Shown: positions 1 through 64,000 of the stretch, in pieces | Numbering within the stretch: position 1 is the first letter of the stretch | Layout of the letters: every line of letters begins with the position of its first letter | DNA from: a bacterium | Lineage (GTDB): Bacteria; Patescibacteriota; Andersenbacteria; UBA10190 | Assembly (NCBI GenBank): GCA_030698495.1 | Contig: JAUYKA010000008.1 | Location: 14,895 to 78,894 of the forward strand | Reading direction: 5' to 3' | DNA length: 64,000 nt | Notes under the pieces: generated by a model | What the model saw: the letters and a program-made list of their open reading frames with translations, nothing else | Databases searched by the model: none | What the model was told of the DNA's origin: nothing | Program-made: the position numbers and the translations under genes

Positions 1-225
1 TTTAATGCCAGTCCACATGATTACGTCGTGGTAATGAAGGACGAGGTAGGCGCGACAGGATGGTTTGTGCGGGCGCGATTGGAGAACCACCATGATGATA
101 AGGCGGGATTTGATGAAGAGCAGGGGCGAAATTATTATTATCGCTATGTTAATCCGACTAATTCAACTTTCTACGAAGTATGCGGCGGGGAGTTGCGCTG
201 TGATTTTAGCGGAGTTAGGGAATGA
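1..225 (+). CDS. C-terminal fragment of a hypothetical protein. The ORF is open to the window edge.
   Basis: The frame of ORF 28..225 has no stop codon back to position 1. I recognise no motif. Confidence 0.3.
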   Translation, partial: FNASPHDYVVVMKDEVGATGWFVRARLENHHDDKAGFDEEQGRNYYYRYVNPTNSTFYEVCGGELRCDFSGVRE

Positions 226-310
226 TGAATCGGTTGATTAAAAAAAGCGGCGTGGTGTTGGTGGTTAAGGTGTTGTTGTTTGTTTTTGTAGCGGTGTTAT
301 TTGTCGGTTA

Positions 311-2273
311 TTGTCTGGTCAACTGGAAAAATTATATGATGGAAAATCATTAAATTATAACCTTGCTTTTTCTTTGCGTCATACTGCTTTTGTAGATGAA
401 GGTGTGCGCCAAGGATTGCTGGCGGGGATAGCAGTTTTACTAGCAATGTTTCTGGTATCGCGAATTCAGTCTGGACGTTGGCGTTGGATAGCAGTGTTAG
501 TGGCGGCGGCGGTTCTGTTTCCGTTAGGAGTGCTGGGGTTTTGGTACTCGACTGGTAAGTTGGGAATAGCGGATTGGGATTTGAATAAAGCGGTACAGGA
601 CTCTTATCGTATTGCTATCTTAAATTATCGTCAGCTGCCGTTGTGGAATCCTCTTGCTTGCGGCGGCGGCGCGGGATTGGCGAATCCGGAAAATTCCATT
701 TTTTCTCTGCCTTTTTTATTTGTGCTGTTAGCAGGAACACTGACGGGTTTTAAAATGGGGATTTTGTTTTCAATAATAGTTCTGGCAATGGGAATGATAA
801 TCCTGGGAAAGGCGGCGCGCTTGACGCCCCTCGGTGCTTTTTTAGCGTCTTTAACGGTGGTAGCGGGTAGCGCTTTTGTTTTGCGTTTGGTGGAGGGGCA
901 TGTTTATATCGCTTTTGCTTATGCTTGGATTCCCTGGGTGTTGTGGGGCTGGTATAAGGCCTACGCCAATTTTCAATTTTCATAGAAATACCAAGGCACA
1001 AAAAATAGACAGGGGCGGCGTTGGTTTGAAAATTGGTCATTGGAAATTCAATGAAAATTGGTCATTGAAAATTGGAAATTTTAACTATTATTCTCTTCTC
1101 ACCGGTATCTTTCTGGCTCTGATGTTTTACTAGGGGGGTATTTATCCTCTAATGTACACGGGTTTTATTTTGCTCTTTTTGGTATTGGTGGCAAGACGAA
1201 AGGTAAGAGCATTATTAGTAACAGTGGTAAGCAGTGTTTGGGCGTTGGGCCTGTCGGCGTTCAAATTGGTGCCGGCTTTGTTTTGGATGAGCGGAGTTCA
1301 TCAAGGGGCCTACACGCAGTCCAGTTATACTTGGCGTTATTTAGGAAAAATATTTTTAGGACGCAACTGGCATGGTGCCAATGTTTTTTATAACCAGGGT
1401 ATAGGCTGGCATGAGTATGGGGCTTATGTTGGTCCGGTGATAGTTGTATTGGCGATAGTGGCGCTATTGGGTTGGCGGCGGGATCGGATAACGCGGCTGC
1501 TGGTGATTGGTGTGGTAATTACAATTACAGTGTCCACGCTTGGTCCGTTGGCGGGAGCGGCGCTGGCAAAGTTAGAGTTTTTACCCCGTTCGAATGTTTC
1601 CCGGTTGGTTCTTGTGGGTGTAATACCGCTGGCGTTATTGGCGGGCAAAGGGCTGGATGTGTTGGGTAGTCGCCGGTGGTTGTGGTGGATACCGGCAGCG
1701 ATGATCGGGTTGGCGGCGATAGATTTATTTACTTTGTCTTACCCTGTGTCTACGCAGGCGTTTACTATGGATGCCGTGCGAGAGAAGATGCCGGTACTTG
1801 TTAACCCGATTGCGTATAGCCGAGCGAGATATCCCGAAGGTCGGGGCGGTAGGGAATACACGCGTTTTTCCGCGTTAGTGGAGCAGGGTTACGGCTGGCT
1901 TGATTATTGCCCCCCGCTGAACCCTTCTCCGGCGGTAGTGAGCGCGGAAGCTAACGCTAAGGCACAATTCGCGGAAATAAAAGGAGGTGGGGAAGCCAGG
2001 GTTAGCGGTTGGTCGCCAAATGGTTTTGATGTTGATTACCGGGCGGAGGAGGAATCGATAGTTGTTTTTAACGAGAACTTTGGGTTTGGTTGGACGGTTA
2101 ATGGCGCGCCCGCGTTGAACGACAAGGGGCGGCTGGCAGCGAAGGTGCCGGCGGGAGAGGGACAAATAAAGATGAGATATAGAGCGCGGGGAATAGGGGT
2201 CGGCATAGCTATAGTCATCGCAACGGTTGGACTGGTTATAGGGTTAATGACAAGCAAACGTAGGTTTAGGTAA
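311..2273 (+). pseudogene. YfhO-family (GT-C-like) membrane glycosyltransferase, apparently disrupted. The N-terminal TM part is in frame +2 (311..985) and the C-terminal part in frame +3 (876..1133 and 1152..2273).
   Basis: The N-terminal piece has multi-TM helices and the motif LPLWNPLACGGG, shared with the two downstream paralogs (FPLWNPYFCGGSP and LPVWSNLFGFGQP). The C-terminal piece has TMs, a beta-rich domain and a terminal TM like the paralogs. Pieces are separated by an AT-rich repeat tract and TAG stops at 983..985 and 1131..1133. Confidence 0.5.
966..1090. repeat. AT-rich short direct and inverted repeats that interrupt the YfhO-like gene. The recurring unit is gaaaattggtcattg(g)aaatt.
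   Basis: gaaaattggtcattggaaatt lies at about 1027..1047 and gaaaattggtcattgaaaattggaaatt at about 1059..1086. The inverted partner ccaattttcaattttc lies at 966..981. Confidence 0.5.
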
Positions 2274-4712
2274 CTATTCAACTTTTGAAAGTACGATCAG
2301 GATTGTGATGGCAGATACTAAACTGATGAGACTGCCCCAAATAAAAGAGTTTGGCAGAAACTTTATAGTGATTGTTTGTCCGATATCCGCGGCGGATATA
2401 TAAAATGCGGGGCGGAAGTTTTGGGCGAAAACTGAACGATTCGACGCGCGCCAACCGGCGGCGTATTTTTGGTTGACAATGATCGTATCTTGGCCGTTGT
2501 CCGGTGTAATTGAGTTTACTTTGAAGGTAATTTTGTTGGGGGTGTATTGTATTAATGTAATACCGCTGCCGTTTTGCGCGAATAATTCGCCGCGGTATCG
2601 CTCGTTTTGGTGTCCGGTTATGGAGGCGTTAGATTGCCAGAGTTGAAGATGCGCCGGGCACTGATTGGCGGCACCGTCGCCTGCGTTGACGGTATGATAG
2701 CTGATGTCATTTCTGTTTTCTTCTTGGGTGAAGGTATTGCCATAGGGGCTGGCGGTTATAGGGGGCAGACTAAATATCTGCTGCCATGGATATGCCGCTG
2801 TCAGACTAAGATCTATGAATATTATACCTGCAACAATTGTAGTAACGGCGGGTCTAAAAGCAATTGGTAAGAAACGATTGATAATGGTTTGGGTGCCCAT
2901 GGCCGCCAGAAGAGAAAGGGCGAGGACAACCATAATCATTGCTCTGCCGGAGTTGCGGAGTTGGTTGAGTACGGGGAAAAAATCAATAAAGCTATGACTG
3001 GCAGGGGCGGTTACAATAAGCAAAAAGGAGAGACCGGATATGATAAAAAGGAAAAAGAGAAGACGGCGGCGTACTTGAAGGATGGCGGTTAAACCGGCAA
3101 GCGCTAATATTAGCGGAAACCAACCGATATAGGAGGAGTATTCGTGCCAAGGTTGTTCCAGCCAAGGCAGGAAATAATATAAATCAATATGTCGGTCGAG
3201 GAGGACGGTGGGTACATGAAGCCAGGGAGTGCCGTTGTTTTTTGCGAGTGCTCCGCTGACATAGCGGAGAAAATCCAGGATAGGCAAAATTTTTATAGCA
3301 CCCAGGGAGAGGGTTAGAATAAAAAATATACAAGTGTTGCGAATGATGGTTGATCTTAGGGGTGAGAGAAAGATAGCAACAAGAGCAGAAAATAAGATTA
3401 TAAAAAGAGATATATAGGTTACTAGATGCACGCGGCCTTCCAGTAAAATAAGAAGTAAAAATATTACCGACATAATAATATATCGGCGTTTCCTGAAAGA
3501 GCGGAGAAAGTAATAAAAAACCCAGGGGACCCAGGCCACTGATAGCCAGAGGAGTTGTCCGGCGGCAAGATGACTAGAGACGAAGCCATTGCCCATAAAT
3601 ATAATTGCTGGAATCAGGGCGGATGCTTTACTTAGCTTTAATTGGAGAGAGAGTAAATATGATCCTATAAGCCCAAGTGCTAGGTATGTGGTAATGGCTA
3701 TTTTAGAACCGATTATATCTCCGAAAACAATAGTGAGAAGGAAGGTTAGGGATGGCCAATAAGTTTGTGGATTGCCCCAACTGGGCGAGCCGCCGCAAAA
3801 GTAGGGATTCCAGAGGGGGAATTGTCCGGCCGCTAAGCTGTGCCGGGCGGCGCTGTAATGACTGGCCGCTTCGGTCCAGTCCCATGTCCCCCAATTGGTT
3901 GCGTTTTGATATACCGGTAAGGAGAAAAACAAAGCCAGGATAATAAATAATAAAATAGGCGGAGATGACAGGAGGCGGTGACTTTTAATTTGTCTGGCTA
4001 TTAAAAGTGATTCGATAGCAACCAGAGCTAGAAAAACAATGAGTACGATGTCGTATAGGCGTGATTGTTCGAATATCAAAGATTGAAGCCGTTGCAGAAA
4101 AGAGGCGCGGTAATAAGTGCGGAAGCTTAAGCTATTGGGTTTTACGCGGCCATTAACGGATATACTGCCGTCGGTGTATTTTGTGGCATCAATTTCCGAT
4201 GGAAGTAGTAATCCTTCGGCATCCGTTCGTAAGGAAAATTGGGAGGTAGTACCGGTTTTTAGAGAAACCGGTTCAAATCGGAATAACAACCAGCGGCCGG
4301 GTGTCAACGACTGTTCATTAAGAGCCGGTTGATTCGATTGCGAAGTAATAAGAAAATTTTGTATGTTATCGGTGCGGCTGACGACTATGGTTCCTGACGA
4401 AGACTTGACGGTAAAAGTTCCGTTAATATTTTTATCACCGGCAGTGTCCGGCTTGATTTGGACGGCGATGCCCGAGATAGGCTGACGTGTGACCAGGAAA
4501 CTTTGTGTGATTGTGTCGTGGGCGTCGAAGGTATGTTCGGAGCCAGGGAGAACGGCGAGTGATTGATCGGTAAGATTGGACGGCGCTGCAAGGAAAGCCA
4601 AAACAAAGCGCGCGGAGATAAAGACGATAACCAGGCAAATAATAACAGCAAATGACGCGGTTATTATCGATGTGGGTTTTAGCGCGGAACTATGAAAGAC
4701 TGGATCGCGCAT
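2274..4712 (-). CDS. YfhO-family polytopic membrane protein, a putative GT-C glycosyltransferase for extracytoplasmic glycosylation.
   Basis: 812 aa with more than 10 TM helices and the motif AAGQFPLWNPYFCGGSPSWGNP. It has a large C-terminal extracytoplasmic domain with AAGWRASN and a final TM anchor. Confidence 0.7.
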   Translation of the reverse strand: MRDPVFHSSALKPTSIITASFAVIICLVIVFISARFVLAFLAAPSNLTDQSLAVLPGSEHTFDAHDTITQSFLVTRQPISGIAVQIKPDTAGDKNINGTFTVKSSSGTIVVSRTDNIQNFLITSQSNQPALNEQSLTPGRWLLFRFEPVSLKTGTTSQFSLRTDAEGLLLPSEIDATKYTDGSISVNGRVKPNSLSFRTYYRASFLQRLQSLIFEQSRLYDIVLIVFLALVAIESLLIARQIKSHRLLSSPPILLFIILALFFSLPVYQNATNWGTWDWTEAASHYSAARHSLAAGQFPLWNPYFCGGSPSWGNPQTYWPSLTFLLTIVFGDIIGSKIAITTYLALGLIGSYLLSLQLKLSKASALIPAIIFMGNGFVSSHLAAGQLLWLSVAWVPWVFYYFLRSFRKRRYIIMSVIFLLLILLEGRVHLVTYISLFIILFSALVAIFLSPLRSTIIRNTCIFFILTLSLGAIKILPILDFLRYVSGALAKNNGTPWLHVPTVLLDRHIDLYYFLPWLEQPWHEYSSYIGWFPLILALAGLTAILQVRRRLLFFLFIISGLSFLLIVTAPASHSFIDFFPVLNQLRNSGRAMIMVVLALSLLAAMGTQTIINRFLPIAFRPAVTTIVAGIIFIDLSLTAAYPWQQIFSLPPITASPYGNTFTQEENRNDISYHTVNAGDGAANQCPAHLQLWQSNASITGHQNERYRGELFAQNGSGITLIQYTPNKITFKVNSITPDNGQDTIIVNQKYAAGWRASNRSVFAQNFRPAFYISAADIGQTITIKFLPNSFIWGSLISLVSAITILIVLSKVE

Positions 4713-7539
4713 GGGCTGATACGGGGTAGATTATAAGGCAAAAAACCAATATTAAAGCAACGAGTGTGATAATTTTGGCTTGGGCGATTGCGGGCGAGTG
4801 GTAGCGGAAAGTTACCGTGTGGTTGCCGGCGGGAACGTAGGCGGTTTTAAACACGGTATCGGCGACGTAGTACGGCGCCGGTTGGCCGTCTATGGTAGTT
4901 TGCCACATAGGCAGGGTGCTGTCGGTGACCACCAGCCAGGCGGCATTTTGCGTATCCACGTTAACGGTAGCTTCGCCGTCGCCGTAATCAGTAATAGTAG
5001 CAGTGCCGATAACGGGCGGATTATTGAGCGTGTCGTCGGCGGGAGGCTTCGGGCCGGAGACATATATCAATTCCGCGGGATTGAAATTGTTTTGCGTCAT
5101 GGCGGCGCGCGCTTCGTCATCGGCCGGCTGAAAAATCGCGTTTGGTACCAGAAAGGCTTTGGGAAAGGCTTGGGGGTTGATGTAGAGATTGGCGGAACCG
5201 ATGTTAGTGTCGACACTGTCTGTTAACTGAAAGTTATTGGCCGGCATATTGTCTTGGCCCTGCGGCGGAACTATTTGGGCCAAATGAGTGACGCCGGCCA
5301 GGTCTAGGGTTTTGCGATGGCGCTGGATGGCGTGTAAGCCCTCGCCATCGAAGGGTTGATCGTTGTCGTTGGCAAAGAATGTTTCGATGAATTCCCGATA
5401 AGGCCGGATGGATAGAGCGCCAATCCAGCGGGCGCTGCTGGTATTGGCAGTGGCTTGTAAGTGTCGGGCAAAGATAAGATTTTCGGGGTCGGTTTGCGCG
5501 GAAGAAGTTTCGGCGACTTCCAGACGGTTATACTTCTGCGACTGTTCGATTTGTTCGGTGGTGGGGTTGGCGACGCGGACAAAATAGGCTGATTTGGCGG
5601 TGGAAGTGGAATAAGTGTAAAGGCTGATGCCGTTATCTGTTTGGGATTTAAAGGAAAGATAATAAGTGGCATCGGGAGAGGGGAGGCTTACGTTAAAACA
5701 AAATGTTTGATCGTGAACTTGTGAGATATTGTAGGCGGTAATTGTTTGCGTGGCTACAGGTGGTCCGGTAACTGTTTGGCTTAACGCAATTTCTATGTTG
5801 CCGTCAGCGTTAGGCGGTGCGTACATGGGGGCTGAAAAACAAGGATTATTTGTATTATGGACAATAATAGGCTGGTAAGCGGAAAAATCCGGAGATAAAA
5901 GCGAAGTTGGTTTGATAGTGTACTTGTTGGCGTCTGTTAAGATGGTGTCGCGACTGTAAAGGCGTGGCGGGACGGCGTTATCCAGAGTGTATTGTTCAAG
6001 AGGTGAGGCCAGCGGCGACCGGACGGCTAAAGAAGGCAGCGTCGTTGGATTATAGGCGAAGCCATAAGCGACTAGAGAAAAAGACGCCGTTATAACCAGG
6101 GCCGGCGGCCAGAGGTTAGCGGCGCGGGGGAAACGATGGATAAAAATTCCAAGCAAGAAAACGATCAGGCCGATCAGGGCAATTACGAGCTGCCAGTTGT
6201 AGGTTTTAAGAAGACTGATAAGGCGTGCGGTGATAGTTGGGTCGTGCAGGGATAACAGAAAAGGCAGGAAAATTAAAAGGACTATGAAGGCAGAGAGCAA
6301 AACAGCAAGAGGAGTACGTTTGGGTTTTTTTGTCAGTGATTCAAATCCCAGGGCAGCTAAAATGGCGACGGCAAAATCAACGAAGTAGACGAAGCGGCCA
6401 GCGACGCTAAGGGTGGTTAGGTAACGGTGTTCGACAAGATATCGATAAACGGGCGAATATTGACCCAGGGCAAGTGCGATACCCGATAAAAACAGGATAA
6501 GGGCGGCAATACGCAGCTGTTTATGGTCGCGCCAGTAGAATAAGGAAACGGCTGTCAGCAGTAACGGGATAATACCGGTGAACGCGGCCAGTTCCTGAAA
6601 GCCTTTGGCGCCCCAGTAACGGGCGTGGTCGCCGAAGAAGTAAGGCGCGACTAATGTGATGGCGTGAGCCGGAGGATAACTAAAATCAAAGAGTTCTGTT
6701 TCAGGCAGGTCGGCGTTGCGTTCGGTGAAGGGGATAAATTCTTTTAAAGGGAGGATGGAGAAGGAAGAGAGAGATAAGGCGAGAAGGGCGGAGATAAGAG
6801 TATATACTATGACTAGTGATGTGTATTTTATGATTGAATTGTTAAATTGCTGAATTGTTAAATTGCTTTTTAGGTTAGCGAAGAACAAGGCTAGGCCGAC
6901 AGTGGCAGCGATGATGAAGCTATATAAAACTACTTGTGGTTGGGCGGACATCGTCATGGCAGTGGCGATCAGAGCCATGGCGGCGGCGGCGCGGCGGCGG
7001 GGGCGGTCAAGAAAAGATTTGATGGCGACCAGTAGCCAAGGCAGTAGCATGACGCCGGTATAGAAGTTAACGTGGTTGAGATGGCCGATATTAAAACCGG
7101 AAAAGGTGAAGACAATAGCGCCGAGGGCGGATGAAAGTTGGGATAGGTTAAACTTTCTCAAGAAAACATAAAAACCGGTAAGGCCAATGAGAAAATATGT
7201 TACGACTGATATTTGCAGCAAGATGAGCGGTGGGATATAAAGGGCGCGCATGAACAAATGGAGGGGCGTGAAGAAGCCGAGTTGCCCCCAGGCCATTAGC
7301 GGCTGACCGAAGCCGAACAGGTTGCTCCAGACCGGTAGCTGCCAAGAATGCTGAAACCGCGCGTAAACGGTTTCCAGGGGGTAGTAAATTATTTTTAGAT
7401 CGTCGAGGAAGTAGAACCTTTGTCCGGAGATTATTGGAAAGAAAAAAAACAGCCAGGCTCCGGTAATAATTAACAACCCGGTTCTGTTTTTTGAGACTAA
7501 CGAGAGCAGTTTTTGAAATAAAATAGCGGGGCTTGCCAT
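4690..7539 (-). CDS. YfhO-family polytopic membrane protein, a paralog of the 2274..4712 gene.
   Basis: 949 aa with a multi-TM N-terminus and the motif SWQLPVWSNLFGFGQP. It has a long soluble domain and a C-terminal TM. Its stop overlaps the start of the downstream paralog by 23 nt. Confidence 0.7.
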   Translation of the reverse strand: MASPAILFQKLLSLVSKNRTGLLIITGAWLFFFFPIISGQRFYFLDDLKIIYYPLETVYARFQHSWQLPVWSNLFGFGQPLMAWGQLGFFTPLHLFMRALYIPPLILLQISVVTYFLIGLTGFYVFLRKFNLSQLSSALGAIVFTFSGFNIGHLNHVNFYTGVMLLPWLLVAIKSFLDRPRRRAAAAMALIATAMTMSAQPQVVLYSFIIAATVGLALFFANLKSNLTIQQFNNSIIKYTSLVIVYTLISALLALSLSSFSILPLKEFIPFTERNADLPETELFDFSYPPAHAITLVAPYFFGDHARYWGAKGFQELAAFTGIIPLLLTAVSLFYWRDHKQLRIAALILFLSGIALALGQYSPVYRYLVEHRYLTTLSVAGRFVYFVDFAVAILAALGFESLTKKPKRTPLAVLLSAFIVLLIFLPFLLSLHDPTITARLISLLKTYNWQLVIALIGLIVFLLGIFIHRFPRAANLWPPALVITASFSLVAYGFAYNPTTLPSLAVRSPLASPLEQYTLDNAVPPRLYSRDTILTDANKYTIKPTSLLSPDFSAYQPIIVHNTNNPCFSAPMYAPPNADGNIEIALSQTVTGPPVATQTITAYNISQVHDQTFCFNVSLPSPDATYYLSFKSQTDNGISLYTYSTSTAKSAYFVRVANPTTEQIEQSQKYNRLEVAETSSAQTDPENLIFARHLQATANTSSARWIGALSIRPYREFIETFFANDNDQPFDGEGLHAIQRHRKTLDLAGVTHLAQIVPPQGQDNMPANNFQLTDSVDTNIGSANLYINPQAFPKAFLVPNAIFQPADDEARAAMTQNNFNPAELIYVSGPKPPADDTLNNPPVIGTATITDYGDGEATVNVDTQNAAWLVVTDSTLPMWQTTIDGQPAPYYVADTVFKTAYVPAGNHTVTFRYHSPAIAQAKIITLVALILVFCLIIYPVSAHARSSLS

Positions 7540-8632
<1,093 letters not shown>

Positions 8633-8653
8633 ACCGCCAAGTACTTTATTAGT

Positions 8654-9475
8654 ATGCCGATTATAAAAGACTACATAATTAAAACTACTCTAAAAGGGAT
8701 AGAAAACACGGTCGGGTTGTTTGGTAAAGAGTTGTCAATCGGCGGTGAAAGGGGAGAGGTAACTTTATTTATGGGATTGCCAAAAGACATGGATCCTGCT
8801 TTTCAGCGCATATATAAAGAATGCCGTCCTTACACAATGACTTCTGTAGAGCGAATGTATGCCCTATACCAGGCCACAAAATATATTATTGTTCAGCATC
8901 TTCCTGGTGATTTTGTCGAGTGCGGGGTGTGGAGGGGAGGAAGTGTGATGCTGGTGGCTAAAACTCTTAAAGAACTTGGCGTAACTGATAGGCGTATACA
9001 CCTATTTGACACATTTAAGGGGATGACTACTCCAACTGACCGTGATGCAAGGATATCTGACAATCTGCCGGCAACTTCCCTATGGAAGACGCAAGCTCGC
9101 GGTGACTATAACGAATATGCTTATGCTCCCCTTGAAGATGTGCAGCGAAACTTGTCGACTACGGGATATCCCGAGGAAAATTTTGTTATTGTTGCCGGTC
9201 CAGTGGAAGAGACTTTACCACGATTAGCCCCACCAAAAATTGCTCTTTTGCGTTTAGATACGGACTGGTATGAGTCTACTAAACATGAATTGGAACATCT
9301 TTTCCCGCTGCTTGTACAAAATGGCATTCTAATCATTGATGATTACGGGCATTTCACCGGTGCACGGGATGCAGTTGACGAATATTTTAAGGAGAAAGGC
9401 ATTAATCTTCTATTAAACAGAGTGGACTACACTGGGCGATTGGCTATTAATACCGCGCCGCAAAATAACGGCTAA
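8654..9475 (+). CDS. TylF/MycF-family SAM-dependent sugar O-methyltransferase.
   Basis: The motifs FVECGVWRGGSVM and LRLDTDWYESTK are typical of macrocin O-methyltransferase-like class I methyltransferases. Confidence 0.8.
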   Translation: MPIIKDYIIKTTLKGIENTVGLFGKELSIGGERGEVTLFMGLPKDMDPAFQRIYKECRPYTMTSVERMYALYQATKYIIVQHLPGDFVECGVWRGGSVMLVAKTLKELGVTDRRIHLFDTFKGMTTPTDRDARISDNLPATSLWKTQARGDYNEYAYAPLEDVQRNLSTTGYPEENFVIVAGPVEETLPRLAPPKIALLRLDTDWYESTKHELEHLFPLLVQNGILIIDDYGHFTGARDAVDEYFKEKGINLLLNRVDYTGRLAINTAPQNNG

Positions 9476-11151
9476 TTTGCTCTGTTTTTCGCCGCGTAAA
9501 TTTCTTGCTCGTCGAGCAAGTTGATTGGAATAACAAATTTTCCTTTAAGCAGGTTGTTTGGTGTGGAAGGTTTAGCGTTTAGATGCTTGCTCGCGCGGTA
9601 GAGAAGGTAACTTAGGCTAAAATAGCGGGTGTGCGAGGTGGCTTTAATGATGGAGAGATTGTGTTTTTTCAAGAGGACAGCCAGGGACTTTCGGGAAAAA
9701 TAGTGAAGATGAGAAGGAAAAATGCAGTACCATGAACGTCCCATCATTTTAGCCAACAAACTATCAAAGCGAGGAGTAGTTAGCACAAATAAGCCATCAG
9801 GTTTTAGTAAGCGCGCTGCTTGAGAAATTAATTTTTGGGGTTCGGGATGGTGTTCAATAACGTCTAGCATAGCTATAACATCAAAACTGGCGCTATCTAA
9901 TTTAGCGAGAGCGTTGTTATCAGTTTGAATATTTGTTAAGCCAAATTCAGCTTCGGCATAAGAGGCTGAGGCAATTGAAGGCTCGATACCGGTAACCCGC
10001 CATCCCTGCTTTTTTGCTTCATTTAAGAAGAAGCCTGGCCCAGCCCCTATATCAAGAAGGTGCCCCGGTTTTTTATTGGCTGAAATCCTGCTTAGGATTT
10101 TACGCGCTGTTTTTTGTCTGGTAACTTTTTCTGATAGATAGACTGTGTCTAAGGGTGCGTATTTATAGAGATGAGAGAGCTGTTCAAAGCTGTTGTTGAG
10201 GGGCGTGAATCCATGAGAGCATGAGGGGCAGCGGTAAATTGGCAATTGCTTATTTGTGTCTTCAATAGAGATGCGGTATTGGTGCTGTTTGAAGAAAACG
10301 CTTGGTTTAATATTTCCTTTTTGAAACAGTTTTGTTTTGTGGCTGCAAATGGGACATTTTTGAGGCGACAGGCTGCCGCTGGGCTTAAGGGTTTTAAGAG
10401 TTGACAGGCCATATTTAACTGATGATGCAAAAGGGATAGACGACGATTCGTTTGTATAGCGGCAGGGGATGGCCGCTTCGGCAAAACGGAATTTTTGGCG
10501 GGCGGCGGAGGCAATCATTTCCGAGTCAAAGACGAAGCTGTCAGAGAACTCTTCGAAAGGCAGCGACTCTAAGAGTTGTTTTGAGTAGGCCCGGTAACCG
10601 GAGTGACATTCTGACAGCGATATTCCCAAAATTTTATTTTGTAGAAAGGTGAGCAGCCTGTTGCCCCAATATCGCCACCAAACCATGCCGAATTCTCGCG
10701 GGTCTTGTTTTAAAAATCTTGAACCAATAACAAAATCGGCTTCCTGATGTAAAATTGGCTTGATCATTTGCGGCACATAGCGCGGATCATACTGAAAATC
10801 AGGGTGTATCATTACCACAATATCCGCTCCATGCTGCAAGGCTTCCTTGTAACAGGTTTTCTGGTTTCCGCCATAGCCCTTGTTCTGCCGATGTTTCACG
10901 ACCTTTAACCCGTCTATTGTTTCAGCAACCTTGACCGTATTATCACTACTGGCATCGTCTACCAAAATCACTTCATGAACATGGGTTTTTGGTATGGCTT
11001 TGTATGTTTTGGCCAGTGTTTGCTCGGCGTTGAAGGCCGGTAATACTGCGATGATGTATGGCTTTGGTTGTGCAGGCTGATCGTTGTCGAAACTCCTGAT
11101 AGCAGTTGACTGTTTCTCTGTTTTGGTTGGCTGTCTTGTTAATACGTCCAT
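9472..11151 (-). CDS. Fusion protein: an N-terminal GT2 (GT-A) glycosyltransferase, a CxxC...CxxC zinc ribbon, and a C-terminal class I SAM methyltransferase.
   Basis: The N-terminus has AVLPAFNAEQTL...VILVDDASSDNT...VIGSRF, which is DPM/GtrB-like. The middle has CPICSH...CPSCSH. The C-terminus has LLDIGAGPGFF...FDVIAMLDVIEHHPEP...LKPDGLFVLTTP. Confidence 0.75.
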   Translation of the reverse strand: MDVLTRQPTKTEKQSTAIRSFDNDQPAQPKPYIIAVLPAFNAEQTLAKTYKAIPKTHVHEVILVDDASSDNTVKVAETIDGLKVVKHRQNKGYGGNQKTCYKEALQHGADIVVMIHPDFQYDPRYVPQMIKPILHQEADFVIGSRFLKQDPREFGMVWWRYWGNRLLTFLQNKILGISLSECHSGYRAYSKQLLESLPFEEFSDSFVFDSEMIASAARQKFRFAEAAIPCRYTNESSSIPFASSVKYGLSTLKTLKPSGSLSPQKCPICSHKTKLFQKGNIKPSVFFKQHQYRISIEDTNKQLPIYRCPSCSHGFTPLNNSFEQLSHLYKYAPLDTVYLSEKVTRQKTARKILSRISANKKPGHLLDIGAGPGFFLNEAKKQGWRVTGIEPSIASASYAEAEFGLTNIQTDNNALAKLDSASFDVIAMLDVIEHHPEPQKLISQAARLLKPDGLFVLTTPRFDSLLAKMMGRSWYCIFPSHLHYFSRKSLAVLLKKHNLSIIKATSHTRYFSLSYLLYRASKHLNAKPSTPNNLLKGKFVIPINLLDEQEIYAAKNRAN

Positions 11152-11209
11152 GGATATTAGCAGTTTATGGCTTTGTGCGCTGCGGCGCGCTCTGATATGA
11201 TATTACACT

Positions 11210-13066
11210 ATGTCTAATCTTGGGCAACAAAAAAATAATATACGTATAGTGAGTATTGGTTTGCTAATAATAGGTGTGCTTGCTAGTGTTTTCCAGCTGT
11301 TATATGGCGTGGTTAGTGCTTCTATAGACCGCGATACCTATTTTTTGCTGGCGGCGGGCAGGGAAGTGGCATTAAGTGGAATTCCGCGCCTTCCTTTTTT
11401 TGTGAATAGTACGCCCGGAATCGATATTCTCTTTTGGACACACCAAGTGCCCGCCTTCTTATATGGGGCAATAGTGAAATTTTTGGATGTAAATATTTTT
11501 AGTTTTACCTGGGTTGTCATTGCCCAATTGATACTGACTATGGTTATTAGCTTCTTGTTTTTACGGGAGTTGTTGAAATGGTGTGAGCCGGGACTGGTGC
11601 GCTATGCACCGGTGTTCCTGTTGTTCCTGCTATATGATCCGATATTTAACATTCTTTTCCTGAATATAAAAATGTTTTTGCAATGGGCATATATTTGGTC
11701 TGTCTTAGCCATAATATTTTTAATATGGTTTTGGCATAACCCCCGCGGATGGCGTGGTTTAGTTTGGCTGTTTTTAAGCAGTTGTTCAGTGGCATTAGCT
11801 CCATTATCTTTTATAAGCTTGGGCATTCCGGCGGCACTTGGCATTGCCATCACAGAACTCTTGTTTGTGAGGTGGAGAACAAAAGGAATTTCACGAGAAT
11901 ATGCCATAAAAGCCTTTCTGGCCTGTATTTTAGGCTGGTTTATACCAGTGCTTTTTTTGTTAGTGTATTTGGGTGGTAAGCTGGATCCTGGCCAATGGAA
12001 AACTTTATGGGTTCTGGTTGGCTCTTATGGAGAAAACGCTTCCGTTCTAAGCATAAAACAATATATTCTCCAGCTTGGTTTTTTTGGGAGCACCATGTTT
12101 ATACCGCTACAGGGGTTCAGCTTGCTGCCAATCGGATTAATCTCAATATTTTCTAATTTTGTGCGGCGGCACAGTCTGGCTATCCAGCAGCAGTATTTGG
12201 TGTGGATGTCTTTTGTGTTGGTTGCAGCTTGGTTATTAGCGGCTTCTGTGGGGAGCACGCATTTTGCCAGCCACTTAATGATATGGATTTTGCCCATAAT
12301 GTTAGTGAATATTGCTATTATTTTAGGTTCAAAGAAGAACAGCGACACAAGAGCGATATTTTTGACGGCAGCATCGATTATTATTCTGGGGCAGGCTAGT
12401 TATCACTTAGTGCTTAATTCCTTAAACTATCTGGCAATTGCCGCGGCAGCAGGTGTGACATCGGGGATGATAATAGTTTTGTATTATCAAAAATGGAAAT
12501 TGCCGGTCTTTATAAGTTTGTTTATTTCTTTGTTGTTTTTTGTGCCGGTTGTACAAACAAGGTTAGTTTCCCTACATTCTTTTGCCCCAACGGTTTTACG
12601 GGAGGTCGGACGTGATAAATTATGGTCGTACGATAATTTTTTATTGGCTACTCGTGAAGTAACTAGCCGTTATGTTCAACCAAATGATTGGGTGTTAACT
12701 AATTTACCAGTGACTGAGCTTTTTCCCGAGGGCGTGAAGTTACAAATTCTTTATAACTATCGTGGTTTATTTAGCGGTGCTCGCCTTGAGCCGGGTGATG
12801 TGGCTATTCTTTTTGGTTCTACTGAAGCGAAGAGCATTGCTAATTATCAAAATATGAGTGTAGGTGAAGTATTTTCTTACCGTTTGTTTGAATATGAAAT
12901 ATTGAAGCGAGAAGAACTTTCTGCTGGGCATTATTTGTTAGTTGCTAAGCCAGCGGCCAGTTTAGATGCTAATAAGCAAGTTATTGAAGATGATCGAGCT
13001 GCTTCCAAAAGTGAGGTACGAAATTATTTGCAATGGCGGTTGGAGAACAATTTGCCAATTAAATAG
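11210..13066 (+). CDS. Large polytopic membrane protein of unknown function, a GT-C-like candidate with a C-terminal soluble domain.
   Basis: 618 aa with about 12 predicted TM helices, then a roughly 180-aa hydrophilic C-terminus. The first extracytoplasmic loop contains DRD. I recognise no family motif. Confidence 0.5.
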   Translation: MSNLGQQKNNIRIVSIGLLIIGVLASVFQLLYGVVSASIDRDTYFLLAAGREVALSGIPRLPFFVNSTPGIDILFWTHQVPAFLYGAIVKFLDVNIFSFTWVVIAQLILTMVISFLFLRELLKWCEPGLVRYAPVFLLFLLYDPIFNILFLNIKMFLQWAYIWSVLAIIFLIWFWHNPRGWRGLVWLFLSSCSVALAPLSFISLGIPAALGIAITELLFVRWRTKGISREYAIKAFLACILGWFIPVLFLLVYLGGKLDPGQWKTLWVLVGSYGENASVLSIKQYILQLGFFGSTMFIPLQGFSLLPIGLISIFSNFVRRHSLAIQQQYLVWMSFVLVAAWLLAASVGSTHFASHLMIWILPIMLVNIAIILGSKKNSDTRAIFLTAASIIILGQASYHLVLNSLNYLAIAAAAGVTSGMIIVLYYQKWKLPVFISLFISLLFFVPVVQTRLVSLHSFAPTVLREVGRDKLWSYDNFLLATREVTSRYVQPNDWVLTNLPVTELFPEGVKLQILYNYRGLFSGARLEPGDVAILFGSTEAKSIANYQNMSVGEVFSYRLFEYEILKREELSAGHYLLVAKPAASLDANKQVIEDDRAASKSEVRNYLQWRLENNLPIK

Positions 13067-13102
13067 CTTTTGTTACTTTACATATTTTGATAGACTATTT
13101 TA

Positions 13103-14032
13103 ATGCATAACAGCGAAGCAAAACCGAATGATTGGCTGAGCCGGATAGCTTTTGATGAAACTGTTGCCAACTATACCTCTCAAAGGGGCGAAGACAGGAT
13201 ACTGCAAAAGTTGTTTGAAACAATAGGTATAAAAAATAAGTGGTGTGCGGAGTTTGGGGCGGCTGACGGCAAGCATCGAAGCAATACCTGGTATTGGATA
13301 AATAAGCAGGGGTGGTTTGGTGTGCAGATAGAAGCGGCACGGGATGTTAATTTGGGCTTGAGGATACCTTGGCACGATAGTTTTGAGGCTTTACGGCGCC
13401 GTTACAAGAATAATAAGAAGATTGTGTGCTTCAATAAGTGGGTGGGGACCAAAGGTGAGAACGCATTAGATCAGATTTTTCGAGAGACTGGCATTCCGAA
13501 AGATTTTGATTTGCTTTCAATGGATGTGGATGGCGCCGAGTATGATATTTGGCAAGCGATGGTCGAATATAAGCCGCGAGTGATGGTTATTGAATATGAT
13601 AAAACGATACCGGTAGAAATTGATTTCCATTCGGATCGCGGATCGAGTTTACGGGCGTTGGCGCGATTGGGTAGAGAAAAAGGATATGAGTTGGCGGCGG
13701 CTAATGATTTGAACGGGGTTTTTGTAAGAAAGGAATTTTTTGGGATGCTGGGCATTAGCGACAATGATCCGGCCCGGTTGTGGTCAGGGTATGAACAGTA
13801 CAGGGTTTACGCGCAGAAGAATAATAAGGGGAGCTTAGAATTTTTTGGCCCAAACAATTTAAGGTGGGTTAGCGGCAAGGACGGAACTTTGAGAGGACAG
13901 TTTGAGTCGGGACAATATATCTGGATTAAACCCGGAGAAACTTCTATTAAAAGCAAAAAAGAAAATAGTAAGATGACTTGGTATTTAACGGGGTGGCTGC
14001 GTCACTGGTTTTATTATTTGACGGGAACTTAA
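13103..14032 (+). CDS. FkbM-family SAM-dependent methyltransferase.
   Basis: The N-terminal pattern SQRGEDRIL...WCAEFGAADGKHRSNT...GWFGVQIEA matches the FkbM signature (SQxGED..., fvDvGAnDG..SNT...GW.Gl.iEp). Confidence 0.6.
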   Translation: MHNSEAKPNDWLSRIAFDETVANYTSQRGEDRILQKLFETIGIKNKWCAEFGAADGKHRSNTWYWINKQGWFGVQIEAARDVNLGLRIPWHDSFEALRRRYKNNKKIVCFNKWVGTKGENALDQIFRETGIPKDFDLLSMDVDGAEYDIWQAMVEYKPRVMVIEYDKTIPVEIDFHSDRGSSLRALARLGREKGYELAAANDLNGVFVRKEFFGMLGISDNDPARLWSGYEQYRVYAQKNNKGSLEFFGPNNLRWVSGKDGTLRGQFESGQYIWIKPGETSIKSKKENSKMTWYLTGWLRHWFYYLTGT

Positions 14033-14953
14033 ATGAGGAAAATTGTAGTCTTGCAATCGCCGGCAAAGTTATACGAAGTTGTACCGGTGTTTTATAAAGA
14101 GCTAAACAAAGCTAATTACTTTGATGAATTTTATCTAGCGACAGACAAAAAGGAGCCCCATGGACTTGGTGGTAATGTAAAAGTAATAAATTTAGAGAAA
14201 GATTTAGGATGGGAGGCGAATTTAAAGATTTTACTAGAAAATATTCCGGAAGATATTTTTGTGATGATGTGCGATGATCATGTGACTGTTGGCGAGCAAA
14301 AAGTGGAGCTAGATAAATATTTTGAGGTGATGAAGCAAGCGCCGGAGTTGGGACGTTTGCAGCTTTCTCCTCCCACCAGGAATTATTATAAGTTTTTAAA
14401 GGTTCGCGGGTTGCCGGTTGTGATACCGGACGATAAGAAAGGGTGGTACCCCTACGACAAAAGATATCGCTGGCATCTTAATTTTCAACCATCTATCTGG
14501 CGCAAGGATTTTTTAAGTGAAGTGATCGAAGGCGGCGGCAATAGAAGCCAAATGGAAATTCGAGCAGCGGAGCGGGCAAGAAGAAGCAAGAGATATGTTT
14601 CCGGTTATATTGGCAGTTATGCTTTGCGGTATGAAAATTTTCTGGCCAGTTGCCAGGTTGATCATATTGATTTTACCCATCATCGCAAAAAGAAGACGTC
14701 GGTATATCGGGAGGAGTTTATTCGTTATGCTAAAAGAAACAATTACCAGCTTGATTCAAATAAAATGGCCTATATCAGACAAGCCGGTTTACAGGCTTTA
14801 ATGCCATCAAAATATGCCGTTGACCATTTTGGTGATCGCGAAGCTTATAAAAAATATGCAATCAAAAGAAGTTCGTTGGCTTATCGGTGGTCCAGGCTAA
14901 AGAGGCGTTTAAGGGCGAGAATAGCTCCTTTTATTTCAGTCTCCGGCCGGTAA
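14033..14953 (+). CDS. Hypothetical protein. It could be a nucleotide-sugar transferase-like enzyme but is unassigned.
   Basis: A 306-aa soluble protein. It is translationally adjacent (TAA-ATG) to the FkbM-like gene. It has an acidic FVMMCDDHV segment, and I recognise no family. Confidence 0.4.
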   Translation: MRKIVVLQSPAKLYEVVPVFYKELNKANYFDEFYLATDKKEPHGLGGNVKVINLEKDLGWEANLKILLENIPEDIFVMMCDDHVTVGEQKVELDKYFEVMKQAPELGRLQLSPPTRNYYKFLKVRGLPVVIPDDKKGWYPYDKRYRWHLNFQPSIWRKDFLSEVIEGGGNRSQMEIRAAERARRSKRYVSGYIGSYALRYENFLASCQVDHIDFTHHRKKKTSVYREEFIRYAKRNNYQLDSNKMAYIRQAGLQALMPSKYAVDHFGDREAYKKYAIKRSSLAYRWSRLKRRLRARIAPFISVSGR

Positions 14954-15655
14954 TTGTTTTTGTTTGGGGGTAATGATATGCTGGAACGCATGAAAACAAC
15001 GGTAAAAGACAAAGCGATTAAATTATGGAGGCGCGCTAATGGCCAGCCAAAAAAAATGTTTAATTGGTATGTTTTAGGTAATAAGGCGACCATTCCTCCT
15101 GATTTGTATAAACAGCGGATGGTTAAGAAAATTGGTCGGAAGTCTGGAATTAGGGTGTTTGTAGAGACTGGCACCTATAAGGGGGACATGACTTTGGCGG
15201 CCAGCAGGGTTTTTGAAAAAGTTTATTCCATAGAGTTACACAAGCCTTTTTATGATAAGGCGGTTGAGCGTTTTGCCGGTAATAATCGAGTGGAGATATT
15301 GTATGGAGACAGCGCTTCTGTTGTGAAGGATTTAATGCGTAAAATAGACGAACCTTGCGTCTTTTGGCTAGATGCTCATGGCGGGCAAGCGTCTAAAGAC
15401 GGGGCTGGTATTGAGGGTCCCGCTCCTGTTGATCCTGAATTAAGGGCTATCTTAAACCATTCTAAAGCGGCACAGCATATAATTTTGATTGATGATGCCC
15501 ATACTTTTATCCGTGATCAGAAGTGGGGAAAAGGTGTTTGGGGGCAAATAGAAAATCTGCGTAAAGAATGGCTAGAAAAGCACCCAGAGTGGGTTTGGAA
15601 GATAAAAGATAATGTTGTTCATATTTATAAAACAGGCAATGAGCAACGCTCTTGA
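14954..15655 (+). CDS. Class I SAM-dependent methyltransferase (Methyltransf_24 / CmcI-like).
   Basis: VFVETGTYKGDMTLAA resembles the glycine-rich SAM loop of the Methyltransf_24 family (vEiGtykGgSt). Confidence 0.55.
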   Translation: MFLFGGNDMLERMKTTVKDKAIKLWRRANGQPKKMFNWYVLGNKATIPPDLYKQRMVKKIGRKSGIRVFVETGTYKGDMTLAASRVFEKVYSIELHKPFYDKAVERFAGNNRVEILYGDSASVVKDLMRKIDEPCVFWLDAHGGQASKDGAGIEGPAPVDPELRAILNHSKAAQHIILIDDAHTFIRDQKWGKGVWGQIENLRKEWLEKHPEWVWKIKDNVVHIYKTGNEQRS

Positions 15656-15861
15656 GGACCAAGAAAGTCATGACAATAAAATGCCCGTTTGGCAGCTGAC
15701 TGACGGTACGGTGGTTATACAAAGCGAAGAGGATCCAGCGTTGGCTATCAATCGAGGGCGTATAAAATGGACGACAGACAAGGGCGTTGCTAGAAGAAAG
15801 ACTTTTTTCGAGACGCTAAAGCATTCAGCACGAAAAATACTGGAGCATATTTGATTTAATG

Positions 15862-16530
15862 TTATCTCCAGGGCTTGAGAATATTTCCGGCTATTTTGTT
15901 TAAATAAGAGACAGTTTTAGTCCGCAATAAATATTGGCGGCGGAATTTTTTGATGTCTTGTGTGCTGATATTAAGTGTTCTTGTTCGGGTAACAATTGAA
16001 TATAGTTTGATTAATGAAAGGTCTTTTTCGGTGAAATTAGCGGGTTTAATGACTTTGATAAATACCCCCGGTTTTTTGGAGTCTGACCCCATTTTAACTA
16101 TTTCGCAGTCAGAGAATATTGCCTGAAAGTCTTTTATTTCATAACGCCAGTAATCATCTGGGTACCCGTGATAGCGAAAACCTTTGGATCTAGTGGTAAC
16201 TAATATGATACCTTCCGGTTTACAAACCTGTTTGATGTTTGATATTGTTTCTCGCCAATAGCGAGTATGCTCTATTAATTCGGTGGCTATAACAACATCG
16301 AAACGATTGTTGCCAAATCTTTTTACTAGTTCTTCGGCTTTACAAACTTCGTCTACGTTTGGTCCGGCTTCTATGTCTACGCCGATATATGATTTGGGCT
16401 GGTGTATAGACAGGAGTGGTTTTAGGCTGCCGTTTACGTCGTATGATCCTACCTCGAGGATGTCTTTGTCTTTAATGTCTTCTGGTAACAAGTTGGTGGC
16501 ACCAAACATGACACCGTCCACAGTACACAT
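15862..16530 (-). CDS. Class I SAM-dependent methyltransferase.
   Basis: It has ILEVGSYDVNGS (motif I), FDVVIATELIEH (motif II) and KPEGIILVTT (motif III). Confidence 0.75.
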   Translation of the reverse strand: MCTVDGVMFGATNLLPEDIKDKDILEVGSYDVNGSLKPLLSIHQPKSYIGVDIEAGPNVDEVCKAEELVKRFGNNRFDVVIATELIEHTRYWRETISNIKQVCKPEGIILVTTRSKGFRYHGYPDDYWRYEIKDFQAIFSDCEIVKMGSDSKKPGVFIKVIKPANFTEKDLSLIKLYSIVTRTRTLNISTQDIKKFRRQYLLRTKTVSYLNKIAGNILKPWR

Positions 16531-16628
16531 AGTTAATAGAAATAAAGAAAAAAGAAGCCGTTTGCAATTCTTTATAAAGCTAAGTTACGCTGGTTGGTGG
16601 TGTTAATATTAACAGTTGTTACTGAAAT

Positions 16629-17834
16629 ATGCGAGTAGCTTTGGCGGTGGGGGGAATTAGTTATCTTAAGATTTTTGGATCTTTGATAAAGGAGAGCCAT
16701 AGATTTGGAATAGAGCCGATTATTCTGTATTGGCATCCGGAGAAAGATAGCAAAATTTATGAGAACATAACGGGGGATGCTTTATTGAGAACTTTTCCCG
16801 AACTATCCACCGAACAGTTGCATGAATTTGATCCCGCCAACATAAAGGATGTCCTGATTAGAACAAATTGTCAGGCAGTGTTATTTCTTTCGGCATATAA
16901 GCAATATTGTGACCAACTATCTGAAATAGAAGAGCATAACATTTCTACCTGGCGCCTGGAACATTTTGTGAATTCAATTTATGAAACAGCGAAGACAGAA
17001 TATGGTGCCGACGTAGATATGGCCATGAAGCATCTAACGGGTAAGTTTGTGGCCACTGATTTTTGGAAAAATTTGGAATTTAAAATCAAACCGGAGCTAT
17101 CAGCCGTGGCAGATAAATATTATATAGTTGGAAACTTGGTGGCTGACGTTTATAGGTATATAGAACCGGAAAATGCCAGACGAATTTTAAATATTAAGTC
17201 TAATGAAAAAATAATTACTTTTTTTGCCCCTAATATTAGAAAGCACCATTCTTATTATGTTTGGGGTTGGCGCTCGCAGAAGAAATTAGAAACGTTATTA
17301 AAGGAGCTTAGAAATTATTGTGATGAGTTCGGGTATAAACTAGTTATTAAATCCAGAAGAAAACAGTGGGATAATCCTTTGTATAAGGAATACGCCGACC
17401 ATTTTTTTACTGATGTTGTTAGTGCTGCTTATCCCCATGCGTCAGCTTTATTATTGAGTTTGTCTGAATTAATGGTTCATATGGGCTCCATGGCAGTATT
17501 GGAAGCGGCGGCTGTCAATGTTCCTTCTTTGGGGGTGGGAGTGTCGTCAATTGATAAGTTACACGGCTATATGAGTAAGCGGGCCAGACAAATCATTAAA
17601 AAAGATTTGTTTGGAGAGGAGGAGGGATGTCCGTTTTCCTTTAAGGGTGTGTCGGAGCAGATCTCGGTGAACCGAATTAAGAAGGATCTGCCGGAGAGGT
17701 GTGATAGTTTGATTAACTTGAGGGTTAAAAACATGAATAAAATGTTGGACTACAAAAGTAAATTTATAGGTACGTCCCGGTTGTCGGCGGATCGAATTTG
17801 GGAAGAAATTAAAAAACATCATGCGAGCAGTTAA
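16629..17834 (+). CDS. GT-B-fold-like transferase of unknown family. It is a candidate glycosyl- or glycerophospho-transferase, or the missing nonulosonate transferase.
   Basis: 401 aa. The C-terminal half has SELMVHMGSMAVLEAAAVNVPSL, typical of a GT-B C-domain. I could assign no family. Confidence 0.35.
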   Translation: MRVALAVGGISYLKIFGSLIKESHRFGIEPIILYWHPEKDSKIYENITGDALLRTFPELSTEQLHEFDPANIKDVLIRTNCQAVLFLSAYKQYCDQLSEIEEHNISTWRLEHFVNSIYETAKTEYGADVDMAMKHLTGKFVATDFWKNLEFKIKPELSAVADKYYIVGNLVADVYRYIEPENARRILNIKSNEKIITFFAPNIRKHHSYYVWGWRSQKKLETLLKELRNYCDEFGYKLVIKSRRKQWDNPLYKEYADHFFTDVVSAAYPHASALLLSLSELMVHMGSMAVLEAAAVNVPSLGVGVSSIDKLHGYMSKRARQIIKKDLFGEEEGCPFSFKGVSEQISVNRIKKDLPERCDSLINLRVKNMNKMLDYKSKFIGTSRLSADRIWEEIKKHHASS

Positions 17835-18834
17835 AGAAATTCAAGGGTTGCAGGTGGCAGCTAACGATGTGCTTAATTGGCTTCTTCAGAATAGGTCGAA
17901 AAGACTTAATAAGGAAGAATCATATGTTATGAGTATGTTTCGTCAGCAGTTATTGAAAACATATGAAATTTTACCAGTTGGCAGCAAGGGGCAAACAGTG
18001 AAGCTAAAACAATATCGAGTTCCTACAGAAAAAAAATATTTAGCTATTTATGAACTTCAGCAACAATTTCAAGAATTGAGAAACTATTTTAAAGCAGTGA
18101 TTATTCATGGGAGTTTGGCTGATGGATATGTTGTCGATAATTGGAGTGATGTGGATATTCTAGCAATTGTCAAAGACGATGTTTTTGAAAGTACAGAAAA
18201 ATTTGTAACTCTGCGTAAAAAACTATTATCGCTAGAGGAAGGATTGTATAAGTATGATCCGTGGCAACACCATGGGGTGCAGTACATAAGTGAGTCTGAT
18301 CTGGGTTTTTATCCTGAATATTTTTTACCAATTAATGTTATTAAGGAAGGCAGGTTGTTGGTGGGACAAAGTAGGTTGGTTTTTAATTTACGTGGTTCGG
18401 CGGAAGAACAAAGCGCTCGTTTGTACGCAATAAAAGATTTATTTATGGAGTCGGCTAAAAATGGGGAAATGAAGCATCATGCCAGGGACGGAAAATATCT
18501 TCAAGAAGATTTTCGTATGGCAAAAGATAATTTTTATCAGTTCAAGTATTTTATTTCACTAATTTTGTTGATGCCCAGTTTATTTATTGCGCTAGTTGAT
18601 AAACCGATTGATAAAAGGAAGTCTTTTGAAGTTATAAAGAATTATTTTTCTGAAGGCGATTTGGAATTAATCAGGGCAGGTGAGGAAGCGAGGTCTTTGG
18701 CGCCTGATTTTCATATCAAGAACAACGAAATTCCTCTTATTGTCCAAGAAACTCTTGGTGGGGGTTACTTTAAAAGGGCGAGTAAAATATTGAATCTATT
18801 TGTTAAAGAATATGAGTTACGTAAATCTGCCTAA
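17821..18834 (+). CDS. Polymerase-beta-like nucleotidyltransferase-fold protein.
   Basis: VIIHGSLADGYVVDNWSDVDILAIV matches the hG[GS]x9-13Dh[DE]h nucleotidyltransferase motif. A roughly 200-aa helical domain follows. Confidence 0.5.
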   Translation: MRAVKEIQGLQVAANDVLNWLLQNRSKRLNKEESYVMSMFRQQLLKTYEILPVGSKGQTVKLKQYRVPTEKKYLAIYELQQQFQELRNYFKAVIIHGSLADGYVVDNWSDVDILAIVKDDVFESTEKFVTLRKKLLSLEEGLYKYDPWQHHGVQYISESDLGFYPEYFLPINVIKEGRLLVGQSRLVFNLRGSAEEQSARLYAIKDLFMESAKNGEMKHHARDGKYLQEDFRMAKDNFYQFKYFISLILLMPSLFIALVDKPIDKRKSFEVIKNYFSEGDLELIRAGEEARSLAPDFHIKNNEIPLIVQETLGGGYFKRASKILNLFVKEYELRKSA

Positions 18835-19825
18835 AAAGACCGGATATGAAGTATATCGAGTGTGCGAAGAAGAGTTTGTAGAAACAGCTCGAAAATACGC
18901 GGATATTCTGGCGGTATATTCCGGTGGCACAGTCAAGCATCCGGGAATATCGGATTTAGATTTTATTGTTTTTCTAAAAAATCAACTTTCAGTTCGAATG
19001 GATATAGAAAATCGGTTGCCGCAAAAAGTAGTAAAGATGCTAAAAGGAGGGACGATTTTGAAAATTAACGAAAGGAACATACGTGATATTCAAATTATCG
19101 ACCCGTTGCCCTTAAAGCATTTATATGGAGACAAGTATGTATTCCGTCGATACGATGGCACTACTTTCAGTATTTGTCGTATTCTTGATTGGTTGCCAGA
19201 AAGAATTTTTTCTTTATGGCAATATGTATCGCAAGATAGGCGCGATGTTTCCAGGGGCTTGTTGCTATTAAAATCTCTCACAGTCAGTTTGGACCTGGTG
19301 GATCAGCTAAAAGGCGATGGGGCGTATGCTGCTTATCACGAAGAAGTGCATAGTCTCCGCCGCTTGTGGTTTGTATCAGAAAAATCTTTGGAAAATTTTA
19401 ATATTCTGTTAAAACGGGGTATGTGTTTGGCACAAGAAGCTCTTGATAGTATTTCTTTGTGGCTTGTTGATCAAAAATATATATCAGGTAGCCCCGAATT
19501 TATTAAGGGAGCGGTGTTTGATATTCCAAGTGGGCCTACATTTCATTTTGACCAAAAAACACATATAGTGAGAAGCCGCTTATATATTCCATGGGTAGTT
19601 GCAATATTTTTAGCGCAGCAAGCTCAAAGCGGGAAAGGATATCTGTCTATGAGGCTTAAAAAATCATTTGATACTATCATAGATGCAAATCAATATGATA
19701 TAAATTGGGCGTTTGCTAATACAATAACTAAACGTATTGCGTATGTGGAATCCCTGATTAAATTTTTTCATGACAATGGCCTGTCACGGGGTTTGCTGAA
19801 ATACGGTTGGTATTTAAAAGACTAG
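18800..19825 (+). CDS. Polymerase-beta-like nucleotidyltransferase-fold protein, a paralog of the 17821..18834 gene.
   Basis: AVYSGGTVKHPGISDLDFIVFL is a nucleotidyltransferase motif. Its length and layout match the upstream gene. Confidence 0.5.
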   Translation: MLKNMSYVNLPKKTGYEVYRVCEEEFVETARKYADILAVYSGGTVKHPGISDLDFIVFLKNQLSVRMDIENRLPQKVVKMLKGGTILKINERNIRDIQIIDPLPLKHLYGDKYVFRRYDGTTFSICRILDWLPERIFSLWQYVSQDRRDVSRGLLLLKSLTVSLDLVDQLKGDGAYAAYHEEVHSLRRLWFVSEKSLENFNILLKRGMCLAQEALDSISLWLVDQKYISGSPEFIKGAVFDIPSGPTFHFDQKTHIVRSRLYIPWVVAIFLAQQAQSGKGYLSMRLKKSFDTIIDANQYDINWAFANTITKRIAYVESLIKFFHDNGLSRGLLKYGWYLKD

Positions 19826-19828
19826 GGT

Positions 19829-21097
19829 ATGGATGCTAAAAAAATATACGAACAGCTTTTTTATCTGGATCGCTCACTTATGGGGTCGGCTAATGACAAA
19901 GCTCTTGAATTGATAGGGGCCGAAATACCTTTGAGGATTTATAGTTTTCGCAGCGGCGATAAAGTTTTTGATTGGCAGATTCCTAAAGAGTGGATATTTC
20001 ATTCGGGACACATGGTCGATCAAGATACGGGTAAAACGTTGCTGAATGCTGCCGATAATATACTGCGCGTTGTTAATTACAGCGAGAAATTCCACGGCAC
20101 CGTAGAGTACAAGCAGTTGGTAAAGCATCTTCATTATAGTCATGTCATGCCCAATGCGATCCCTTATCTTACTAGTTATTATGCTAAAAACTGGGGGTTG
20201 TGTATGCCCCAAAAACAATTTCATCAGTTAAACAAGAAACATACGTATAAGGTTGAAATTGATGTCGAACGGAAGAGCGGAGTAATGAATATTGGGGAAG
20301 CGGTAATAAAAGGGAAGTCAGACAAAGAGGTTGTATATTCTTCCTATTTATGTCATCCCAGACAAGCCCATGATGGGTTGTCGGGAGTTGTTATGATGTT
20401 GTTGTTATTCCATCTCTTACGAGATAGCAATAATTATTATACTTATCGTTTTTTATTTATTCCTGAAACGATTGGCAGCATCGCTTTGTTGTCGCGCAAT
20501 ATTATACGTCCTTCTCGGGTGGAATATGCCCTTGTCGTTACGTGTGTCGGCAGGGGAGAGCATATTAATTATAAAAAGACGTTTTTGGCAAACCACACTA
20601 TTGATCGTGTTGTGGAACGAGTGCTTAAGAAAAAGGGAAGAAAATATACAGTGCGAACATTTTGGCCCCAAGGCAGTGACGAGCGACAGTTTTCGAGTCC
20701 AAGCATAAGAATTCCCACCGGGTCTATTATGGGAAATGTTTATCAGGAATACCCCGAATATCATACTTCGGCGGACAATTTGAATTATGTATCTTTGCCT
20801 GCGGTGAAAAAATTTGCTCAATTATACTATCAAGTTGCTAAAGAGTATGAGCAGTACCCTAAATTGATCAATAATCTACCGGGGGGTGAGCCTTTTTTGA
20901 CTAAGTATGGTTTGTATCGTGTATTAGGAGTACCCGGGCATACGTCACAAGAGACAATTCGCAGTTGGATATTGTTTCTGGCCGATGGCAGCCATACAAT
21001 TGTTGATATGGCGGCAGAAACCGGTTTTACTGAACGTGAGCTAAAGCCGTTTGTGGCACAATTACTTAAGATGAAGTTAATAAAAGAAACTGAATAA
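19829..21097 (+). CDS. Hypothetical protein, possibly an M28-peptidase-like (DUF4910-type) domain protein with a C-terminal winged helix.
   Basis: 422 aa. The assignment is from memory of the family (IYSFRSGDKVFDWQIPKEW, FIPETIGSIALL) and is tentative. Confidence 0.35.
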   Translation: MDAKKIYEQLFYLDRSLMGSANDKALELIGAEIPLRIYSFRSGDKVFDWQIPKEWIFHSGHMVDQDTGKTLLNAADNILRVVNYSEKFHGTVEYKQLVKHLHYSHVMPNAIPYLTSYYAKNWGLCMPQKQFHQLNKKHTYKVEIDVERKSGVMNIGEAVIKGKSDKEVVYSSYLCHPRQAHDGLSGVVMMLLLFHLLRDSNNYYTYRFLFIPETIGSIALLSRNIIRPSRVEYALVVTCVGRGEHINYKKTFLANHTIDRVVERVLKKKGRKYTVRTFWPQGSDERQFSSPSIRIPTGSIMGNVYQEYPEYHTSADNLNYVSLPAVKKFAQLYYQVAKEYEQYPKLINNLPGGEPFLTKYGLYRVLGVPGHTSQETIRSWILFLADGSHTIVDMAAETGFTERELKPFVAQLLKMKLIKETE

Positions 21098-21098
21098 A

Positions 21099-22904
21099 AT
21101 GGATATGTTTGTGCAGAAACCATACGTTCTGGCGGAAATTGCCGGGGCTCACGATGGCAGTGAAGAGCGATTATTTCAATTGATTGATGCTATTGGTGAA
21201 ACAGGAGCCCATGGAGTTAAATTCCAATTATTTCAAGCCGAAGGGCTGGCCACACAAGATCATCCACAGTATGCAATATGGCAGCGCCTTTCCTTTACAA
21301 CAGATATATGGCTTAGGGCTATGGACAAGGCGCGAGGCCTCGGGTTGAATGTGTGGATCGATGTCTTTGATGACTGGGCGCAGGATTTTTGTCTAAAGCA
21401 CGAGAAAAAAATATATGGGTATAAGTTTCATGCAACAAAGGTATTTGACCCGAGAGTTCCCCGTGTTTTTTACGGGAGTAAGAAGCATATCCTTATTGGC
21501 ATAAGCGGTTATGAAGACAGCGAGGTGCATAAACTTGTAAATTTATACTCCAGGTTACGACACGCCTCAATAATTCTCGAACATGGTTTTCAGCAATACC
21601 CCACGCCTTTAAAGGAAGCCAGTCTGGCGCGCATTCGACACTTAAAAGATAGTTTTATGTTACCGGTTGCGTTTGCCGACCATACTAAAGGGGGCTCAAG
21701 GGAAGCCATGATGATTCCGGAATATGCTTATATGGTCGGTGCCTCTTTGATTGAAAAACATGTTTGTCTTTCCCGAGCCACTACGAAGTATGATTATCAT
21801 TCTTCGCTGGAACCGGGGGAATTAAAGAGAATGGTTGAGCGGCTACGTGTTTGTAATGATGTATTGGGTGAGGATACGCCCACTATTGCACAAATTGAAA
21901 ACACGAAACAAGTTGTAGTAAAACCGGTGTTAAAAAGAAGTATAAAAAAAGGGGTTGTGGTGGGCGAGAAAGATGTGACTTATCTTCGTTCCCCTAATCG
22001 TAACGCTTTAACTGCTGAACGGTTTCAATCTCTTTTTCCGGCAGTTACCGACATGGATCTGGTTGCGGGGCGTGTTATTGAGGGAAGAGATGTACATCGT
22101 CCTCGTGTTATTGCGGTTGTGCCTTGTCGAATGAAATCCACTCGTTTACCCAAGAAGGCTCTATTAGAAATAGGCGGAATGCCTTCTGTTAAACGAGCAT
22201 TGATAAACATAAAGACTTTTCCGGTGAGCCAGGTTGTGTTGGCAACTTCTATTAATGGCGAAAATGATGAGCTGGTGGAGTATGCCAAGGAATTAGATGT
22301 CTCGGTAGTGAGAGGACCAGAGGATGATGTGTTAGAGAGAATTATTTTAGCAGTCAATAAGTATCAGGCAGAGTATGTAATTCGTTGTCCGGCTGATTCC
22401 ATTTTTGCAAGCGGTGACATTATGCGTTTTCTGATCGAGCGGCATATTACATCCGGATATGATTTGACGACTCCCGCTCAACCATATTCTATTGGCACGG
22501 CGGGGGAAGTGTATACCGTCGAAGCGCTTTATAAATTACGCAAATTACTTTTTAAAACCGAGTATAGTGAATACTTGCCGATGTATTTTACTAATAATCC
22601 GTCTATTTTTACCGCACAGCGGGTTCTTCTTCCTGAACAATTTCGTAATGATCAATGGAGATTAACTCTAGATGAAGAAAGAGACTTGGAATTATTTCGT
22701 AAAATTTATGATTACCTTAAACCCGGCCACAATCCTGTTTTCTATGAGCAGGTTGCCGAGTTTTTTGCCGCCTATCCGGGTGCGGAGAAGATTAACGCGG
22801 GAGTTTCTACTAAATGGTGTGATGACTATGAATTAGTAAGAAAAATTACAGAGAAAACTACTATTTCAAAAAAAGTTATATTAACGAATCGGGCAGTTGT
22901 TTGA
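21099..22904 (+). CDS. Bifunctional fusion: an N-terminal NeuB/SpsE-like nonulosonic-acid synthase domain (TIM barrel plus SAF-like) and a C-terminal SpsF/NeuA-like cytidylyltransferase domain.
   Basis: The N-terminus has VLAEIAGAHDGS...HGVKFQLF...AFADHT...IEKHVCLS, which is NeuB-like with a variant NHNG. The C-terminus has IAVVPCRMKSTRLPKKALLEI...VLATS...VVRG, the cytidylyltransferase signature. Confidence 0.7.
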   Translation: MDMFVQKPYVLAEIAGAHDGSEERLFQLIDAIGETGAHGVKFQLFQAEGLATQDHPQYAIWQRLSFTTDIWLRAMDKARGLGLNVWIDVFDDWAQDFCLKHEKKIYGYKFHATKVFDPRVPRVFYGSKKHILIGISGYEDSEVHKLVNLYSRLRHASIILEHGFQQYPTPLKEASLARIRHLKDSFMLPVAFADHTKGGSREAMMIPEYAYMVGASLIEKHVCLSRATTKYDYHSSLEPGELKRMVERLRVCNDVLGEDTPTIAQIENTKQVVVKPVLKRSIKKGVVVGEKDVTYLRSPNRNALTAERFQSLFPAVTDMDLVAGRVIEGRDVHRPRVIAVVPCRMKSTRLPKKALLEIGGMPSVKRALINIKTFPVSQVVLATSINGENDELVEYAKELDVSVVRGPEDDVLERIILAVNKYQAEYVIRCPADSIFASGDIMRFLIERHITSGYDLTTPAQPYSIGTAGEVYTVEALYKLRKLLFKTEYSEYLPMYFTNNPSIFTAQRVLLPEQFRNDQWRLTLDEERDLELFRKIYDYLKPGHNPVFYEQVAEFFAAYPGAEKINAGVSTKWCDDYELVRKITEKTTISKKVILTNRAVV

Positions 22905-23562
22905 AATTGCTATGCAGCACATGAATAATAGAAACAATACTTATCTAACCAAAAGCGAAGAAAGTCGTTTACGGTTATTGGAGAAAAATTCTCATGAATA
23001 TCTAGAACAACTGCAGGACAGTGCTCTTAAGTGGTCGTGGAGAGGGTGGATACCGCGGGCGCTGGGGAGATCTAAGTATTCCTTGTGGGCATGGCAAACA
23101 CGAGTTCCTCTGGCGCATCGTTGGTCCTTAATTCTTCAGCAATGTGAAGAATTAAGGACTTTTTTGATCCAGTCGGATTCATGGGAAAAAGCGCGATGTA
23201 TGAATGTGCTTGATTTGGGATGTGGTTTTGGCATGTATTGGCCAATATTGAGGGAATATGGATTCCGTAAGTTTGTGGGAATAGATTTATTCGATATGAG
23301 GGGGAGGCAGCAATATTTTAAAGCGGCGAGAAAATATATTGGAAAATTTTGTTCGGACTGTGAAACTCAATTAATTATGGACGATGTTCGAAATCTAGAT
23401 AAACATAAACTGCTGGCTGATAAGTTTGATATAATTTTAAATATAGCAACTACCTCCACAAAACTTAGATCCACCGGTATTCCCCACGATATTCTAGAGA
23501 GTGTCGGGAAAAAACATGGGGCAGAAAATTGCCTTATAGTCGACGTTGCCAAGGCCCATTAA
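22897..23562 (+). CDS. Class I SAM-dependent methyltransferase.
   Basis: It has VLDLGCGFGMYW (motif I), FDIILNI and a post-I acidic residue. Confidence 0.6.
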   Translation: MFEIAMQHMNNRNNTYLTKSEESRLRLLEKNSHEYLEQLQDSALKWSWRGWIPRALGRSKYSLWAWQTRVPLAHRWSLILQQCEELRTFLIQSDSWEKARCMNVLDLGCGFGMYWPILREYGFRKFVGIDLFDMRGRQQYFKAARKYIGKFCSDCETQLIMDDVRNLDKHKLLADKFDIILNIATTSTKLRSTGIPHDILESVGKKHGAENCLIVDVAKAH

Positions 23563-24636
23563 TTGCATGTTATGACACACACTTATGTGATAGGTGAAAT
23601 AGGGCAGAACCATAATGGTTCTGTGGGTCTGGCAAAACGCATCATTGATATAGCGTCTATGCCGGTTATTGACAATAATGGCCGTGAGTACAAGGCAATG
23701 GATGCGATCAAGCTGCAAAAAAGGGACCTACGTGAAGAGATGACTGCTTCAGAGAGGCTAAAAGCGTATGATAGTACAAATTCTTTTGGTAGAACATACG
23801 GAGAGCACAGAGCGTATTTAGAATTAAGCAACGAGCAGCATGCGGAGCTTTATTACTACGCTAAAAATAGAGGGCTGGAGGTGGTGGAAACCATTTGCAG
23901 TGTGGGAGCGCTGGAGCTGCTTGATTTTTTTAAACCAGATAAATTAAAAGTTGCTTCAAGGGATCTGACTAATTTGCCATTGGTTGAGGCGATGGCAAGA
24001 ACTAAAATACCCCTTATTCTTTCGACGGGGATGTCGGGAATTGAAGATTTGGCAGAAGCTTTAAAAATTGTCAGTGCGTATCAATCCAGAATTACTATTT
24101 TGCATTGTCTTTCCCAGTATCCGGCGGATTATAAAAATATAAATTTGCATACCATTACATATCTTCGCCGGGAATATCCTCAACATATTATCGGTTACTC
24201 TGACCATAGTGAAGGCATTATGATTCCAGTTGCGGCGGTGTCTTTGGGCGCTCAAGTTATTGAAAAGCATTTAACATTGAATCGTGCAATGAAAGGATCT
24301 GATCATCGGGGGGCCTTGGCCCCTGATGGTGTTTTTCGGATGATGCGCGATATACGACATTTGGAGTTGGCTCTAGGAGAGCCAATAATGGAAGCTCATC
24401 CTGCAACTACCATCGCAAGGGATAAACTGGAAAGGTCAGTTGCTGCCAGAAGAGACCTGATGATTGGAGAGATTATAACAGAGGAAGATATCCATTTGCT
24501 TAGTCCGGGGATGGGGTTGAAATGGAGAGATAGAGGAAAGATTCTAGGACGCAAAGTCAAGCAGGTTGTCAAAAAAGATGAGCTGATACTATTGGAAGAT
24601 TGCACGCAGGAGACCGTGCTGCAAAAAGTAGCCTAA
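23563..24636 (+). CDS. NeuB-family nonulosonic acid synthase (N-acetylneuraminate / legionaminate / Kdn-type).
   Basis: VIGEIGQNHNGS, PLILSTGMSG, ILHCLSQYP, IGYSDHSEG and VIEKHLTLNRAMKGSDH align with NeuB catalytic motifs. A C-terminal SAF domain follows. Confidence 0.85.
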   Translation: MHVMTHTYVIGEIGQNHNGSVGLAKRIIDIASMPVIDNNGREYKAMDAIKLQKRDLREEMTASERLKAYDSTNSFGRTYGEHRAYLELSNEQHAELYYYAKNRGLEVVETICSVGALELLDFFKPDKLKVASRDLTNLPLVEAMARTKIPLILSTGMSGIEDLAEALKIVSAYQSRITILHCLSQYPADYKNINLHTITYLRREYPQHIIGYSDHSEGIMIPVAAVSLGAQVIEKHLTLNRAMKGSDHRGALAPDGVFRMMRDIRHLELALGEPIMEAHPATTIARDKLERSVAARRDLMIGEIITEEDIHLLSPGMGLKWRDRGKILGRKVKQVVKKDELILLEDCTQETVLQKVA

Positions 24637-24643
24637 ATTAGCC

Positions 24644-25207
24644 CTATATCGTTTTGGCGATCAGTAGTAATTCTAGTATTTCTCTGACGGCGCCGTCCCC
24701 GCCTGAAGATTTAGTAATGTACCCTTTTGTTTTTTGGACAAAATCAATGACTGGCGGGTAAGAATCTTTTACGGCAATGGGCAATCCAACTGCCCGGAGA
24801 CAGTCAAGGTCATTTAAATCATTGCCAACATATATTGTATTTTTCAAAGAGATTTTTCTTGATTTAGTCTGTTTTTGTAACTCAATTAATTTATTGGTGA
24901 CGCCGTGATATGCTTTAATTTTTAATTTGTTGGCACGAGAGACGACGATGTTGTTTGCTTCTGCGGATATGATTATAAATTTAAGACCCAGGGCGACTAA
25001 TTCTTTATAACCAAAAAAGTCACTGCGATCACATTGAACATACTCTAACCCCTCTCGATCTATTAATACTTTATTATTGGTGATTACTCCATCGAAATCT
25101 AAAACAACAAGCTTACAATTGCTAAGTATTTCTTTAGTTTTCTTGGGTAATCTATCAAATCTATTTTTAGCCTCTTTATTTTTGATGATGATATTGACGT
25201 AGTTCAT
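24644..25207 (-). CDS. HAD-superfamily KdsC/YrbI-family phosphatase (Kdo-8-P or nonulosonate-9-P phosphatase type).
   Basis: LVVLDFDGVITNN (DxD motif I), YVGNDLNDL and GDGAVREI are the classic KdsC family motifs. Confidence 0.85.
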   Translation of the reverse strand: MNYVNIIIKNKEAKNRFDRLPKKTKEILSNCKLVVLDFDGVITNNKVLIDREGLEYVQCDRSDFFGYKELVALGLKFIIISAEANNIVVSRANKLKIKAYHGVTNKLIELQKQTKSRKISLKNTIYVGNDLNDLDCLRAVGLPIAVKDSYPPVIDFVQKTKGYITKSSGGDGAVREILELLLIAKTI

Positions 25208-25219
25208 ATTAATGTCTCT

Positions 25220-26131
25220 CTATTTCTTACGGCAAACTACACGCTTAACACTACTGCCGTTCATTGTAATTTTGCCTTCTATAGCACGAAAATTATTTTT
25301 GATGAACTTGAGTACCTCCAAGCGCTGGTTGGTTGATCCGATAGTATCAAGGCCATCGCCGTCAGAGCTAATATAGTCGAAGATAAAGTAACCACCTGTT
25401 TGCAGCTGCCGGTGCAGATGCCGGACTATTGACAGCGGGCGGGGGAGATGCTCAAGAACAGTCAAACAAGTAATAACATCATAAGTATTTTTTAGAGGAG
25501 CGGTGTCAATGGGATCAAGGGTTTTTATCTCCACATTTTTATAGTTTTGCAGTTTCCAGCGAGCGAAGTGAAGCAGTATGTTTGGTATATCTGTTCCGGT
25601 TAATTTTAAATTAAGTTCGGGATAATAGCGGGCTAGGTTTTGTGTGATCGGCGCAAGTCCGCAGCCATACTCGCAAACAGAATCTCTTTTTTTGATATAT
25701 TTGCGAATACTCCAGACAGAGATCGGGTGGAGAGCCAGTTTGTATTGATAGGCAAAAATAAGGTAGGTTGTGGCGGGGTCCTGCCATGTCGATAAAAAGG
25801 ATTCCCTGTTTTGTTCTTGGTTAGCGGCTATTCTAACGAACTGAAATTTTGATCTATAGAGTCCATAAAGGTAGAAAAAATCAGGAAGAGACAATCGGCA
25901 TAATTGAAGTTCGTATTTCCAATAGTTTTGAAATTCATTAAACCACCCCAGCACCAGATTGGCATATACCATTCTTTTCCATATCCCGCTGATTTGTAAC
26001 GCTGCCAAACTCCAAAATTGTATTTTTCTGGTTAGCATTAGACCCGGCTTTTGGGTGCTTTGGGATCTTGGCGGAGAGGATAATAACCTATTAATATCCA
26101 ATTCTACTAGGTCGTAGTGGTTTTTAAGCAT
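25220..26131 (-). CDS. Class I SAM-dependent methyltransferase.
   Basis: It has VCEYGCGLAP, YDVITCLTVLEHLP and TGGYFIFD. Confidence 0.6.
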   Translation of the reverse strand: MLKNHYDLVELDINRLLSSPPRSQSTQKPGLMLTRKIQFWSLAALQISGIWKRMVYANLVLGWFNEFQNYWKYELQLCRLSLPDFFYLYGLYRSKFQFVRIAANQEQNRESFLSTWQDPATTYLIFAYQYKLALHPISVWSIRKYIKKRDSVCEYGCGLAPITQNLARYYPELNLKLTGTDIPNILLHFARWKLQNYKNVEIKTLDPIDTAPLKNTYDVITCLTVLEHLPRPLSIVRHLHRQLQTGGYFIFDYISSDGDGLDTIGSTNQRLEVLKFIKNNFRAIEGKITMNGSSVKRVVCRKK

Positions 26132-26170
26132 ATTTTGAGTCTACTGCCAAAATATGTACGATGAAAGGAT

Positions 26171-26845
26171 ATGGCAGGATACACATCAAAATTAGGCTAT
26201 TGGTGGTCAGCTACTTATCGTCGTAAGGCTCTGGATAGGTTGCAGTCTCAATATGCCGGCTATTATAGGGGGGTGGTGATTGATATCGGCGGACGTGATC
26301 GCGGGCGTTTTAATAAACCCAAGAAAAAGGTTGATAGGTGGGTTTTCGCCGATATAGAAGTGGGCCATAAACCGGATATTGTTTTAGATGTGATGGATAT
26401 GCAGGGTGTAGAAAGCGGGAGCGTGGATGTGGTTAATGCTATCGAGTTGTTTGAACACGTTGCAGATCCCAGGAAGGGGTTAGGTGAATGTTGGCGAGTA
26501 TTAAAGCCCAGGGGTGTTTTGGCGGTTTCTACTCCTTTTTTGTATCCCATTCATGGCGATCCGCACGACTATCAGCGCTGGACAGAAAAGCAGTGGCGAG
26601 TGTCTCTAGAATTGGCAGGTTTCAAAGTTGTACATTGTAATATTATGGGCAGATACTTTTTTGTATTGGCTGACATACTTAAAGATGGTTTGAAACAGCT
26701 ACCGGGTCTTTTGAAGTGGTTGGGCATTCCTTTAATGTTGCTGTTGGATTTGTTGACAGTTCTAGATAGGTCTGAACTTGTTCTTAAATCTAAGAAACTT
26801 AGTCAATACCATGGAGGATATTTTATAGTTGCTAAAAAAACATAA
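26171..26845 (+). CDS. Class I SAM-dependent methyltransferase (Methyltransf_11-like).
   Basis: It has VVIDIGGRD, VDVVNAIELFEHV and LKPRGVLAVST. Confidence 0.7.
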   Translation: MAGYTSKLGYWWSATYRRKALDRLQSQYAGYYRGVVIDIGGRDRGRFNKPKKKVDRWVFADIEVGHKPDIVLDVMDMQGVESGSVDVVNAIELFEHVADPRKGLGECWRVLKPRGVLAVSTPFLYPIHGDPHDYQRWTEKQWRVSLELAGFKVVHCNIMGRYFFVLADILKDGLKQLPGLLKWLGIPLMLLLDLLTVLDRSELVLKSKKLSQYHGGYFIVAKKT

Positions 26846-27732
26846 TGGCAGGACATGAAATTATAATCCAGGGATCTTCGTATCAGATTGATCTTTTGCA
26901 GAAATATAACGAGGATAGCAGTGTGCCAAGGTTGGTTATTATTAGTTACCTGCCGAATAAAGAGGCGCAGAGAATATTGCAGACAGCCTTGCGAGCGATT
27001 GAGGTTTTCACGCCCGGGAAGAAAGAAGTGTGGGTAATAGATAACGCGTCTCCTGATGAGGCGGTTCGGTGGCTGCAGAAGCAAGAGAATATAAATATTG
27101 TTTTGAATAAGACTGTCCCCGTATTACCTTGGGGTTTTTTGCGCCGGTTACCTTATTTTAAAAAAAGAATGAGTTCGGGCAGTTTTGCCAATGCTGTGGG
27201 TCTAGAGATAGCTAGTAAACTTATTGACCCCAACTCGAAATATTTTATGTCCCTGCACATGGACGTTATGCCGACTAGGATAGGGTGGCTGAGTTTTATG
27301 TTGTCTAAGTTGAATGACCGAGTGAAGGCAGCCGGAGTGCGTCTTGATAAGGCCCGTTCCCCTGAAGGGGTTTTGCATATTCTGGGATGTCTTTTTGATT
27401 GGCAGTTGTTCCAACAACTCAACGTATCTTTTTTGCCGGCATTACCGGAATTTGATGTAGGGGATAAAATAACAACGGAGTTTAGAGCTGCTGGCTATGG
27501 CGTTTATGCTTGTCCTAATACAATATGGAATCCAAGGCTGGCAGATGATTTGTCCGCGTCATCTCCTTTTAAAAATTTTAATGTTGACCGATCTTTTGAC
27601 GATGAGGGAGATGTTATTTTTTTACATCTGGGAAGGGGAATAAAAAAATCATCTTCTAATCGCAGCAGCTCTTATAAGGTTGATGCAGAAAAGTGGATTG
27701 AGTTTGGTGAGCAGCTTTTAAAAGATGGCTAG
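26845..27732 (+). CDS. Putative GT2-like (GT-A) glycosyltransferase.
   Basis: It has VWVIDNASPDEAV and a downstream HMDVMP acidic motif. The assignment is weak. Confidence 0.45.
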   Translation: MAGHEIIIQGSSYQIDLLQKYNEDSSVPRLVIISYLPNKEAQRILQTALRAIEVFTPGKKEVWVIDNASPDEAVRWLQKQENINIVLNKTVPVLPWGFLRRLPYFKKRMSSGSFANAVGLEIASKLIDPNSKYFMSLHMDVMPTRIGWLSFMLSKLNDRVKAAGVRLDKARSPEGVLHILGCLFDWQLFQQLNVSFLPALPEFDVGDKITTEFRAAGYGVYACPNTIWNPRLADDLSASSPFKNFNVDRSFDDEGDVIFLHLGRGIKKSSSNRSSSYKVDAEKWIEFGEQLLKDG

Positions 27733-27734
27733 GA

Positions 27735-28718
27735 TCAAAGAAAAATTTTACTTAGCTGGTACAGGCGATATTTTAGCAATAATTTTTTTTGGACGAGCTT
27801 GGGTGGCGTCAGATGTTTTTGTTTGGTTGTTTGATTAGCAAATGACAAATAATCTTGAGAGACTTTTTGTATGGAATGGTCTGCTTTTTTATAGATATTT
27901 TTATCTAAGTTTTTGGATACTCTATTAATAATTTCCAAAATATCTTTCTGTCCCTTGAATAGTTCTCCTTGCGATCCGATTAGTTCTGGGTGTCCTCCGC
28001 TATTCAATGCAATGGCCGGAAGACCGCAAGAAAGTGCCTCTATCAGTGAATTTGAGCAGGGATCATTTTTTGAAGCAGTAATATACATATCGTGTTGTCG
28101 CAGAATATTAGCTAGTTCGTTAGAGTGAAGAGGTTTAATAATCTTAATATTTTTGAAGTCTACTGTTGTGTTGCCAACAAAAGTCATGTCGTATTTGCTG
28201 AAATCTAGATTATTGTCTAAATATTGATATATTTGAAATCCTTTTCTGGGATTGCCCGACCAGGAAGTGGTAATGATTTTTATTTTATGGTTGCTATGAT
28301 GATTGTTGCTTGGGAAGAATATTCTAGAATCAGCGGCATTGCTAATGATTGTGCTGTTTTGGTGGGTGATATTAAAAATCTTCTCATTTTCTTTCTTGGA
28401 CCACTTTGACTGAAAAACTATTCCGTCTGCATATAATGTAATGAATTCTTTTATCAAATAATCGATATATTTATCCTTACCTCTTACTAAAGATATGGGG
28501 CCGTCTATTCGCGCAATGACTGGTTTTTGGTTGTTGGCGATCTTATTGATTAGTTCTGGTATTGCCGTTGGGTTAACGTTGGCTATCAGGCAATCTGCTG
28601 CTTGGTGGGTGTCAGAATATGCATTTTGGTTTTCTAACTCTTTTTTTAGTGCTTTGAGAAATTGATTTCCCCCACCATAAGGACCGTCAATCAAAGAGTT
28701 TAATATGTGGAACTTCAT
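27735..28718 (-). CDS. GT4-family (GT-B) glycosyltransferase.
   Basis: The C-terminus has ITASKNDPCSNSLIEALSCGLPAIALNSGGHPELI, the E-x7-E-like GT4 motif. Confidence 0.75.
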   Translation of the reverse strand: MKFHILNSLIDGPYGGGNQFLKALKKELENQNAYSDTHQAADCLIANVNPTAIPELINKIANNQKPVIARIDGPISLVRGKDKYIDYLIKEFITLYADGIVFQSKWSKKENEKIFNITHQNSTIISNAADSRIFFPSNNHHSNHKIKIITTSWSGNPRKGFQIYQYLDNNLDFSKYDMTFVGNTTVDFKNIKIIKPLHSNELANILRQHDMYITASKNDPCSNSLIEALSCGLPAIALNSGGHPELIGSQGELFKGQKDILEIINRVSKNLDKNIYKKADHSIQKVSQDYLSFANQTTKQKHLTPPKLVQKKLLLKYRLYQLSKIFL

Positions 28719-29818
28719 GTGTGTTGTTTGAGGAGGGGTTTATATAGTTCGTTATAGTATCTTTGGGCAATAAGAGGCCAGTCAAATTTTTTAGCTTGAG
28801 TATAAGCTTGTTCCGTTAGCTGCTTATTTAGTTCTTTGCTGCTTATTAATGTGGATATTTTTTGTGACAGCGTCTTTACGTCCTCACTATTTGCCAATAG
28901 TGCTGTCTTTTTATCATTGGCTATATCTGGTACCATGCCCACTTCTGTACTGATTACCGGTATTTTACTGGCCCATGCTTCCAATAATGCCAGTGGGCCA
29001 CCCTCTTCTCGGGATGTTATCAGATAAGCGTCTAGCGCGGAGTAATAGGGAGCTACTTCGTTAATGTCTGGGAGATATCCAAGATGAGTAAAGGGGACGC
29101 CGGCTTTTTTAAGGTTGGTTTTTACATAGCCCCTCGCTGGACCAATTAGCAGTACGTGTAGGGGGTGGCTTTTGTTAACCTCTTTCACTGTTTTTATAAA
29201 GATGTCCGGACCCTTTTCTAGTTTTGGTTGCAGGCCGTCTTGCCAGCCGATACCGTCTTTTTGGAACGATCCAATAACGAAAGAATTTTTAGGAATGTTT
29301 AATTTTTGTCTAATGGAACTTTTTTTGCCACTGTCGGCTGGTTTAAAAGTTTGAAGGTCAACTCCTAAAGGAATTACCTTGACTTTATTTTCAGGAATGC
29401 CTTTGTCGATTATTTTCTTTTTGGTATTTTCGCAAGAAGTATGGATATAGAAAACTTGGTTGGAAATTCGTACTAAGAAGAAAGGGTTACTTTTTTGGGG
29501 CAGTAAGTGAAAGATGGAGAGGACATATTTATTATTGAGTGTTAATTTCTTGGGCTGTTTACCCCGGAAGATGGTGTGCAGTGAGCCAAAATGAACCAAG
29601 CTGTTTCGAAGAGCAAAGTTTGTAGATGTTATGGTTGCTTTTATATCAGTTGAAGTATTTATGTTTTTGATGACTTGAGATCCAACATACCTTATTGCCC
29701 ATGATTTTGCTTCGACAACGTAGGACAGATCTCTCGGACTAATAATGTTATTAGCGAGACTCTTGGCAATGAAAGTTTTACTTTTCCAGTTTCTGAACAA
29801 CTGCATATAGTTCCCCAA
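28715..29818 (-). CDS. GT4-family glycosyltransferase.
   Basis: ITSREEGGPLALLEAWASKIPVISTEVGMVPDI. Confidence 0.8.
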   Translation of the reverse strand: MGNYMQLFRNWKSKTFIAKSLANNIISPRDLSYVVEAKSWAIRYVGSQVIKNINTSTDIKATITSTNFALRNSLVHFGSLHTIFRGKQPKKLTLNNKYVLSIFHLLPQKSNPFFLVRISNQVFYIHTSCENTKKKIIDKGIPENKVKVIPLGVDLQTFKPADSGKKSSIRQKLNIPKNSFVIGSFQKDGIGWQDGLQPKLEKGPDIFIKTVKEVNKSHPLHVLLIGPARGYVKTNLKKAGVPFTHLGYLPDINEVAPYYSALDAYLITSREEGGPLALLEAWASKIPVISTEVGMVPDIANDKKTALLANSEDVKTLSQKISTLISSKELNKQLTEQAYTQAKKFDWPLIAQRYYNELYKPLLKQHT

Positions 29819-30452
29819 AATTTATATGATAATGTAGTATTTTTAGGTTGGCTTCTTTAATCTCTTTAAAGAAGGAATGTAGATCGTATTCAATGTAGTG
29901 GGTGTCGTCTAGACGATAGGCAAATCCTTCATTCTTTTTATAGACACTAATCCAATCTCTGGTAATCATTGGTACTCTTATAAGTATGCGGGGTGCTATG
30001 CCGGATAGTTTTTTTAGAAAATCGACTCGGTTTTTTATATGCTCTAAGACGTTGGATAAAATTATTACATCGAATTTCTGGTTAAAGCGGTAGGTGGTAG
30101 CGTCTCCTACTATATAGCTTAAGTTAGTTGGAGTTTTATTTTCATCGGCTAATTGTATGTTTTTATTTGAGATATCTATGCCGACAACTTCTTTAGCTTT
30201 TTGACTGACGCTTCTCGCGACTTCTCCTTTCCCGCAACCAATATCTAGTACTGTGTTGTTTGCATCTATATTATCCAAGAAGAATTTGTGATAATTGATA
30301 ATTGTGTGTTTGGGGTGGGTACCGCTACTTGAGGCAAAAAATGAGATGAGCTGATAGGAGGCGTTGTGTATTGTGACTAGCAACCTAGTAATAGGGCGAT
30401 TTAGGCGCGATTTCCTAAGAATTATTAGCAGATAGTGGATTATTTGGCGCAT
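29778..30452 (-). CDS. Class I SAM-dependent methyltransferase.
   Basis: It has VLDIGCGKGEV, VGIDIS and FDVIILSNVLEHI. Confidence 0.75.
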   Translation of the reverse strand: MRQIIHYLLIILRKSRLNRPITRLLVTIHNASYQLISFFASSSGTHPKHTIINYHKFFLDNIDANNTVLDIGCGKGEVARSVSQKAKEVVGIDISNKNIQLADENKTPTNLSYIVGDATTYRFNQKFDVIILSNVLEHIKNRVDFLKKLSGIAPRILIRVPMITRDWISVYKKNEGFAYRLDDTHYIEYDLHSFFKEIKEANLKILHYHINFGELYAVVQKLEK

Positions 30453-30456
30453 CAGA

Positions 30457-31464
30457 TTATTCTAAGAGTGATTCAAATACTTTTAAATATCTAGTAGACA
30501 TTTTATTTAAAGCAAAGTCCGAGATGGCCTTATTTCTGGCTGCAGACTTGTAGGTTGGCAGGCCGTTGATTATTCTATGCATGTTTTTTGCTAATTCTTC
30601 CAAGTTGTAAGCTCTTCTTTTATAGAAGGCGTTAGAATTAATTCTGATTAATTCGGCTTCGTGACCACTACTAACAAGCTCTGGCATAGCTCCGTCGCCA
30701 ATTCCTGCTATGGGAAGCCCGCAGGACAGTGCTTCAACTACATTATTCGGGCAGGGAGGGTTTAGGTGTGTGAAAACAAAAACATCAGCTGCTCTTAAGT
30801 AGGCGGGAAGCTGCTTGTTTTCCACTATACCTACAAAATCTATGTTTTTTTCGCCTCTGTATTTAGAGGGAATATTTTTTGTTGATCTTGTGAAATTTCC
30901 CACTACTACCAGCTTACTGTTCGGGTTATATTTTTTTAGGTATGTCTTAAAAGCTGCGATAACGGGATTAATTTGATCTAGGCGTCTGAAGCGAGAGGCA
31001 GTTATGAAAACATTTTGGTTGGGGGTTGCTCTAAGTTGTTTGGTGTTTCCAATATTAGAAAAAAAGTCCGTATCTACTCCGTTATAAATTATGGTATGTG
31101 GCCGTGAGGTTTTTCCTAGAAATTTGTTGCAACAGTATAGGGAGAATTTGCTTTGATAAATTGTGTAATCAGTAAAAAAATGATGGATGATAAATAAGGG
31201 AGTGTTATATAGGGGGTATAACCAACTGGCAGTAGTTGTGGGGTAATACACGCCATCTAAGCGCTGCACTATTGGTTTGCCTCGCTTTTTTGCGTCAAAT
31301 AAGAATTTCCAGGGAGCGGTTGGCGAGGCTAGTAAAATATCATAGTTAGTTTCATAAGAAAAAATAACTGTATGTCCTAATTTTTGCAGTCCGGTTTGCA
31401 GTTTCTGGGCAAAAGACGAGGTGCCTCCGGTTGATCTTAATTTAATTGGTAAAAAGATAACCAT
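30457..31464 (-). CDS. GT4-family glycosyltransferase.
   Basis: THLNPPCPNNVVEALSCGLPIAGIGDGAMPELV. Confidence 0.8.
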   Translation of the reverse strand: MVIFLPIKLRSTGGTSSFAQKLQTGLQKLGHTVIFSYETNYDILLASPTAPWKFLFDAKKRGKPIVQRLDGVYYPTTTASWLYPLYNTPLFIIHHFFTDYTIYQSKFSLYCCNKFLGKTSRPHTIIYNGVDTDFFSNIGNTKQLRATPNQNVFITASRFRRLDQINPVIAAFKTYLKKYNPNSKLVVVGNFTRSTKNIPSKYRGEKNIDFVGIVENKQLPAYLRAADVFVFTHLNPPCPNNVVEALSCGLPIAGIGDGAMPELVSSGHEAELIRINSNAFYKRRAYNLEELAKNMHRIINGLPTYKSAARNKAISDFALNKMSTRYLKVFESLLE

Positions 31465-32260
31465 ATTTTCTGAATAATATTCTTAGCCGGTTCGGTACGA
31501 GCAACAGACTGATTGGTTGAATAAGATATAAATAATATTTTACCGGCGCCTGATATTTTTTCAGGTATTTAGTTGTAGTAGCTATTTGTTGGATGACCTG
31601 TTGTCTTTTGTTGGTGTTAGATTGGATTGTTCGATGGCAGAGCACATCTTCTAGGTTGGCCATTTGGGTTAGTGGTAAGAGCCTAAACCATAAATCACGA
31701 TCTTGTCCGTAGCGAATTTTTTCGTCGTATTTACTTGATTTATCTAATAGTGTTTTTTTTACAATAACGCAACTATGCCCAAAAGGGTTTTGTTTAAATA
31801 TATGTTTTTTGATTTCTCTGTTTGATAAAGGGACGAACACGTTTCGTTTGTGGTTTGAGTAGTGGTTGGTGTAGCAACTGCCTAATAATCCGTGGTCCGG
31901 GTGGTTGGTTAGCCAAGATATTTGTTTCGATAGCTTATTGGGTTCCCACCAATCATCTGCGTCAAGACGAGCGATATATTGACCCTTGGTTATCTCAATA
32001 CCTTTATTAAGAGATTTAGTCAGACCTATATTTTGTGTATTAGTTAGACAGCGAATGATTGGTGGATATTTCTTTTGCCATTGTTTTAACATCTTAGGAG
32101 TATTATCCGTTGAGGCATCGTCAATACAAACAATCTCAAGGTTTTGGTAGGTTTGGTTTATAACGCTTTGCAGGCAGCGATTAAGATGGGCGCTGCCGTT
32201 GTAGATTGATATTACTACCGATACTAACGGTTCAGTATTGAATGAAATAAATCGTTCCAT
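31442..32260 (-). CDS. GT2-family glycosyltransferase.
   Basis: It has VSVVISIYNGSAHLNRCLQSVINQTY, EIVCIDDASTDNT and ARLDADDWWEP (DxD). Confidence 0.85.
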   Translation of the reverse strand: MERFISFNTEPLVSVVISIYNGSAHLNRCLQSVINQTYQNLEIVCIDDASTDNTPKMLKQWQKKYPPIIRCLTNTQNIGLTKSLNKGIEITKGQYIARLDADDWWEPNKLSKQISWLTNHPDHGLLGSCYTNHYSNHKRNVFVPLSNREIKKHIFKQNPFGHSCVIVKKTLLDKSSKYDEKIRYGQDRDLWFRLLPLTQMANLEDVLCHRTIQSNTNKRQQVIQQIATTTKYLKKYQAPVKYYLYLIQPISLLLVPNRLRILFRKYGYLFTN

Positions 32261-33303
32261 AAGTTGGATACTTTATTTAAAGAATGGTTGTTCTCGGTAT
32301 ATGTTTTGGCATTCTGGGCTAATCTTTCTCTTAAGATGTGGTTGCTGATAAGAGCATCAAGTTGACTGATGAGTGATGTTAAATTCCTGTTTTTATACAG
32401 TAAACCGTTTTCTTGGTTATGAATAAGTTCTTGGTTGGCTTTGATGTCAGAAGTCAGACAGGGGAGACCCATATTCATGGCTTCAAGTAGCGCATTACTC
32501 ATACCCTCCCCCTCGGTTGGTAAAACAAAAATATCAGCGGCAGCAAGATGCGACCAAACCGATTCTTGTTGTCCTAGAAAGCGAATGTGCTGGCGGGAAG
32601 CGTATTCGCTTATCTGTCGACGAAGGGGCTTTTCTAGTGGTCCCTTACCCATAAGTAGAAGCCTAATGTTTGGGTGTTGTTTGTGAAGGTTATTAAATGC
32701 TTTTAATAAAAGGGAGTGTCCTTTGCCTTTTTTAAAGTTGGCGACGCAGATAATGTTAAGACTATTGTCTGTTGGGACTAGGTTGTTCTTATTGGTAGGA
32801 GGGGTAATGACGGTATTGGGGATGATGAATATCTTCGAAGGAGAAATTTTCCAGGAATTAATTAGTTCTGTTTTCCTGGCGCGGGTGTGTACCGTAAAAA
32901 AATCTGCTAACCGCTTGGTGGTTTTGTTAAGAGAAGCCAGAAAAGGATGGTGCACCAGGCTGCTTCTCTGGCTTGATACGTAAGCAACGTTTTTATTGTG
33001 GCAGGCAAAGCGCGAGATTACATCCGCTTCAACCAGATAGCCGACCACAATATCGGGTTTGAGTTTATTAATTGTTTTTGTAATGGATAAGAAAATCCCG
33101 GGACTGAACGGAAGTTTGCGATTGAGATATGTGACCGGTATGTCCTTGTCGACCAGAGCTTTGCCGGTTAAGGCCGGTCCTCTAAGACAAACAACACGGT
33201 TGTCGTATGATGACTGTAGGGTTGGTAGCAATAAAAGCAGCTGTTTTTCTGCGCCGCCGATACCGAGGTCGGAAATAATATGTAGGATGATAGGCCTTTT
33301 CAT
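32224..33303 (-). CDS. GT4-family glycosyltransferase.
   Basis: It has ILHIISDLGIGGAEKQ and VLPTEGEGMSNALLEAMNMGLPCLTSDIKANQELI. Confidence 0.85.
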   Translation of the reverse strand: MKRPIILHIISDLGIGGAEKQLLLLLPTLQSSYDNRVVCLRGPALTGKALVDKDIPVTYLNRKLPFSPGIFLSITKTINKLKPDIVVGYLVEADVISRFACHNKNVAYVSSQRSSLVHHPFLASLNKTTKRLADFFTVHTRARKTELINSWKISPSKIFIIPNTVITPPTNKNNLVPTDNSLNIICVANFKKGKGHSLLLKAFNNLHKQHPNIRLLLMGKGPLEKPLRRQISEYASRQHIRFLGQQESVWSHLAAADIFVLPTEGEGMSNALLEAMNMGLPCLTSDIKANQELIHNQENGLLYKNRNLTSLISQLDALISNHILRERLAQNAKTYTENNHSLNKVSNLWNDLFHSILNR

Positions 33304-33305
33304 AT

Positions 33306-34532
33306 TTAAACAGTAAGGCTATTAAGTATTTCTTGGTATTTTTGTATTGATTTATCCCAATTGAATTTTTCTATATTTTCTTGATAGGCCTTGATTCCCA
33401 TTTGTTTACGAAGTTCCGGGTGAGTTACTAAAAAGTTTATTTTTTCAGACATAATTTGAGGGCTGTGGGTTGGAATGAGGATGCCGGATTCACTGGAGGT
33501 AATAATTTCTTTTGTTCCGCCGACATCAGTTGCTATGATTGCTTTTTGGCAGAGCGCAGCTTCGATAACGGAAGTAGGCAGACCTTCCGTGTAGCTGGGA
33601 TTAATGAAAATATCAGAAGCTTTGATTATGGAGATTGTTTGTTCCCACGGCTGCGAGTCCAGAAAAGTAATCCTATCGGCCAGATCAAGGTTGGCAGCTT
33701 GCCGGCGCAGAGCGGATAGTTGGCTGCCTTGGCCTATTATAAAACAGTGGAAGTTTATTAACTGAAGATGATCGAGAGCGTTGAGGAGATCGGTTACTCC
33801 TTTGCCATCGATGAGGCGGCCGGCGTAGGTGATTATAGGGGTAGCAGGCAGCAGGTAGTAGGTAGTATGCAGGTTGACTGGTTGTATCTTCTGTATTTGC
33901 TGAATATCAACGCCGCGATAGATGACTGTGACCGGTTTTTGGAGCACGAATTTTTTGACAAAAGCGGCGGAGGCGTGGGAATTGGCAACGACGGCGTCGG
34001 CGGAACGCAATATGAGCCGGCCAAGCGTGAGATCGTAAAATTTGGCGATGAAGCTAAGTAGGGGGTTATGTAGGTGCACGTAATCGGAGCCGTGCTCGAT
34101 ATGTAGCCAAGGCATGCGGTGTGTTTTAGCATAAAACCCGGCCATTATAGAAGCGAAGAAGAAACGGGTTCTTGAAAGTACTATAGTTTGTAGTGAGTAG
34201 TTTGTGGTGAGTAGGGACTTTTTAACTAAGTGCCATTGTTCCCAAAAAAGAGGCTGCCAGAATTTTGGAACTGGATAATTAGGTATTATTTCCCAGGCGG
34301 GGAACCGAAAGATGTGTACTCCTTCTGATTTTTCCGTGAGTTTTGCATTTGGTGTGATGAGTGGAGTGAAAACAGTGATTTTATAGCCGCGCCTAGTCAT
34401 TTCCTGATCAAATTGCTGGGCATGGGTTTCAAGCCCCCCCACGTGGGGCGGATAAAGGGGGGAAAAGACAAGTATATGCCGCTGAATTTGGTTTTCAGGG
34501 GGAGTATGTGTATGATGTATAGTTGGTTTCAT
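33306..34532 (-). CDS. GT4-family glycosyltransferase. I chose an internal ATG start at 34532; the longest ORF extends to 34823.
   Basis: It has RHILVFSPLYPPHVGGLETH and INPSYTEGLPTSVIEAALCQKAIIATDVGGTKEII. The 5-prime extension to 34823 is hydrophilic, non-GT-like and overlaps the divergent gene. Confidence 0.75.
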   Translation of the reverse strand: MKPTIHHTHTPPENQIQRHILVFSPLYPPHVGGLETHAQQFDQEMTRRGYKITVFTPLITPNAKLTEKSEGVHIFRFPAWEIIPNYPVPKFWQPLFWEQWHLVKKSLLTTNYSLQTIVLSRTRFFFASIMAGFYAKTHRMPWLHIEHGSDYVHLHNPLLSFIAKFYDLTLGRLILRSADAVVANSHASAAFVKKFVLQKPVTVIYRGVDIQQIQKIQPVNLHTTYYLLPATPIITYAGRLIDGKGVTDLLNALDHLQLINFHCFIIGQGSQLSALRRQAANLDLADRITFLDSQPWEQTISIIKASDIFINPSYTEGLPTSVIEAALCQKAIIATDVGGTKEIITSSESGILIPTHSPQIMSEKINFLVTHPELRKQMGIKAYQENIEKFNWDKSIQKYQEILNSLTV

Positions 34533-35258
34533 ATGGCTATAAATATTCAGAAAAAGATTTGTATAATAGTACCGGCTTATAACGAGGAGGGGTTTTTGGC
34601 CGAGGTGGTGGGTGATATCAGAAAATATTGCCCAGAGGCCCAAATAGTGGTTGTGAATGATGCCTCTAGTGATAGTACTAAACTGGTTGCGTGGTCGCAA
34701 AGAGTGCCCGTTTTGGACTTGCCTACCAATTTGGGTATTGGCGGGGCTATGCAGACGGGGTTTTTGTATGCGGTGCGTAACGGTTTTGACGTTGCGATGC
34801 AGGTAGACGCCGACGGGCAACATGATCCTCGGTTCATACCTGTTTTATTGGAAGCGCTGGGGGAACGCGGGGCCGACATGGTAATCGGAAGTCGTTTTTT
34901 GGAGCGAGTCGGCTACCGGGCCTCGTTTATGAGGTTGTTTGGGATCAGATTTTTTGCCTGGTTGATTGGTATGATGACCAATAGGCGTGTTTATGACGCT
35001 ACCTCCGGATACCGTGCCTATAATAAAGAAGCTTTAAATTTCGTGGCAAAATATTATCCGTCTGATTTTCCGGAGCCGGAATCGATTGTCATTATGCTCC
35101 GTAACGGGTTCAAAATTAAAGAAGTGCCGGTCGTGATGAAACATCGCCAAGCAGGAACTTCCTCGGTGCGTCCTTTAAAGGGAACATATTTTGTGGTATC
35201 TAATGCTGTGGCGATTATAATCAGTGCTTTTAAAAGAAGGTTACGTTCAAGTTTATGA
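34533..35258 (+). CDS. GtrB/CsbB-like GT2 polyprenol-phosphate sugar transferase. I chose a start at 34533; the longest ORF starts at 34413.
   Basis: It has ICIIVPAYNEEGFL, VVVNDASSDST, MQVDADGQHDP and MVIGSRF, the classic dolichol/undecaprenol-phosphate glycosyltransferase signature. Confidence 0.85.
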   Translation: MAINIQKKICIIVPAYNEEGFLAEVVGDIRKYCPEAQIVVVNDASSDSTKLVAWSQRVPVLDLPTNLGIGGAMQTGFLYAVRNGFDVAMQVDADGQHDPRFIPVLLEALGERGADMVIGSRFLERVGYRASFMRLFGIRFFAWLIGMMTNRRVYDATSGYRAYNKEALNFVAKYYPSDFPEPESIVIMLRNGFKIKEVPVVMKHRQAGTSSVRPLKGTYFVVSNAVAIIISAFKRRLRSSL

Positions 35259-35641
35259 TTGATTTTTTGGTTTTCAGCGGTTCTATTCCGGCTCGTACAC
35301 AAACGTTTGCTATTGTTGTTAGCGGGGGTTTATTTTTATTGATTGTGTATTTAATACGTAGCGGTCGCCTGAAAGAGGGTTATTCGCTGATATGGTTTTT
35401 TATAGCGTTAGCTACGGTTGCCTTGTCGGTTTTTAGTGGACTGCTTGATGTTTTTGCCAGGTTTATCGGAATTGCTTATGTACCGGCAGCTCTGTTTTTA
35501 GTGTTGTTGGGCGGAGTGTATTTATTGGGTATTCATTTTTCTTTGCTGCTCAACAGGTATGATAAACGCATCCGACAATTGGCCCAAGAGCATGCTATAC
35601 TGAAGGAACAAATCGCTAAACTGCTTGATAAAAAGTTATGA
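35255..35641 (+). CDS. Small 3-4 TM membrane protein with a C-terminal amphipathic tail (GtrA-role or DUF2304-like). It is a likely partner of the GtrB-like enzyme.
   Basis: 128 aa, translationally coupled to the upstream GT2 by an ATGA overlap. It has hydrophobic helices then KRIRQLAQEHAILKEQIAKLL. Confidence 0.5.
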   Translation: MIDFLVFSGSIPARTQTFAIVVSGGLFLLIVYLIRSGRLKEGYSLIWFFIALATVALSVFSGLLDVFARFIGIAYVPAALFLVLLGGVYLLGIHFSLLLNRYDKRIRQLAQEHAILKEQIAKLLDKKL

Positions 35642-36624
35642 AAAAATTTCTCATAACCGGGGGGGCGGGGTTTATCGGGTCTCATCTTGCAGAGTATCTG
35701 TTAGCTAAGGGCGCGGGAGTTAGGGTTGTAGATAATTTGTCTACCGGGTCGGCAGACAATATGCGGTCTTTTTCGGGTAATCCGTCTTTTGAATTTACTA
35801 TCGGGGATGTTGTTGACAAAGAACTGATGACAAAGGAGATGTCGGGGGTGGATGGTGTGTTTCACCTAGCCGCTTCTGTGGGGGTAAAGCATATTATGGA
35901 GAACTTGGTGGCATCTATCAGAAATAATGTATTGGGCACGGAGGTGGTATTGGAGACGGCGAGTGATTTAGGGGTAAGGATTCTTTTAACGTCAACTTCG
36001 GAAGTATATGGAAAAATTAGTGATCAGCCATCGGCGGAAAGCGATGATTTTCGGATGGGTGAGCCGTTGAAAAGCCGTTGGTCTTATGCTTGTTCCAAGG
36101 CGTTGGATGAATATATGGCTTTTGCCTATTATCATGAGCGTAACTTGCCAGTTACGGTCACCAGATTGTTTAATACTGTCGGGCCAAGACAAACAAGTGC
36201 TTACGGAATGGTTATTCCGACATTTGTAAAACAAGCTGTAGCCGGGGAACCGATAACAATTCATGGTGACGGGAAGCAGTCTCGCTGCTTTGTGTATGTT
36301 AAGGATGTTGTATGGGCCTTGTATAATTTAATGTTTTCCGACGCGGCAGTGGGGGAAATATACAATATTGGCAGTACCGAAAAAATAACAATTGATGAGT
36401 TAGCGGACAGAATAATCAAAATAACCGGAAGCGCCAGCATTAAGAAATATTTTCCTTATGATCATGTTTATAAAGTTGGTTTTGACGATGCTTACAGTAG
36501 ACAGCCTAAAATTGATAAGGTGCAACAAGCGATAGGGTTTATGCCGCGGCATAAACTTGATGACATCATTAAATTGGTTTTAGAAAACATTGCGAAGCCT
36601 GAAAAAGCGGTGGTGAGTAATTAG
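35638..36624 (+). CDS. NAD-dependent sugar-nucleotide epimerase/dehydratase (UXS/ArnA-decarboxylase-like SDR).
   Basis: It has ITGGAGFIGSHL, TSTSEVYGK, the catalytic YACSK, and RLFNTVGPRQ. Confidence 0.8.
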   Translation: MKKFLITGGAGFIGSHLAEYLLAKGAGVRVVDNLSTGSADNMRSFSGNPSFEFTIGDVVDKELMTKEMSGVDGVFHLAASVGVKHIMENLVASIRNNVLGTEVVLETASDLGVRILLTSTSEVYGKISDQPSAESDDFRMGEPLKSRWSYACSKALDEYMAFAYYHERNLPVTVTRLFNTVGPRQTSAYGMVIPTFVKQAVAGEPITIHGDGKQSRCFVYVKDVVWALYNLMFSDAAVGEIYNIGSTEKITIDELADRIIKITGSASIKKYFPYDHVYKVGFDDAYSRQPKIDKVQQAIGFMPRHKLDDIIKLVLENIAKPEKAVVSN

Positions 36625-38480
36625 TTTTTAAAACTAGCAGACATTTGAGTTTTCCATTGCTTGGCGAATTGTCCATTAAGAGAGATAAGTTGCGTTAAGG
36701 TGCCGTGTTCTTTAATTTCGCCATGTTCCAGATAAATGACTTGACTCGCATTTTTTATAGTGGACAGGCGATGGGCTATAAGTAATAGTGTCTTATTCCG
36801 AAAAACTGTATTCATAGTGTTTTGAATATATCTTTCAGTGGCGGAATCCAGGGCACTGGTGGCTTCGTCAAGTAGTATTATTTCTGCTTTTTTGATTAGT
36901 GCCCTGGCGATAGCCACTCTTTGTTTTTCTCCGCCGGATAATTGGACGCCTCGGTCGCCAATAACAGTATCCAGGCCTTTTTCCAAACGGTTAATGAGCT
37001 CGTTCAGTTGTACTTGAGATATTATGTGTTGTAGTTGTTGGTCGCTGACTTCTTTTTGGCTGTAGGTAAGATTGTTTTTTAAGGAATCGTGTAATAAAAT
37101 CGGGTCTTGATCAACGATAGCAATATGCTGTCTTAATGATTTAAAATCTAAATCCCTAATATCGGTGTTATCAAAAAAAATGGTTCGGGGCGGACACTCG
37201 TAAAAGCGCATTAAGAGATTAATAATAGTTGATTTCCCGCTGCCGGAGGGTCCTACTAAAGCAGTAAGTTGTCCCTTAGGGACATTGAAGCTGACATGGC
37301 GCAATACCGGTTCTCTTCCTTCGTAAGTAAAGCTTAAATTTGATATTCTGATTTTGTTTTGAAGGCCGGTGAAAATTGTACTGCCTTCTCGCACTATATA
37401 TTTTCCTTTATTGTTAAAAGTGCCGATAATTTCCAGAAGAGGCGGAGTCATTTCTGAAATTGCAACCCAAATACTGTTAAACACTTTAAACAAAGGAACT
37501 GTTCGGGAGGCCACATAAAGAAAGATTATAATTCTGGTTAAATCCAGGCCGTTGTCACGGTGGATGGAGAAGGCGATGTAAGCTACTACAAAAAATAAGG
37601 TGAGGACGGTGATTAAGCGAGGAATCAGGATAGTAAAGTATCCCAGGGCTTCGGCCTTGAGTTGAACTTTTCTGAACTTTTCATTCATTTGAGCATAATG
37701 TTTTTTTGATTGTTCTTCTTGGGAGTAACTCCAGACCAGGGGCAAAGAAGACAAAATATTAAAAGATTCTCGGCTAAGATCCATGGTGACTTCTTTGGCT
37801 TGCCGCCAAAGAGTGTTAACTTTTTTCATGATTTGGCGGGAAGTTAGGTACAGAAGAGGAAATATCAGTAAAACCATTATCATTAGACGCCAGGATAGCC
37901 AAGTCATAACAGCCAGGTATCCGATCAGTTGGGTTAGGCTAGCCAGGTTGTTCTGGGATATTCTAACTAACTGTACGCTGCTGTTGGTGTATTCCAGGAC
38001 TTTTTTGATGGTGCCGTGGCTTGTTTTATCAAAAAATAATTTACCGAAGGAAAAATAGCGGTTATATACAAAAGTATGGAGATGCCATTGGTATTTTCCC
38101 TGAAGATAACGACCATAGTAGGTGTAGATAAAAGTGACAATTATTCCCAATAAATTAGTCAGAAATATTGTACCGGCCAGTATAAAAAATATGAGGGCGG
38201 GACTAATTTTGATATTAGTGTTGCGGAAGAAAAAACCCGCTGTTTTTGAAAGTGGTTCCGGCAGTTGAGCTGCCGTGAAGCCCGTTCCCGTGATGCCTTG
38301 TGCCAAAGGAACCAGTAGGCCGATACCCAAAACATCGAAAGTAGCAACGGCGATGGACAGAAGAATTAAGATAACAATCTGATACGGTTTGACATGCATT
38401 ACGTTCAGAAGGCGCCGAAGGAGCTTAATCTGTTGTCTTCGCTTATCAGAAAGCCAAAATTTGTTATTTGGGGTAAGCAT
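36621..38480 (-). CDS. ABC exporter with fused permease and ATPase (MsbA/PglK-like). It is a candidate lipid-linked oligosaccharide or glycolipid flippase.
   Basis: The N-terminus has 6 TM. It has Walker A GPSGSGKST, the signature LSGGEKQRVAIARAL and Walker B ILLDEATSALD. Confidence 0.9.
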   Translation of the reverse strand: MLTPNNKFWLSDKRRQQIKLLRRLLNVMHVKPYQIVILILLSIAVATFDVLGIGLLVPLAQGITGTGFTAAQLPEPLSKTAGFFFRNTNIKISPALIFFILAGTIFLTNLLGIIVTFIYTYYGRYLQGKYQWHLHTFVYNRYFSFGKLFFDKTSHGTIKKVLEYTNSSVQLVRISQNNLASLTQLIGYLAVMTWLSWRLMIMVLLIFPLLYLTSRQIMKKVNTLWRQAKEVTMDLSRESFNILSSLPLVWSYSQEEQSKKHYAQMNEKFRKVQLKAEALGYFTILIPRLITVLTLFFVVAYIAFSIHRDNGLDLTRIIIFLYVASRTVPLFKVFNSIWVAISEMTPPLLEIIGTFNNKGKYIVREGSTIFTGLQNKIRISNLSFTYEGREPVLRHVSFNVPKGQLTALVGPSGSGKSTIINLLMRFYECPPRTIFFDNTDIRDLDFKSLRQHIAIVDQDPILLHDSLKNNLTYSQKEVSDQQLQHIISQVQLNELINRLEKGLDTVIGDRGVQLSGGEKQRVAIARALIKKAEIILLDEATSALDSATERYIQNTMNTVFRNKTLLLIAHRLSTIKNASQVIYLEHGEIKEHGTLTQLISLNGQFAKQWKTQMSASFKN

Positions 38481-38552
38481 AACTACATATAATAACCTAT
38501 CATACAGGGAGCTGCCTATGCTAATATGGCGACATATTAAAAGTCGGTTTTT

Positions 38553-39659
38553 ATGGCTTTAATTAATAAAAAGATAAAGATTTTACACCAATATCATAAC
38601 AATGTTTTTGATATGGTAAAGGTTCTTGAAGAAAACAATGAAGTGGTTTTTTTATCTTATAGGACCAGTCGTTTGGTGCCAGGGATAAGGAATAACGAGC
38701 CGAGCACATTTAGGTTTATATGGCCGATGTACAATCCTTTTAAATTATCAAAATTACTGGGTAAAGATACTGATATATTGGTTTTAAAACATATAAACGA
38801 TCCAATTAACTTTTTTCCGTACATTTTGTCTTGGATTAAAGGAGTAAAATGCGTGGTGGCTGTTCAGCGACTTACTCATAAAAATTTTTGGGGCTACCGG
38901 TTTCTTTTTCGTTTGGGCGTACGCTTGTTGTGTCTGCTTGGAGTTAGAATTATGGCCGTAACGCAAGATAGTTATGAAGAGTTGTCCAAAACCCGCCTAA
39001 AGACTGTTTATATTCCAGCTTGTATCAAGGCGAGCTGCTGGGAATCGGTTAATGACCAGACGTCCCACTTAAGCGCTAACCAACTGTCAATTATCACCGT
39101 TGCGAAATATCAGAAGCGCAAAAACATCCCCCTACTGGTGAAGGCTGTAGCTGAATTAGTTAAAAAATATCCACTTATGGGGTTCCGGTTAGTAATAGTT
39201 GGTGATCTTTCCATTAGAAAGAAATCTCAAGATGAGTTTAGACGAGTTAAAAATTTAGTGAAGCAATATTGTCTTGAGGATATAATTATTCTTCGCTCTA
39301 ATGTTTCCCACAAAGAAATGCCCGCTATTTATAATCAGAATAATATTTTTGTATTGCCGGCCGGTAGTGAGCCGTTAGGTTATGCCGTGCTGGAAGCAAT
39401 GGCTAGCGGTAAACCGGTTATTTGCTCGGACCAAGTTGGGGCGGTTTCGTATATAGAGGAGGGAAAAAATGGTTATATATGTGAGGCCGGATCATTAAGC
39501 TCTCTCGTTCAAAGCCTGGAAAAGTTTATTAGAAACAATAATGAGATTAATATTCAAAAAATCGAAGAGTTTGGAAGATATGGTAAAACTTTAGTGGAAA
39601 GAAATCACAGCGCGGGTGTATTTTTAAATAAGTTTGAAGAATTAGTATGTATGAAATAA
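38553..39659 (+). CDS. GT4-family glycosyltransferase.
   Basis: VLPAGSEPLGYAVLEAMASGKPVICSDQVGAVSYIEEGKNGYI. Confidence 0.85.
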   Translation: MALINKKIKILHQYHNNVFDMVKVLEENNEVVFLSYRTSRLVPGIRNNEPSTFRFIWPMYNPFKLSKLLGKDTDILVLKHINDPINFFPYILSWIKGVKCVVAVQRLTHKNFWGYRFLFRLGVRLLCLLGVRIMAVTQDSYEELSKTRLKTVYIPACIKASCWESVNDQTSHLSANQLSIITVAKYQKRKNIPLLVKAVAELVKKYPLMGFRLVIVGDLSIRKKSQDEFRRVKNLVKQYCLEDIIILRSNVSHKEMPAIYNQNNIFVLPAGSEPLGYAVLEAMASGKPVICSDQVGAVSYIEEGKNGYICEAGSLSSLVQSLEKFIRNNNEINIQKIEEFGRYGKTLVERNHSAGVFLNKFEELVCMK

Positions 39660-41080
39660 TGAGAAGAAGAGACGTATCCTGGTTATTGGTGGTGGTCACA
39701 GCTGTTTTTGTGATTGTGCTTTGTTGGCAATATCCTTTGTCGGTTTCGTTTCCTGTCGGTGGAGATGTTATGCGCTATATAGCCAGAGCTAATGCGGTAA
39801 AGGACGCCTTGCAATTTTCTATACCAGACGGGTTCAGTCTTCTAATAAGAAATTCATCATACCCGGCTTCTATTTTGGTAGTTCTGGTGGCCGGTTTGGT
39901 GCCGATAGGGTGGCCCGAGAAGTGGCTATTGTTGATGTTTCTGGCTCAAATTGCTTGTGCGGGATCGCTTTATTATGTAGTCGGAAAAATTACCGGCAAC
40001 AGAATAACGGCTTGTTTAGCGGCCGCAGCCTGGGCGATTGTGGGTTTAAGTTTTACCCGCCATATTGAAGACGGGACATTTGCCCAACTTATGAGTCTGC
40101 CGGCTTTTGTGTTTTTTCTGGGGCAGTTGATGAATAAAAAGTATATCACGGCGATTTTTTGGGTGATGTTGTCGTTCTTGTTCCATCCGGTTACCGGCTT
40201 GGTCGCCGGGTTGGTTGCTGTTCTTTATCTGGTGACTAACCTTGATAATTTTGTAAGCTCGAGCAAAAAAAAGGTTGTTGGTTTGGTGTTGTTGGTGATT
40301 TCTTTGGGGGTAGCGATCTATTTTTTGAAAAAATATGATCATTTATTTTTATTGGACTATTCAAGTGATAATGGCATATCGTTGACTGATTTACTTAACT
40401 CTTCTTTTGGTACTTTGTTGGTCATGACTCCCTTGGGAATGATAGTGTTTTTGAGAAAATATAAGCGAGAGGGACAGGCCCTGGTTGTTGCTACGTTTAT
40501 ACTATTTCTCTTTATTTTTCAGAACCAGCTGGTGGGGGAGAGTATGTTTATTAACCGCATAAATTCTTATCCGGCCATTTTTGTTTCCATATTCTCGGCG
40601 ATTGCGATAGCTGAAGTGGTGAGAACCATTAGGGTTGCCAATATTCTTTTGCGGGTGCTTCTGGTCTTAGTGTTTTTTAGTATGGGTGTTAGCGTTTGGT
40701 CGCAGCAAGGAAATATTTATCGGTATTATGATGATCCGGGAAATTATGCCAGAGTGCACCCTGATGAACTGGCTGCTATTTACTGGTTACGCGATAATAC
40801 TGCTGCTGATGACGGAATTGTTTCTACCGTTGCTAACAGACATAGTGAGTGGATACCAATATTAAGCCAAAGACAGTGGGTCGGTTTGTATGCTGACGAC
40901 GTATTATTTACCGCCGATAATTTTTTGTTTAAGAAGATTAGCGGGGAAAAGGGCTATGATTACGCAGTGGTTTTTAAGAACCGTGAGGAGAGAGTTGATT
41001 TGATTAAAGGAGGGGTTTCGGAATCGTCTATTGTGTATCAGAATGACGCCGCGGAAATAATTAAAATATCACAGCTATGA
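39647..41080 (+). CDS. Polytopic membrane protein of unknown function, a GT-C-like candidate.
   Basis: 477 aa with 10-12 TM helices, then a roughly 120-aa soluble C-terminus. I recognise no motif. Confidence 0.5.
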   Translation: MYEIMRRRDVSWLLVVVTAVFVIVLCWQYPLSVSFPVGGDVMRYIARANAVKDALQFSIPDGFSLLIRNSSYPASILVVLVAGLVPIGWPEKWLLLMFLAQIACAGSLYYVVGKITGNRITACLAAAAWAIVGLSFTRHIEDGTFAQLMSLPAFVFFLGQLMNKKYITAIFWVMLSFLFHPVTGLVAGLVAVLYLVTNLDNFVSSSKKKVVGLVLLVISLGVAIYFLKKYDHLFLLDYSSDNGISLTDLLNSSFGTLLVMTPLGMIVFLRKYKREGQALVVATFILFLFIFQNQLVGESMFINRINSYPAIFVSIFSAIAIAEVVRTIRVANILLRVLLVLVFFSMGVSVWSQQGNIYRYYDDPGNYARVHPDELAAIYWLRDNTAADDGIVSTVANRHSEWIPILSQRQWVGLYADDVLFTADNFLFKKISGEKGYDYAVVFKNREERVDLIKGGVSESSIVYQNDAAEIIKISQL

Positions 41081-41463
41081 AAAATAACCGGAAAACATCC
41101 CTGGCGTTACTGGCTATTTTGGGTGTTGCTATTAGTGTTAATTTTCACGTACCAGTGGGGATAGTCATACTGGCGAGCACACTGTTGTACGTCGTGTATA
41201 TTGTGTCGGTCCATGATTATCAGATAATGGTGCGGGTATTTCCTTATGGGGCAGTAATTGGCCTGGCATATTTTATCAGAATACCGGTATTGGAAAACCA
41301 ACCTATTCTGCCAAGGGTGCTGACGGTGATTGCTTTATGGTCTATGGTTTTTTTATCTATTGCTTGGTTTACGGAATGGATTTTGCGAAGCAAGAACAAA
41401 ACCACCCTGCAGCGTGAGGATAGCAAGAGAGAGCCACATAATAATTTGGGAAAAAGCAATTAG
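41077..41463 (+). CDS. Small 4-TM membrane protein.
   Basis: 128 aa with an ATGA overlap to the upstream membrane gene. It overlaps the convergent 41353..42027 ORF by 111 nt. Confidence 0.4.
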   Translation: MKNNRKTSLALLAILGVAISVNFHVPVGIVILASTLLYVVYIVSVHDYQIMVRVFPYGAVIGLAYFIRIPVLENQPILPRVLTVIALWSMVFLSIAWFTEWILRSKNKTTLQREDSKREPHNNLGKSN

Positions 41464-42027
41464 TTTTTCTTTGCTGTTTAGCCTTTCAAGTAATAGCTCT
41501 AATCGTGTATTAGATTGGGTGAGTATCAGGCTGATGTTGCCCTGTTTAATGTTGTTGGCGATTTGGTAATGGCCTTGAGGAAAGGCATTGGCGTCTTTTT
41601 CAATAAAGACCGCGGGGGCTAAAGAAGATTCATCTGCGGGGATATGGTTGGCGTCTATGGTGATTGTTAGTACGCCATCCACAGGCGTTGGTGTGTCTAG
41701 CGGGAAATTGAATTGGTGGGTACCTTGGTTGGTGGTGACTGTCCAGGTCTGTAGTAAAGCACTGTTGTGAAGAAGGCTTACCGCGAAAGGCGTGCCTTGG
41801 TTTCGGGAGTAGATGGGTATGGTAAGACCGGACAAGCGATATAATCGGTTGAGGGTGATGTTTTCACTATAGACAAATTGAGCATATGCCGGATCGGCTA
41901 GTTCCGGTTCACTGTGTGCTTTGATATTATATAAAACGGTTTCTTGATTGGAGGATAAATAATAATAGGCCCCGGTCAGCCAGGCGGCAATAATAAGTGT
42001 TGAAATAATGGTTGTTTTAGTGCGCAT
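41353..42027 (-). CDS. Membrane-anchored hypothetical protein with an N-terminal signal anchor and a beta-rich ectodomain.
   Basis: 224 aa with an N-terminal TM IISTLIIAAWLTGAYYYL. Its 3-prime end overlaps the convergent small ORF, so one of the two may be shorter or spurious. Confidence 0.4.
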   Translation of the reverse strand: MRTKTTIISTLIIAAWLTGAYYYLSSNQETVLYNIKAHSEPELADPAYAQFVYSENITLNRLYRLSGLTIPIYSRNQGTPFAVSLLHNSALLQTWTVTTNQGTHQFNFPLDTPTPVDGVLTITIDANHIPADESSLAPAVFIEKDANAFPQGHYQIANNIKQGNISLILTQSNTRLELLLERLNSKEKLIAFSQIIMWLSLAILTLQGGFVLASQNPFRKPSNR

Positions 42028-42108
42028 ATTGTGATTATATCAGTCAAAGTTGAATAACAGGAGTAATACAGATAGGATAAACAATATTTACTTATTATAG
42101 GTTATATT

Positions 42109-43065
42109 ATGGCAAAGTATTTAGTAACGGGCGGAGCGGGCTTTATCGGATCACACTTAGTGCACCGTTTGGTGGCCGAGGGGAACGAAGTGATAGCGCT
42201 CGATAATCTTACCGCCGGTAAAATAGAAAATATTAAGGCAGTCGCAAGCCGGGTGACGTTTGTAAAGGGAGATATTAGACAAATTGATTTACTACAGAAA
42301 CTGATGGGGGGTGTTGAGGTGGTTTTGCACACGGCGGCGTTAAGATCCGTTCCTCTTTCAGTAGATAATCCGTCGGCAGTGAACGATGTAAATATCGGTG
42401 GAACTTTAAATATACTGTTGGCGGCCAGAGACAATGGGGTGAGGCGGGTGGTGATGTCCTCGTCTTCGTCGGTTTACGGGCAGATTGAAGCGGAGAAACA
42501 GGTGGAAACCTTGCCGACTCATCCGGAATCACCTTATGCGCTCACAAAACTGGCGGGCGAGCAGTATTGTCGTCTGTTCGGCGAGTTGTATGGGCTGGAT
42601 GCTATATGCTTGCGCTATTTTAATGTGTTTGGGCATTGGCAGGATCCAAATTCAAAGTATTCGGCGGTGATACCTATTTTTGTAAGCGCCCTGTTACGAG
42701 GACAGATGCCGACGATACATTGGGACGGCCAGCAGAGCCGTGATTTTACTTTTGTCGATAATGTGGTTGACGCTAATTTATGCGCGGCGCAGGCGCCAAT
42801 AAAAAGCCAGGGAAATGCTTATAATATCGCTAATGGCGGAACGACTTCCATAAATGAATTATTGGCGCAGATTCAGGAATTACTGGGGACGAATATTGTT
42901 CCCAGATATATGCCGAAAAGGGCGGGCGATATCGGCAGGACACGTGCTGATATTGAGCGGGCGAGGCGAGAATTAAACTGGGAGCCTAAGGTTTCGTTTA
43001 ATGAGGGGTTGGCGCGTTCGCTGGAATGGTATAAAGAGAACGCGGTAGAGCCGGTAGCGGTTTAG
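42109..43065 (+). CDS. WbpP/TviC/WbgU-family UDP-N-acetylhexosamine (uronic acid) 4-epimerase.
   Basis: It has VTGGAGFIGSHL, SSSSVYGQ, SPYALTKLAGEQY (the YxxxK triad), LRYFNVFGHWQDPNSKYSAVIP and NDVNIGGTLNIL. These align with WbpP motifs. Confidence 0.8.
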   Translation: MAKYLVTGGAGFIGSHLVHRLVAEGNEVIALDNLTAGKIENIKAVASRVTFVKGDIRQIDLLQKLMGGVEVVLHTAALRSVPLSVDNPSAVNDVNIGGTLNILLAARDNGVRRVVMSSSSSVYGQIEAEKQVETLPTHPESPYALTKLAGEQYCRLFGELYGLDAICLRYFNVFGHWQDPNSKYSAVIPIFVSALLRGQMPTIHWDGQQSRDFTFVDNVVDANLCAAQAPIKSQGNAYNIANGGTTSINELLAQIQELLGTNIVPRYMPKRAGDIGRTRADIERARRELNWEPKVSFNEGLARSLEWYKENAVEPVAV

Positions 43066-43089
43066 GACAAGCAACTAGCCAGAGAAGGT

Positions 43090-45249
43090 TTGCGGGCATA
43101 TATTGAGTTCATGAAAACGAGTGTAAAAACGCATGTTTTGGCAGTAGGATTCTATTTGCTAGCGACGGTAATTTTTAGCTTGCCGGTGGGGTTACATTTG
43201 ACCGACCAGGTGGTTGGGGCGGGAGGTGATCCGTGGCAGACAATGTGGAGATTTAGCCATTACGAGCAGCAAGTAGTAAGTAGTAAGCAGCAAGGAATGT
43301 TGCTGCAGTTAGTGCGAGAAACATTTGGCGGTGCCGGAGATTCACGTTTGGTTAATTTGTCGGCATGGCCGTGGATGTGGCTGCAGGTTATCGCGGGGCA
43401 GCCGCTAACATATAATTTGGTTTGGCTGGGCAGTTTCACATTGGCTGGTTACGCAATGTTTTTGCTGGCGCAATATTTATTAAAAAGACATTGGGATCAG
43501 ATAAAGGAAAAGGAAGAGATTAGAAATACGCCGGCTAGGCAAATTAAAGTGGCTGCATTTTTGGCCGGTTTTTATTATATGCTGCTTCCTTTTCATGTGG
43601 CGCATGCGCAAGGGCATTTCGGCGCGATGCAACTGGCGTGGCTGCCGCTGGCGATATTATTGATTTTTAAAATTTTGGATAAGCCGACTTGGGGGCGTGG
43701 TCTGGGGCTGGCAATTGTGGTAATTATTCAGGCGTGGACAGAGCACCACTATGCTCTGTGGCTGGCTGTATTTGCTTTAATTTTGGCGGTTTGGCGGTGG
43801 CGCAAAGTGATTGATATTATGCGAGGCAAGCGGTCGGTGGTGATTTGGGTCATGGCGGTGGTGATTGGGTTGGGGATTATTGTGCCATACTGGCCGACGG
43901 TGAGGTTGGTGGGGTCCGGTGATAGTGTTTTGAATTTAGGGACGGATCAGACAGTCAGGTTTTCGGCTGACGTATTTTCCTATCTGGTGCCGGCGCCGTT
44001 TCAAACATTGTGGGGAAAATACGCGCAGATGTTGTTTTCCCAGCGCTTTACCGGAAACTTTACCGAATCCACGCTTTTTCTCGGCTGGGTGCCTTTGTTG
44101 CTGATATTGTTCTTTAGTCAAAGAGTACCGCGCCAACAGCGAGTATTTTGGTTGGTAGTTGCCGGTTTTTTTGGATTGATTAGTTTAGGCCCGCTACTTC
44201 ATGTAATGGGAACAGTAACGCGTATTCCGTTACCGTACGCGCTGATTGATAGTTGGCCGATATTTAGCTCGGTTAGGGCGGTGGCTCGGGCAGGAGTAAT
44301 GGTAGAAATTAGCGTCGCGGTTTTGCTGGGTTGGGTGGTGGCCACTCAAGTAAATAGGAAAAGCATGGTTTTTGCGCTGGCGGGCGTGATTATGCTGGAG
44401 TTTATGTTTTGGCCGATGCCAATGCAGTCGGCGAGACTGTCTCAAGTGTATCGGCGTGTGAGCGAATTGCCGGGGAAGAGCGTGATAGAGATACCGGCAG
44501 CGACAAATTACACGACCGCATCTCGGGCTTTGTACGCGAGTGAGATTCATGGTAAAAAAGTTGTCGGCAGTATCGCGCTGGAGCGGGCTGAAGGCGATAG
44601 TGATAACGCAGAAATAAGATCTCTACCGGCCTTAAGGCAGCTGCTTTATTTGCGAACAACTCATGTCGAGCGGCAGAGTGATGATTTCTTCGGCCAGGTG
44701 TTGGCGGAAACACTGCCGGATGTTTTGAGGTATTTGGACGTGGGCGCGATTGTTATAAATAAAGATTCTTTATCAGATAATCAGTTGACGGTCGTGCGTC
44801 AGTTTCTGGAGCGGGAGATGAAGATGCAGGCGGAGGATTTTGGCGATGTTGTGTTATACCTGGCTGAAATTGATAAACTGCCGGCGGGCGACGGTGTTTT
44901 CTTGTCGCGGGATAGCCGCTGGGCCAACGTGGGGTATGACAGTAAGCGTGACAGTATTTTTGCCGAAATACCCAATGAGGCTGAAGTGGCACTGTATAAC
45001 GTAAGGGGTGAGAATGTCCAGGTTGGGTTAAGGTTTGATATCGCGCCAGAGTCACAAGGAAACATTTTGGTTAAATCCGCGGACAAAATGGTAACAGACT
45101 TACATTTACAAGGAGGTGAAGAGGCAAAAATTAGGATGACACTACCGTTGGGTAAAACAACTTTGACTTTCATTAATCGCGGTAGCGGGAAAGTGGTTAT
45201 CCAAAATCCCTTGCTGGAAGTCGCTGGGGTAGGAGTAGAGATTAATTGA
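43090..45249 (+). CDS. Large polytopic membrane protein with a C-terminal extracytoplasmic domain. It is a GT-C-like candidate, possibly an oligosaccharyltransferase or polymerase-type enzyme.
   Basis: 719 aa with about 12 TM helices. The first loop has LTDQVVGAGGDPWQ, an acidic motif. The C-terminal roughly 250 aa is hydrophilic and beta-rich. I assigned no family. Confidence 0.5.
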   Translation: MRAYIEFMKTSVKTHVLAVGFYLLATVIFSLPVGLHLTDQVVGAGGDPWQTMWRFSHYEQQVVSSKQQGMLLQLVRETFGGAGDSRLVNLSAWPWMWLQVIAGQPLTYNLVWLGSFTLAGYAMFLLAQYLLKRHWDQIKEKEEIRNTPARQIKVAAFLAGFYYMLLPFHVAHAQGHFGAMQLAWLPLAILLIFKILDKPTWGRGLGLAIVVIIQAWTEHHYALWLAVFALILAVWRWRKVIDIMRGKRSVVIWVMAVVIGLGIIVPYWPTVRLVGSGDSVLNLGTDQTVRFSADVFSYLVPAPFQTLWGKYAQMLFSQRFTGNFTESTLFLGWVPLLLILFFSQRVPRQQRVFWLVVAGFFGLISLGPLLHVMGTVTRIPLPYALIDSWPIFSSVRAVARAGVMVEISVAVLLGWVVATQVNRKSMVFALAGVIMLEFMFWPMPMQSARLSQVYRRVSELPGKSVIEIPAATNYTTASRALYASEIHGKKVVGSIALERAEGDSDNAEIRSLPALRQLLYLRTTHVERQSDDFFGQVLAETLPDVLRYLDVGAIVINKDSLSDNQLTVVRQFLEREMKMQAEDFGDVVLYLAEIDKLPAGDGVFLSRDSRWANVGYDSKRDSIFAEIPNEAEVALYNVRGENVQVGLRFDIAPESQGNILVKSADKMVTDLHLQGGEEAKIRMTLPLGKTTLTFINRGSGKVVIQNPLLEVAGVGVEIN

Positions 45250-45262
45250 TGAAATTTGCAAT

Positions 45263-46411
45263 ATGAAAGTTTTGATTTTTAATTTTGAATATCCGCCGTT
45301 GGGTGGGGGGGGAGGAGTGGCAACGAAACAGCTGGCAGAACAGCTGGGAAAAAATCATGATATTCATATCGTAACTACCAGATACGGAAAACTGCTTGCC
45401 CAAGAGACAATAAATCAAGTAACGGTGCACCGCGTTAAGGTATGGGGCAGGCGGAATTTGCCAACAGCCAGTATTGAGTCGTTGGTTACTTATGTGCCGG
45501 CGGCTATTTGGTGTGGCTGGCTAATTCTAAGAAATAATAATTTTGATGTTATTAACGCTCAATTTGTCATTCCCTCGGGGTTGCCGGCGTATGTTTTAGC
45601 TAAGTTTTTCGGATTGCCTTTAGTCATTAGCTTTATCGGCGGTGATATATTTGATCCGACAAAAGGGATTTCACCCCATCGCCATTGGTGGTTGCGGGTG
45701 TTGATCCGTTTTTTGGCGGGACAGGCACAGGCGAGAACAGCGATTTCGGAGGATACAAAAAGACGCGCTTGGCAATTGCATGGTGTGGATAAAAACATTG
45801 TTGTGACGCACCTAGGATTGGTGCCGAGCGGTTTTGTGGTACGAGACAGACACGCGCTTGGTTGGCCCGCCGATACGCCGATAATAGTAACAGTGGGAAG
45901 ATTGATATCGAGAAAAGGTTATTTGACGTTGCTGGAAGCGTGGCAAACAGTAACGGACGCGATGTTGGTTATTATTGGTGAGGGGGTGGAACGAAAAAAA
46001 ATTGAGCAGAAGATACGAAAATACGGTTTGGGGAATCGGGTAAAATTGGCCGGATGGGTGACAGAAGATAAAAAACAGAAGATGTTGGCGGCAGCCGACT
46101 TGTATGTTTCGGCAGCCGAGCACGAGGGATTTGGTATAGTTTTTTTAGAGGCGATGCAGGCGGGGCTGCCGATTGTGGCCACTACCGAAGGAGGACATAC
46201 TGATTTTTTGATGGAAGGAGAGAATGCTTTACTGGTAGCACCTAATGATCCGGTAGTGTTAGCCGTGAGTGTAAACAAGCTGTTGCATGATCGGCAGCTG
46301 CGTTTGCAAATAAGTGAGAATAATAAAGAAAAAGTGAGGGAGTTTTACATTGATAAAACCACGGCCAGGTTTGAGAAAGTGTTAGTAGGAGTGGTTAAAT
46401 CTAGGGTATGA
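45263..46411 (+). CDS. GT4-family glycosyltransferase.
   Basis: It has LIFNFEYPPLGGGGGV and VSAAEHEGFGIVFLEAMQAGLPIVATTEGGHTDFL. Confidence 0.85.
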   Translation: MKVLIFNFEYPPLGGGGGVATKQLAEQLGKNHDIHIVTTRYGKLLAQETINQVTVHRVKVWGRRNLPTASIESLVTYVPAAIWCGWLILRNNNFDVINAQFVIPSGLPAYVLAKFFGLPLVISFIGGDIFDPTKGISPHRHWWLRVLIRFLAGQAQARTAISEDTKRRAWQLHGVDKNIVVTHLGLVPSGFVVRDRHALGWPADTPIIVTVGRLISRKGYLTLLEAWQTVTDAMLVIIGEGVERKKIEQKIRKYGLGNRVKLAGWVTEDKKQKMLAAADLYVSAAEHEGFGIVFLEAMQAGLPIVATTEGGHTDFLMEGENALLVAPNDPVVLAVSVNKLLHDRQLRLQISENNKEKVREFYIDKTTARFEKVLVGVVKSRV

Positions 46412-47517
46412 GGATTGTTATTGAAGCAAGGGCGTTATCGTCTCCGGGAGGAGGCGTAAAAACTTATGTCCGGCAGTTGATTTTGGGGTTAGCGGCAGAT
46501 AAACAAAATTCTTTGACTGTTATTTACGATAGGGAAAACCCTAGGGATAAGTTTATCGGTGCCGGTGAAGCGATTATTAAGAGATACACAGACGCGGGGT
46601 TGAGCTGGTGGCTTAATCATCAGGTGCCAAGAATACTGGATAAAATAAAGCCGGACGTGGTTCATTTTACCAAAGCGGCTGTGCCGTCACGGAAGATATT
46701 ACCGACAGTGGTGACTATTTATGACGTAATTCCCCTGTTGTATCCGCAGGGACAGAAATTATCGAGGCGTTGGTATTGGCGACGAGCACTAAAACAGGCG
46801 GCACAGTTTTCAGATCGCATTATCACTATCTCAAATGTGAGTAAGAGAGATCTTGTAGAGCAGTTAGACGTATCGGCGGATAAGGTTACGGTAACGCCAT
46901 TGGCGGTCGATACTGATTTTTTCAAACCGGTTGATAGGAGGGGGGTAGTGAAACCTTATATTTTATTTGTCGGAACACTGGAGCCGAGAAAAAATGTGCC
47001 GATGTTGGTGCGGGCTTTTTCTCGAATCGCCGGGGAGGTGCCGCACGATTTGATCATAGCGGGGCGCCCAGAAAAGGATATAGCGGCAGTTAAACGGGAG
47101 ATTGACCGGAGTAAAGCGGTGGATAGGATAAAACTTATAGGCAGGGTGTCTGGCAACGACTTGCCGGCATTATACAGCGACGCCGATTTGTTTGTCTGGC
47201 CGTCTATTTATGAGGGTTGGGGATTCCCGCCGCAAGAGGCAATGGCGTGCGGTACGCCGGTAATTGTCAGTGACGGCGGATCACTGCCGGAAGTAGTGGG
47301 CGAGGTGGGTGAAGTTGTCAGTTTTGCCGAGATGGAAGTTTCGAGGCGAACTGGTGATGTTGATTTTGAAGAAAGATTAGCGAAAAGTGTGTTGGATCTC
47401 CTGAATAATAAAGAGAAAAGAAAAAATATGAGTGAACAGGGACTACTACAAGCTAGGGAAAATACGTGGCAACAAGTGGTGGAGATGACAATGTCCGTAT
47501 ATAAGCAGCTTACTTAG
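46408..47517 (+). CDS. GT4-family glycosyltransferase.
   Basis: VWPSIYEGWGFPPQEAMACGTPVIVSDGGSLPEVV. An ATGA overlap with the upstream GT4 indicates coupling. Confidence 0.85.
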   Translation: MRIVIEARALSSPGGGVKTYVRQLILGLAADKQNSLTVIYDRENPRDKFIGAGEAIIKRYTDAGLSWWLNHQVPRILDKIKPDVVHFTKAAVPSRKILPTVVTIYDVIPLLYPQGQKLSRRWYWRRALKQAAQFSDRIITISNVSKRDLVEQLDVSADKVTVTPLAVDTDFFKPVDRRGVVKPYILFVGTLEPRKNVPMLVRAFSRIAGEVPHDLIIAGRPEKDIAAVKREIDRSKAVDRIKLIGRVSGNDLPALYSDADLFVWPSIYEGWGFPPQEAMACGTPVIVSDGGSLPEVVGEVGEVVSFAEMEVSRRTGDVDFEERLAKSVLDLLNNKEKRKNMSEQGLLQARENTWQQVVEMTMSVYKQLT

Positions 47518-47550
47518 ATTATTTATCTATCATGATCACATATGGGTTGT

Positions 47551-47576
47551 ATTACCACATATCGATATGTGGTAAT
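47551..47576. promoter_or_regulatory. Perfect 26-bp palindrome attaccacatatcgatatgtggtaat, 9 bp upstream of the TrpR-like gene start. It is a candidate operator.
   Basis: The sequence equals its own reverse complement. It lies in the promoter region of the 47585 gene. Confidence 0.5.
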
Positions 47577-47584
47577 ATTTTGTT

Positions 47585-48043
47585 ATGGCTAAATATGATT
47601 ATCGTAAATTAAAAACAAAAGAGCGGGAGAAAATTACAGGACAACTCGTTAAAGCGTTTAGTAAAGCAAACAGCAAGCAGGAAGTTCAGCAGTTTATAGA
47701 CCAGCTGTTAACGCCGAGTGAAAAAATAATGTTGGGACGAAGAATTCAGGTGGCTCGATTACTTATTCGCGGGTATACATACGTGGAAATTAGGCAAAAA
47801 TTGAAAGCGGGGATAAGTACAATTAAGTCAGTAGATGGCTGGTTAGAGATGACAGTACCTGATTATCAGGAATTGAGAGATTGGTATCGCAAGTGGATCT
47901 ATACAGATAAGGCAAAAAAGCCGGAGAAAAAGCGGAGCGGCAGTAGGGAGCCGGATATGTTTGGCTCATTTGCCAGTGTTCGGCATCGTTATGCCGGCCA
48001 TTTCTTATTATTGAATTTGTTGTTAGACAGTAATGAGGAATAG
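47585..48043 (+). CDS. TrpR-like DNA-binding protein (YerC/YecD family).
   Basis: LTPSEKIMLGRRIQVARLLIRGYTYVEIRQKLKAGISTIKSV resembles the Trp-repressor-like HTH of YerC/YecD. 152 aa. Confidence 0.55.
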   Translation: MAKYDYRKLKTKEREKITGQLVKAFSKANSKQEVQQFIDQLLTPSEKIMLGRRIQVARLLIRGYTYVEIRQKLKAGISTIKSVDGWLEMTVPDYQELRDWYRKWIYTDKAKKPEKKRSGSREPDMFGSFASVRHRYAGHFLLLNLLLDSNEE

Positions 48044-48054
48044 TTGTGTGTATA

Positions 48055-48078
48055 GTTCCACATATCGATATGTGGTAA
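48055..48078. promoter_or_regulatory. Second copy of the palindrome, with the core ccacatatcgatatgtgg perfect over 18 bp, 14 bp downstream of the TrpR-like stop.
   Basis: The core at 48058..48075 is identical to the core of the upstream palindrome. The flanks differ slightly. Confidence 0.45.
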
Positions 48079-48107
48079 TAATGATAGTTAGTGTTTTTAA
48101 AAAGAGA

Positions 48108-48142
48108 AAACCGCCGGGAGATTTTTGTCTCGCGGCGGTTTG
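48108..48142. terminator. Bidirectional intrinsic terminator between convergent genes.
   Basis: aaaccgccgggag-atttttg-tctcgcggcggttt. It has a GC-rich stem of about 13 bp, an upstream A-tract and a downstream T-tract (ggtttgtaattt). Confidence 0.55.
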
Positions 48143-48157
48143 TAATTTGAAGTCCCT

Positions 48158-48637
48158 TCACGGTTTGGCGCTGCCGGTTTCTGGTGTTTCGGCGGCCGGA
48201 ACCTTGGCGAGGGGATCGGACTGCTCTGGGGCAGATGGGGTTTCGGGACGGGCGAGGATTTCGCGTTCACCTTTTTCGTTGGTGATGACAATAAAGCGGG
48301 GCGGGGGAGGCTCCCTGCCGTCGATTTCGAGCGTGACGGCATCTGTTTCGGCTTGTTCTTCTTTGTAGACTTGAGCGCGGTAGTAAAAAGGAGTGATTTG
48401 GGTGCCGCCTTCGATAGTGAGATAGACACATGTATCGAGGTCAGGAAGGTGTATGGGGTCGCCGCTCTTGTTCTGTGTTTCGACCCATATAGCAGTCATG
48501 ACTAGTATTAGTAAACATATGAGCGCAGCTCCTAGTAAGATGCGTAAGGCTTTGGGGCAGTTCTTCTCTACCAGGTTGGCTCCAAGGATCATTGCAATCA
48601 TACATAAACCAAGAATTAACAGTGTCAGGTCGACCAT
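48158..48637 (-). CDS. Small membrane protein with 2 TM helices and a proline-rich C-terminal tail. Hypothetical.
   Basis: 159 aa. It has LTLLILGLCMIAMILGANL and ALICLLILVMTAIWV helices, then a PPPPRF...PETPSAPEQSDP tail. Confidence 0.45.
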   Translation of the reverse strand: MVDLTLLILGLCMIAMILGANLVEKNCPKALRILLGAALICLLILVMTAIWVETQNKSGDPIHLPDLDTCVYLTIEGGTQITPFYYRAQVYKEEQAETDAVTLEIDGREPPPPRFIVITNEKGEREILARPETPSAPEQSDPLAKVPAAETPETGSAKP

Positions 48638-48737
48638 AATAAGTCTCCTACAACTTCAAGGTGGGATTGAATTGCCAAACGAACGATATTCGAATATATT
48701 GCAGATACTAAGTTATGTCAAGCGTGGTGGCGAATAA

Positions 48738-48863
48738 CTAGATTGCCGCGCCCGCCTATATTTTGCTGAAGCAAAACATAGGCGGGCTCCAGCCGTCGCT
48801 AATCCCACTTTACTAAAGCTACGCGGGACACAGAGCTATGGCCGGCACAGCGCAATGACGACG
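48738..48863. repeat. Intergenic repeat element, copy A. It contains a 17-bp-stem hairpin and the motif GCTATGGCCGGCACAGCGCAATGACG. It is related to 51541..51615.
   Basis: It shares tagattgccgcg...ctccagccg...gctaa...agctatggc(c/t)ggc(a/g)cagcgcaatgacg with copy B. The hairpin gcccgcctatattttgc/gcaaaacataggcgggc is at about 48747..48786. Confidence 0.45.
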
Positions 48864-48929
48864 ACTTTCACGTCAGCGAGCAGTTACTTAGAGACGATAG
48901 CTATGCTCAATTAAAGGAAGGTAAATAAT

Positions 48930-50096
48930 ATGAAAGTAGCCTATTTGACAAATTCGGGGGAGAGGACGGGGGTGGGTTTTAGGGCGGCTAATATCAGACA
49001 ATTGCTAGTATCCGATGGTATTGGGCTGGATGAGTTTTATGTTGATGGGGACAGGGGGGAGTTAAGAGTAAACGGCGAGGTACGGCAGATAATAAAAAAA
49101 TGGCCGGGAGTTTGGGGAAGTAAGACGGTTAACTGGGTCAGGTTGGGCTTGAAGACAAAAAAAGAGCTTGTGAGTGGCGGGTACGATATTGTTCATGCCA
49201 CTAATCAAACTTTGAGTTTTATAATTGACGGCAGTTTGCCGGCGGTGGTGACGGTGCATGATATTATTGAAGTGCTGGAGCCGCAAAGCGGATGGGGGGG
49301 ACTGGCGGCAAAATATTTGTATAGCGGCATAAAGAGAGCAGACCATATTATCGCGGTGTCGGAGTATACCAAGAAAACCATCATGGATTATTACGGTGTG
49401 GCGGCCGGTAAAATAACCGTGGTTTATAACGGAGTAGGCGAGGATTTTTATCCGCTGGAAAGTTTTAGGCAATCTATTGCTTATCAGCAGTGGTTGAGTC
49501 AGCTTAAAATATCAGCAGAGACAAGGGTGATATTGTATGTGGGGTCAGACCATTCTCGTAAAAACGTGATTGGCGCAGTACGGGCTTTTGCCGGGGTAAA
49601 AACTGCGCTTGAGGACGATGGGCAGAGGGCGGTGTTTGTTAAGGTGGGAAAACCGGGGCTGGCTGGCGGCCGAGAGCAATTGCTAAATGAAATTGATGAG
49701 CTGGGAATTAAGGGCAGTGTAAAGTTGATAGCGGATGTGGATAACGAGCAGTTAAACGAGTTGTATAATTTGGCGGACGTTTTGATTTACCCGTCTCGGT
49801 TTGAAGGGTTCGGCCTGCCGGTTTTACAGGCTTTCGCGGCCGGAACACCGGTGGTGACTTCGAATACGACTTCATTGCCGGAAGTCACGGGTGATGATGC
49901 AAAATACGGTAAATGCGCGGCGCTGGTTTATAATCCCGACGACATTGATCGTATGGCGGAAGGGTTAAAAGAGATATTAACTGATAATGACAGGGCGGAA
50001 GAGTTGAGGCTGGCCGGTTTGGAGCGAGCGAAGAAGTTTACCTGGGAGAAGGCAGTACAGAAAGTAAGGCGTGTTTATAGTGAATTGGCAGGTTGA
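48930..50096 (+). CDS. GT4-family glycosyltransferase.
   Basis: LIYPSRFEGFGLPVLQAFAAGTPVVTSNTTSLPEVTGD. A Shine-Dalgarno AAGGAAGG lies upstream. Confidence 0.85.
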   Translation: MKVAYLTNSGERTGVGFRAANIRQLLVSDGIGLDEFYVDGDRGELRVNGEVRQIIKKWPGVWGSKTVNWVRLGLKTKKELVSGGYDIVHATNQTLSFIIDGSLPAVVTVHDIIEVLEPQSGWGGLAAKYLYSGIKRADHIIAVSEYTKKTIMDYYGVAAGKITVVYNGVGEDFYPLESFRQSIAYQQWLSQLKISAETRVILYVGSDHSRKNVIGAVRAFAGVKTALEDDGQRAVFVKVGKPGLAGGREQLLNEIDELGIKGSVKLIADVDNEQLNELYNLADVLIYPSRFEGFGLPVLQAFAAGTPVVTSNTTSLPEVTGDDAKYGKCAALVYNPDDIDRMAEGLKEILTDNDRAEELRLAGLERAKKFTWEKAVQKVRRVYSELAG

Positions 50097-50121
50097 AAAT
50101 ATATCTATAAATAGCTTAAAT

Positions 50122-50150
50122 AAACGGCTCAACCGCCGCTTGAGCCGTTT
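50122..50150. terminator. Putative terminator hairpin after the GT4 gene.
   Basis: aaacggctcaa-ccgccgc-ttgagccgttt forms a 10-11 bp stem. The T-tract is only 3 T, so this is weak. Confidence 0.35.
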
Positions 50151-50315
50151 AGGAGTTAGCTGCTAATTTCATCTGCAGGTAGAACGGGGTTTATATTGAT
50201 GACTGGATTGCTCGGCTAAACCGGATGATGACATGCGACGTGGATCCCGGATCGTGTCCGGGATGACGACGAATAGTAAGTTGGACTTGGTATTTGTTTG
50301 TGCCATGATTAGGCT

Positions 50316-51539
50316 ATGAAAATATTGTTTTTGTCGGCCTTATATCCGCCGCAGACGCGCGGAGGCGGCGAGTTGTCAACACACTATATTGCCCAGGGAC
50401 TACGTCAAATCGGGCATGAAGTTCAAGTTGTGACGACAGGCGCGCGAAACGGAGCATATGAAGTTGAGGGCGTGCCGGTCAGGGTGTTGGCGGCTAATCT
50501 AACCGCGAAACCTTTGCTGGAAAGAAGGCATAGCCGGAAAATGGCGAAGATATTGGCGCGGGAAATTAATAGCGGTAAAAAATACGATGTCGTGCACGCA
50601 CATGATTTCAGGTCAGCTTTGGCGCTGGCGGAGTTAAACTTGCCTAACGCACTGGTAACGACACGCGATTACGCGCAGATTTGCGGTTCCCCGAATAATT
50701 TATTAGCGGACGGACGGGAATGTCCCGGCTGTACCAGTATTAAAAATGTTTTGCAAAATCGCAACGTGGTGGAAGCGCCGTTTTTGCGTAAACCGTTCAG
50801 AGTTTGGCAGTACCGGTACAATATTGGATATCGCTTGAAGGCTTTTCGTAAATTTAAACAGCAGGTTTTTATATCGCACGCACAATTGGCGGAAATAAAA
50901 AAAATACAGGATTTATCGCAAACCCAAACAACGGTGATTTATAATCCGGTACCGCCGGCTTATTTGAACAACGCTATCCAGCTGCCGGTGGGGCGGACTA
51001 TCTTGTTTGTTGGTACGATAGAATCGTATAAGGGAGTGGGGTTGTTACTGGAAGCGTTTAAACAAATAAGCCGTCAATATAACGACATCAATTTAAAGAT
51101 TGTCGGAGAAGGGGCGGGGAAGGAAGGATATCAAAACTGGGTAGAGAAAAACGGGTTACAGTACCGGGTGACTTTTGTGGGTCGGGTACCGTGGGATCAT
51201 ATGGGCAGGATTTATGATGAAGCGGCGATAGTGGTGGCGCCGCATATTTGGGTAGAACCTTTTGGCAGGACGGTCGCTGAAGCTATGGCGCGAGGTAAAA
51301 TAGTTATTAGCGCCAATATTGGCGGGCCGGCGGAGATCATCCAGCCTTTTAAGACAGGGGTATTATTCGAAAGGGGCTCCGTTGAAGATTTAATTTTATC
51401 AATTGGTGAGGTACTGGAGATGAATGAGTTCGATAAGAGGGAGATTAGCCGGGCGGCGCGAGAGTGGGTGGCGAATAATTTGAATATTGAGAAGATTGCG
51501 CGGGAATATGAGGAAGTTTACAAGAATTATTTGTGTTAG
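50316..51539 (+). CDS. GT4-family glycosyltransferase.
   Basis: It has ILFLSALYPPQTRGGGE and VVAPHIWVEPFGRTVAEAMARGKIVISANIGGPAEII. Confidence 0.85.
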   Translation: MKILFLSALYPPQTRGGGELSTHYIAQGLRQIGHEVQVVTTGARNGAYEVEGVPVRVLAANLTAKPLLERRHSRKMAKILAREINSGKKYDVVHAHDFRSALALAELNLPNALVTTRDYAQICGSPNNLLADGRECPGCTSIKNVLQNRNVVEAPFLRKPFRVWQYRYNIGYRLKAFRKFKQQVFISHAQLAEIKKIQDLSQTQTTVIYNPVPPAYLNNAIQLPVGRTILFVGTIESYKGVGLLLEAFKQISRQYNDINLKIVGEGAGKEGYQNWVEKNGLQYRVTFVGRVPWDHMGRIYDEAAIVVAPHIWVEPFGRTVAEAMARGKIVISANIGGPAEIIQPFKTGVLFERGSVEDLILSIGEVLEMNEFDKREISRAAREWVANNLNIEKIAREYEEVYKNYLC

Positions 51540-52753
51540 TTAGATTGCCGCGTCTCGCGATTTATCACGCACCTCCAGCCGGCGCTAAAGCTATGGCTGG
51601 CGCAGCGCAATGACGTTGCTTTAGAAACAATATCGGGTAAAACCATTTCGGGTGCTAGTTTTAGAAGGGTGGGATGGGTGTTTGAACCAAAATTGTAATT
51701 AGTATTGACGTCATAAACCGGTGTGGTTTCAGGGGCGCGAACCGACCAGCTTTGCCGGCCGCGAGGACCGGTTTTATTTTCATCGGTAGGGCCGAATAAA
51801 CCAAGGGTGGGTGTGCCAACGATGGCGGCTAGATGCATAAGTCCGGAGTCGTTGGATATAAAAAGTTGGCAGTTTTTCATGATGGCGGCGGTAGTGAGGA
51901 GATTGGTGGTATTTAGTATTTTGTATTTAGTATTTTGCCGCTTTAAAAGCTCTCCTAGTTTTTGCTTGATATCATTTTCATCATTACCGCCAAAGATGAG
52001 AAATATTGTTTGTTGATAGCGTGTTTGATTGGTGAGTAGTTCGGCTAGTTTGGCAAAGTTTTCTAATGGCCAGCGTTTCCATTTGAATTCCTGGCTGGAG
52101 CCGGGATGGAGGCCAACGAGGGTCGTCCCGGGTGGTATGTTGAGCGATTTTAAGATTTTATTTGCTTGTGCAGTTAATTTATTGGGGATGTTTATTTTGT
52201 AGGACGACCCAATTTCCAATTTCCCAGCCGTTGTTTGCGAGCTATGGCCGGCAAGGCAATTTCCCAGCCGTTGCTTGCGAGCTATGGCCGGCAAGGCAAT
52301 TTCCAATTTTGACAGTAAGTTGAGGTTTTGTTCTATGTCATGGAGTTTCGGGTTTGGCGGGACTGAATCTGTCAGTAAGAAACCGCTTTGCGGGTTATGA
52401 CGATAGGGATATTGATGGGCGAGACGTTTGGGGATGCCGGCTAAGTACATATAGGCGGCGCCTTTCCATAATTGGCCGGGGTGGAGCATGATGGCGATGT
52501 CATAATGGCCGCGGCGCAGACGCCACAGTTGTTGATAGTGGAAAAGAAGCGACCCTCTGATTGGCGCTTCGATAACTTCGTCGATATACGGATTGGTTTG
52601 AGCTAAAGCTTTAGTACCGCGTGGGGCAACCCAAACGACTAGACGGGCGTGAGGGTAGTGTTGTTTTAATGTGCGGAAGACCGGCGATTGTATGAGAAAA
52701 TTGCCAATACCGGCAAGAGAAAGTATCAGAATATTGGGTGATTTTTTTGACAT
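51536..52753 (-). CDS. GT9-family glycosyltransferase (ADP-heptose:LPS heptosyltransferase-like).
   Basis: The N-terminus has ILILSLAGIGNFLIQSPVFRTLKQHYPHARLVVWV. The C-terminus has LFISNDSGLMHLAAIVGTPTLGLFGPTD. Confidence 0.8.
   Translation of the reverse strand: MSKKSPNILILSLAGIGNFLIQSPVFRTLKQHYPHARLVVWVAPRGTKALAQTNPYIDEVIEAPIRGSLLFHYQQLWRLRRGHYDIAIMLHPGQLWKGAAYMYLAGIPKRLAHQYPYRHNPQSGFLLTDSVPPNPKLHDIEQNLNLLSKLEIALPAIARKQRLGNCLAGHSSQTTAGKLEIGSSYKINIPNKLTAQANKILKSLNIPPGTTLVGLHPGSSQEFKWKRWPLENFAKLAELLTNQTRYQQTIFLIFGGNDENDIKQKLGELLKRQNTKYKILNTTNLLTTAAIMKNCQLFISNDSGLMHLAAIVGTPTLGLFGPTDENKTGPRGRQSWSVRAPETTPVYDVNTNYNFGSNTHPTLLKLAPEMVLPDIVSKATSLRCASHSFSAGWRCVINRETRQSN
51541..51615. repeat. Repeat element copy B, a short version of 48738..48863. 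It overlaps the 3-prime end of the GT9 gene.
   Basis: tagattgccgcg...ctccagccggcgctaaagctatggctggcgcagcgcaatgacg. It encodes the last roughly 25 aa of the predicted GT9 protein. Confidence 0.45.
52217..52296. repeat. Perfect-but-one 40-bp tandem duplication inside the GT9 coding sequence. The unit is caatttcccagccgttg(t/c)ttgcgagctatggccggcaagg.
   Basis: The two units are at 52217..52256 and 52257..52296 and differ at one base. Caatttc heptamers flank them. The unit shares gctatggccggca with the intergenic repeats. Confidence 0.8.
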
Positions 52754-52833
52754 GGATTAATGATAAGTATACTACGTAATTGTAGGTACCTTGTCATCAA
52801 CAATCGGACTACTTGGTATAAAGGGGTGTACCG

Positions 52834-53223
52834 ATGAAGAAAAATGAAATATACCGAGTGTTTGTGTCAACGGGAACGAGAAATAGAAGCGCGGTGGATT
52901 GGTGGTGCCGTCAGGTTATCAGTCACGGTTGTATGCCAGAGATAATCGCGCCCGGTGACTTAGAGGCTGCGTTTTTGGTTTCATCCGTTCACGATGCTTT
53001 TTTGATTGATTTTGTTAATCCGGTGGAAGCGCCGGTTTTGGCCAGGTGCATTTACTTGATCAAGCGAGTATATCCGCGGAGATTGGCGCTGGTGCTGGTA
53101 TCCCAAGACGATCCGCTGGATATGGTGCGTCTGTTTGACGATATGATGTGGGTGCACCGCCATAACTGGGATATGCAGTGCGATTTGGCGAGAATATCCC
53201 GACGGGACATTGAAGCGGCGTAA
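52834..53223 (+). CDS. Hypothetical small soluble protein with a possible degenerate receiver-like (flavodoxin-like) fold.
   Basis: 129 aa with an alternating beta-alpha pattern (YRVFVSTG / DAFLIDF / LALVLVS). It lacks the canonical DD. Speculative. Confidence 0.35.
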   Translation: MKKNEIYRVFVSTGTRNRSAVDWWCRQVISHGCMPEIIAPGDLEAAFLVSSVHDAFLIDFVNPVEAPVLARCIYLIKRVYPRRLALVLVSQDDPLDMVRLFDDMMWVHRHNWDMQCDLARISRRDIEAA

Positions 53224-53235
53224 GCCGACAAGCGA

Positions 53236-54390
53236 TTACTGGTTGGTTGGTACCAGTTCTTGGTACAAATCAACCAGTTTTTTTATTGATTTTTCCCAAC
53301 TAAAGTTTTGCCGAACGTATGCCTGGCCGTTTTTACCAAGACGAGTGGACAGGGCTTTATTACGCAACAGACCATCCAAGGCGCGGGTCAGTTGGTTTTT
53401 GTCATTAAAGAGCAAAGATGATTGATTATGGGGAGCAACATAAGGTATGGCTGCAACATTACGGGCAACAACGGCCAGGCCGGCAGCGGAGGCTTCGGCG
53501 ATAACAATGCCGAACGCTTCGTAAAAAGAGGGGTGGACAAAAACATCGGCGTGCCGATAGGCGGCCAGTATTTCCCGGTCGGTCAGATGACCGATGAATT
53601 TTACGTGGCGGTCTACACCTTGCGCGCCGGCCAGTTTTAGTAATGTTTTTTTGACACCAAAATCATCACCGATGATGACGTACATGACGTCGGGGTGTTT
53701 TTTGATAATTTCCGGGAGCGCCAAAATCATGTCTTGGTAACCCTTGGCCGCTGAAATACGTCCGATCGAAAGAAGTATTCGGCCCGATATACTCCTGGCG
53801 GCAAACGGATTTTCGTTTGCGGGCGTTGATTGGTTGACCGTAACGCCCGGAGGAATTAAGACAAAACGTTTAACGGGAAAATTGTTTTTTTCTATCAGCT
53901 TTTGTTCATAGGGAGAAATGACAATGACAGCATCGGCGTTAGCAAAAGTTTTTTTGCCGATAGTGCCGGCATATAGCCGCCAGAGGGGCTTATGTCTGAT
54001 TTTGTTAGTGTAGAAAAACGGATTAAAAACGAAGGGTATATGATGTTTTTTGGCATAGCGCGAGGCGGTGTCAGCCGGTTGGTACCAAAAGCTATGGGCG
54101 TGAATAATGTCGGGCTGGTGGTGCTTCAGGTAATAGGGCAGCGCTTGAAGTTTAGGATAAGAAACAAAGGGGGTGGTGCCGGTAAAAAGACGCTGAATAT
54201 AAGGAGGATCATCCAGAAGCAGTTCGGGGTTTAATGTTGTGACGGGTCCGTGTGTGCGCATGGCGCTGGTTAAAACGCGTACGTCGCGGTGAGCCGATAT
54301 GTTGCGCGTTCTTTCAACGAGCTGTTTTACGTATGTTTCAACGCCGCCGGTGGCGGGAGGGTAACGCAGGCAGGTGTGGATGATTCTCAT
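53236..54390 (-). CDS. GT4-family glycosyltransferase.
   Basis: It has MRIIHTCLRYPPATGGVE and FVHPSFYEAFGIVIAEASAAGLAVVARNVAAIPYV. Confidence 0.85.
   Translation of the reverse strand: MRIIHTCLRYPPATGGVETYVKQLVERTRNISAHRDVRVLTSAMRTHGPVTTLNPELLLDDPPYIQRLFTGTTPFVSYPKLQALPYYLKHHQPDIIHAHSFWYQPADTASRYAKKHHIPFVFNPFFYTNKIRHKPLWRLYAGTIGKKTFANADAVIVISPYEQKLIEKNNFPVKRFVLIPPGVTVNQSTPANENPFAARSISGRILLSIGRISAAKGYQDMILALPEIIKKHPDVMYVIIGDDFGVKKTLLKLAGAQGVDRHVKFIGHLTDREILAAYRHADVFVHPSFYEAFGIVIAEASAAGLAVVARNVAAIPYVAPHNQSSLLFNDKNQLTRALDGLLRNKALSTRLGKNGQAYVRQNFSWEKSIKKLVDLYQELVPTNQ
53238..53286. terminator. Putative intrinsic terminator for the 52834..53223 gene. It lies within the 3-prime coding end of the convergent GT4 gene.
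   Basis: The outer stem is actggttg/caaccagt, with an inner hairpin gtacca-gttct-tggtac. A run of seven T residues follows. Confidence 0.35.
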
Positions 54391-54503
54391 GACTGCAGAA
54401 TGATAAATATTTGTCTAAATTGGAAGCTGGTATGTTGACGAATATCAAATATCAAATTACAAATGCCAAATAAATTCCAAAATCCAAATACCAAAATGAA
54501 GAT

Positions 54504-54567
54504 AGTATTTGTCATTTGGGCTTTGACATTGATTTAGTATTTGTCATTTGGGCTTTGACATTTAGTA
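54504..54567. repeat. 32-bp tandem direct repeat x2 (agtatttgtcatttgggctttgacatt...) spanning the stop codon of the GT2 gene.
   Basis: The copies are at 54504..54530 and 54536..54562. Copy 2 encodes NVKAQMTNT and copy 1 contains the TGA stop. A CAAAT-rich tract lies upstream at 54443..54498. Confidence 0.7.
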
Positions 54568-55396
54568 GATATTTGTTTCCCATTTCAAATTCATAATAAG
54601 CTGACAAGAGGCACCAAACTATACCAGACCAGCCATCCAGTATGCCGCGGCGGTAAAATAATAGTTTGATTAGTTGGTGCAGAGCTAGATAGTAGGGCAG
54701 AAAAAACGATGGGGAAACTTTGCGTCCCGAGCGGTGGCGACCGGTTTCGGCCATCAGGGAGGCATCGAGCGTGGTGTAATGGTGCATTTTTGTTAGGTAG
54801 GATTTTACGGTTTGGTGCGAATAATGGAGGAGGGGGGTTTCCAGGATTTTCGTGTCTTGGTCGCCTAGGTGGATCACATTTTGTTGCTTAGAGATTGCCG
54901 CGTCGTCGCCAGAGGCTCCTCCTCGCAATGACGGTATTACGCGAGTCACTTGTTCGTGGACTTTGTCGTCTGTCCAGCGGGCGGTGTCTTTTTTAAATAA
55001 ACGCAAGTTGTGCCCGTAGAGATGATTTAAGGGTTTGCCCAGAAAAACAGTTACTATTTTGAGCCAGTAATAATTAATGTATTTTGTATTTTGTATTTTG
55101 TATTTTGCGGTGACGGTCTTTATTTCATTGGCGAGTTCCGGTGATACTTCTTCATCGGCGTCGATAAATAATACCCACTCTCCGGAAGCGTGTTTAAGAC
55201 CGACGTTTTTTTGCGGGCCATAACCAAGCCAGCTTTGTTTAATTACTTGGGCGCCTAGGGTGTGAGCTATATCTACGGTGTTATCGGTGCTGTCTGAATC
55301 GACGATAATTTTTTGGTTAACAAAGTTAAGACCGTTCAGGCAGCGGCTGATGTTGGACTCTTCGTTTTTGGTGATGGTGACGGAAGTTATACTCAT
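54512..55396 (-). CDS. GT2-family glycosyltransferase of the WaaE/KdtX (LPS-core-type) subfamily.
   Basis: SVTITKNEESNISRCLNGL...IIVDSDSTDNTVDIA...GEWVLFIDADEEV closely matches the WaaE/KdtX N-terminal signature. Confidence 0.8.
   Translation of the reverse strand: MSITSVTITKNEESNISRCLNGLNFVNQKIIVDSDSTDNTVDIAHTLGAQVIKQSWLGYGPQKNVGLKHASGEWVLFIDADEEVSPELANEIKTVTAKYKIQNTKYINYYWLKIVTVFLGKPLNHLYGHNLRLFKKDTARWTDDKVHEQVTRVIPSLRGGASGDDAAISKQQNVIHLGDQDTKILETPLLHYSHQTVKSYLTKMHHYTTLDASLMAETGRHRSGRKVSPSFFLPYYLALHQLIKLLFYRRGILDGWSGIVWCLLSAYYEFEMGNKYLLNVKAQMTNTKSMSKPK
55078..55105. repeat. Heptanucleotide tandem repeat (TGTATTT)x4 inside the WaaE-like GT2 coding sequence.
   Basis: There are four perfect 7-nt units, followed by tg. 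The unit length is not a multiple of 3. Confidence 0.85.
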
Positions 55397-55402
55397 TGAT
55401 TT

Positions 55403-56038
55403 TTAGCTGCTGATGGTACGAATTTTGATAGGTAATTTACGGATAAAATTCAAGTGGCGGTGAAAATCTTTTAAAGATACAAAATAAGGGTAAGAAGACG
55501 GCGTGCTGGAGACCAGGTGGAATGTTTCGATAAGCCAGAGGTTATTGATACATGCCCAGACAGCTAATAAATTGGCTTTCCAGACGCGGTAATTAGCGGT
55601 TGTAAAATTGTAAGTTTTAAGAGCCATTGGTTCGGCCGGCGGTATTTTTTCAAAGCCTTTTTCTACGGTACGAGCGAAACGATAAAAACGAGAGGCGGCG
55701 GTTGTAACGGTTTGGTTGTATGCTCCGCCCGGATAAACCAGGGTTTGAGCATGAAGAAGACTGGCCGGTTGCTGTAATTCCGATAATAGTTGAGTTTTAT
55801 TTAGCTTAGTGAGATCTGCGTGAGAAATGGAGTGGGCAGCAATTTCGTGTCCGGATTGTTTAAGTGGCAGCCAACGGTCGGGTCCGGCCGTAGCTATTTT
55901 TTCTTGGGCGGCTACTGCCTGGCTCTGAATAGGCACGGCAAAGACAGCCGGAATTTTATGTTTATTGAGCATAGGAACAACTTCGTTTAAAACCGGCTCG
56001 TAGCCATCATCAAATACGAATGTAAGATAACCGGACAT
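55403..56038 (-). CDS. Polysaccharide deacetylase (CE4 / NodB-homology domain).
   Basis: LTFVFDDGYEP is motif 1 (TFDDG) and AAHSISHADL is motif 2 (H-S-x-x-H). Confidence 0.8.
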   Translation of the reverse strand: MSGYLTFVFDDGYEPVLNEVVPMLNKHKIPAVFAVPIQSQAVAAQEKIATAGPDRWLPLKQSGHEIAAHSISHADLTKLNKTQLLSELQQPASLLHAQTLVYPGGAYNQTVTTAASRFYRFARTVEKGFEKIPPAEPMALKTYNFTTANYRVWKANLLAVWACINNLWLIETFHLVSSTPSSYPYFVSLKDFHRHLNFIRKLPIKIRTISS

Positions 56039-56039
56039 T

Positions 56040-57215
56040 CTAAGAAGAGACTCTTTTAAGTAGATTGATTAAGCGCTGACTGCTTTGGCCGTCGGTGTAG
56101 GTGATAAGTTTTTTGATAGTGGCGAGACGAGTGTTTTGTTTGAAGGCGGGATCGGTCAGATATTTTTGCATGGCCAAAATAAGTTGTTTTTCATTATTGA
56201 CAACAGTGGTGCCGCCACTTGAAATAATATCACGGTAATGTTGCCGGAAATCACGGTAAACCATTGAGCGGTACCAACGCCACCAATCGAAGCGGCGGCC
56301 GTATTTTACGTTAACGACCGGGACATCGGCTAGCATGGATTCAATAGCCACGGTGGAAGATTGGTTGATGAGTATGGCAGAGTGTTTAAATAGGGCTACG
56401 TGCCGATAAATTTCTTCGTATGTCGGCAAGTAGTGAAAATGCGGTGAGGGCGAGTCTGACCTTCGGCCGAAGGAATATTCAACCTTGGCGCCGTATTGGC
56501 GATAGAACAAATGGCGGGAGATATCACCGCCGGGATGAACCGAAGCGTAAATTGAGGTGTTGCCAGGCAATTGGCGGCGGCTGACAGCTTGCTTAATGGA
56601 TTGAATAATGTAACCGAAGGGGTACAGCTCGGTGGTGGCGCAGTGAATAAGCTTTTGATCAGGCTTTAGCGATAGAGAGGTCAAGAACTGTTGGCGATCG
56701 GGAATTAGATGGTTATGATAGAAAAAATCAAAACGGGGAACGCCGATAATGTCTATTTTTTCTCTGTATTGAGAAAAGAGACGTAATGCGTGGTCACGCA
56801 TCATACTATTCCAAACAGCCAGATGGTCGGGCAGAGCGTATTCCCGACCGTATTTTATCAGACGCTCAATTTTATAAACATTGTCCCAACTGGCAATAAA
56901 CGCGCAGGAGGGGATATTGTGGCGGTGCGCGGCGCGAATTATGGGCAGGTCAGAACTATCAAGGCCGATAGTGGGGGTGACTACAATGTCCGGTTGCAGT
57001 TGGTTTAGCAGTTTGTCGTGCCCTGTTTGGTCGGAAGGGGTTTGGTGATAGCTGAATTTATCACCCAAGCTATTGAGGCGAGAGCGTAAATAATCGGCCG
57101 CGGGGGTTAAGACTTGAACGTGTGATATGACGGGGTCATTTTTCAATAAAGGAGCGAGAGGCAATAAGAGCTCGCGTGTGTTGAAGCCGGTGGGAGCAGA
57201 AACGGCTATTTTCAT
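56040..57215 (-). CDS. GT-B-fold-like transferase of unknown family. I chose a start at MKIAVSAPTGF (57215); the alternative is 57263.
   Basis: About 391 aa. It has a Rossmann-like N-domain and a C-terminal SSTVAIESMLADVPVVNV segment consistent with GT-B. I could assign no family. Confidence 0.4.
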   Translation of the reverse strand: MKIAVSAPTGFNTRELLLPLAPLLKNDPVISHVQVLTPAADYLRSRLNSLGDKFSYHQTPSDQTGHDKLLNQLQPDIVVTPTIGLDSSDLPIIRAAHRHNIPSCAFIASWDNVYKIERLIKYGREYALPDHLAVWNSMMRDHALRLFSQYREKIDIIGVPRFDFFYHNHLIPDRQQFLTSLSLKPDQKLIHCATTELYPFGYIIQSIKQAVSRRQLPGNTSIYASVHPGGDISRHLFYRQYGAKVEYSFGRRSDSPSPHFHYLPTYEEIYRHVALFKHSAILINQSSTVAIESMLADVPVVNVKYGRRFDWWRWYRSMVYRDFRQHYRDIISSGGTTVVNNEKQLILAMQKYLTDPAFKQNTRLATIKKLITYTDGQSSQRLINLLKRVSS

Positions 57216-57235
57216 GAGATAGGCTTTATGCGGGA

Positions 57236-57943
57236 TTATTTCCCCGTCAGCCGCAGTTTCCAAACTATAGCCATGGCTTCACGGACTATTTTGCCACTCA
57301 TTTTAGATTTCCCGGCCCGGCGTTCAGTAAAGACAATGGGTATTTCTTTAATGCGCAGATGTCGGCGCCATGACCGGAAGATGGTTATTACTTGAAAACC
57401 ATAGCCATCGGCACGGATTGTTGGTAAGTCAATAGTTTGAAGAGCGCTTGATCGCCAAGCGCGAAAGCCGCCGGTTGAATCTTTAAAAGGAAGGCCGGTA
57501 ATAAAACCGGCGTAAGCGTTGCCGCCGATGCTTAAAAGTAAGCGGCGCAGGGGCCAATTGACGATACTGATGCCGTTAACGTAGCGCGAGCCAATAACAA
57601 CATCGCTGCTTTCCAGGTGTTGGAGTAGTCGGGGGACATCATGGGGGTTATGAGAAAAGTCCGCATCCATCTGCACGACACTATCCGCCCCTTTTGCGAC
57701 GGCGTATTGAAAACCATGAATGTAGGCGCGGCCGAGGCCGGATTTTTTGGGGCGGACGACGAGTTGCAGTTTTGGAAAGTTGGTTTGCAGACGGCGCACT
57801 ATATCGGCCGTGCGGTCGGGAGAGTTATCGTCAATAATAAGAACGGAAATATTGGGTACGTTAAGAGCGAACAAAGATTTGATCATTTGTTCGATATTCA
57901 TTTTTTCGTTGTAGGTAGGTATGACTACCCAAGGATTGTTCAT
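57236..57943 (-). CDS. Dpm1/Ppm1-like GT2 polyprenol-monophosphate sugar synthase (dolichol-phosphate mannosyltransferase family).
   Basis: It has VVIPTYNEKMNI, VLIIDDNSPDRT, GLGRAYIHGF, VQMDADFSHNP and VVIGSRY. Confidence 0.9.
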   Translation of the reverse strand: MNNPWVVIPTYNEKMNIEQMIKSLFALNVPNISVLIIDDNSPDRTADIVRRLQTNFPKLQLVVRPKKSGLGRAYIHGFQYAVAKGADSVVQMDADFSHNPHDVPRLLQHLESSDVVIGSRYVNGISIVNWPLRRLLLSIGGNAYAGFITGLPFKDSTGGFRAWRSSALQTIDLPTIRADGYGFQVITIFRSWRRHLRIKEIPIVFTERRAGKSKMSGKIVREAMAIVWKLRLTGK

Positions 57944-58005
57944 ATGCCAAGATTAGCAGTATATGGGGTTATTAGTAAACCCTGCGGATGCAGGCAAATA
58001 AGTAA

Positions 58006-59052
58006 TTAACCGGGCGGAAGAATGTCTTGAAGCACAGTCATGATTTCGGACACGGTAATGGCCGCCAGGCCGGACTTGGTTGATTGTTTGCCGGGACGCG
58101 TCCAATTTTTATAGTGTTGTCGGTTTACCTCGGCGGATGTTAATTCGGGCGGAGGATTCGGGCTTTTTAGGATAGTATACGGAAGAGAAGATGGTCCGAG
58201 TAGAGTACGGTGTCGGCGTTGTTTATCCGCAATATATTTATTAAGAAAAAAGGCCGGAGCTGATCGGTGTAACGCCTGATCGCAAAAAAGGGTAAGCGTA
58301 GGCGCACCGACGGCCGCGGCAAAATGGAGAGGTCCGGACATTACGCCGATAGCCGCATCGGCAAAAGTCAACGTGGCCATGTTTTCTCTTAACGTAAGGG
58401 GGCGCCCTTTGTATTCCGGCGTATATTTACCGCCAAACCAGATAGGCGCGACGCGGTATATTTTTTTTATTTGCGATGACAAATCGTCTATTTTACCGGG
58501 GTCCCAACCGCGAGTAGTGGCGCCTTCCAGTCCTTCCAGCAGAATAATGCGGGGGTGAGGCGCGCTGGCCATAACGTTGGAGGCAATATATTCGTCTTGA
58601 GGTGTTAAATATATTTTATAGTTGGTAAAATCCGCTTGCGGTAATCCCAGGTGCCGATATATTTTTTTTAATGGGTTGTCTTCGTGGCCGATGCCGAAAT
58701 CAAGTTCGTATGTGTTAGTATAGGAGCCGGAATTTTTTTGTTGATTAAAATACTGACGGTTCCAGGTGGGGAAACACCGGCCATCTTCACAACAAGTGCG
58801 GGCTGACAGGTCAAGCTTGGTATCATGCCAATGGATTAATTGATCTATGTGAGGGTTAGTCATGATGAGACTGACGCAGAAACCGTCCTGATTTCTTTTG
58901 CCCCAGCGGCCGTGTTTATCTTTAAATCCCCAGGGTGTTATAAAGGTAATATGGCAGTCTGGATATTTTTGTTTCAGGACAGATAATATGGGCGGTATAA
59001 AAAAAACCAGATCACCCATGTTGCCGACGTGTTTTATTAAAAATTTTTTCAT
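58006..59052 (-). CDS. GT9-family (heptosyltransferase-like) glycosyltransferase.
   Basis: It has KHVGNMGDLVFFIPPILSVLKQKYPDCHITFIT at the N-terminus and GVMSGPLHFAAAVGAPTLTLF at the C-terminus. Confidence 0.6.
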   Translation of the reverse strand: MKKFLIKHVGNMGDLVFFIPPILSVLKQKYPDCHITFITPWGFKDKHGRWGKRNQDGFCVSLIMTNPHIDQLIHWHDTKLDLSARTCCEDGRCFPTWNRQYFNQQKNSGSYTNTYELDFGIGHEDNPLKKIYRHLGLPQADFTNYKIYLTPQDEYIASNVMASAPHPRIILLEGLEGATTRGWDPGKIDDLSSQIKKIYRVAPIWFGGKYTPEYKGRPLTLRENMATLTFADAAIGVMSGPLHFAAAVGAPTLTLFCDQALHRSAPAFFLNKYIADKQRRHRTLLGPSSLPYTILKSPNPPPELTSAEVNRQHYKNWTRPGKQSTKSGLAAITVSEIMTVLQDILPPG

Positions 59053-59135
59053 GGCTTATTTTTAAGCATATACATAAGAAGGAAAAGTGGAAGCGCCTTA
59101 ATAGACAATCAGAAGAGCTGTAATATAATAAAGCT

Positions 59136-60179
59136 ATGTATGACAAGAGCTTAAGAGGCGGGTTTGTGTTGGCGGAGTTGTTGATTGTAATAGCGATCTT
59201 TGGAATTCTAACGGCAATTATTGTAGTGGCGGTAATGTCGGCAAACAGGAGCGCTCATTTAGCGCGGGTTAAGGTGCATGCCGCGCAGGTTAATCGATAT
59301 ATCGAAGCTGATTGCGTCAGTAAAATTGATATTACCGACAGCGCGCCACTGGACAGCTGTGCCGGTGCCAGCGTAACTACTTATGGTAATCCGCAAGTGG
59401 TGGAGGGTTTTGACGGCAAGAAGGCGTGGCATTTTACGGGTAATGAGTATGTTGAGGTATCAGACGTGCCAGCTTTAGGTGATTCATGGACAATAGCCAG
59501 CTGGTTTAAGCCCGATGATGTGGCTACGTTGAACGGGGCGGTAATTAGCGCTGTCGGAAACAGCGGTTCTTATTATCATATTTTTGTTGCCGGCAAGACC
59601 GTTTATGCCTACATGATAACTCCATTGTTGGATATTCAACTGACAGGTCTTGATGTGTTATCTGCAGACGATTGGAATCATATCGCTTTTACTTACGATA
59701 ATACGAAGAAGTTGGCGAGCCTGGTGGTCAACGGGGAACTGGTGGATCAAGTGTTAAAGTCCGACACGGCCGCGCTGAAGCAAAGTTCTCTAGCACTAAG
59801 TCGTCAAGAGGGGCGTGTGGCGGGAATTATGGACGAGGCGGGTTTTGATCGGATTGTCATTGGTAATTATGCAAGTTCATATCCGGTAGAGGGTTTGGTT
59901 ATGGGTGTGATAGAATCAAACGTTTCCGTACCGACAGCGGTGATCAGTACCTCACCGACGGCGCAGCCAACGGATTCACCGACACCTACACCGACTATTA
60001 CGCCGACCGATTCACCGGTCTACTCTCCAACTTACACACCGACGGATTCACCAACTTGGTCGCCAACACCATCAGAAACACCAACGATAACCCCGACGTG
60101 GACTCCGACATTGACCCCAACTCCGACTTCGTCATGGACGCCAACTCCAACAATTACTCCCACAACATCCCCGACTTAA
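59136..60179 (+). CDS. Type IV pilin-like protein with an N-terminal prepilin motif, a LamG/concanavalin-like domain and a C-terminal Pro/Thr-rich tail.
   Basis: RGG|[20 protein letters not shown] has a Glu at +5 relative to the putative cleavage site. [27 protein letters not shown] is a LamG signature. The last roughly 80 aa are SPT/PTP repeats. Confidence 0.7.
59941..60176. repeat. Low-complexity coding repeat of ccgac/ccaac-rich units that encodes the PT-rich tail.
   Basis: It holds many reiterations of acnccgac(g/t). It translates to [12 protein letters not shown]...TPTPT. Confidence 0.7.
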
Positions 60180-61296
60180 TTTTTTGGGTTAAACTTTGAT
60201 CTACAAGCGCCATTAATCGCTCGGCGGATGGCTGATAGTCATATTTAATTAAGTTATCAAGGGCTATCTGAACTGTCTGTTGGTAGTAATCACTGTCAGT
60301 GAGTAGTCGGATGGCTTGACCAATAAGGTCAGTAACGTCGGCAGGATCAGGAGAGTAAAGATCGGGATATAAGTCGCGTTGGCCGTCGGAGTTGGCGCCG
60401 ATGCTGGGCGTGCCAACGGCGGCGCAATCGGTTTGCACACGCCCGCGTGTAAACGTGGCGTCAGTATTTATAACTAAGCGAGCGCGCGCGATGGTTTGCA
60501 GATGTTTAGACCATTGCTCAAAGGGAAGAAATTCGTATTTTGATTGGCCGAGGTTAGTTGTGTCGTAGTCGAGTTCGGGGACTTTAGGAATTAAGATTCT
60601 TAAATCAGGATATTTTTTCTGGATGGCGGCCGCGACAAGCTGCCCTTTGGTAATATCGGAGCGCTGGGTAACTCCGGCAATAATAATAGTGTTGTTCTTG
60701 TGGCCGCCGTCTTTAAAAAACTTGGTGGCATAATGGGTCGGGTACGGCTGGGGGAGGTAACTCGCTTTGACACCAGATATTTTAGTGTACCAATCCACCG
60801 TATCACGGACTACGCTAATAAAAATATCACATGATTGAATAAAGTCTACCAAGTCTTTTTTACTGATCGGATTGTTTTCTACGGCCTGGCGCAGAATGCC
60901 GTACGGCTGTGTAGGGACGCCGATTATAAATGGACGGGGTGATGTCTCGCGCAGATGATTGACGGCCTTAATCATTTCACGGGTGTCACTTAGTTGGTGA
61001 ACGGTCATGATCGTGTCGAAGCGGCGCAGATACTCAAGGTTGTAGTCGTCCGGCCAGGATCCGGACAAGCGCTTTATTATTTTGCGAAAAAGGACGGCGG
61101 CGGGAGAAACATGGTTTACTGGACCGACAATTAGACCCAGCAGCGGAACATGTTCTCCCTTGAGAGCGGAAACATAACAGCCGAAGCTGGTGGGATCTAT
61201 TTCTGTTTGGGGATTACACAGGTAGTTGGGCTTGTTCTCTTGGTGGCGCCAGACGCGGCCGGATTTTGATGTGTATTCAAGAACGGCGAATTTCAT
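60154..61296 (-). CDS. GT-B-fold glycosyltransferase-like protein (degenerate GT4-like).
   Basis: 380 aa. The C-terminus has [37 protein letters not shown], resembling the GT4 E-x7-E region. The assignment is uncertain. Confidence 0.45.
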
Positions 61297-61316
61297 AAGT
61301 TATAAAAAAGATTTTA

Positions 61317-62906
61317 TTATATGGTAAGATCCGGTGTTTTAGAACGCGTTAACTTATTTTTGGCAATTGCGACAATGTCGTGAATTTCTTCGATGCGCCA
61401 GAGGTAAGCGGCCGTTAGGTAGAAGGCGGCGCCGGTTATGATAGGTATTATAACCTGGATTAGGTTGCTAAGCGCTGGCTGGTCGGGGAAAATAGATAAG
61501 AGAGGGAAGACAAGCCGGAGAAGGAAAAACATGGCGACGGTTAGTACTATGATTTTGGGGTAGGAAGAATGCCAATAGGCAAGGTGGAGGCGAGGAATGA
61601 AACGAGAGAGGTAAAGGAAATACAGTCCGGCTATAACTAGCGGTACAAGTGAAGAAGCCAGGGCTAATCCGGCCACACCCATTCTGGGGGTGAGTAGGAC
61701 GAAGAGAAAAATCGCAACAGCTTGGGAAGATATAGATACGGCGACAGCCGCGCGAGTTTCCTGCAGAGCCAGAACGGTGTGACCGAGAATAGAGCTTAAA
61801 CCGTTGATAGCTAGGCCTAACCCCAAGAAGAGGAGAGCGATGCTGGTTAGGCGAGTATCAGCCGCGGAAAAAGATCCGTGTTGGTAAAGTAATGATATCA
61901 GCGGCAGGCGCAGTATGATTATGCCGGCGATAACTGGCAGGGTAATAAGGAATATCAGGCGGCTGGCATAGCCGATGGTGTCGCGCATGCCGGTAAAATC
62001 TTGCTGGCTGGACTTGGCGGACAAGAGGGGAAAAATGACAACTGTGATTGAATTTAGAAACATGATTGCCAGAAGTTGAGTGATTTTCTCGGCATATTTT
62101 AGAGAGGAAAGGCTGCCGGCGGAAAGATCAGATACAAGGACGCGATAAACGATACCAGCTCCTTGCGTAACTAGGACGGAAAAAAGAAAGGGATAGGTAA
62201 GACGAAGCATTTTTTTGAAAGCGGGATCAAGCGGGGCAAAGACAAAACGATAATGAAAATTTTTGCGTCCAAGCGTCCAAAAGACCAAAAGTAATTGCAG
62301 GCAGGATCCCGCCAATACGCCAATTGCCAGCGAGTAGATGCCAATTAATGAAGTGAGAGTGGCCACCGCTATTAAAGAAACGGCGGGGGCAATTACGCGC
62401 AGTAGAGCCGGTACAATAAACGACTTAAGCGAATAGAGTATGGATACAGCCAAATCCACCAGATACAGAAACAGGAAAGAGGGCAGCATGATGCGCAATA
62501 GCGCCACGGTCAGGTCGGTGGTGACAGGATCAAACCCGGGTGCGATAAAGGCGACGAATGGCCTGGCAAAAAGAGCCAGGAGAGTAATTAAAATGATAAA
62601 GATACAACCGGTGACATGTAGGATGTTTAAACCGAGTTGCCAAGCTTCCTGGTGTCGGTTTTTGGCGATGCGGTTAACAAACATAGGTAGAAATACGGCG
62701 GTAATAGAACCGCCGAGCAACAACTTACTAAGCATCTCCGATGTTGATTGTGCCATAAAGAAGGCATCGGTTTTAGATGAGGCGCCGAAGAAGTAGGCAA
62801 CCGTTAACTGAAGGAGAAATCCGACCAGCGCGCCGCCCAGGGCGGCCGAGCTGATCAAGCTGGCGGACCCGATTGTTTGTTGTGACTCCTTGGTGTTTTT
62901 ATTCAT
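61317..62906 (-). CDS. murJ: MurJ/MviN-family (MOP superfamily) lipid-linked glycan flippase.
   Basis: 529 aa with about 14 TM. The N-terminal LQLTVAYFFGASSKTDAFFMAQSTSEMLSKLLLGGSITAVFLPMF matches the MurJ N-terminal signature (fGas..tDAff.A...P....eGa...afvP.f). Confidence 0.7.
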   Translation of the reverse strand: MNKNTKESQQTIGSASLISSAALGGALVGFLLQLTVAYFFGASSKTDAFFMAQSTSEMLSKLLLGGSITAVFLPMFVNRIAKNRHQEAWQLGLNILHVTGCIFIILITLLALFARPFVAFIAPGFDPVTTDLTVALLRIMLPSFLFLYLVDLAVSILYSLKSFIVPALLRVIAPAVSLIAVATLTSLIGIYSLAIGVLAGSCLQLLLVFWTLGRKNFHYRFVFAPLDPAFKKMLRLTYPFLFSVLVTQGAGIVYRVLVSDLSAGSLSSLKYAEKITQLLAIMFLNSITVVIFPLLSAKSSQQDFTGMRDTIGYASRLIFLITLPVIAGIIILRLPLISLLYQHGSFSAADTRLTSIALLFLGLGLAINGLSSILGHTVLALQETRAAVAVSISSQAVAIFLFVLLTPRMGVAGLALASSLVPLVIAGLYFLYLSRFIPRLHLAYWHSSYPKIIVLTVAMFFLLRLVFPLLSIFPDQPALSNLIQVIIPIITGAAFYLTAAYLWRIEEIHDIVAIAKNKLTRSKTPDLTI

Positions 62907-63078
62907 GGTTCCAATAAAAAACTATGGCCAATGTCAGTAATAGGATGCCGGCATAAAAAAGGGACGTGTCCGCATAAGGGGTAAATAACGCTGACTGCAG
63001 CCAGCGCATGGCAGTAACAAGCGTAGATGCTACTAAGAACGACAAGGCGAGAAAAATAGTTACCTGTTCAAGTTTCAT
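62899..63078 (-). CDS. Small 2-TM membrane protein (59 aa), translationally coupled to murJ. It is below the ORF-track length cut-off.
   Basis: It reads MKLEQVTIFLALSFLVASTLVTAM...ILLLTLAIVFYWNHE. Its stop overlaps the murJ ATG (cATGAATAA). Its start overlaps the upstream gene stop. Confidence 0.3.
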   Translation of the reverse strand: MKLEQVTIFLALSFLVASTLVTAMRWLQSALFTPYADTSLFYAGILLLTLAIVFYWNHE

Positions 63079-63677
63079 ACAGCTCGCTCGCGTAATAGTA
63101 TACCGCGCAGAAAACGAATAGTTGGTAAAATGGTAGGTTGGGTGGTCTTGATGTGTGCGTTTATGTTACGCAATGTCCATAGTGCCGTCTGATTGTTCTC
63201 ATCCAGTGCTTTAAGGGGGTCGTTATTATCAGTAAAGAACATTAGATCGAGCGATTGGTCAGCCGCGGCCAGTTTGTCGGTTAAATCAATTGTAATAGAA
63301 GCTGTTTGCGGGTCGGTGATGTCGCGGCCGGTTTCGTTTTTATAAAAGGTGACGGGCTGATAACTTAGCCAGAATTGGTTCTGTCTGATGCCGACCGATA
63401 GGCTGGCCGTGCGTCGGGGGATAAAATCGACAGTAAGGTTTAATTGTTTGGCAAAGACCGGTTGATGAATAACAATATCGCTGTGGGCTAAATTTTCCGT
63501 GATTAGCGTTTCGTTGTTTGGCTGCGGGAAGGGGATCCCGTCGATATTGGTCGGCGCGGAAATATAGACATTGCCAGTAAAGATAAGCGACCACACAAAA
63601 ATCGACGCTGCTATCATCAGCGCGAAATAGCAAACAGCTACCAAATATATAATTGCGGCGAAGACCTTAGGCAGCAT
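63075..63677 (-). CDS. Membrane-anchored hypothetical protein with an N-terminal TM and an extracytoplasmic domain.
   Basis: 200 aa with an N-terminal AAIIYLVAVCYFALMIAASIFVWSLIF. It is in an operon with murJ. Confidence 0.5.
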   Translation of the reverse strand: MLPKVFAAIIYLVAVCYFALMIAASIFVWSLIFTGNVYISAPTNIDGIPFPQPNNETLITENLAHSDIVIHQPVFAKQLNLTVDFIPRRTASLSVGIRQNQFWLSYQPVTFYKNETGRDITDPQTASITIDLTDKLAAADQSLDLMFFTDNNDPLKALDENNQTALWTLRNINAHIKTTQPTILPTIRFLRGILLRERAV

Positions 63678-63682
63678 AAAAT

Positions 63683-64000
63683 CTACCGGATTATTTTATT
63701 AAGACGGGGATTAAGCGAGGCGAGACGAGCGCGATCAGCCGGGGTTATTTCTCTTAATAAAATCATTACGGCTAAATATATAACCAGCGCTAACAGGTAG
63801 TGTAGAGGCAGGTTCAGCGGCGTAGTGCGCCATAGATAAGTCGGTAAGACAGCGGTGAAACTGGCAATGGATATATTAATAATACTGTGGATTGGCAGCG
63901 GAATTTTAAAGGAGCGAAAAGTGTATAGGCTTATGACGATTAACCCAATAAGTCCGGTGGTGGTGGTTTGCCAGGCAGCGCCGATGAGACCTAGGCGAGG
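63683..64000 (-). CDS. C-terminal fragment of a polytopic membrane protein (possibly a Wzx-like polysaccharide flippase). It continues beyond the window.
   Basis: The reverse-strand frame is open from 64000 to the stop at 63683..63685. It is hydrophobic: ...GLIGLIVISLYTF...IINISIASFTAVLPTYLW...LLALVIYLAVMILL. There is no start codon in the window. Confidence 0.35.
   Translation of the reverse strand, partial: PRLGLIGAAWQTTTTGLIGLIVISLYTFRSFKIPLPIHSIINISIASFTAVLPTYLWRTTPLNLPLHYLLALVIYLAVMILLREITPADRARLASLNPRLNKIIR

Follow-up and report, generated by a model that had tools for sequence, protein, structure and literature searches.

Our analysis of the window, a stretch of 64,000 nucleotides, indicates that three large membrane proteins encoded in it, here called A, B and C, are integral-membrane glycosyltransferases of the GT-C class. 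They belong to three separate families and would act through the pathway proposed below, a reading to which we give a probability of roughly 0.6. All three most likely take sugars from a lipid carrier and attach them to a glycan or protein at the cell surface. The GT-C assignment, which the earlier note had offered as opposed to a transporter, holds by fold for A and C, whose predicted structures show a GT-C fold, and is probable for B through profile links.

A, B and C are unannotated and lie in a large sugar-biosynthesis locus of a Candidatus Andersenbacteria (CPR) genome (Table 1). The open reading frames of 618, 477 and 719 aa singled out by the earlier note are all present, the last one counted from the TTG at 43090 where the frame opens. 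The most likely start of protein C is the ATG at 43111, because the NCBI record has 712 aa and the homologues begin there. The NCBI record of protein B has 473 aa. Hydropathy and AlphaFold secondary structure give protein A about 13 transmembrane (TM) helices and a soluble C-terminal tail of about 150 aa, the C-terminal domain being alpha/beta. The same methods give protein C about 11 helices and a soluble C-terminal part of about 275 aa, with a periplasmic alpha/beta domain followed by a C-terminal beta-sandwich resembling a carbohydrate-binding module (CBM). For protein B, hydropathy and alignment indicate about 10-11 helices, followed by a soluble domain of about 120-124 aa that is conserved. 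The polytopic build with a soluble C-terminus is therefore as first described, except that A exceeds the 10-12 helices then counted. Basic residues ahead of TM1 led us to put the N-terminus of each protein on the inner side.

Table 1. Features of the window referred to in the text, with the basis of each assignment.
Feature	Position	Strand	Size, basis or remark
Giant YfhO-type GT-C, bridge family Y2	2274-4712	-	812 aa
Giant YfhO-type GT-C, bridge family Y1	4690-7539	-	949 aa
GT2-methyltransferase fusion	9472-11151	-	Pfam Glycos_transf_2 and Methyltransf_23; divergent from protein A gene
Protein A, predicted GT-C-fold membrane glycosyltransferase	11210-13066	+	618 aa; AF2 model, Foldseek, conserved residues
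GT2	34413-35258	+	Pfam; TTG at 34413, true start probably downstream
DUF2304 small membrane protein	35255-35641	+	Pfam
Epimerase	35638-36624	+	Pfam
Fused ABC exporter (TMD and NBD)	36621-38480	-	Pfam ABC_membrane and ABC_tran
GT4 glycosyltransferase	38553-39659	+	Pfam Glycos_transf_1; end overlaps protein B start by 13 nt
Protein B, probable small GT-C of the YfhO superfamily	39647-41080	+	477 aa; alignment and hhalign
224-aa protein, TM helix at N-terminus and at C-terminus	41353-42027	-	Conserved beside B homologues
NAD-dependent sugar epimerase/dehydratase	42109-43065	+	Pfam Epimerase, E 1e-63
Protein C, predicted GT-C-fold glycosyltransferase of the YfhO superfamily	43111-45249	+	712 aa; AF2, Foldseek, hhalign
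GT4a, protein C operon	45263-46411	+	Pfam
GT4b, protein C operon	46408-47517	+	Pfam
Downstream block: GT4, GT4, GT9, GT4, GT2, polysaccharide deacetylase, TagF-like Glyphos_transf	48930-57263	.	Pfam
Pilin-like LamG protein	59136-60179		

A trait of GT-C enzymes, one or more acidic residues in the first outer loop after TM1, is present in all three proteins. Protein B carries an invariant PxGGD directly after TM1, with D40 as the GGD aspartate (alignment of 12 sequences), and further motifs are EDGT.AQL and, within the C-terminal domain, NRHSEWIP. In protein C the first outer loop contains an invariant GxGGDPWQ..WR motif, whose GGD aspartate (D40 in the 712-aa numbering) is the same in all 48 sequences. 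The acidic motifs that had been pointed out in this loop are thus borne out for B and C, but the DRD of protein A has a single conserved position, D42 (at least 90% of sequences), and it is D72 that is the invariant acidic residue in this loop of A.

The structural evidence for A and C comes from Foldseek searches of the PDB with AlphaFold models, a check that had been suggested earlier and in which every high-probability match spanning most of either protein is a GT-C enzyme. With the model of protein A (pLDDT 88.6), every match at a probability of 0.87-1.0 is a GT-C enzyme, and the top 24 are all of this class, among them AglB, ArnT, ALG12, STT3, Pmt4, EmbB, AftA, DPY19, PimE and ALG3. The highest TM-score is that of EmbB (TMq 0.46). 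Transporters such as MurJ and AdiC reach a probability of at most 0.12 and a TM-score of at most 0.15 against this model. With the model of protein C (pLDDT 90.9), 16 of the 19 best matches are AftD, PglB, STT3 or AftA, with E-values of 7e-7 to 2e-3; the remaining three are Ape1 chains that cover a domain-sized part only, and CBM6/35/36 modules are further domain-sized matches. Transporters are absent among the protein C matches listed, and the assignment to MFS or RND families that would have spoken for transporters did not occur. The TM-scores of A and C to solved GT-Cs are about 0.3-0.46, and therefore point to a core fold common to both rather than to close similarity.

At the level of sequence families, the earlier view that the three match nothing known stands: Pfam and NCBIfam gave no significant match to A, B or C, and PDB sequence searches gave none. 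Every Pfam GT-C-family model fails on them, including ArnT, PMT_2, PMT, GT87 (DUF2029) and DUF2079, some of which had been proposed as searches. The protein A family is rare (32 cluster representatives) and without Pfam coverage; among 19 of its members there was one sub-threshold GT87 match (E 0.0024). The Pfam YfhO model (PF09586) likewise found no match in A, B or C, nor in the members of their families that were scanned (48 for C, 3 for B and 19 for A).

That view does not extend to remote relationships, as B and C appear to be distant members of the YfhO superfamily. This becomes apparent when family profiles are compared with hhalign. Protein C, which has 172 homologues, aligns with two YfhO-type families at 97.4% and 97.7% (E 1e-11 and 2e-12, about 350 columns), with GH, W.P, E..YLG and R motifs in register, and these profiles show it to be remotely related to YfhO. 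Protein B aligns with the two families at 80% and 90% (E 1e-5 and 1e-6, 226 and 320 columns), values that are not proof but that make it a probable GT-C of this superfamily with a predicted fold of that type. Reversed-sequence controls for B and C against these families were all at or below 2%. The comparisons did not connect protein B directly with A or with C, nor protein A with the two YfhO-type families (probability at most 0.4%). The bridge to YfhO itself is formed by the giant YfhO-type proteins near the start of the window, whose families Y1 and Y2 match each other at 100%. The Pfam YfhO match in the window copy is weak; all five scanned orthologues or paralogues of Y1 exceed the 28.5-bit threshold, with 32.5-56 bits, three of them at 53-56.

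By analogy with YfhO and GacL, the most likely mechanism is that polyprenyl-phosphate sugars serve as donors on the outer side of the membrane; for A, B and C we infer the type of donor, which synthase makes it and what accepts the sugar. Characterised YfhO members transfer a single sugar from undecaprenyl-phosphate-sugar, as in the CsbB/GtcA/YfhO systems. In a first step, a cytoplasmic GT2 would load polyprenyl phosphate with a sugar, the nucleotide sugar being supplied by the neighbouring epimerases. The lipid-linked sugar would then be flipped across the membrane. Finally, the GT-C enzyme would pass the sugar to an extracytoplasmic acceptor by means of the conserved aspartate at the start of the first outer loop. 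A GtrA-type flippase was not seen in the window. The fused ABC exporter is a possible flippase or exporter of lipid-linked glycan.

Gene neighbourhoods suggest which enzymes could supply the donors. The candidate maker of a lipid-linked, possibly methylated, sugar donor for protein A is the adjacent GT2-methyltransferase fusion. Beside A homologues, separate GT2 and SAM methyltransferase genes occur in four loci (L051, L054, L055 and L056) and a methyltransferase only in another (L053); the pair that recurs there is a single fused gene in the window. For protein C the candidate is the GT2-DUF2304-epimerase set, which may form a polyprenyl-phosphate sugar synthase like GacI/GacJ or PgfS/PgfE; GacJ is a DUF2304 protein that stimulates GacI. 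A DUF2304-like gene lies about 1-5 kb upstream of protein C in 18 of 36 loci and adjoins a short GT2 gene wherever that was examined, the distance of the pair from C in the window being about 7.5 kb. Since about half of the loci lack the pair near C, its distribution counts against the main reading. Homologues of B are usually accompanied by an epimerase homologue, and their surroundings also hold YfhO-type genes and the 224-aa bitopic protein, a homologue of which adjoins B in loci L015, L038-L041 and L043-L048. A Pfam scan of the 224-aa protein gave no match; it could possibly be a partner or acceptor-binding subunit.

The acceptor of protein C would most likely be a glycan or glycolipid made by the co-encoded GT4, GT9 and GT2 enzymes, with the CBM-like C-terminal domain binding it. 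GT4a follows directly 3' of C in 35 of 35 loci, usually with a 4-bp overlap, and GT4b comes next in 33 of 33. The order of the downstream block, which presumably builds the glycan or glycolipid acted on by C, is kept in most of 35 related loci. Carbohydrate-binding domains are known from large GT-C enzymes, AftD among them and S. aureus YfhO possibly too. The likeness of the C-terminal beta-sandwich to such modules and the universal coupling of C to GT4, GT9 and TagF-like genes both point away from the alternative acceptor, a Ser/Thr-rich surface protein, and this analysis did not identify such a substrate. C and/or B would then be protein O-glycosyltransferases of the PgtC2/PgfM (YfhO-family) or PMT type that place single sugars on Ser/Thr-rich regions, which we consider credible, if unlikely. 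It draws on the streptococcal YfhO-family proteins PgtC2, PgfM1 and PgfM2, which a published study ties to protein O-glycosylation pathways, on the Pgf cluster (GT-A PgfS, epimerase PgfE and YfhO-type PgfM1/2), whose gene composition matches GT2-DUF2304-epimerase-C, and on the epimerase that directly adjoins B homologues.

The invariant operon partners of protein C are cytoplasmic GT4s, an arrangement that would also fit an en-bloc transferase. In that case C, or A, would be an oligosaccharyltransferase or ligase that moves a pyrophosphate-linked oligosaccharide, assembled by the GT4, GT9 and GT2 enzymes, either to a protein, for instance the pilin-like one with LamG, or to a cell-wall acceptor. 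In favour of this, the best Foldseek matches include PglB, STT3 and AglB, every locus shows translational coupling between C and GT4 genes, and the window encodes both an MsbA/PglK-type ABC exporter and a pilin-like protein. However, the oligosaccharyltransferase matches have TM-scores of about 0.4 and are interleaved with the monophosphate-donor enzymes AftD, AftA, ArnT, ALG12 and Pmt4, and therefore reflect the common GT-C core. The WWD(Y/W)G motif is absent from all three proteins, none of which contains even W[WY]D, and Pfam STT3 has no match in them at E-values up to 1. The window ORFs that were scanned did not include an initiating phosphoglycosyltransferase, and the ABC exporter is absent from related loci. 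The sole sequence-level relatives of C are YfhO proteins, which use undecaprenyl-phosphate-monosaccharide donors, and taken together these points make en-bloc transfer improbable. Any protein glycosylation by A, B or C would be a PMT-like transfer of a monosaccharide. The suggestions of an oligosaccharyltransferase, a PglL/Wzy_C ligase or a glycan polymerase are not supported: STT3, Wzy_C and EpsG models find no match, and the only sequence kinship, that of B and C, is with single-sugar transferases. It is highly improbable that B is a Wzy/EpsG-type polymerase, as its roughly 10-11 helices, the polysaccharide locus and the NCBI name "EpsG family protein" on two records, which our scans did not reproduce, might imply, given that the EpsG, Wzy_C and O-antigen polymerase models of Pfam find no match (E up to 1 in A, B and C, and up to 10 in B and two relatives), NCBIfam yields nothing relevant for B, its profile-level links are to YfhO-type proteins only, and it has a conserved soluble C-terminal domain and a YfhO-like aspartate after TM1.

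A wider reading, which we hold to be doubtful, is that the C family is a GT-C that defines a lineage, that of Andersenbacteria and related Parcubacteria. C would then be either the central extracytoplasmic enzyme for a CPR envelope lipoglycan not described before, or a new type of protein glycosyltransferase for pilin-like LamG proteins. If so, C would not be a side-chain decorator but a counterpart of PimE and the Emb enzymes, which take part in LM/LAM synthesis in mycobacteria, or it would modify surface proteins thought to serve contact of an episymbiont with its host. Proteins A and B would then be GT-C modules specific to strains, spread by horizontal shuffling and making the surface more diverse.

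Comparison with known systems helps to place the three proteins. PglB, AglB and STT3 share the core fold and the acidic residue in the first loop, and differ in their signature motif and periplasmic domain. Mycobacterial AftD, AftA and EmbB are the best structural matches, with AftD at the top for C, and combine a GT-C core and extracytoplasmic carbohydrate-binding domains with a polyprenyl-monophosphate sugar donor and a glycan acceptor, both putative for A and C. However, identity is about 10-13% at TM-scores of 0.4-0.46, and A and C are much smaller, without detectable sequence homology and without an arabinan context. The GacI/GacJ/GacL side-chain system of Streptococcus pyogenes and PpgS/Rv3632 of M. 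tuberculosis also have a GT2 with DUF2304 immediately behind it, near a GT-C presumed to use a polyprenyl-phosphate sugar on a surface glycan. GacL, though, is a PMT_2-type GT-C and not YfhO-like, and here synteny alone suggests the pairing with C. The YfhO family (B. subtilis and S. aureus YfhO, Listeria Lmo1079, streptococcal PgtC2 and PgfM1/2) resembles these proteins in its polytopic GT-C build, in the conserved aspartate that follows TM1 and in having a large C-terminal part outside the cytoplasm; B and C are tied by profile to bona fide YfhO-type proteins of the same genomes, and a short GT2 and an epimerase are nearby as in CsbB/YfhO and PgfS/PgfE/PgfM. In contrast to that family, B and C do not reach its Pfam model, B is about half the size, C has its own loop motif, beta-sandwich and fixed operon with two GT4 genes, the small membrane partner is DUF2304 and not GtrA/GtcA, and A stands apart. 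Proteins A, B and C extend the known GT-C class as divergent members and do not amount to a system of a new kind.

The best-supported reading of the three large membrane proteins A, B and C is that they would act as extracytoplasmic GT-C-type transferases on polyprenyl-phosphate sugars, each from a different family. An earlier note had raised them as possible GT-C enzymes, a glycan polymerase or an oligosaccharyltransferase; by ORF calling and hydropathy all three are real and polytopic, and the acidic residues singled out there proved to be conserved. A has about 13 hydrophobic helices and then a soluble tail of about 150 aa, B about 10-11 helices and then about 124 aa, and C about 11 helices and then about 275 aa. 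The start of C should be the ATG at 43111, giving 712 aa, since its homologues and the NCBI record begin there. By 100% identity of all three proteins to NCBI records, the window falls on a 150-kb contig of a Candidatus Andersenbacteria (Patescibacteria/CPR) metagenome-assembled genome. GxGGDPWQxxWR is invariant in the C family (n = 48 sequences) and PxGGD in the B family (n = 12), the Asp of both motifs being D40. In the A family (n = 19), at least 90% of sequences carry D42, and all of them carry D72 of that loop. Further invariant residues of C are H169, E211-H213, R283, D287, R389 and R393, and A also conserves G205 and P362. A, B, C and their family members fall below every Pfam and NCBIfam model, with chance matches only (PgaD, DUF6113, PsbM, Hanta_Gc_C), and PDB sequence and profile searches gave nothing. 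Direct hhalign comparison found no relationship among the A, B and C families, and thus we treat them as separate.

Positions of the features discussed, in window coordinates
Feature	Position	Strand	Remarks
Split YfhO-like gene, first piece	311-985	+	
Split YfhO-like gene, second piece	1152-2273	+	
YfhO-type giant	2274-4712	-	812 aa
YfhO-type giant	4690-7539	-	949 aa
A	11210-13066	+	618 aa
Nonulosonic-acid module	19829-24636	+	sialic, legionaminic or pseudaminic-like
NeuB-cytidylyltransferase fusion	21099-22904		within the module
Second NeuB	23563-24636		within the module; SAF domain
GT4 gene	33306-34823	-	
GT2 + DUF2304 + epimerase trio	34413-36624		
GT2 of the trio	34413-35258	+	281 aa from TTG
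B	39647-41080	+	477 aa
ORF	41077-41463		
224-aa protein	41353-42027	opposite to B	TM helix at each end
C	43111-45249	+	712 aa if begun at ATG 43111
First GT4 after C	45263-46411		
Second GT4 after C	46408-47517		
Trp-repressor-like ORF	47585-48043	+	152 aa
Block further downstream of C	48930-57263		
Pilin-like protein	59136-60179	+	

C has 172 detectable homologues, nearly all of them in Andersenbacteria. Its AlphaFold2 model (48-sequence alignment) has a pLDDT of 90.9 and a pTM of 0.89, and GT-C enzymes account for 16 of its 19 best PDB matches in Foldseek; matches include AftD (E 7e-7), PglB (E 3e-5), yeast and human STT3, and AftA. Chains of the peptidoglycan O-acetylesterase Ape1 make up the remaining three and cover only about 220 columns, and lower in the list come CBM6/35/36 matches, domain-sized like those to Ape1. 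From the model, we attribute both kinds of match to a predicted C-terminal beta-sandwich (residues ~596-704). At the sequence level C is a remote member of the YfhO superfamily. Its family aligns by hhalign with those of the 949-aa and 812-aa YfhO-type giants at 97.4% and 97.7% probability (E 1e-11 and 2e-12); some 350 columns are collinear, with the GH, W-x-P, E-x-x-YLG and Arg motifs in register, and reversed-sequence controls gave at most 0.6%. The Pfam YfhO model, whose threshold is 28.5 bits, scores all five scanned orthologues or paralogues of the 949-aa giant at 32.5-56 bits, and three of them reach 53-56. A few C homologues carry precomputed DUF6311 and DUF6044 tags, which we discarded because a rescan found no significant match.

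The context of C was compared in 36 loci, 35 from species-representative genomes and one (L001) from an exact look-up of a homologue, using simple ORF calling and BLAST or HMMER. Many of these loci carry the depositors' taxon label 'uncultured Candidatus Saccharibacteria', which is probably generic. In 35 of the 35 loci whose sequence extends far enough downstream, an orthologue of the first GT4 gene lies directly 3' of C, usually overlapping it by 4 bp, and an orthologue of the second GT4 gene comes next in 33 of 33. This C-GT4-GT4 order is kept even for homologues of 24-28% identity in other Parcubacteria. In most C loci the genes that come after these two GT4 genes are GT4, GT4, GT9, GT4, GT2, deacetylase and TagF-like, in the order also seen in the downstream block of the window. 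The upstream side is variable among the 36 loci. A DUF2304-like small membrane protein is encoded about 1-5 kb upstream of C in half of them (18/36); in the loci examined its gene adjoins a short GT2, often with an epimerase between this pair and C. The window has the same trio, parted from C by a 6.4-kb insertion that holds an ABC exporter, a GT4, B, the ORF after B, the 224-aa protein and an epimerase.

Several smaller observations belong to this neighborhood. The GT2 ORF of the trio overlaps the opposing GT4 gene by about 410 nt, and its true start probably lies near 34530, since homologues are about 240 aa long. The Trp-repressor-like ORF sits between the second and third GT4 of the conserved block downstream of C, and a similar insertion is found in one related locus (L011, 7909-8421). 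A polytopic protein of about 510-520 aa is encoded directly upstream of the C homologue in several related loci (L021 8449-10017, L023 8470-10017 and L026 8476-10008). The L021 protein has a sub-threshold PMT_2 match, and L001 carries a PMT_2/GtrA fusion at 9-1403; a Pfam scan of the unassigned neighbors in related loci gave little beyond one sub-threshold PMT_2 match. Having several GT-C genes in an array thus seems usual for this lineage.

We favor as acceptor of C a glycan or glycolipid that would be made by the co-encoded enzymes, because of the fixed GT4 operon, the GT4/GT9/GT2/TagF-like block behind it and the CBM-like domain. A serious alternative by analogy is that C acts on a protein, the kind of acceptor proposed for PgtC2 and PgfM: streptococcal YfhO-family proteins have been tied to O-glycosylation of Ser/Thr-rich protein regions (PgtC2 with GtrB, and PgfM1/2 with PgfS and the epimerase PgfE).

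For B, a word-indexed search at first gave two relatives, and a metagenome scan together with the genome loci brought the family to 12 full-length sequences at 24-32% identity. Against the two YfhO-type families hhalign gave probabilities of 80% and 90% (E 1e-5 and 1e-6; 226 and 320 collinear columns), with all reversed controls at or below 0.6%. An invariant Asp directly behind TM1 is shared with C and with YfhO (D47 in the family of the 949-aa giant), a second acidic pair, E141-D142, is conserved, and so is the soluble C-terminal domain with R398, E401 and W402. B is on these alignments a probable, still putative, GT-C member. Its synteny is also conserved, with an NAD-dependent epimerase, the 224-aa protein and very often YfhO-type giants. 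Pfam gave no support for the NCBI name 'EpsG family protein' (EpsG/Wzy), even at E values up to 10.

A is much rarer. A word-indexed search of 5.8 billion proteins returned only A itself, and a HMMER scan of 1.84 billion cluster representatives gave 32 relatives, with 34% identity for the best of them; the stronger ones mostly measure 606-652 aa and align over their full length. None of the relatives matches Pfam, apart from one sub-threshold GT87 match. The AlphaFold2 model (19 sequences) has a pLDDT of 88.6 and a pTM of 0.90, and its first 24 Foldseek matches are all GT-C enzymes: AglB and ArnT have E values of 4e-4 to 5e-4, EmbB has the highest TM-score (0.46), and ALG12, STT3, Pmt4, AftA, DPY19, PimE and ALG3 are also matched. 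As hhalign did not connect A with B, C or YfhO, A is an independent GT-C family. Among fetched loci with A relatives (L051 to L056), a short GT2 is a neighbor in L051, L054, L055 and L056, a class-I SAM methyltransferase in L051, L053, L054 and L055, an uncharacterised protein of about 500-525 aa in L051, L054, L055 and L056, and an epimerase in L052. In the window A is divergent from a single gene at 9472-11151 that fuses GT2 and Methyltransf_23 domains, and this fusion supports a putative GT2-methyltransferase-A functional module. In such a module the GT2 would make a lipid-linked sugar, possibly methylated, which A would then transfer. An A homologue is absent from all 35 C-family loci, so A looks like a rare accessory gene, probably acquired horizontally.

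That A, B or C could be an oligosaccharyltransferase, as the earlier note also proposed, is unlikely. The A and C models do match such enzymes, but no better than they match monophosphate-donor enzymes; the WWD motif and a match to the STT3 family are both missing, and the window ORFs scanned include no initiating phosphoglycosyltransferase. A transporter identity, the outcome that would have spoken against GT-C, is ruled out by fold for A and C, with the first transporter among the matches of A (MurJ) at a probability of 0.12.

Counting A, B and C, there are at least five intact GT-C genes in the window, and one more that is split. The two YfhO-type giants overlap by 23 nt. Two ORFs that precede them in the window together make up a single YfhO-like gene of about 750 aa, whose N-terminus lies beyond the window start. 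The frame changes between ~964 and 1110. When a 754-aa homologue is aligned, its residues 148-354 fall on 338-964 in frame 2 and its residues 368-749 on 1110-2264 in frame 3. This could be either a pseudogene or an assembly error. Several relatives have an intact version between two GT4 genes of the conserved block.

By gene content, 7.6-57 kb is a single very large glycan-biosynthesis locus. It includes many GT4, several GT2 and two GT9-like genes, four NAD-dependent epimerases/dehydratases, about eight SAM methyltransferases, two NeuB-type nonulosonic-acid synthases with a cytidylyltransferase, a polysaccharide deacetylase, a TagF-like protein, an ABC exporter and, further along, MurJ. The nonulosonic-acid module is made up of a DUF4910/M28-like protein, the NeuB fusion, a methyltransferase and the second NeuB. 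G+C is 37-42% at 16-40 kb and 45-49% in the flanks, a dip typical of variable glycan islands and consistent with a horizontally shuffled island between conserved flanks. GC skew is strongly positive (+0.09 to +0.31) across positions 1-64000, independent of gene strand. Beyond the locus, the pilin-like protein, presumably the one so named in the earlier note, has by eye an N-terminus like a type IV pilin/pseudopilin leader with a hydrophobic helix, and behind this comes a Laminin_G_3 (LamG) domain; a regex search for type IV pilin leaders gave no convincing match. The protein may serve as a glycosylation substrate.

The CPR/Patescibacteria depend on hosts and have not been cultivated, and to our knowledge their cell-surface chemistry is essentially unknown. 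Three 'hypothetical' membrane proteins now have an assigned fold, in the case of B a probable one from sequence comparison, and a plausible mechanism. At least two GT-C families, A and C, have no Pfam model, and the tightly conserved C-GT4-GT4 operon offers a concrete way into an envelope glycoconjugate that this lineage conserves. The number of GT-C genes suggests that the organism invests heavily in glycosylation outside the cytoplasm. It is by now routine to place unannotated polytopic proteins (DUFs) in the GT-C class with AlphaFold; literature searches on Patescibacteria with GT-C and on Andersenbacteria found nothing relevant.

A, B and C add strongly divergent members to an enzyme class that is already known, and their type of pathway is known too; nothing categorically new, neither an enzyme type nor a system, is revealed. 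What is new is two sequence families without Pfam coverage (the rare A, and C, conserved in Andersenbacteria), a C-GT4-GT4 operon kept strictly throughout a CPR lineage, the type of small partner protein and the GT2-methyltransferase fusion beside A. Our reading of C is comparable to YfhO or GacL decorating wall polymers, or to PimE, Aft and Emb enzymes extending glycolipids. In GacI/GacJ and PpgS/Rv3632, a DUF2304 protein stimulates a polyprenyl-phosphate HexNAc synthase, the same GT2 + DUF2304 arrangement as upstream of C, and in the GacI/GacJ system the GT-C enzyme GacL uses that lipid-linked sugar outside the cell. YfhO is the GT-C part of the CsbB/GtcA/YfhO system of teichoic acid glycosylation, whereas here the small partner is of the DUF2304 type, not of the GtrA type.

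Follow-up and report, generated by a model that had tools for sequence, protein, structure and literature searches.

Paired nucleotidyltransferase-fold proteins associated with nonulosonate genes in Patescibacteria and other bacteria

An overlapping gene pair in a nonulosonate block

The window analysed here, a stretch of 64,000 nucleotides from a bacterium of the Andersenbacteria (Patescibacteriota), contains a tightly packed, co-directional block of genes on the + strand (16629-24636). Two overlapping genes, ORF1 and ORF2, lie in this block together with genes for the synthesis and activation of a nonulosonate (NulO). The features are, in order:

16629-17834, + strand: ORF of 401 aa, family unknown, opens the block; 14-nt overlap with ORF1
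17821-18834, + strand: ORF1, 337 aa, ATG start
18812-18834, + strand: overlap of the ORF1 stop and the ORF2 start, 23 nt with the ATG at 18812; read as translational coupling
18812-19825, + strand: ORF2, 337 aa, second family without annotation; alternative TTG start at 18800
19829-21097, + strand: DUF4910/DUF2172/HTH_47/M28-like "aminopeptidase-like polysaccharide biosynthesis protein" (Pfam E 4e-72)
21099-22904, + strand: fusion of a divergent NeuB-like domain (Pfam E 2.8e-31) and CTP_transf_3, a CMP-ulosonic acid synthetase (4e-17)
22897-23562, + strand: class I SAM methyltransferase (weak Pfam methyltransferase matches)
23563-24636, + strand: canonical NeuB-type nonulosonate synthase with SAF domain (Pfam NeuB E 1.4e-66)
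24644-25207, - strand: KdsC-like HAD phosphatase (Pfam Hydrolase_3), convergent with the block

These coordinates agree with the initial annotation, which had described a co-directional block with an adjacent, overlapping pair, and both catalytic-motif peptides that it had quoted are found in the ORF1 and ORF2 translations. ORF2 likely starts at the ATG at 18812, since this start gives the NCBI-called 337-aa product and is the one at which all homologues start. Similar overlaps, of 17-35 nt, are present elsewhere (L001, L004, L006, L007 and L009), and the overlap is 1-4 nt in two loci with distant pairs (L022 and L024).

No Pfam, NCBIfam or PDB match was obtained for the 401-aa ORF, labelled GT-B-like in the initial annotation. 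Homologues of it (31-34% identity) immediately precede the pair in no loci other than the closest ones from Saccharibacteria (L006, L009/10, L011). The DUF4910-type architecture likewise follows the pair in L018 and on the P0101 contig. Campylobacter jejuni Cj1295, which bears the same family name, alters the flagellin pseudaminic-acid glycan (PMC3068675). The methyltransferase travels with the module: homologues with 45-54% identity are present in L006 and L009-L011, and on the P0101 contig a 222-aa methyltransferase comes after a CTP_transf_3-ORF2 fusion. The canonical NeuB scores 263 bits against TIGR03569, under the equivalog cut-off, and a KdsC-like phosphatase is also encoded beside NeuB in L006, L009, L010 and L012-L015. 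Besides the CTP_transf_3 fusion, no cytidylyltransferase was found in the window, nor any CDP-polyol or CDP-choline synthase; only some relatives (L006, L009) carry IspD/NTP_transferase-type genes.

ORF1 and ORF2 are different members of the Pol-beta superfamily

ORF1 and ORF2 are two different nucleotidyltransferase (NTase)-fold proteins of the Pol-beta superfamily, both with intact catalytic Asp residues. The loose motif G[SG]x9-13DxD, which had been assigned to both proteins, is not significant alone: it occurs in 4 of the 54 ORFs of the window and in 2-5% of ORF1 and ORF2 shuffles. Moreover, while ORF1 fits it, ORF2 has the shorter spacing GG-x8-DxD (G39-T40-x7-D48-x-D50). We judge the catalytic signatures to be real because they are invariant across both families, and weak but consistent HMM matches and fold predictions add support. 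The conserved segments are:

18109-18156, + strand: ORF1 catalytic signature GSLADGYVVDNWSDVD, G97-S98 ... D110-x-D112
18265-18294, + strand: ORF1 QHHG...E158 segment
18926-18961, + strand: ORF2 catalytic signature GTVKHPGISDLD, G39 ... G45-I-S47-D48-L-D50
19187-19204, + strand: ORF2 motif DWLPER, D126-R131, on a long helix after the NTase core

The [DE]h[DE]h metal-binding pair corresponds to D110-V-D112 in ORF1 and D48-L-D50 in ORF2, and is kept in all aligned members. Among the 23 ORF1-family sequences, S98, S109, D110 and D112 are invariant; in the nucleotide loop (H96-G97-S98), position 97 is G in 18 sequences and S in the other 5. H150 and H151 are likewise present in 23/23 and E158 in 22/23. 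In the ORF1 model, E158 is placed at the end of a predicted strand (153-157), after the helix that follows the DxD strand, and is a candidate third carboxylate or general base. For ORF2, all 157 family sequences retain G39, S47, D48 and D50, and the nucleotide loop is G38-G39-T40, with S or T at position 40 in 115 of them. Its third carboxylate could be D97 (present in 135/157), which follows helix 87-95, or D126/E130 on the DWLPER helix. Judging from the alignments, DWLPER (D126 in 150/157, E130 and R131 each in 152/157) is the hallmark of the NulO-associated ORF2 clade; it is missing from the ORF2-like partners of the distant Wzx/Wzy pairs.

At the sequence level, ORF1 has no Pfam match above the gathering threshold. 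It matches NTP_transf_2 (PF01909) with E 5.8e-4 and 20.6 bits, just under the gathering cut-off of 21, and all of its 9 relatives also match this family (best E 4.3e-6). Nor does it belong to the curated ANT/Lnu models, with 14.3 bits against a cut-off of 340 for the NCBIfam ANT(9) model and no other ANT/Lnu match. ORF2 has no Pfam match, 6 of 30 relatives giving weak matches to Polbeta (PF18765), although its family comprises 1,604 representative clusters at E<=1e-3. PDB searches with phmmer using the single proteins gave zero sequence matches for either.

The AlphaFold model of ORF1 (pLDDT 85.5) begins with helices, continues with an alpha/beta NTase core and ends in a helical domain, which is the two-domain architecture of the ANTs. 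Foldseek matched it to many NTases with probabilities of 0.96-1.0, its PDB matches including AadA/ANT(3'')(9), LinB, ANT(4'), ANT(9), the GlnE N-domain, DrrA and MNT; about 300 columns align with AadA (TM 0.50-0.56 by target length). The ORF2 model (pLDDT 96.2) has a minimal NTase core at the N-terminus, followed by a large C-terminal part of helical/beta structure. Only its N-terminal 90-110 aa or so match minimal NTases, with probabilities of 0.75-0.91 for PDB 2rff and MNT (0.91 for 2rff) and 0.97 for a Catovirus Pol-beta NTase. Since Foldseek found no solved relative of the C-terminal part, and none over the full length, the C-terminal two thirds yield no functional hint. The alpha-beta-alpha-beta-alpha-beta core was found by Foldseek in both proteins. 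Together with the invariant Asp residues, these matches bear out the proposed Pol-beta-like fold, and the models agree with the description of a mostly helical region after each core. The suggested likeness to aminoglycoside and lincosamide nucleotidyltransferases holds for ORF1, for which these O-nucleotidyltransferases are the nearest solved structures. Substituted Asp residues, which the initial annotation had named as the mark of a non-catalytic family, were not seen.

The two proteins had also been called adjacent, overlapping paralogs of roughly 340 aa. Adjacency, overlap and size (337 aa each) stand, but not paralogy: BLASTP found zero similarity between them, hhalign of the small family profiles gave 2.8% probability, and once the profiles had been enlarged, the alignment was confined to 66 columns of the NTase core (86%, E 5e-6). 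From these comparisons, ORF1 and ORF2 share a superfamily but are not recent paralogs.

The pair accompanies nonulosonate genes in distant lineages

Wherever a locus has sufficient flanking sequence, ORF1 and ORF2 are adjacent, which holds for about 16 independent loci or lineages, and they usually overlap; in L003-5 the gene order is inverted. In several Patescibacteria (L012-L015, P0065, P0084, P0118, P0124, P0181-P0187) they are fused into a single ORF of 642-655 aa. ORF2 is fused to the CMP-sugar synthetase CTP_transf_3 in P0101, and fusions of the pair to a methyltransferase also occur. CTP_transf_3 lies within about 4 kb of the pair in all DWLPER-type loci except one, directly adjoining it in L001/2, L007/8, L013, L014, L016 and L020/21, and NeuB lies within a few kb in the NulO-type loci. 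Carriers include Saccharibacteria, Harrisonbacteria, a SAR11 cell and Salinibacter ruber, where the pair is in a flagellin glycosylation island. A plasmid search did not find the pair on plasmids. This synteny supports the view that the pair truly belongs to the NulO locus and is no hitch-hiking toxin-antitoxin system, and contradicts the alternative, raised in the initial annotation, of an NTase-HEPN module unrelated to the locus.

Distant pairs (L022-L024) are found in polysaccharide loci of the Wzx/Wzy type that have neither NeuB nor CTP_transf_3 within 9 kb, and the ancestral function is therefore taken not to be nonulosonate-specific. One ORF2 homologue (L019) is solitary and distant from glycan genes. 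The constant pairing in both gene orders, the two kinds of fusion (ORF1 to ORF2, and ORF2 to a CMP-sugar synthetase) and the distant Wzx/Wzy pairs are the most telling facts about the pair, and had no place in the initial annotation. The glycosyltransferase candidate beside the module varies: it is the 401-aa ORF here, GT29 in Salinibacter, Capsule_synth on the P0101 contig and a TagF-like protein in L014. Since the pair stays with the sugar-making genes while this candidate changes from locus to locus, action at the level of the monosaccharide seems to be indicated.

A putative accessory enzyme of the CMP-nonulosonate pathway

Paired NTase-fold genes beside the enzymes of NulO synthesis and activation point to a step of bacterial surface-sugar chemistry that has yet to be characterised. 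A search for literature on these two families found none. Our best reading is that of an obligate two-subunit transferase whose substrate is the nonulosonate or its CMP-activated form. More specifically, and tentatively, ORF1 and ORF2 may constitute one accessory enzyme of the CMP-nonulosonate pathway that nucleotidylylates a sugar hydroxyl at the monosaccharide or nucleotide-sugar level. As the fusions and the synteny suggest, the two proteins would form a physical complex, heteromeric in this bacterium and built as one chain by fusion in other Patescibacteria.

For the acceptor, the nucleotide and the type of reaction (ANT-like O-nucleotidylylation as against LicD-like transfer), we infer the following scheme. 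NeuB would make the nine-carbon keto-acid sugar and CTP_transf_3 its CMP ester, and the pair would modify the sugar after NeuB, around the CTP_transf_3 step, either as monosaccharide or as nucleotide-sugar. The likeliest chemistry would be that of AadA/ANT/Lin, in which the sugar hydroxyl attacks the alpha-phosphate of an NTP in a Mg2+-dependent manner, giving an O-NMP phosphodiester. This product could itself be the decoration in its final form, or it could serve as an activated leaving group in later tailoring by the DUF4910 protein and methyltransferases. We know of no nucleotide-decorated nonulosonate or polysaccharide.

The proposed chemistry has its model in the ANT/LinB family, whose members nucleotidylylate hydroxyls of sugar-derived molecules. 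AadA/ANT(3'')(9), ANT(9), ANT(4') and LinB give ORF1 its best structural matches over the full length, and share with it the Pol-beta NTase core, the helical domain and a GS...DxD...E signature. ANT(4') and LinB are dimers with their active sites at the interface, which fits an obligate ORF1/ORF2 pair. Unlike the ANTs, ORF1 has an extra N-terminal helical segment of about 50 aa and conserved HH motifs, its partner is a different protein rather than a second copy, and the context is glycan biosynthesis, not resistance.

It is also conceivable, although we regard it as a long shot, that the pair and its fusions represent a new enzyme class acting on the CMP-nonulosonate from the adjoining or fused CTP_transf_3, either in nonulosonate transfer with CMP as the leaving group (a "sialyltransferase") or in installing a nucleotide or phosphodiester. 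To our knowledge, neither nonulosonate transfer by an NTase fold nor nucleotide or phosphodiester substitution has been described for nonulosonic acids. If such a class existed, the ANT and Lnu resistance enzymes could plausibly have descended from these housekeeping enzymes.

Alternative roles

LicD and FKRP expel CMP from CDP conjugates, and a LicD/fukutin-like polarity is possible for the pair as well, if rather unlikely: it would bind a cytidine conjugate, CMP would leave and the moiety would be moved to a glycan acceptor, with CMP-nonulosonate as donor and the pair as an NTase-fold nonulosonate transferase at the extreme. The earlier statement that a role of this fold in glycan pathways is not established was too strong, since the LicD/fukutin/FKRP/CpsC branch (PF04991) has an established role in glycan assembly, using cytidine-nucleotide conjugates and transferring phospho-alcohols from CDP conjugates to glycans, including a poly-Kdo primer (PMC11666461; PMC2794190). 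CpsC acts on a Kdo-primed acceptor, which is extended with a GT-B-like TagF-family partner (PMC11666461), an arrangement that resembles the 401-aa ORF, the NTase pair and the ulosonic-acid genes. Both in the genome and through fusion, the pair is linked most closely to the CMP-sugar synthetase, and CMP-nonulosonate would be the sole CMP conjugate made by the locus, because the window has no second cytidylyltransferase; in relatives, the IspD/NTP_transferase-type genes (L006, L009) could make CDP-polyols, and L014 has its TagF-like gene. Nevertheless, none of 39 family members (9 + 30) matched PF04991, even at E<=1, and both the style of the motif ([GS]S/T-x7-11-SD[VL]D) and the fold of ORF1 are those of the NTP-using ANT/MNT branch. 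The window also lacks the synthases for CDP-polyol or CDP-choline, and most loci already have a plausible nonulosonate transferase (GT29, Capsule_synth, TagF-like or the 401-aa ORF). Furthermore, no glycosyltransferase of NTase fold is known to us.

O-nucleotidylylation of the sugar, the reading that we prefer, has also to be weighed against modification of a protein. GlnE/DrrA-like AMPylation of a pathway enzyme or of a protein acceptor such as flagellin, with two domains that might add and remove the mark as those of GlnE do, is improbable. With ORF1 as query, Foldseek gave its lowest E-values for the AMPylation domain of DrrA and the N-terminal domain of GlnE, but with TM values of only 0.30-0.35 and an rmsd of 16 A, compared to 0.5-0.56 for AadA. 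In GlnE and GlnD, a single polypeptide contains two NTase domains that have diverged, both with a helical domain, as in the natural ORF1-ORF2 fusions; GlnE, however, acts on a protein tyrosine under PII regulation, and no such partners are present at the locus. While the Salinibacter pair lies within a flagellin glycosylation island, the majority of carriers are Patescibacteria loci without flagellins, and the link of the pair is to the CMP-sugar synthetase, not to a protein partner that stays constant. An MNT/HEPN toxin-antitoxin or CBASS-like CD-NTase defence module that just happens to lie within the glycan locus is scarcely credible, and this reading was rejected. These systems share with the pair a minimal NTase core, an SD[VL]D motif and a two-gene arrangement, and the ORF1 profile matches CdnD and MNT antitoxins around the motif; yet these matches span only about 50 residues at GS...DxD (E 1e-4 to 1e-2). 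The weak PADLOC matches to oligonucleotide cyclases and PDC-S09 cover about 45 residues (E 2e-3 to 1e-2), ORF2 having none. The proteins measure about 337 aa against 100-150 aa or so for MNT and HEPN, ORF2 has its own NTase core, and neither alignment conserves the Rx4-6H HEPN motif (R291 of ORF1 is invariant but H298 is not conserved). No effector genes are present, the synteny with NeuB and CTP_transf_3 crosses phyla, and the fusions to CTP_transf_3 and to a methyltransferase, like the absence from plasmids, do not fit such modules. It is very improbable, finally, that ORF1, ORF2 or both are non-catalytic and serve as a scaffold, chaperone or nucleotide-sugar-binding subunit. ORF2 scores above threshold in no NTase HMM and has no clear candidate for its third carboxylate, and the motif Gly of ORF1 is replaced by Ser in 5/23 members. 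In both families, however, DxD and the Ser/Gly of the nucleotide loop are 100% invariant at 21-50% identity, and such invariance over deep divergence is unexpected for pseudo-enzymes.

Genomic context of the NTase pair

A large surface-glycan locus occupies roughly 7.6-41 kb of the window and encodes many GT2/GT4 glycosyltransferases, sugar epimerases/dehydratases, an ABC exporter, YfhO-like membrane proteins and at least nine methyltransferases. Inside it lies a tight plus-strand gene block (16629-24636) containing two genes for proteins with a nucleotidyltransferase (NTase) fold, ORF1 and ORF2 (locus tags Q8P73_01235 and Q8P73_01240), which overlap by 23 nt.

Genes of the block and the gene that follows it
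16629-17834, +, 401-aa ORF with no assigned family, first gene of the block
17821-18834, +, ORF1, 337 aa
18812-19825, +, ORF2, 337 aa when started at the ATG (with a TTG at 18800)
19829-21097, +, DUF4910/DUF2172/HTH_47/M28-like "aminopeptidase-like polysaccharide biosynthesis protein", next after ORF2
21099-22904, +, fusion of a NeuB-like domain and CTP_transf_3 (CMP-sugar synthetase), 601 aa; the NeuB-like part is divergent and falls under equivalog cut-offs
between the preceding fusion and the canonical NeuB, +, methyltransferase
23563-24636, +, canonical NeuB (nonulosonate synthase), two genes downstream of the fusion
after the block and convergent with it, KdsC-like HAD phosphatase

The presence of a NeuB-like/CTP_transf_3 fusion and of a second NeuB could reflect the synthesis of two distinct ulosonic acids, or else channelling between synthase and activase. 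The DUF4910 protein carries the same family description as that given for Campylobacter jejuni Cj1295 (a match by description), which is needed for modified pseudaminic acid on flagellin and alters the flagellin pseudaminic-acid glycan (PMC3068675). A DUF4910-type protein follows the NTase pair in the window, in locus L018 and in the P0101 contig. The 401-aa ORF had no match in Pfam, NCBIfam, PADLOC or the PDB, and no fold or family could be assigned to it; in three Saccharibacteria loci its homologues (31-34% identity) immediately precede the pair. Judged by eye only, its C-terminal segment 'HMGSMAVLEAAAVNVPSL' resembles a GT-B nucleotide-sugar-binding helix.

ORF1 and ORF2 are kept together and in some loci fused

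The genomic behaviour of the pair is the key result of this analysis. Across the public-assembly loci, members of the two families adjoin each other wherever the flank suffices, usually in the order ORF1-ORF2 with overlapping stop and start codons, and in reversed order in L003-L005. Four Patescibacteria genome loci (L012-L015) encode both as a single chain of 642-655 aa with both signatures intact, for example at 9077-11011 in L014, and the same fusion occurs in many metagenomic proteins (P0065, P0084, P0118, P0124, P0181-P0187). Fusion, adjacency kept despite the reversed order, and translational coupling indicate that ORF1 and ORF2 function as a single enzyme.

ORF2 is also fused to a methyltransferase, in P0173, and to a CTP_transf_3 CMP-sugar synthetase, in P0101. 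The contig of the latter reads GT2, NeuB, CTP_transf_3-ORF2, methyltransferase, a 334-aa unknown, DUF4910/DUF2172/HTH_47 and Capsule_synth, and is thus the gene set of the window, reshuffled. In P0004, the by-eye impression that an N-terminal extension was a cytidylyltransferase fragment was unsupported by Pfam and BLASTP and is given no weight here. In L017 (9989-11063) and L018 (9992-13326), from a Pelagibacteraceae single-cell assembly and a gammaproteobacterial MAG, the ORF2-like, ORF1-like and DUF4910 genes are broken into short ORFs, the result either of assembly errors or of frameshifts in pseudogenes.

The pair is linked to CMP-nonulosonate synthesis

On local HMM maps, all but one of the loci whose ORF2 carries the DWLPER motif (D126-R131) have a CTP_transf_3 gene no further than about 4 kb from the pair, and in six lineages that gene directly adjoins it; NeuB lies within a few kb in the loci of this clade. 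The nearest related loci belong to Candidatus Saccharibacteria, and the carriers include other Patescibacteria, Harrisonbacteria, the Pelagibacteraceae single cell, the gammaproteobacterial MAG (with fragmented genes) and Salinibacter ruber. A tblastn search of plasmids for the pair gave no match, and L019 holds a lone ORF2 homologue among unrelated genes.

More distant pairs, namely P0191 and its 321-aa partner in Flavobacteriaceae and P0188 and its 325-aa partner, occur in Wzx/Wzy polysaccharide loci, flanked by the gene for the Wzx flippase and by GT4 genes. No NeuB or CTP_transf_3 was found within 9 kb of them, and their ORF2-like partners lack DWLPER. The two-protein arrangement is thus a device of glycan loci in general, and the clade of the window is its nonulosonate-linked branch.

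Catalytic signatures, fold and relationship of the two proteins

The initial annotation had recognised the pair by the motif G[SG]x9-13DxD. Both peptides that it quoted are present in the translations, and the literal motif fits ORF1; ORF2 reads GG-x8-DxD and does not fit it. Since a loose version of the motif occurs in 4 of the 54 ORFs of the window and in 2-5% of shuffles of the two proteins, we rejected the motif by itself as evidence. The actual support for an NTase signature, at the level of sequence, is conservation within both families. S98, S109, D110, D112, H150, H151, K265 and R291 are invariant among 23 ORF1 sequences (E158 is present in 22), as are G39, S47, D48 and D50 among 157 ORF2 sequences, of which 96-98% keep D126, E130 and R131 of the DWLPER motif and R183. 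With both catalytic signatures invariant, neither protein resembles a pseudo-enzyme.

ORF1 scores slightly below the PF01909 threshold, although its nine relatives all match this model. Its AlphaFold structure (pLDDT 85.5, pTM 0.85) resembles two-domain NTases. The structure aligns with AadA/ANT(3'')(9) at TM 0.50-0.56 over about 300 columns and further matches ANT(9), ANT(4') and LinB, a structural kinship with the antibiotic sugar-O-nucleotidyltransferases. The DrrA AMPylation domain and the GlnE N-domain gave the best E-values but poor TM, and MNT antitoxins matched the core only. Searches of PDB sequences with single proteins or profiles returned only motif-level matches, to CdnD, ANT(4') and AAD(9).

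ORF2 had no match in Pfam, NCBIfam, PADLOC or by PDB sequence. Its AlphaFold model is very confident (pLDDT 96.2, pTM 0.92); the likeness to minimal NTases is confined to the first 90-110 residues, and the remaining two thirds had no solved or viral relative. When the full set of 1.84 billion representatives was scanned by HMM, 1,604 clusters scored E<=1e-3 and 898 reached E<=1e-10, which makes this a sizeable family without annotation or Pfam model. The two proteins had been described as paralogs. BLASTP found no similarity between them, hhalign gave 2.8% probability with small profiles, and enlarged profiles aligned across no more than 66 columns, all in the NTase core (86%, E 5e-6). There is thus no recognisable paralogy, and a close one is rejected.

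Proposed function

ANT(4') and LinB are dimers with active sites between the subunits, which by analogy makes an ORF1/ORF2 heterodimer plausible. The gene most tightly associated with the pair, through both adjacency and fusion, encodes the CMP-sugar synthetase, whereas the candidate glycosyltransferase beside it differs by locus (the 401-aa ORF in the window, GT29, Capsule_synth or a TagF-like protein elsewhere). This suggests that the target is the nonulosonate or its CMP ester and not a particular acceptor glycan. The chemistry that we favour, by structural analogy, is an NTP-dependent O-nucleotidylylation of a sugar hydroxyl. This would yield either a decoration or an activated leaving group, which the DUF4910 protein and the methyltransferases would then use in further tailoring.

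The main rival reverses the polarity: as in LicD, CMP would be expelled from a cytidine conjugate. The LicD-type branch is the one part of the superfamily that has proven glycan roles, and one of its members, CpsC, acts on a Kdo primer in concert with a TagF-like protein (PMC11666461), contradicting the earlier statement that enzymes of this fold lack such roles. However, the LicD profile was matched by no member of either family, by which we rejected LicD membership, and no CDP-alcohol is made by the genes of the window. Protein AMPylation, for which the E-values with DrrA and GlnE would speak and the poor TM against, is less likely than sugar nucleotidylylation, as is a scaffold role, given the invariant signatures. 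Also less likely is a toxin-antitoxin or defence module: the core match to MNT antitoxins is set against protein size, the absent HEPN motif, the PADLOC results and synteny, on which that reading was rejected. The initial view of a locus-embedded, sugar-directed pair of NTase-fold proteins is upheld.

Flagella, capsules and cell walls are decorated with nonulosonic acids, a group comprising the sialic, pseudaminic and legionaminic acids with their many derivatives, which influence immune and phage recognition. To our knowledge, an enzyme is yet to be assigned to many of the steps that tailor them. The fold and superfamily of the pair were already known; the novelty lies in the two families themselves, which lack annotation, in their obligate pairing or fusion, and in the link to CMP-nonulosonate biosynthesis. 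In the library searched, no paper combined nonulosonic acids with the NTase fold, Saccharibacteria or Patescibacteria. In candidate-phyla-radiation bacteria, in Salinibacter and in marine bacteria the module is genetically locked to a CMP-sugar synthetase. It is a concrete, testable candidate for a missing reaction and a solid, experimentally tractable lead, with S. ruber as a cultivable carrier. Its structural kinship to the antibiotic sugar-O-nucleotidyltransferases also bears on the origin of those resistance enzymes.

Additional observations

The S. ruber locus (L007, 1-21107) is a flagellin glycosylation island containing the pair, NeuB, CTP_transf_3 and a methyltransferase, together with two flagellins, two sulfotransferases, a NeuB-AP_endonuc_2 fusion and, adjoining a transposase, a fragment of GT29, the eukaryote-type sialyltransferase family. 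The genes of the pair lie there at 8805-10025 and 10001-11107. Taken together, the island hints that flagellin carries a sulfated nonulosonate. In two Saccharibacteria glycan loci a RuBisCO large-subunit-like protein is encoded upstream of the pair (L006, 821-2131; L009, 673-1986), in an odd context of NTP_transferase/IspD-like and HAD genes and, in L006, a GatZ/KbaZ-like gene.

SAM methyltransferases are unusually dense at 8654-30452 of the window (at least nine), suggesting a heavily methylated glycan. They include:

8654-9475, TylF-type O-methyltransferase
9472-11151, -, GT2-methyltransferase fusion
13103-14032, FkbM-type methyltransferase

Two very large adjacent minus-strand ORFs (812 and 949 aa, 2274-7539), the second with a YfhO-like C-terminus, and a 618-aa polytopic membrane protein with no family match (11210-13066) are possible GT-C-type glycan transferases or polymerases. 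GC skew, (G-C)/(G+C), is strongly positive (0.09-0.31) in all 2-kb bins of the window (1-64000) irrespective of gene orientation, with no switch across the 64 kb, and far exceeds the usual bacterial strand asymmetry.

Follow-up and report, generated by a model that had tools for sequence, protein, structure and literature searches.

Among the closest described systems is the CMP-Kdn pathway of Bacteroides thetaiotaomicron, which consists of a Kdn-9-P synthase (BT1714), a Kdn-9-P phosphatase (BT1713) and a CMP-Kdn synthetase (BT1715); a Kdn-9-P synthase from Prymnesium parvum has been characterised as well (PMC6200933). A 9-phosphate route is also taken by the vertebrate NANS/NANP/CMAS pathway. 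For pseudaminic acid (Pse), the systems compared here are PseB/C/H/G/I/F of Campylobacter and Helicobacter, the Pen/Pal variant of Bacillus thuringiensis and SpsE/SpsF of B. subtilis (PMC7439481). In the active site of the synthases, the N-acetyl group of ManNAc is bound by Arg314, which bacterial synthases conserve but mammalian Neu5Ac-9-P synthase lacks; the phosphate of PEP is bound by three serines that have been reported as fully conserved in both bacterial and mammalian synthases (PMC11339185).

The window, the whole stretch of 64,000 nucleotides analysed here, holds in its interval 21099-25207 the same trio as B. thetaiotaomicron: a NeuB-family synthase, a YrbI-family C0 HAD phosphatase and a cytidylyltransferase (CTase). 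Several features set it apart from that system. The phosphatase falls short of the cut-off for the BT1713 type (88 against 180 bits) and is closer to the uncharacterised structure 3mmz, its gene is convergent with that of the synthase instead of co-directional, the CTase, a PseF/SpsF-type enzyme, carries a fused NeuB-like domain, and the cassette is set among three conserved genes of unknown function and many methyltransferases. The reading preferred here, given a probability of about 0.62, is that the interval would encode a phosphorylated-route pathway whose CMP-activated product is a nonulosonic acid, Kdn or a methylated form of it being the likeliest, and that the fusion would have displaced the native CTase.

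The standalone synthase (23563-24636, + strand; 357 aa) matches Pfam NeuB (1.4e-66) and SAF (1.8e-8) and contains the motifs EIGQNHNGS, IIGYSDHSEG and VIEKHLTLNRAMKGSDH. An earlier note on this DNA had called it a canonical NeuB; NHNG, GYSDH and the SAF domain bear this out, as does the motif given as IEKH..L..G.DH apart from its slightly different spacing, but the Arg314 of bacterial free-sugar synthases is absent. For the residue comparison, 72 standalone NeuBs, 83 fusion N-domains, NmNeuB, CjPseI and the P. parvum Kdn-9-P synthase (sequence from the supplement of PMC6200933) were aligned, and positions 25-314 follow NmNeuB numbering. Like Neisseria meningitidis NeuB (1XUZ/2WQP), both window proteins combine a TIM barrel with SAF and keep the metal ligands His215 and His236 together with Glu25, Glu234, Lys53 and Lys129. 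Unlike it, the standalone NeuB shows Ser instead of Arg at 314 and, after KxQ, KR for TH at 56-57; it also has GSDH at 245-248, and its PEP Ser triad is intact. The combination of [K/T]R at 56-57, G[ST]DH at 245-248 and no Arg314 occurs in only four NeuBs of the alignment, namely the window NeuB and three that adjoin a homologous phosphatase. The P. parvum enzyme resembles the window synthase in KR (after KxQ), GTDH and the lack of Arg314, and has no SAF domain at all.

In the neighbour-joining (NJ) tree, the window NeuB, the three HAD-linked NeuBs and the P. parvum enzyme form an exclusive clade. The 9-phosphate signature is present in 120/120 of the best database relatives of the window NeuB (58-72% identity), a large family several of whose members bear the JGI name Kdn-9-P synthase. 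Unlike free-sugar NeuBs, the standalone synthase stays below the curated NCBIfam equivalog cut-offs (NeuB_NnaB 263 against 400, with 120 bits for the fusion; PseI 208 against 340). Overall similarity does not single out the window NeuB as akin to the P. parvum enzyme (106 bits, against 103 bits for a Pse-operon NeuB), so the 9-phosphate assignment rests on few signature columns, the distance tree and gene context. On these grounds a phosphorylated (9-phosphate) route is well supported for the standalone NeuB. Kdn is not distinguishable here from Neu5Ac or other sugars; the human enzyme NANS, likewise without Arg314, uses ManNAc-6-P. Vertebrate NANS is like the window synthase in its AFP/SAF domain and its want of an Arg314 equivalent (PMC11339185), but no ManNAc-6-P supply of the GNE type (epimerase/kinase) is encoded in the window.

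The phosphatase gene (24644-25207, - strand; 187 aa) lies 7 nt from the synthase stop. Its product, predicted to act as a nonulosonate-9-phosphate phosphatase, has the HAD motifs DFDGVIT and GNDLND, and its placement in the KdsC/YrbI family, directly downstream on the opposite strand, agrees with the earlier note; its NCBIfam matches are all below cut-off (KdsC 101 against 208, YrbI subfamily 90 against 107, and KDN-9-PPhBT as given above). Since the KdsC equivalog is the top match (6.4e-29), the gene might instead be a housekeeping KdsC, a Kdo-8-P phosphatase for LPS found by chance in a glycan region, with the NeuB using a free sugar. The opposite strands of phosphatase and synthase and the presence of heptosyltransferase-like LPS-core genes in the window would fit this reading, which is nevertheless considered very improbable: the KdsC score is far from its cut-off, the nearest solved relative is 3mmz (109 bits, against ~73 bits for a KdsC), kdsA, kdsB and kdsD are not found near the phosphatase, and the window NeuB lacks Arg314 and has the signature of the 9-phosphate clade.

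Related loci argue against a housekeeping role as well. Phosphatase homologues (44-50% identity) are located directly downstream of NeuB in three of three loci (L085-L087), and NeuB homologues adjoin a Hydrolase_3 phosphatase in three of three others (L088-L090), so that synthase and phosphatase are adjacent in 6/6 related loci examined; the convergent placement is retained by the orthologues in L088 and L089. In Bacteroidota, relatives of ~60% identity show a CTase-NeuB-phosphatase-sialyltransferase-like arrangement (L090). Together with the NeuB signature and the NJ clade, these loci uphold the earlier proposal that the phosphatase marks a nonulosonate-9-P route of the Bacteroides/Kdn type. 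Judged from the heptosyltransferase homologues, the source organism seems to be diderm, and a Kdo-8-P phosphatase would thus also be needed somewhere in the genome, a point that tells against the preferred reading.

The fusion (21099-22904, + strand; 601 aa) joins a NeuB-like barrel and SAF to a PseF/SpsF-type CTase, with Pfam NeuB at residues 28-258 and CTP_transf_3 at residues 338-551. It contains the strings EIAGAHDGS and IAVVPCRMKSTRLPKKAL, and the earlier observation of an AHDG-bearing barrel fused to an SpsF/NeuA-like CTase is confirmed. The CTase domain (22104-22904, + strand; residues ~336-601; CTP_transf_3 4e-17) was matched to the cytidylyltransferase 6oew (PDB search 5.2e-12; TM 0.85). 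Its motifs CRxKSTRLPKKAL and RLTLD are invariant in the CTase domain of the fusion family and correspond to RxKSTRLPxK and RLTLD of PseF/SpsF. No second CTP_transf_3 or CTase-like ORF was found across the 64-kb window, and the fusion's domain is the sole CTP_transf_3 in 73/79 fusion loci. Known PseF and SpsF are single-domain proteins of ~230-250 aa, with PseI and SpsE separate, whereas here the two types are fused.

The fusion family spans at least 80 species, and its usual setting is a pseudaminic-acid operon that also has a separate PseI. A typical operon reads PseB/PseC/(PseG)/fusion/PseH/PseI, the fusion occupying the PseF position between PseC/PseG and PseH/PseI. Unlike such operons, the window has no PseB, PseC, PseG or PseH, nor any aminotransferase, N-acetyltransferase or UDP-GlcNAc 2-epimerase.

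The N-terminal part of the fusion (21099-22103, + strand; residues 1 to ~335; Pfam NeuB 2.8e-31) was modelled by AF2 with a pLDDT of 90.7 as a barrel of eight strand/helix units with a SAF domain behind it, and Foldseek gave TM 0.77-0.83 against PseI, SpsE and NeuB (0.77-0.79 against C. jejuni PseI). It retains E25, H30, K53, Q55, K129, Y186, D214, H215, E234, K235, H236, D247 and R314, and is substituted at T110 (D), S132 (A), S154 (G), N184 (Q) and S213 (A). No variation occurs across 83 family members at the metal, catalytic and sugar-binding residues; D/E takes the place of T110, and the serines of the PEP-phosphate triad are lost family-wide (S213 to A in 94%, S154 to N/G in 97%, S132 to A/T/P in ~60%). 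These changes at 110, 154, 184 and 213 set the domain apart from PseI/SpsE, and the lack of Ser213 and Ser154, though Arg314 is kept, from N. meningitidis NeuB. The substituted residues are themselves conserved (Gln184 99%, Gly182 99%, Ala213 94%), and one branch of the NJ tree parts 82/83 fusion N-domains (the exception being L080) from all 75 standalone sequences. The domain is read as structurally intact and under selection, with a remodelled PEP-phosphate pocket. In the ligand comparison the standalone NeuB keeps both metal and serine ligands, and the fusion only the former.

A self-sufficient bifunctional fusion might condense PEP with an N-acetylated 6-deoxy- or amino-hexose and at once CMP-activate the resulting Pse/Leg-like sugar, while the standalone NeuB and phosphatase would make a second sugar, activated by the same promiscuous CTase or by one encoded elsewhere. 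The modelled complete barrel with SAF domain and the 13 invariant residue equivalents (E25 to R314) are consistent with two working synthases, and Asn154 and Gln184 could still bind phosphate, so that the N-domain may be a working synthase. In 8/42 full-flank loci no other NeuB homologue lies within 10 kb of the fusion, which in some of them adjoins Pse genes (in L013, L061 and L081, PseB, PseC and PseH are present); B. stercoris has kept the fusion alone, and in B. spizizenii it occurs besides a complete Pse operon that includes a PseF. Two sugars are nonetheless thought unlikely. The serines replaced in the fusion family are those reported as fully conserved in synthases (PMC11339185), a separate same-strand NeuB, present in 34/42 full-flank loci, would merely duplicate a fusion that worked as a normal PseI, and the window has no genes to supply a second, N-acetylated precursor.

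Somewhat less doubtful, yet still tentative, is that the NeuB-like domain is non-catalytic and would bind the finished nonulosonic acid or oligomerise the enzyme, feeding or stabilising the CTase. Sugar contacts (Q55, Y186, D247, R314) and metal ligands are kept where the PEP-phosphate ligands are replaced, the domain is always CTase-fused and nearly always beside a real synthase, and in the window it would have entered with the CTase into a pathway already having one. An analogy is offered by vertebrate CMP-sialic acid synthetase, to which a KdsC-like phosphatase domain is fused, although the partner there is phosphatase-like and here NeuB-like; the C-terminal domain of the mouse enzyme (3ewi), found in the PDB search with the phosphatase, has a YrbI-like fold. 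That domain is inactive and serves as a tetramerisation platform. However, the invariance of Glu25, Glu234, Lys53 and Lys129 over very distant phyla goes beyond the need of a binding module, and the conserved replacements (Gln184, Gly182, Ala213) suggest an adapted active site and not relaxed selection.

The history of the locus was approached through L088 and L089, which share nine orthologous genes in equal order with the window. A tightly packed + strand operon (16629-24636) opens with a conserved 401-aa protein (16629-17834) that has no match in Pfam, NCBIfam or PDB and full-length orthologues in equal position (31-34% identity). It is followed by a Pol-beta-type nucleotidyltransferase-like protein (17821-18834, + strand; 337 aa; NTP_transf_2 and Polbeta below cut-off, no PDB match; 38-44% identity) that travels with the cassette, and by a conserved 341-aa protein (18800-19825, + strand; 40-41% identity) for which family searches gave no match. 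On the other side, a class I SAM methyltransferase upstream of the phosphatase (25220-26131, - strand; 303 aa; Methyltransf_23/12/31/11) is 47-50% identical to L088 14610-15533 and L089 10672-11610. The DUF4910/DUF2172/HTH_47 aminopeptidase-like gene (19829-21097, + strand; 422 aa; DUF4910 4.2e-72; 'putative peptidase' 3k9t at 9.4e-88) is specific to the window locus, having no counterpart in L088, L089 or 80 fusion loci; an unrelated protein of 378-385 aa holds its position in L088 and L089.

The fusion likewise has no counterpart in L088 or L089. In its place they encode a 380-388 aa protein (L088 7842-8984, L089 7760-8926) with CTP_transf_3 at the N-terminus and a methyltransferase behind it, where the window has the fusion and a separate ORF overlooked in the earlier account of the interval, whose other ORFs were correctly placed. 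This ORF (22897-23562, + strand; gene caller start 22921; 221 aa) is SAM-methyltransferase-like (weak Methyltransf_23/25, motif LDLGCGFG) and 48-49% identical to residues 177-380 of those proteins. The fusion thus appears foreign to this locus type, having displaced the CTase half of a CTase-methyltransferase gene and left the other half as 22897-23562. Since only that half remains in the window, it was probably for the cytidylyltransferase that the fusion was taken up, and its NeuB-like domain most likely came along within the module. Because the family sits beside separate PseI and the relatives carry CTase-methyltransferase at the fusion's place, the two-synthase view was revised. The choice offered earlier, between two sugars and a regulatory pseudo-enzyme, finds no support in that form, given an undecayed domain with a replaced Ser triad in an imported Pse-type CTase module; the earlier interpretation is partly supported.

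Taken together, the domains identified, the residue patterns, the neighbouring genes and the syntenies lead to the following proposal for substrates, step order and methylation. The standalone NeuB would join PEP to a hexose 6-phosphate, most simply mannose-6-P out of central metabolism, to give a nonulosonate 9-phosphate, and the convergent phosphatase would take off the phosphate. The C-terminal domain of the fusion would then form the CMP-sugar for the surrounding glycosyltransferases, and the methyltransferase-like ORF 22897-23562 and neighbouring methyltransferases would probably O-methylate the sugar. The expected type of product is a nine-carbon acidic surface sugar. In the fusion, a member of a widespread, uncharacterised family would be found in what is otherwise mostly an ordinary Kdn-type cassette.

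The interval 21099-25207 singled out in the earlier note matches real open reading frames (ORFs), four in number. The first (21099-22904, +) encodes a fusion protein of 601 aa, with Pfam NeuB at residues 28-258 (2.8e-31) and CTP_transf_3 at residues 338-551 (4e-17). It is followed by a gene absent from the earlier note, a methyltransferase-like ORF of 221 aa (22897-23562, +) with a weak SAM-methyltransferase match and an LDLGCGFG motif. The standalone NeuB (23563-24636, +) has 357 aa, with Pfam NeuB (1.4e-66) and then SAF, and the phosphatase (24644-25207, -) is a small HAD hydrolase of 187 aa. The plus-strand genes of the interval close a densely packed operon, 16629-24636 (+), with overlapping or directly adjoining start and stop codons; a promoter/terminator scan returned fewer promoter-like sites than were found in shuffles. 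Across its 64 kb the window is given over to glycan biosynthesis, and it encodes numerous glycosyltransferases (GT2, GT4 and GT9), methyltransferases, an ABC exporter and MurJ. Every 2-kb bin of 1-64000 shows a strongly positive GC skew (+0.09 to +0.31) regardless of gene orientation, and GC content is 37-42% over 16-32 kb vs 45-49% at the window ends. Homologues of GT9 heptosyltransferases are found at 51536-52753 (-) and 58006-59052 (-), which suggests a diderm host carrying an LPS-like core.

The standalone NeuB scored 225 bits against Pfam NeuB (gathering score 22), with SAF also found by Pfam, and stayed below the NCBIfam equivalog cut-offs for NeuB_NnaB (TIGR03569; 263 vs 400) and PseI (TIGR03586; 208 vs 340). 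In the numbering of Neisseria meningitidis NeuB (NmNeuB), the metal ligands His215 and His236 together with Glu25, Lys53, Lys129 and Glu234 are all present, and the PEP-phosphate triad Ser132/Ser154/Ser213 is intact (S, S, S). At position 314, Ser replaces Arg, likewise in its 120 closest relatives. Arg314, a SAF-domain residue required by NmNeuB, was used as the criterion for free-sugar synthases (NeuB, PseI, LegI). It touches the N-acetyl group of ManNAc and is fully conserved in bacterial synthases, while it is missing in the mammalian Neu5Ac-9-P synthase (PMC11339185).

To place this enzyme, an alignment was built from 86 related loci (72 standalone NeuB ORFs and 83 fusion N-domains) together with N. 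meningitidis NeuB, Campylobacter jejuni PseI and the experimentally characterised Kdn-9-P synthase of Prymnesium parvum, the coding sequence of which was taken from the supplement of PMC6200933. The P. parvum enzyme accepts Man-6-P alone (PMC6200933). Overall similarity to it was not discriminating when all NeuB ORFs were compared (106 bits for the window NeuB vs 103 for a NeuB from a pseudaminic-acid, or Pse, operon), and therefore signature columns and a tree were used. The 9-P signature, defined in this analysis and not taken from a curated source, consists of [K/T]R at 56-57, G[ST]D[HQ] at 245-248 and no Arg314. The window NeuB has KR, GSDH and Ser314; the P. parvum enzyme has KR and GTDH, and lacks a SAF domain altogether. 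The combination of [K/T]R, G[ST]DH and no Arg314 was found in only 4 of the 72 standalone NeuBs, namely the window NeuB and three NeuBs adjoining a homologue of the window phosphatase; all other standalone NeuBs carry TY, TF or TH at positions 56-57. In the neighbour-joining tree the P. parvum enzyme, the window NeuB and the three phosphatase-adjacent NeuBs form an exclusive clade of five. A database search placed the window NeuB in a very large family (58-72% identity, mostly Bacteroidota), several members of which are labelled 'Kdn 9-phosphate synthase' by JGI, and all 120 of its best matches carry the signature and an intact PEP Ser triad. Together with the phosphatase linkage, the signature and the tree make the predicted assignment of the standalone NeuB as a nonulosonate-9-phosphate-type synthase well supported.

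The phosphatase carries the HAD motifs DFDGVIT (motif I), a conserved Lys in NKL and GNDLND (motif IV), and its 187 aa are of capless size (criterion ~160-190 aa). It aligns end to end with the structures of KdsC, the Bacteroides Kdn-9-P phosphatase (KDN9PP) and 3mmz, with the uncharacterised 3mmz best. Its top NCBIfam matches are KdsC (NF007019; 100.9 vs a cut-off of 208), the YrbI subfamily (TIGR01670; 90.3 vs 106.95) and the BT-type Kdn-9-P phosphatase KDN-9-PPhBT (NF058599; 87.7 vs 180). Since every specific equivalog or subfamily score is below its cut-off, the phosphatase represents a divergent branch nearest to 3mmz. A housekeeping KdsC, the family of its highest NCBIfam score, was considered as an alternative identity. 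The gene neighbourhoods make this unlikely: three phosphatase homologues on long contigs (44-50% identity; L085-L087) each directly follow a NeuB and have a CTP_transf_3 gene close by, and three synthase relatives (L088-L090) each lie beside a Hydrolase_3 phosphatase, the pair being convergent in L088 and L089 as in the window. YrbI-family phosphatase linkage was thus seen in 6/6 related loci vs 0/79 Pse-type fusion loci, with no such phosphatase within 10 kb of the fusion in those 79 other loci. The earlier note had argued that a dedicated phosphatase implies a nonulosonate-9-P intermediate, as in Kdn synthesis, and both this NeuB linkage and the synthase signature support that argument. L086 (5950-13462) and L087 (5834-14513) share a cassette of 9-P-type NeuB, YrbI-like phosphatase, short-chain dehydrogenase, aldehyde dehydrogenase, CTP_transf_3 and transketolase, with an extra radical-SAM/SPASM gene in L086. 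Such a gene set would suit the synthesis of an undescribed ulosonic acid from a phosphorylated sugar.

From homology, signatures and conserved neighbourhood, we infer a pathway of three core steps. The synthase (23563-24636) would join PEP to a hexose-6-P, probably Man-6-P, giving a nonulosonate-9-P; the phosphatase (24644-25207) would strip the phosphate; and the C-terminal domain of the fusion (21099-22904) would CMP-activate the sugar. Conjecturally, 22897-23562 and/or the adjoining methyltransferases would then methylate the sugar, and local glycosyltransferases would transfer it. One candidate nonulosonic-acid transferase is the protein encoded at 56040-57263 (-), 31 kb from the cassette, which has sub-threshold matches to the BFO_1060-family glycosyltransferase domain and to TIGR04396 'surface carbohydrate biosynthesis protein'. 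Precursor genes for an N-acetylated sugar (aminotransferase, N-acetyltransferase, UDP-GlcNAc 2-epimerase, PseB/C/G/H) were not found in the window. The simplest reading is that the sugar is Kdn made from mannose-6-P, although this naming is not certain.

The fusion belongs to a recurring family with a NeuB-like/CTP_transf_3 architecture of about 590 aa. A genome scan with one genome per species gave 319 matches, of which 80 were kept, all spanning both domains. Represented among them are Bacillota, Bacteroidota, Nitrospirota, Pseudomonadota, Acidobacteriota, Verrucomicrobiota, candidate phyla and one archaeon. Its common setting is a pseudaminic-acid operon in the order PseB, (Pal), PseC, (PseG), fusion, PseH, PseI. 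The fusion is the sole cytidylyltransferase domain within 10 kb in 73/79 loci, and of the 42 loci whose flanks are complete, 34 also have a separate NeuB, which invariably shares the strand of the fusion and usually follows 1.6 kb downstream. The window fusion carries a CTP_transf_3 domain (PF02348) of 63 bits (cut-off 22.6) with the Arg/Lys-rich N-terminal CTP loop, CRMKSTRLPKKAL, in which R344, S347, R349 and K353 are invariant in the family. NCBI annotates it as 'N-acetylneuraminate synthase family protein', and full-text searches found no literature description of the fusion, which is widespread, generically annotated and apparently uncharacterised. Bacillus spizizenii (L007, 9971-19355) has the fusion together with a complete Pse operon (PseB, Pal, PseC, PseF, PseG, PseH, PseI) that includes its own PseF, flanked by spoIIQ/GNAT-side genes and a cardiolipin-synthase-like gene; in B. 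stercoris, B. mexicanus and B. rugosus, the fusion alone occupies that site (L004, 9971-11767). In L091, a HisH/HisF-like glutamine amidotransferase/cyclase pair (6390-7778) lies within a fusion-bearing Pse operon, compatible with acetimidoyl-type tailoring of pseudaminic acid.

Unlike most family members, the window fusion is not in a Pse or Leg operon, and PseB, PseC, PseG and PseH were not found in the 64-kb window. Homologues of the window DUF4910, two nucleotidyltransferase-like genes, 401-aa gene and methyltransferases were not found in the 80 fusion loci; these window genes are therefore not part of a fusion-linked module. The methyltransferase-like ORF was also rejected as a travelling companion of the fusion, as the small methyltransferase after the fusion in L091 is not homologous to it. 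Two syntenic loci, L088 and L089, hold orthologues in the same order (31-69% identity) of 16629, 17821, 18800, the synthase, the phosphatase, a 303-aa methyltransferase and several glycosyltransferases. At the place of the window DUF4910 and fusion, they have an unrelated protein of 378-385 aa and a protein of 380-388 aa. The latter has the N-terminal part of CTP_transf_3, and its residues 177-380 are 48-49% identical to window ORF 22897-23562. The closest relatives of the window fusion (40% identity; loci L002 and L091) are all in Pse contexts. The simplest history drawn from the three syntenic loci is that an incoming segment with DUF4910 and the fusion took the place of the cytidylyltransferase portion in a cytidylyltransferase-methyltransferase gene, whose methyltransferase half persists as an overlapping ORF of its own. 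The intact form of that gene, a cytidylyltransferase fused to a SAM-methyltransferase-like domain (L088, 7842-8984; L089, 7760-8926), suggests that methylation may be coupled to CMP-activation of the nonulosonic acid. The consecutive genes at 16629-19825 (401, 337 and 341 aa; counterparts L088 3516-6712 and L089 3436-6632) are kept alongside the synthase/phosphatase/cytidylyltransferase cassette in all three loci. ORFs 16629, 17821 and 18800 gave no match in Pfam at E<=5 or in a PDB sequence search, and no usable NCBIfam match; one is faintly Pol-beta-nucleotidyltransferase-like. The 401-aa protein was considered as kin of the BFO_1060-type transferase at 56040, and the two are not related.

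The N-terminal domain of the fusion scored 109 bits against Pfam NeuB (PF03102; gathering score 22) and fell below the equivalog cut-offs for NeuB_NnaB (120 vs 400) and PseI (121 vs 340). An AlphaFold model of the fusion, with 19 family members in the input, has a pLDDT of 90.7 and contains eight barrel units, a SAF domain and the cytidylyltransferase. Foldseek aligned the model with PseI, SpsE and NeuB at TM 0.77-0.83 and with cytidylyltransferase 6OEW at 0.85; no solved chain spanning both halves was found in this search. The SAF domain was seen through the model and the Foldseek alignment, which covers ~342 columns to PseI and NeuB. Across the 83 fusion N-domains, there is little or no variation at the equivalents of E25, H30, K53, Q55, K129, Y186, D214, H215, E234, K235, H236, D247 and R314. 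Within this set, the metal ligands His215 and His236 and also Glu25, Lys53, Lys129 and Glu234 are invariant, the window fusion included, and Arg314 is kept in 83/83. The kept residues include metal ligands, catalytic acids/bases and reported sugar contacts (PMC11339185).

The PEP pocket of the fusion is remodelled. Ser132, Ser154 and Ser213 are PEP-phosphate ligands that bacterial and mammalian synthases are reported to share without exception (PMC11339185), and the window fusion has A, G and A at these positions. The fusion family as a whole consistently differs at columns whose conservation among standalone NeuBs is 88-100%: Ser213 becomes Ala (94%), Ser154 becomes Asn (75%) or Gly (22%), Ser132 is kept in only 40%, Ser/Asn184 becomes Gln (99%), Cys182 becomes Gly (99%), and Asn29 becomes Thr, Ala or Val; position 110, Thr in NmNeuB, is Asp or Glu. 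Fusions that lack a companion NeuB were tested for a more canonical PEP pocket and do not have one. A single neighbour-joining branch splits 82/83 fusion N-domains from all standalone sequences; the non-monophyly seen under midpoint rooting was a rooting artefact, removed by re-rooting. The exception, L080 (9917-11752), has an N-domain that groups with standalone NeuBs and scores 152 bits against PseI seeds, higher than the other fusions; this fusion may have arisen later or independently.

The earlier note had proposed checking PEP and metal ligands in both NeuB-like domains. Metal ligands are present in both, whereas the PEP Ser triad is present in the standalone enzyme and lost in the fusion. 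Because catalytic residues are kept, replacements are consistent and the tree is split, the N-domain can be regarded neither as a degenerate pseudo-enzyme nor as an ordinary second synthase, so a conserved but altered domain fits neither side of the choice offered earlier between two sugars and a regulatory pseudo-enzyme. Asn154 and Gln184 might bind a phosphate, in which case PEP use may be retained. It is also conceivable, though we consider it unlikely, that the N-domain is a distinct enzyme class and not a redundant synthase, with its conserved donor pocket (Asp/Glu110, Asn/Gly154, Gly182, Gln184, Ala213) serving an unrecognised nonulosonic-acid step. Such a step could be condensation with a non-PEP donor, or epimerisation/tailoring of an open-chain sugar; it would occur in at least 80, possibly several hundred, bacterial and archaeal species, and the window would show it to be portable between Pse-type and Kdn-type pathways. 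In the window locus, the N-domain is most likely a passenger or accessory.

The pathway itself is of a known type and not a categorically new system. What is new here is that a Kdn-type pathway would draw on a Pse-type NeuB-like/cytidylyltransferase fusion, whose NeuB-like domain is remodelled in a conserved manner. The Kdn-type proposal of the earlier note is well supported by the synthase signature and tree and by the phosphatase neighbourhood, with enzyme roles predicted from sequence. Its choice between two sugars and a pseudo-enzyme gives way to the more specific picture of a probably recruited Pse-type fusion with a remodelled N-domain. The 9-phosphate (Kdn/NANS-type) route is usually regarded as a peculiarity of Bacteroides and eukaryotes, and it is seen here, from genes, in a probably diderm environmental bacterium. 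KR after KxQ, G[ST]DH and loss of Arg314, combined with phosphatase linkage, provide a simple genomic marker for 9-P synthases. The fusion is nearly always paired with a second, ordinary synthase. Pathways for pseudaminic acid and related sugars matter for flagellin and surface glycosylation, and they could gain a further step or control point once the role of the N-domain is understood.
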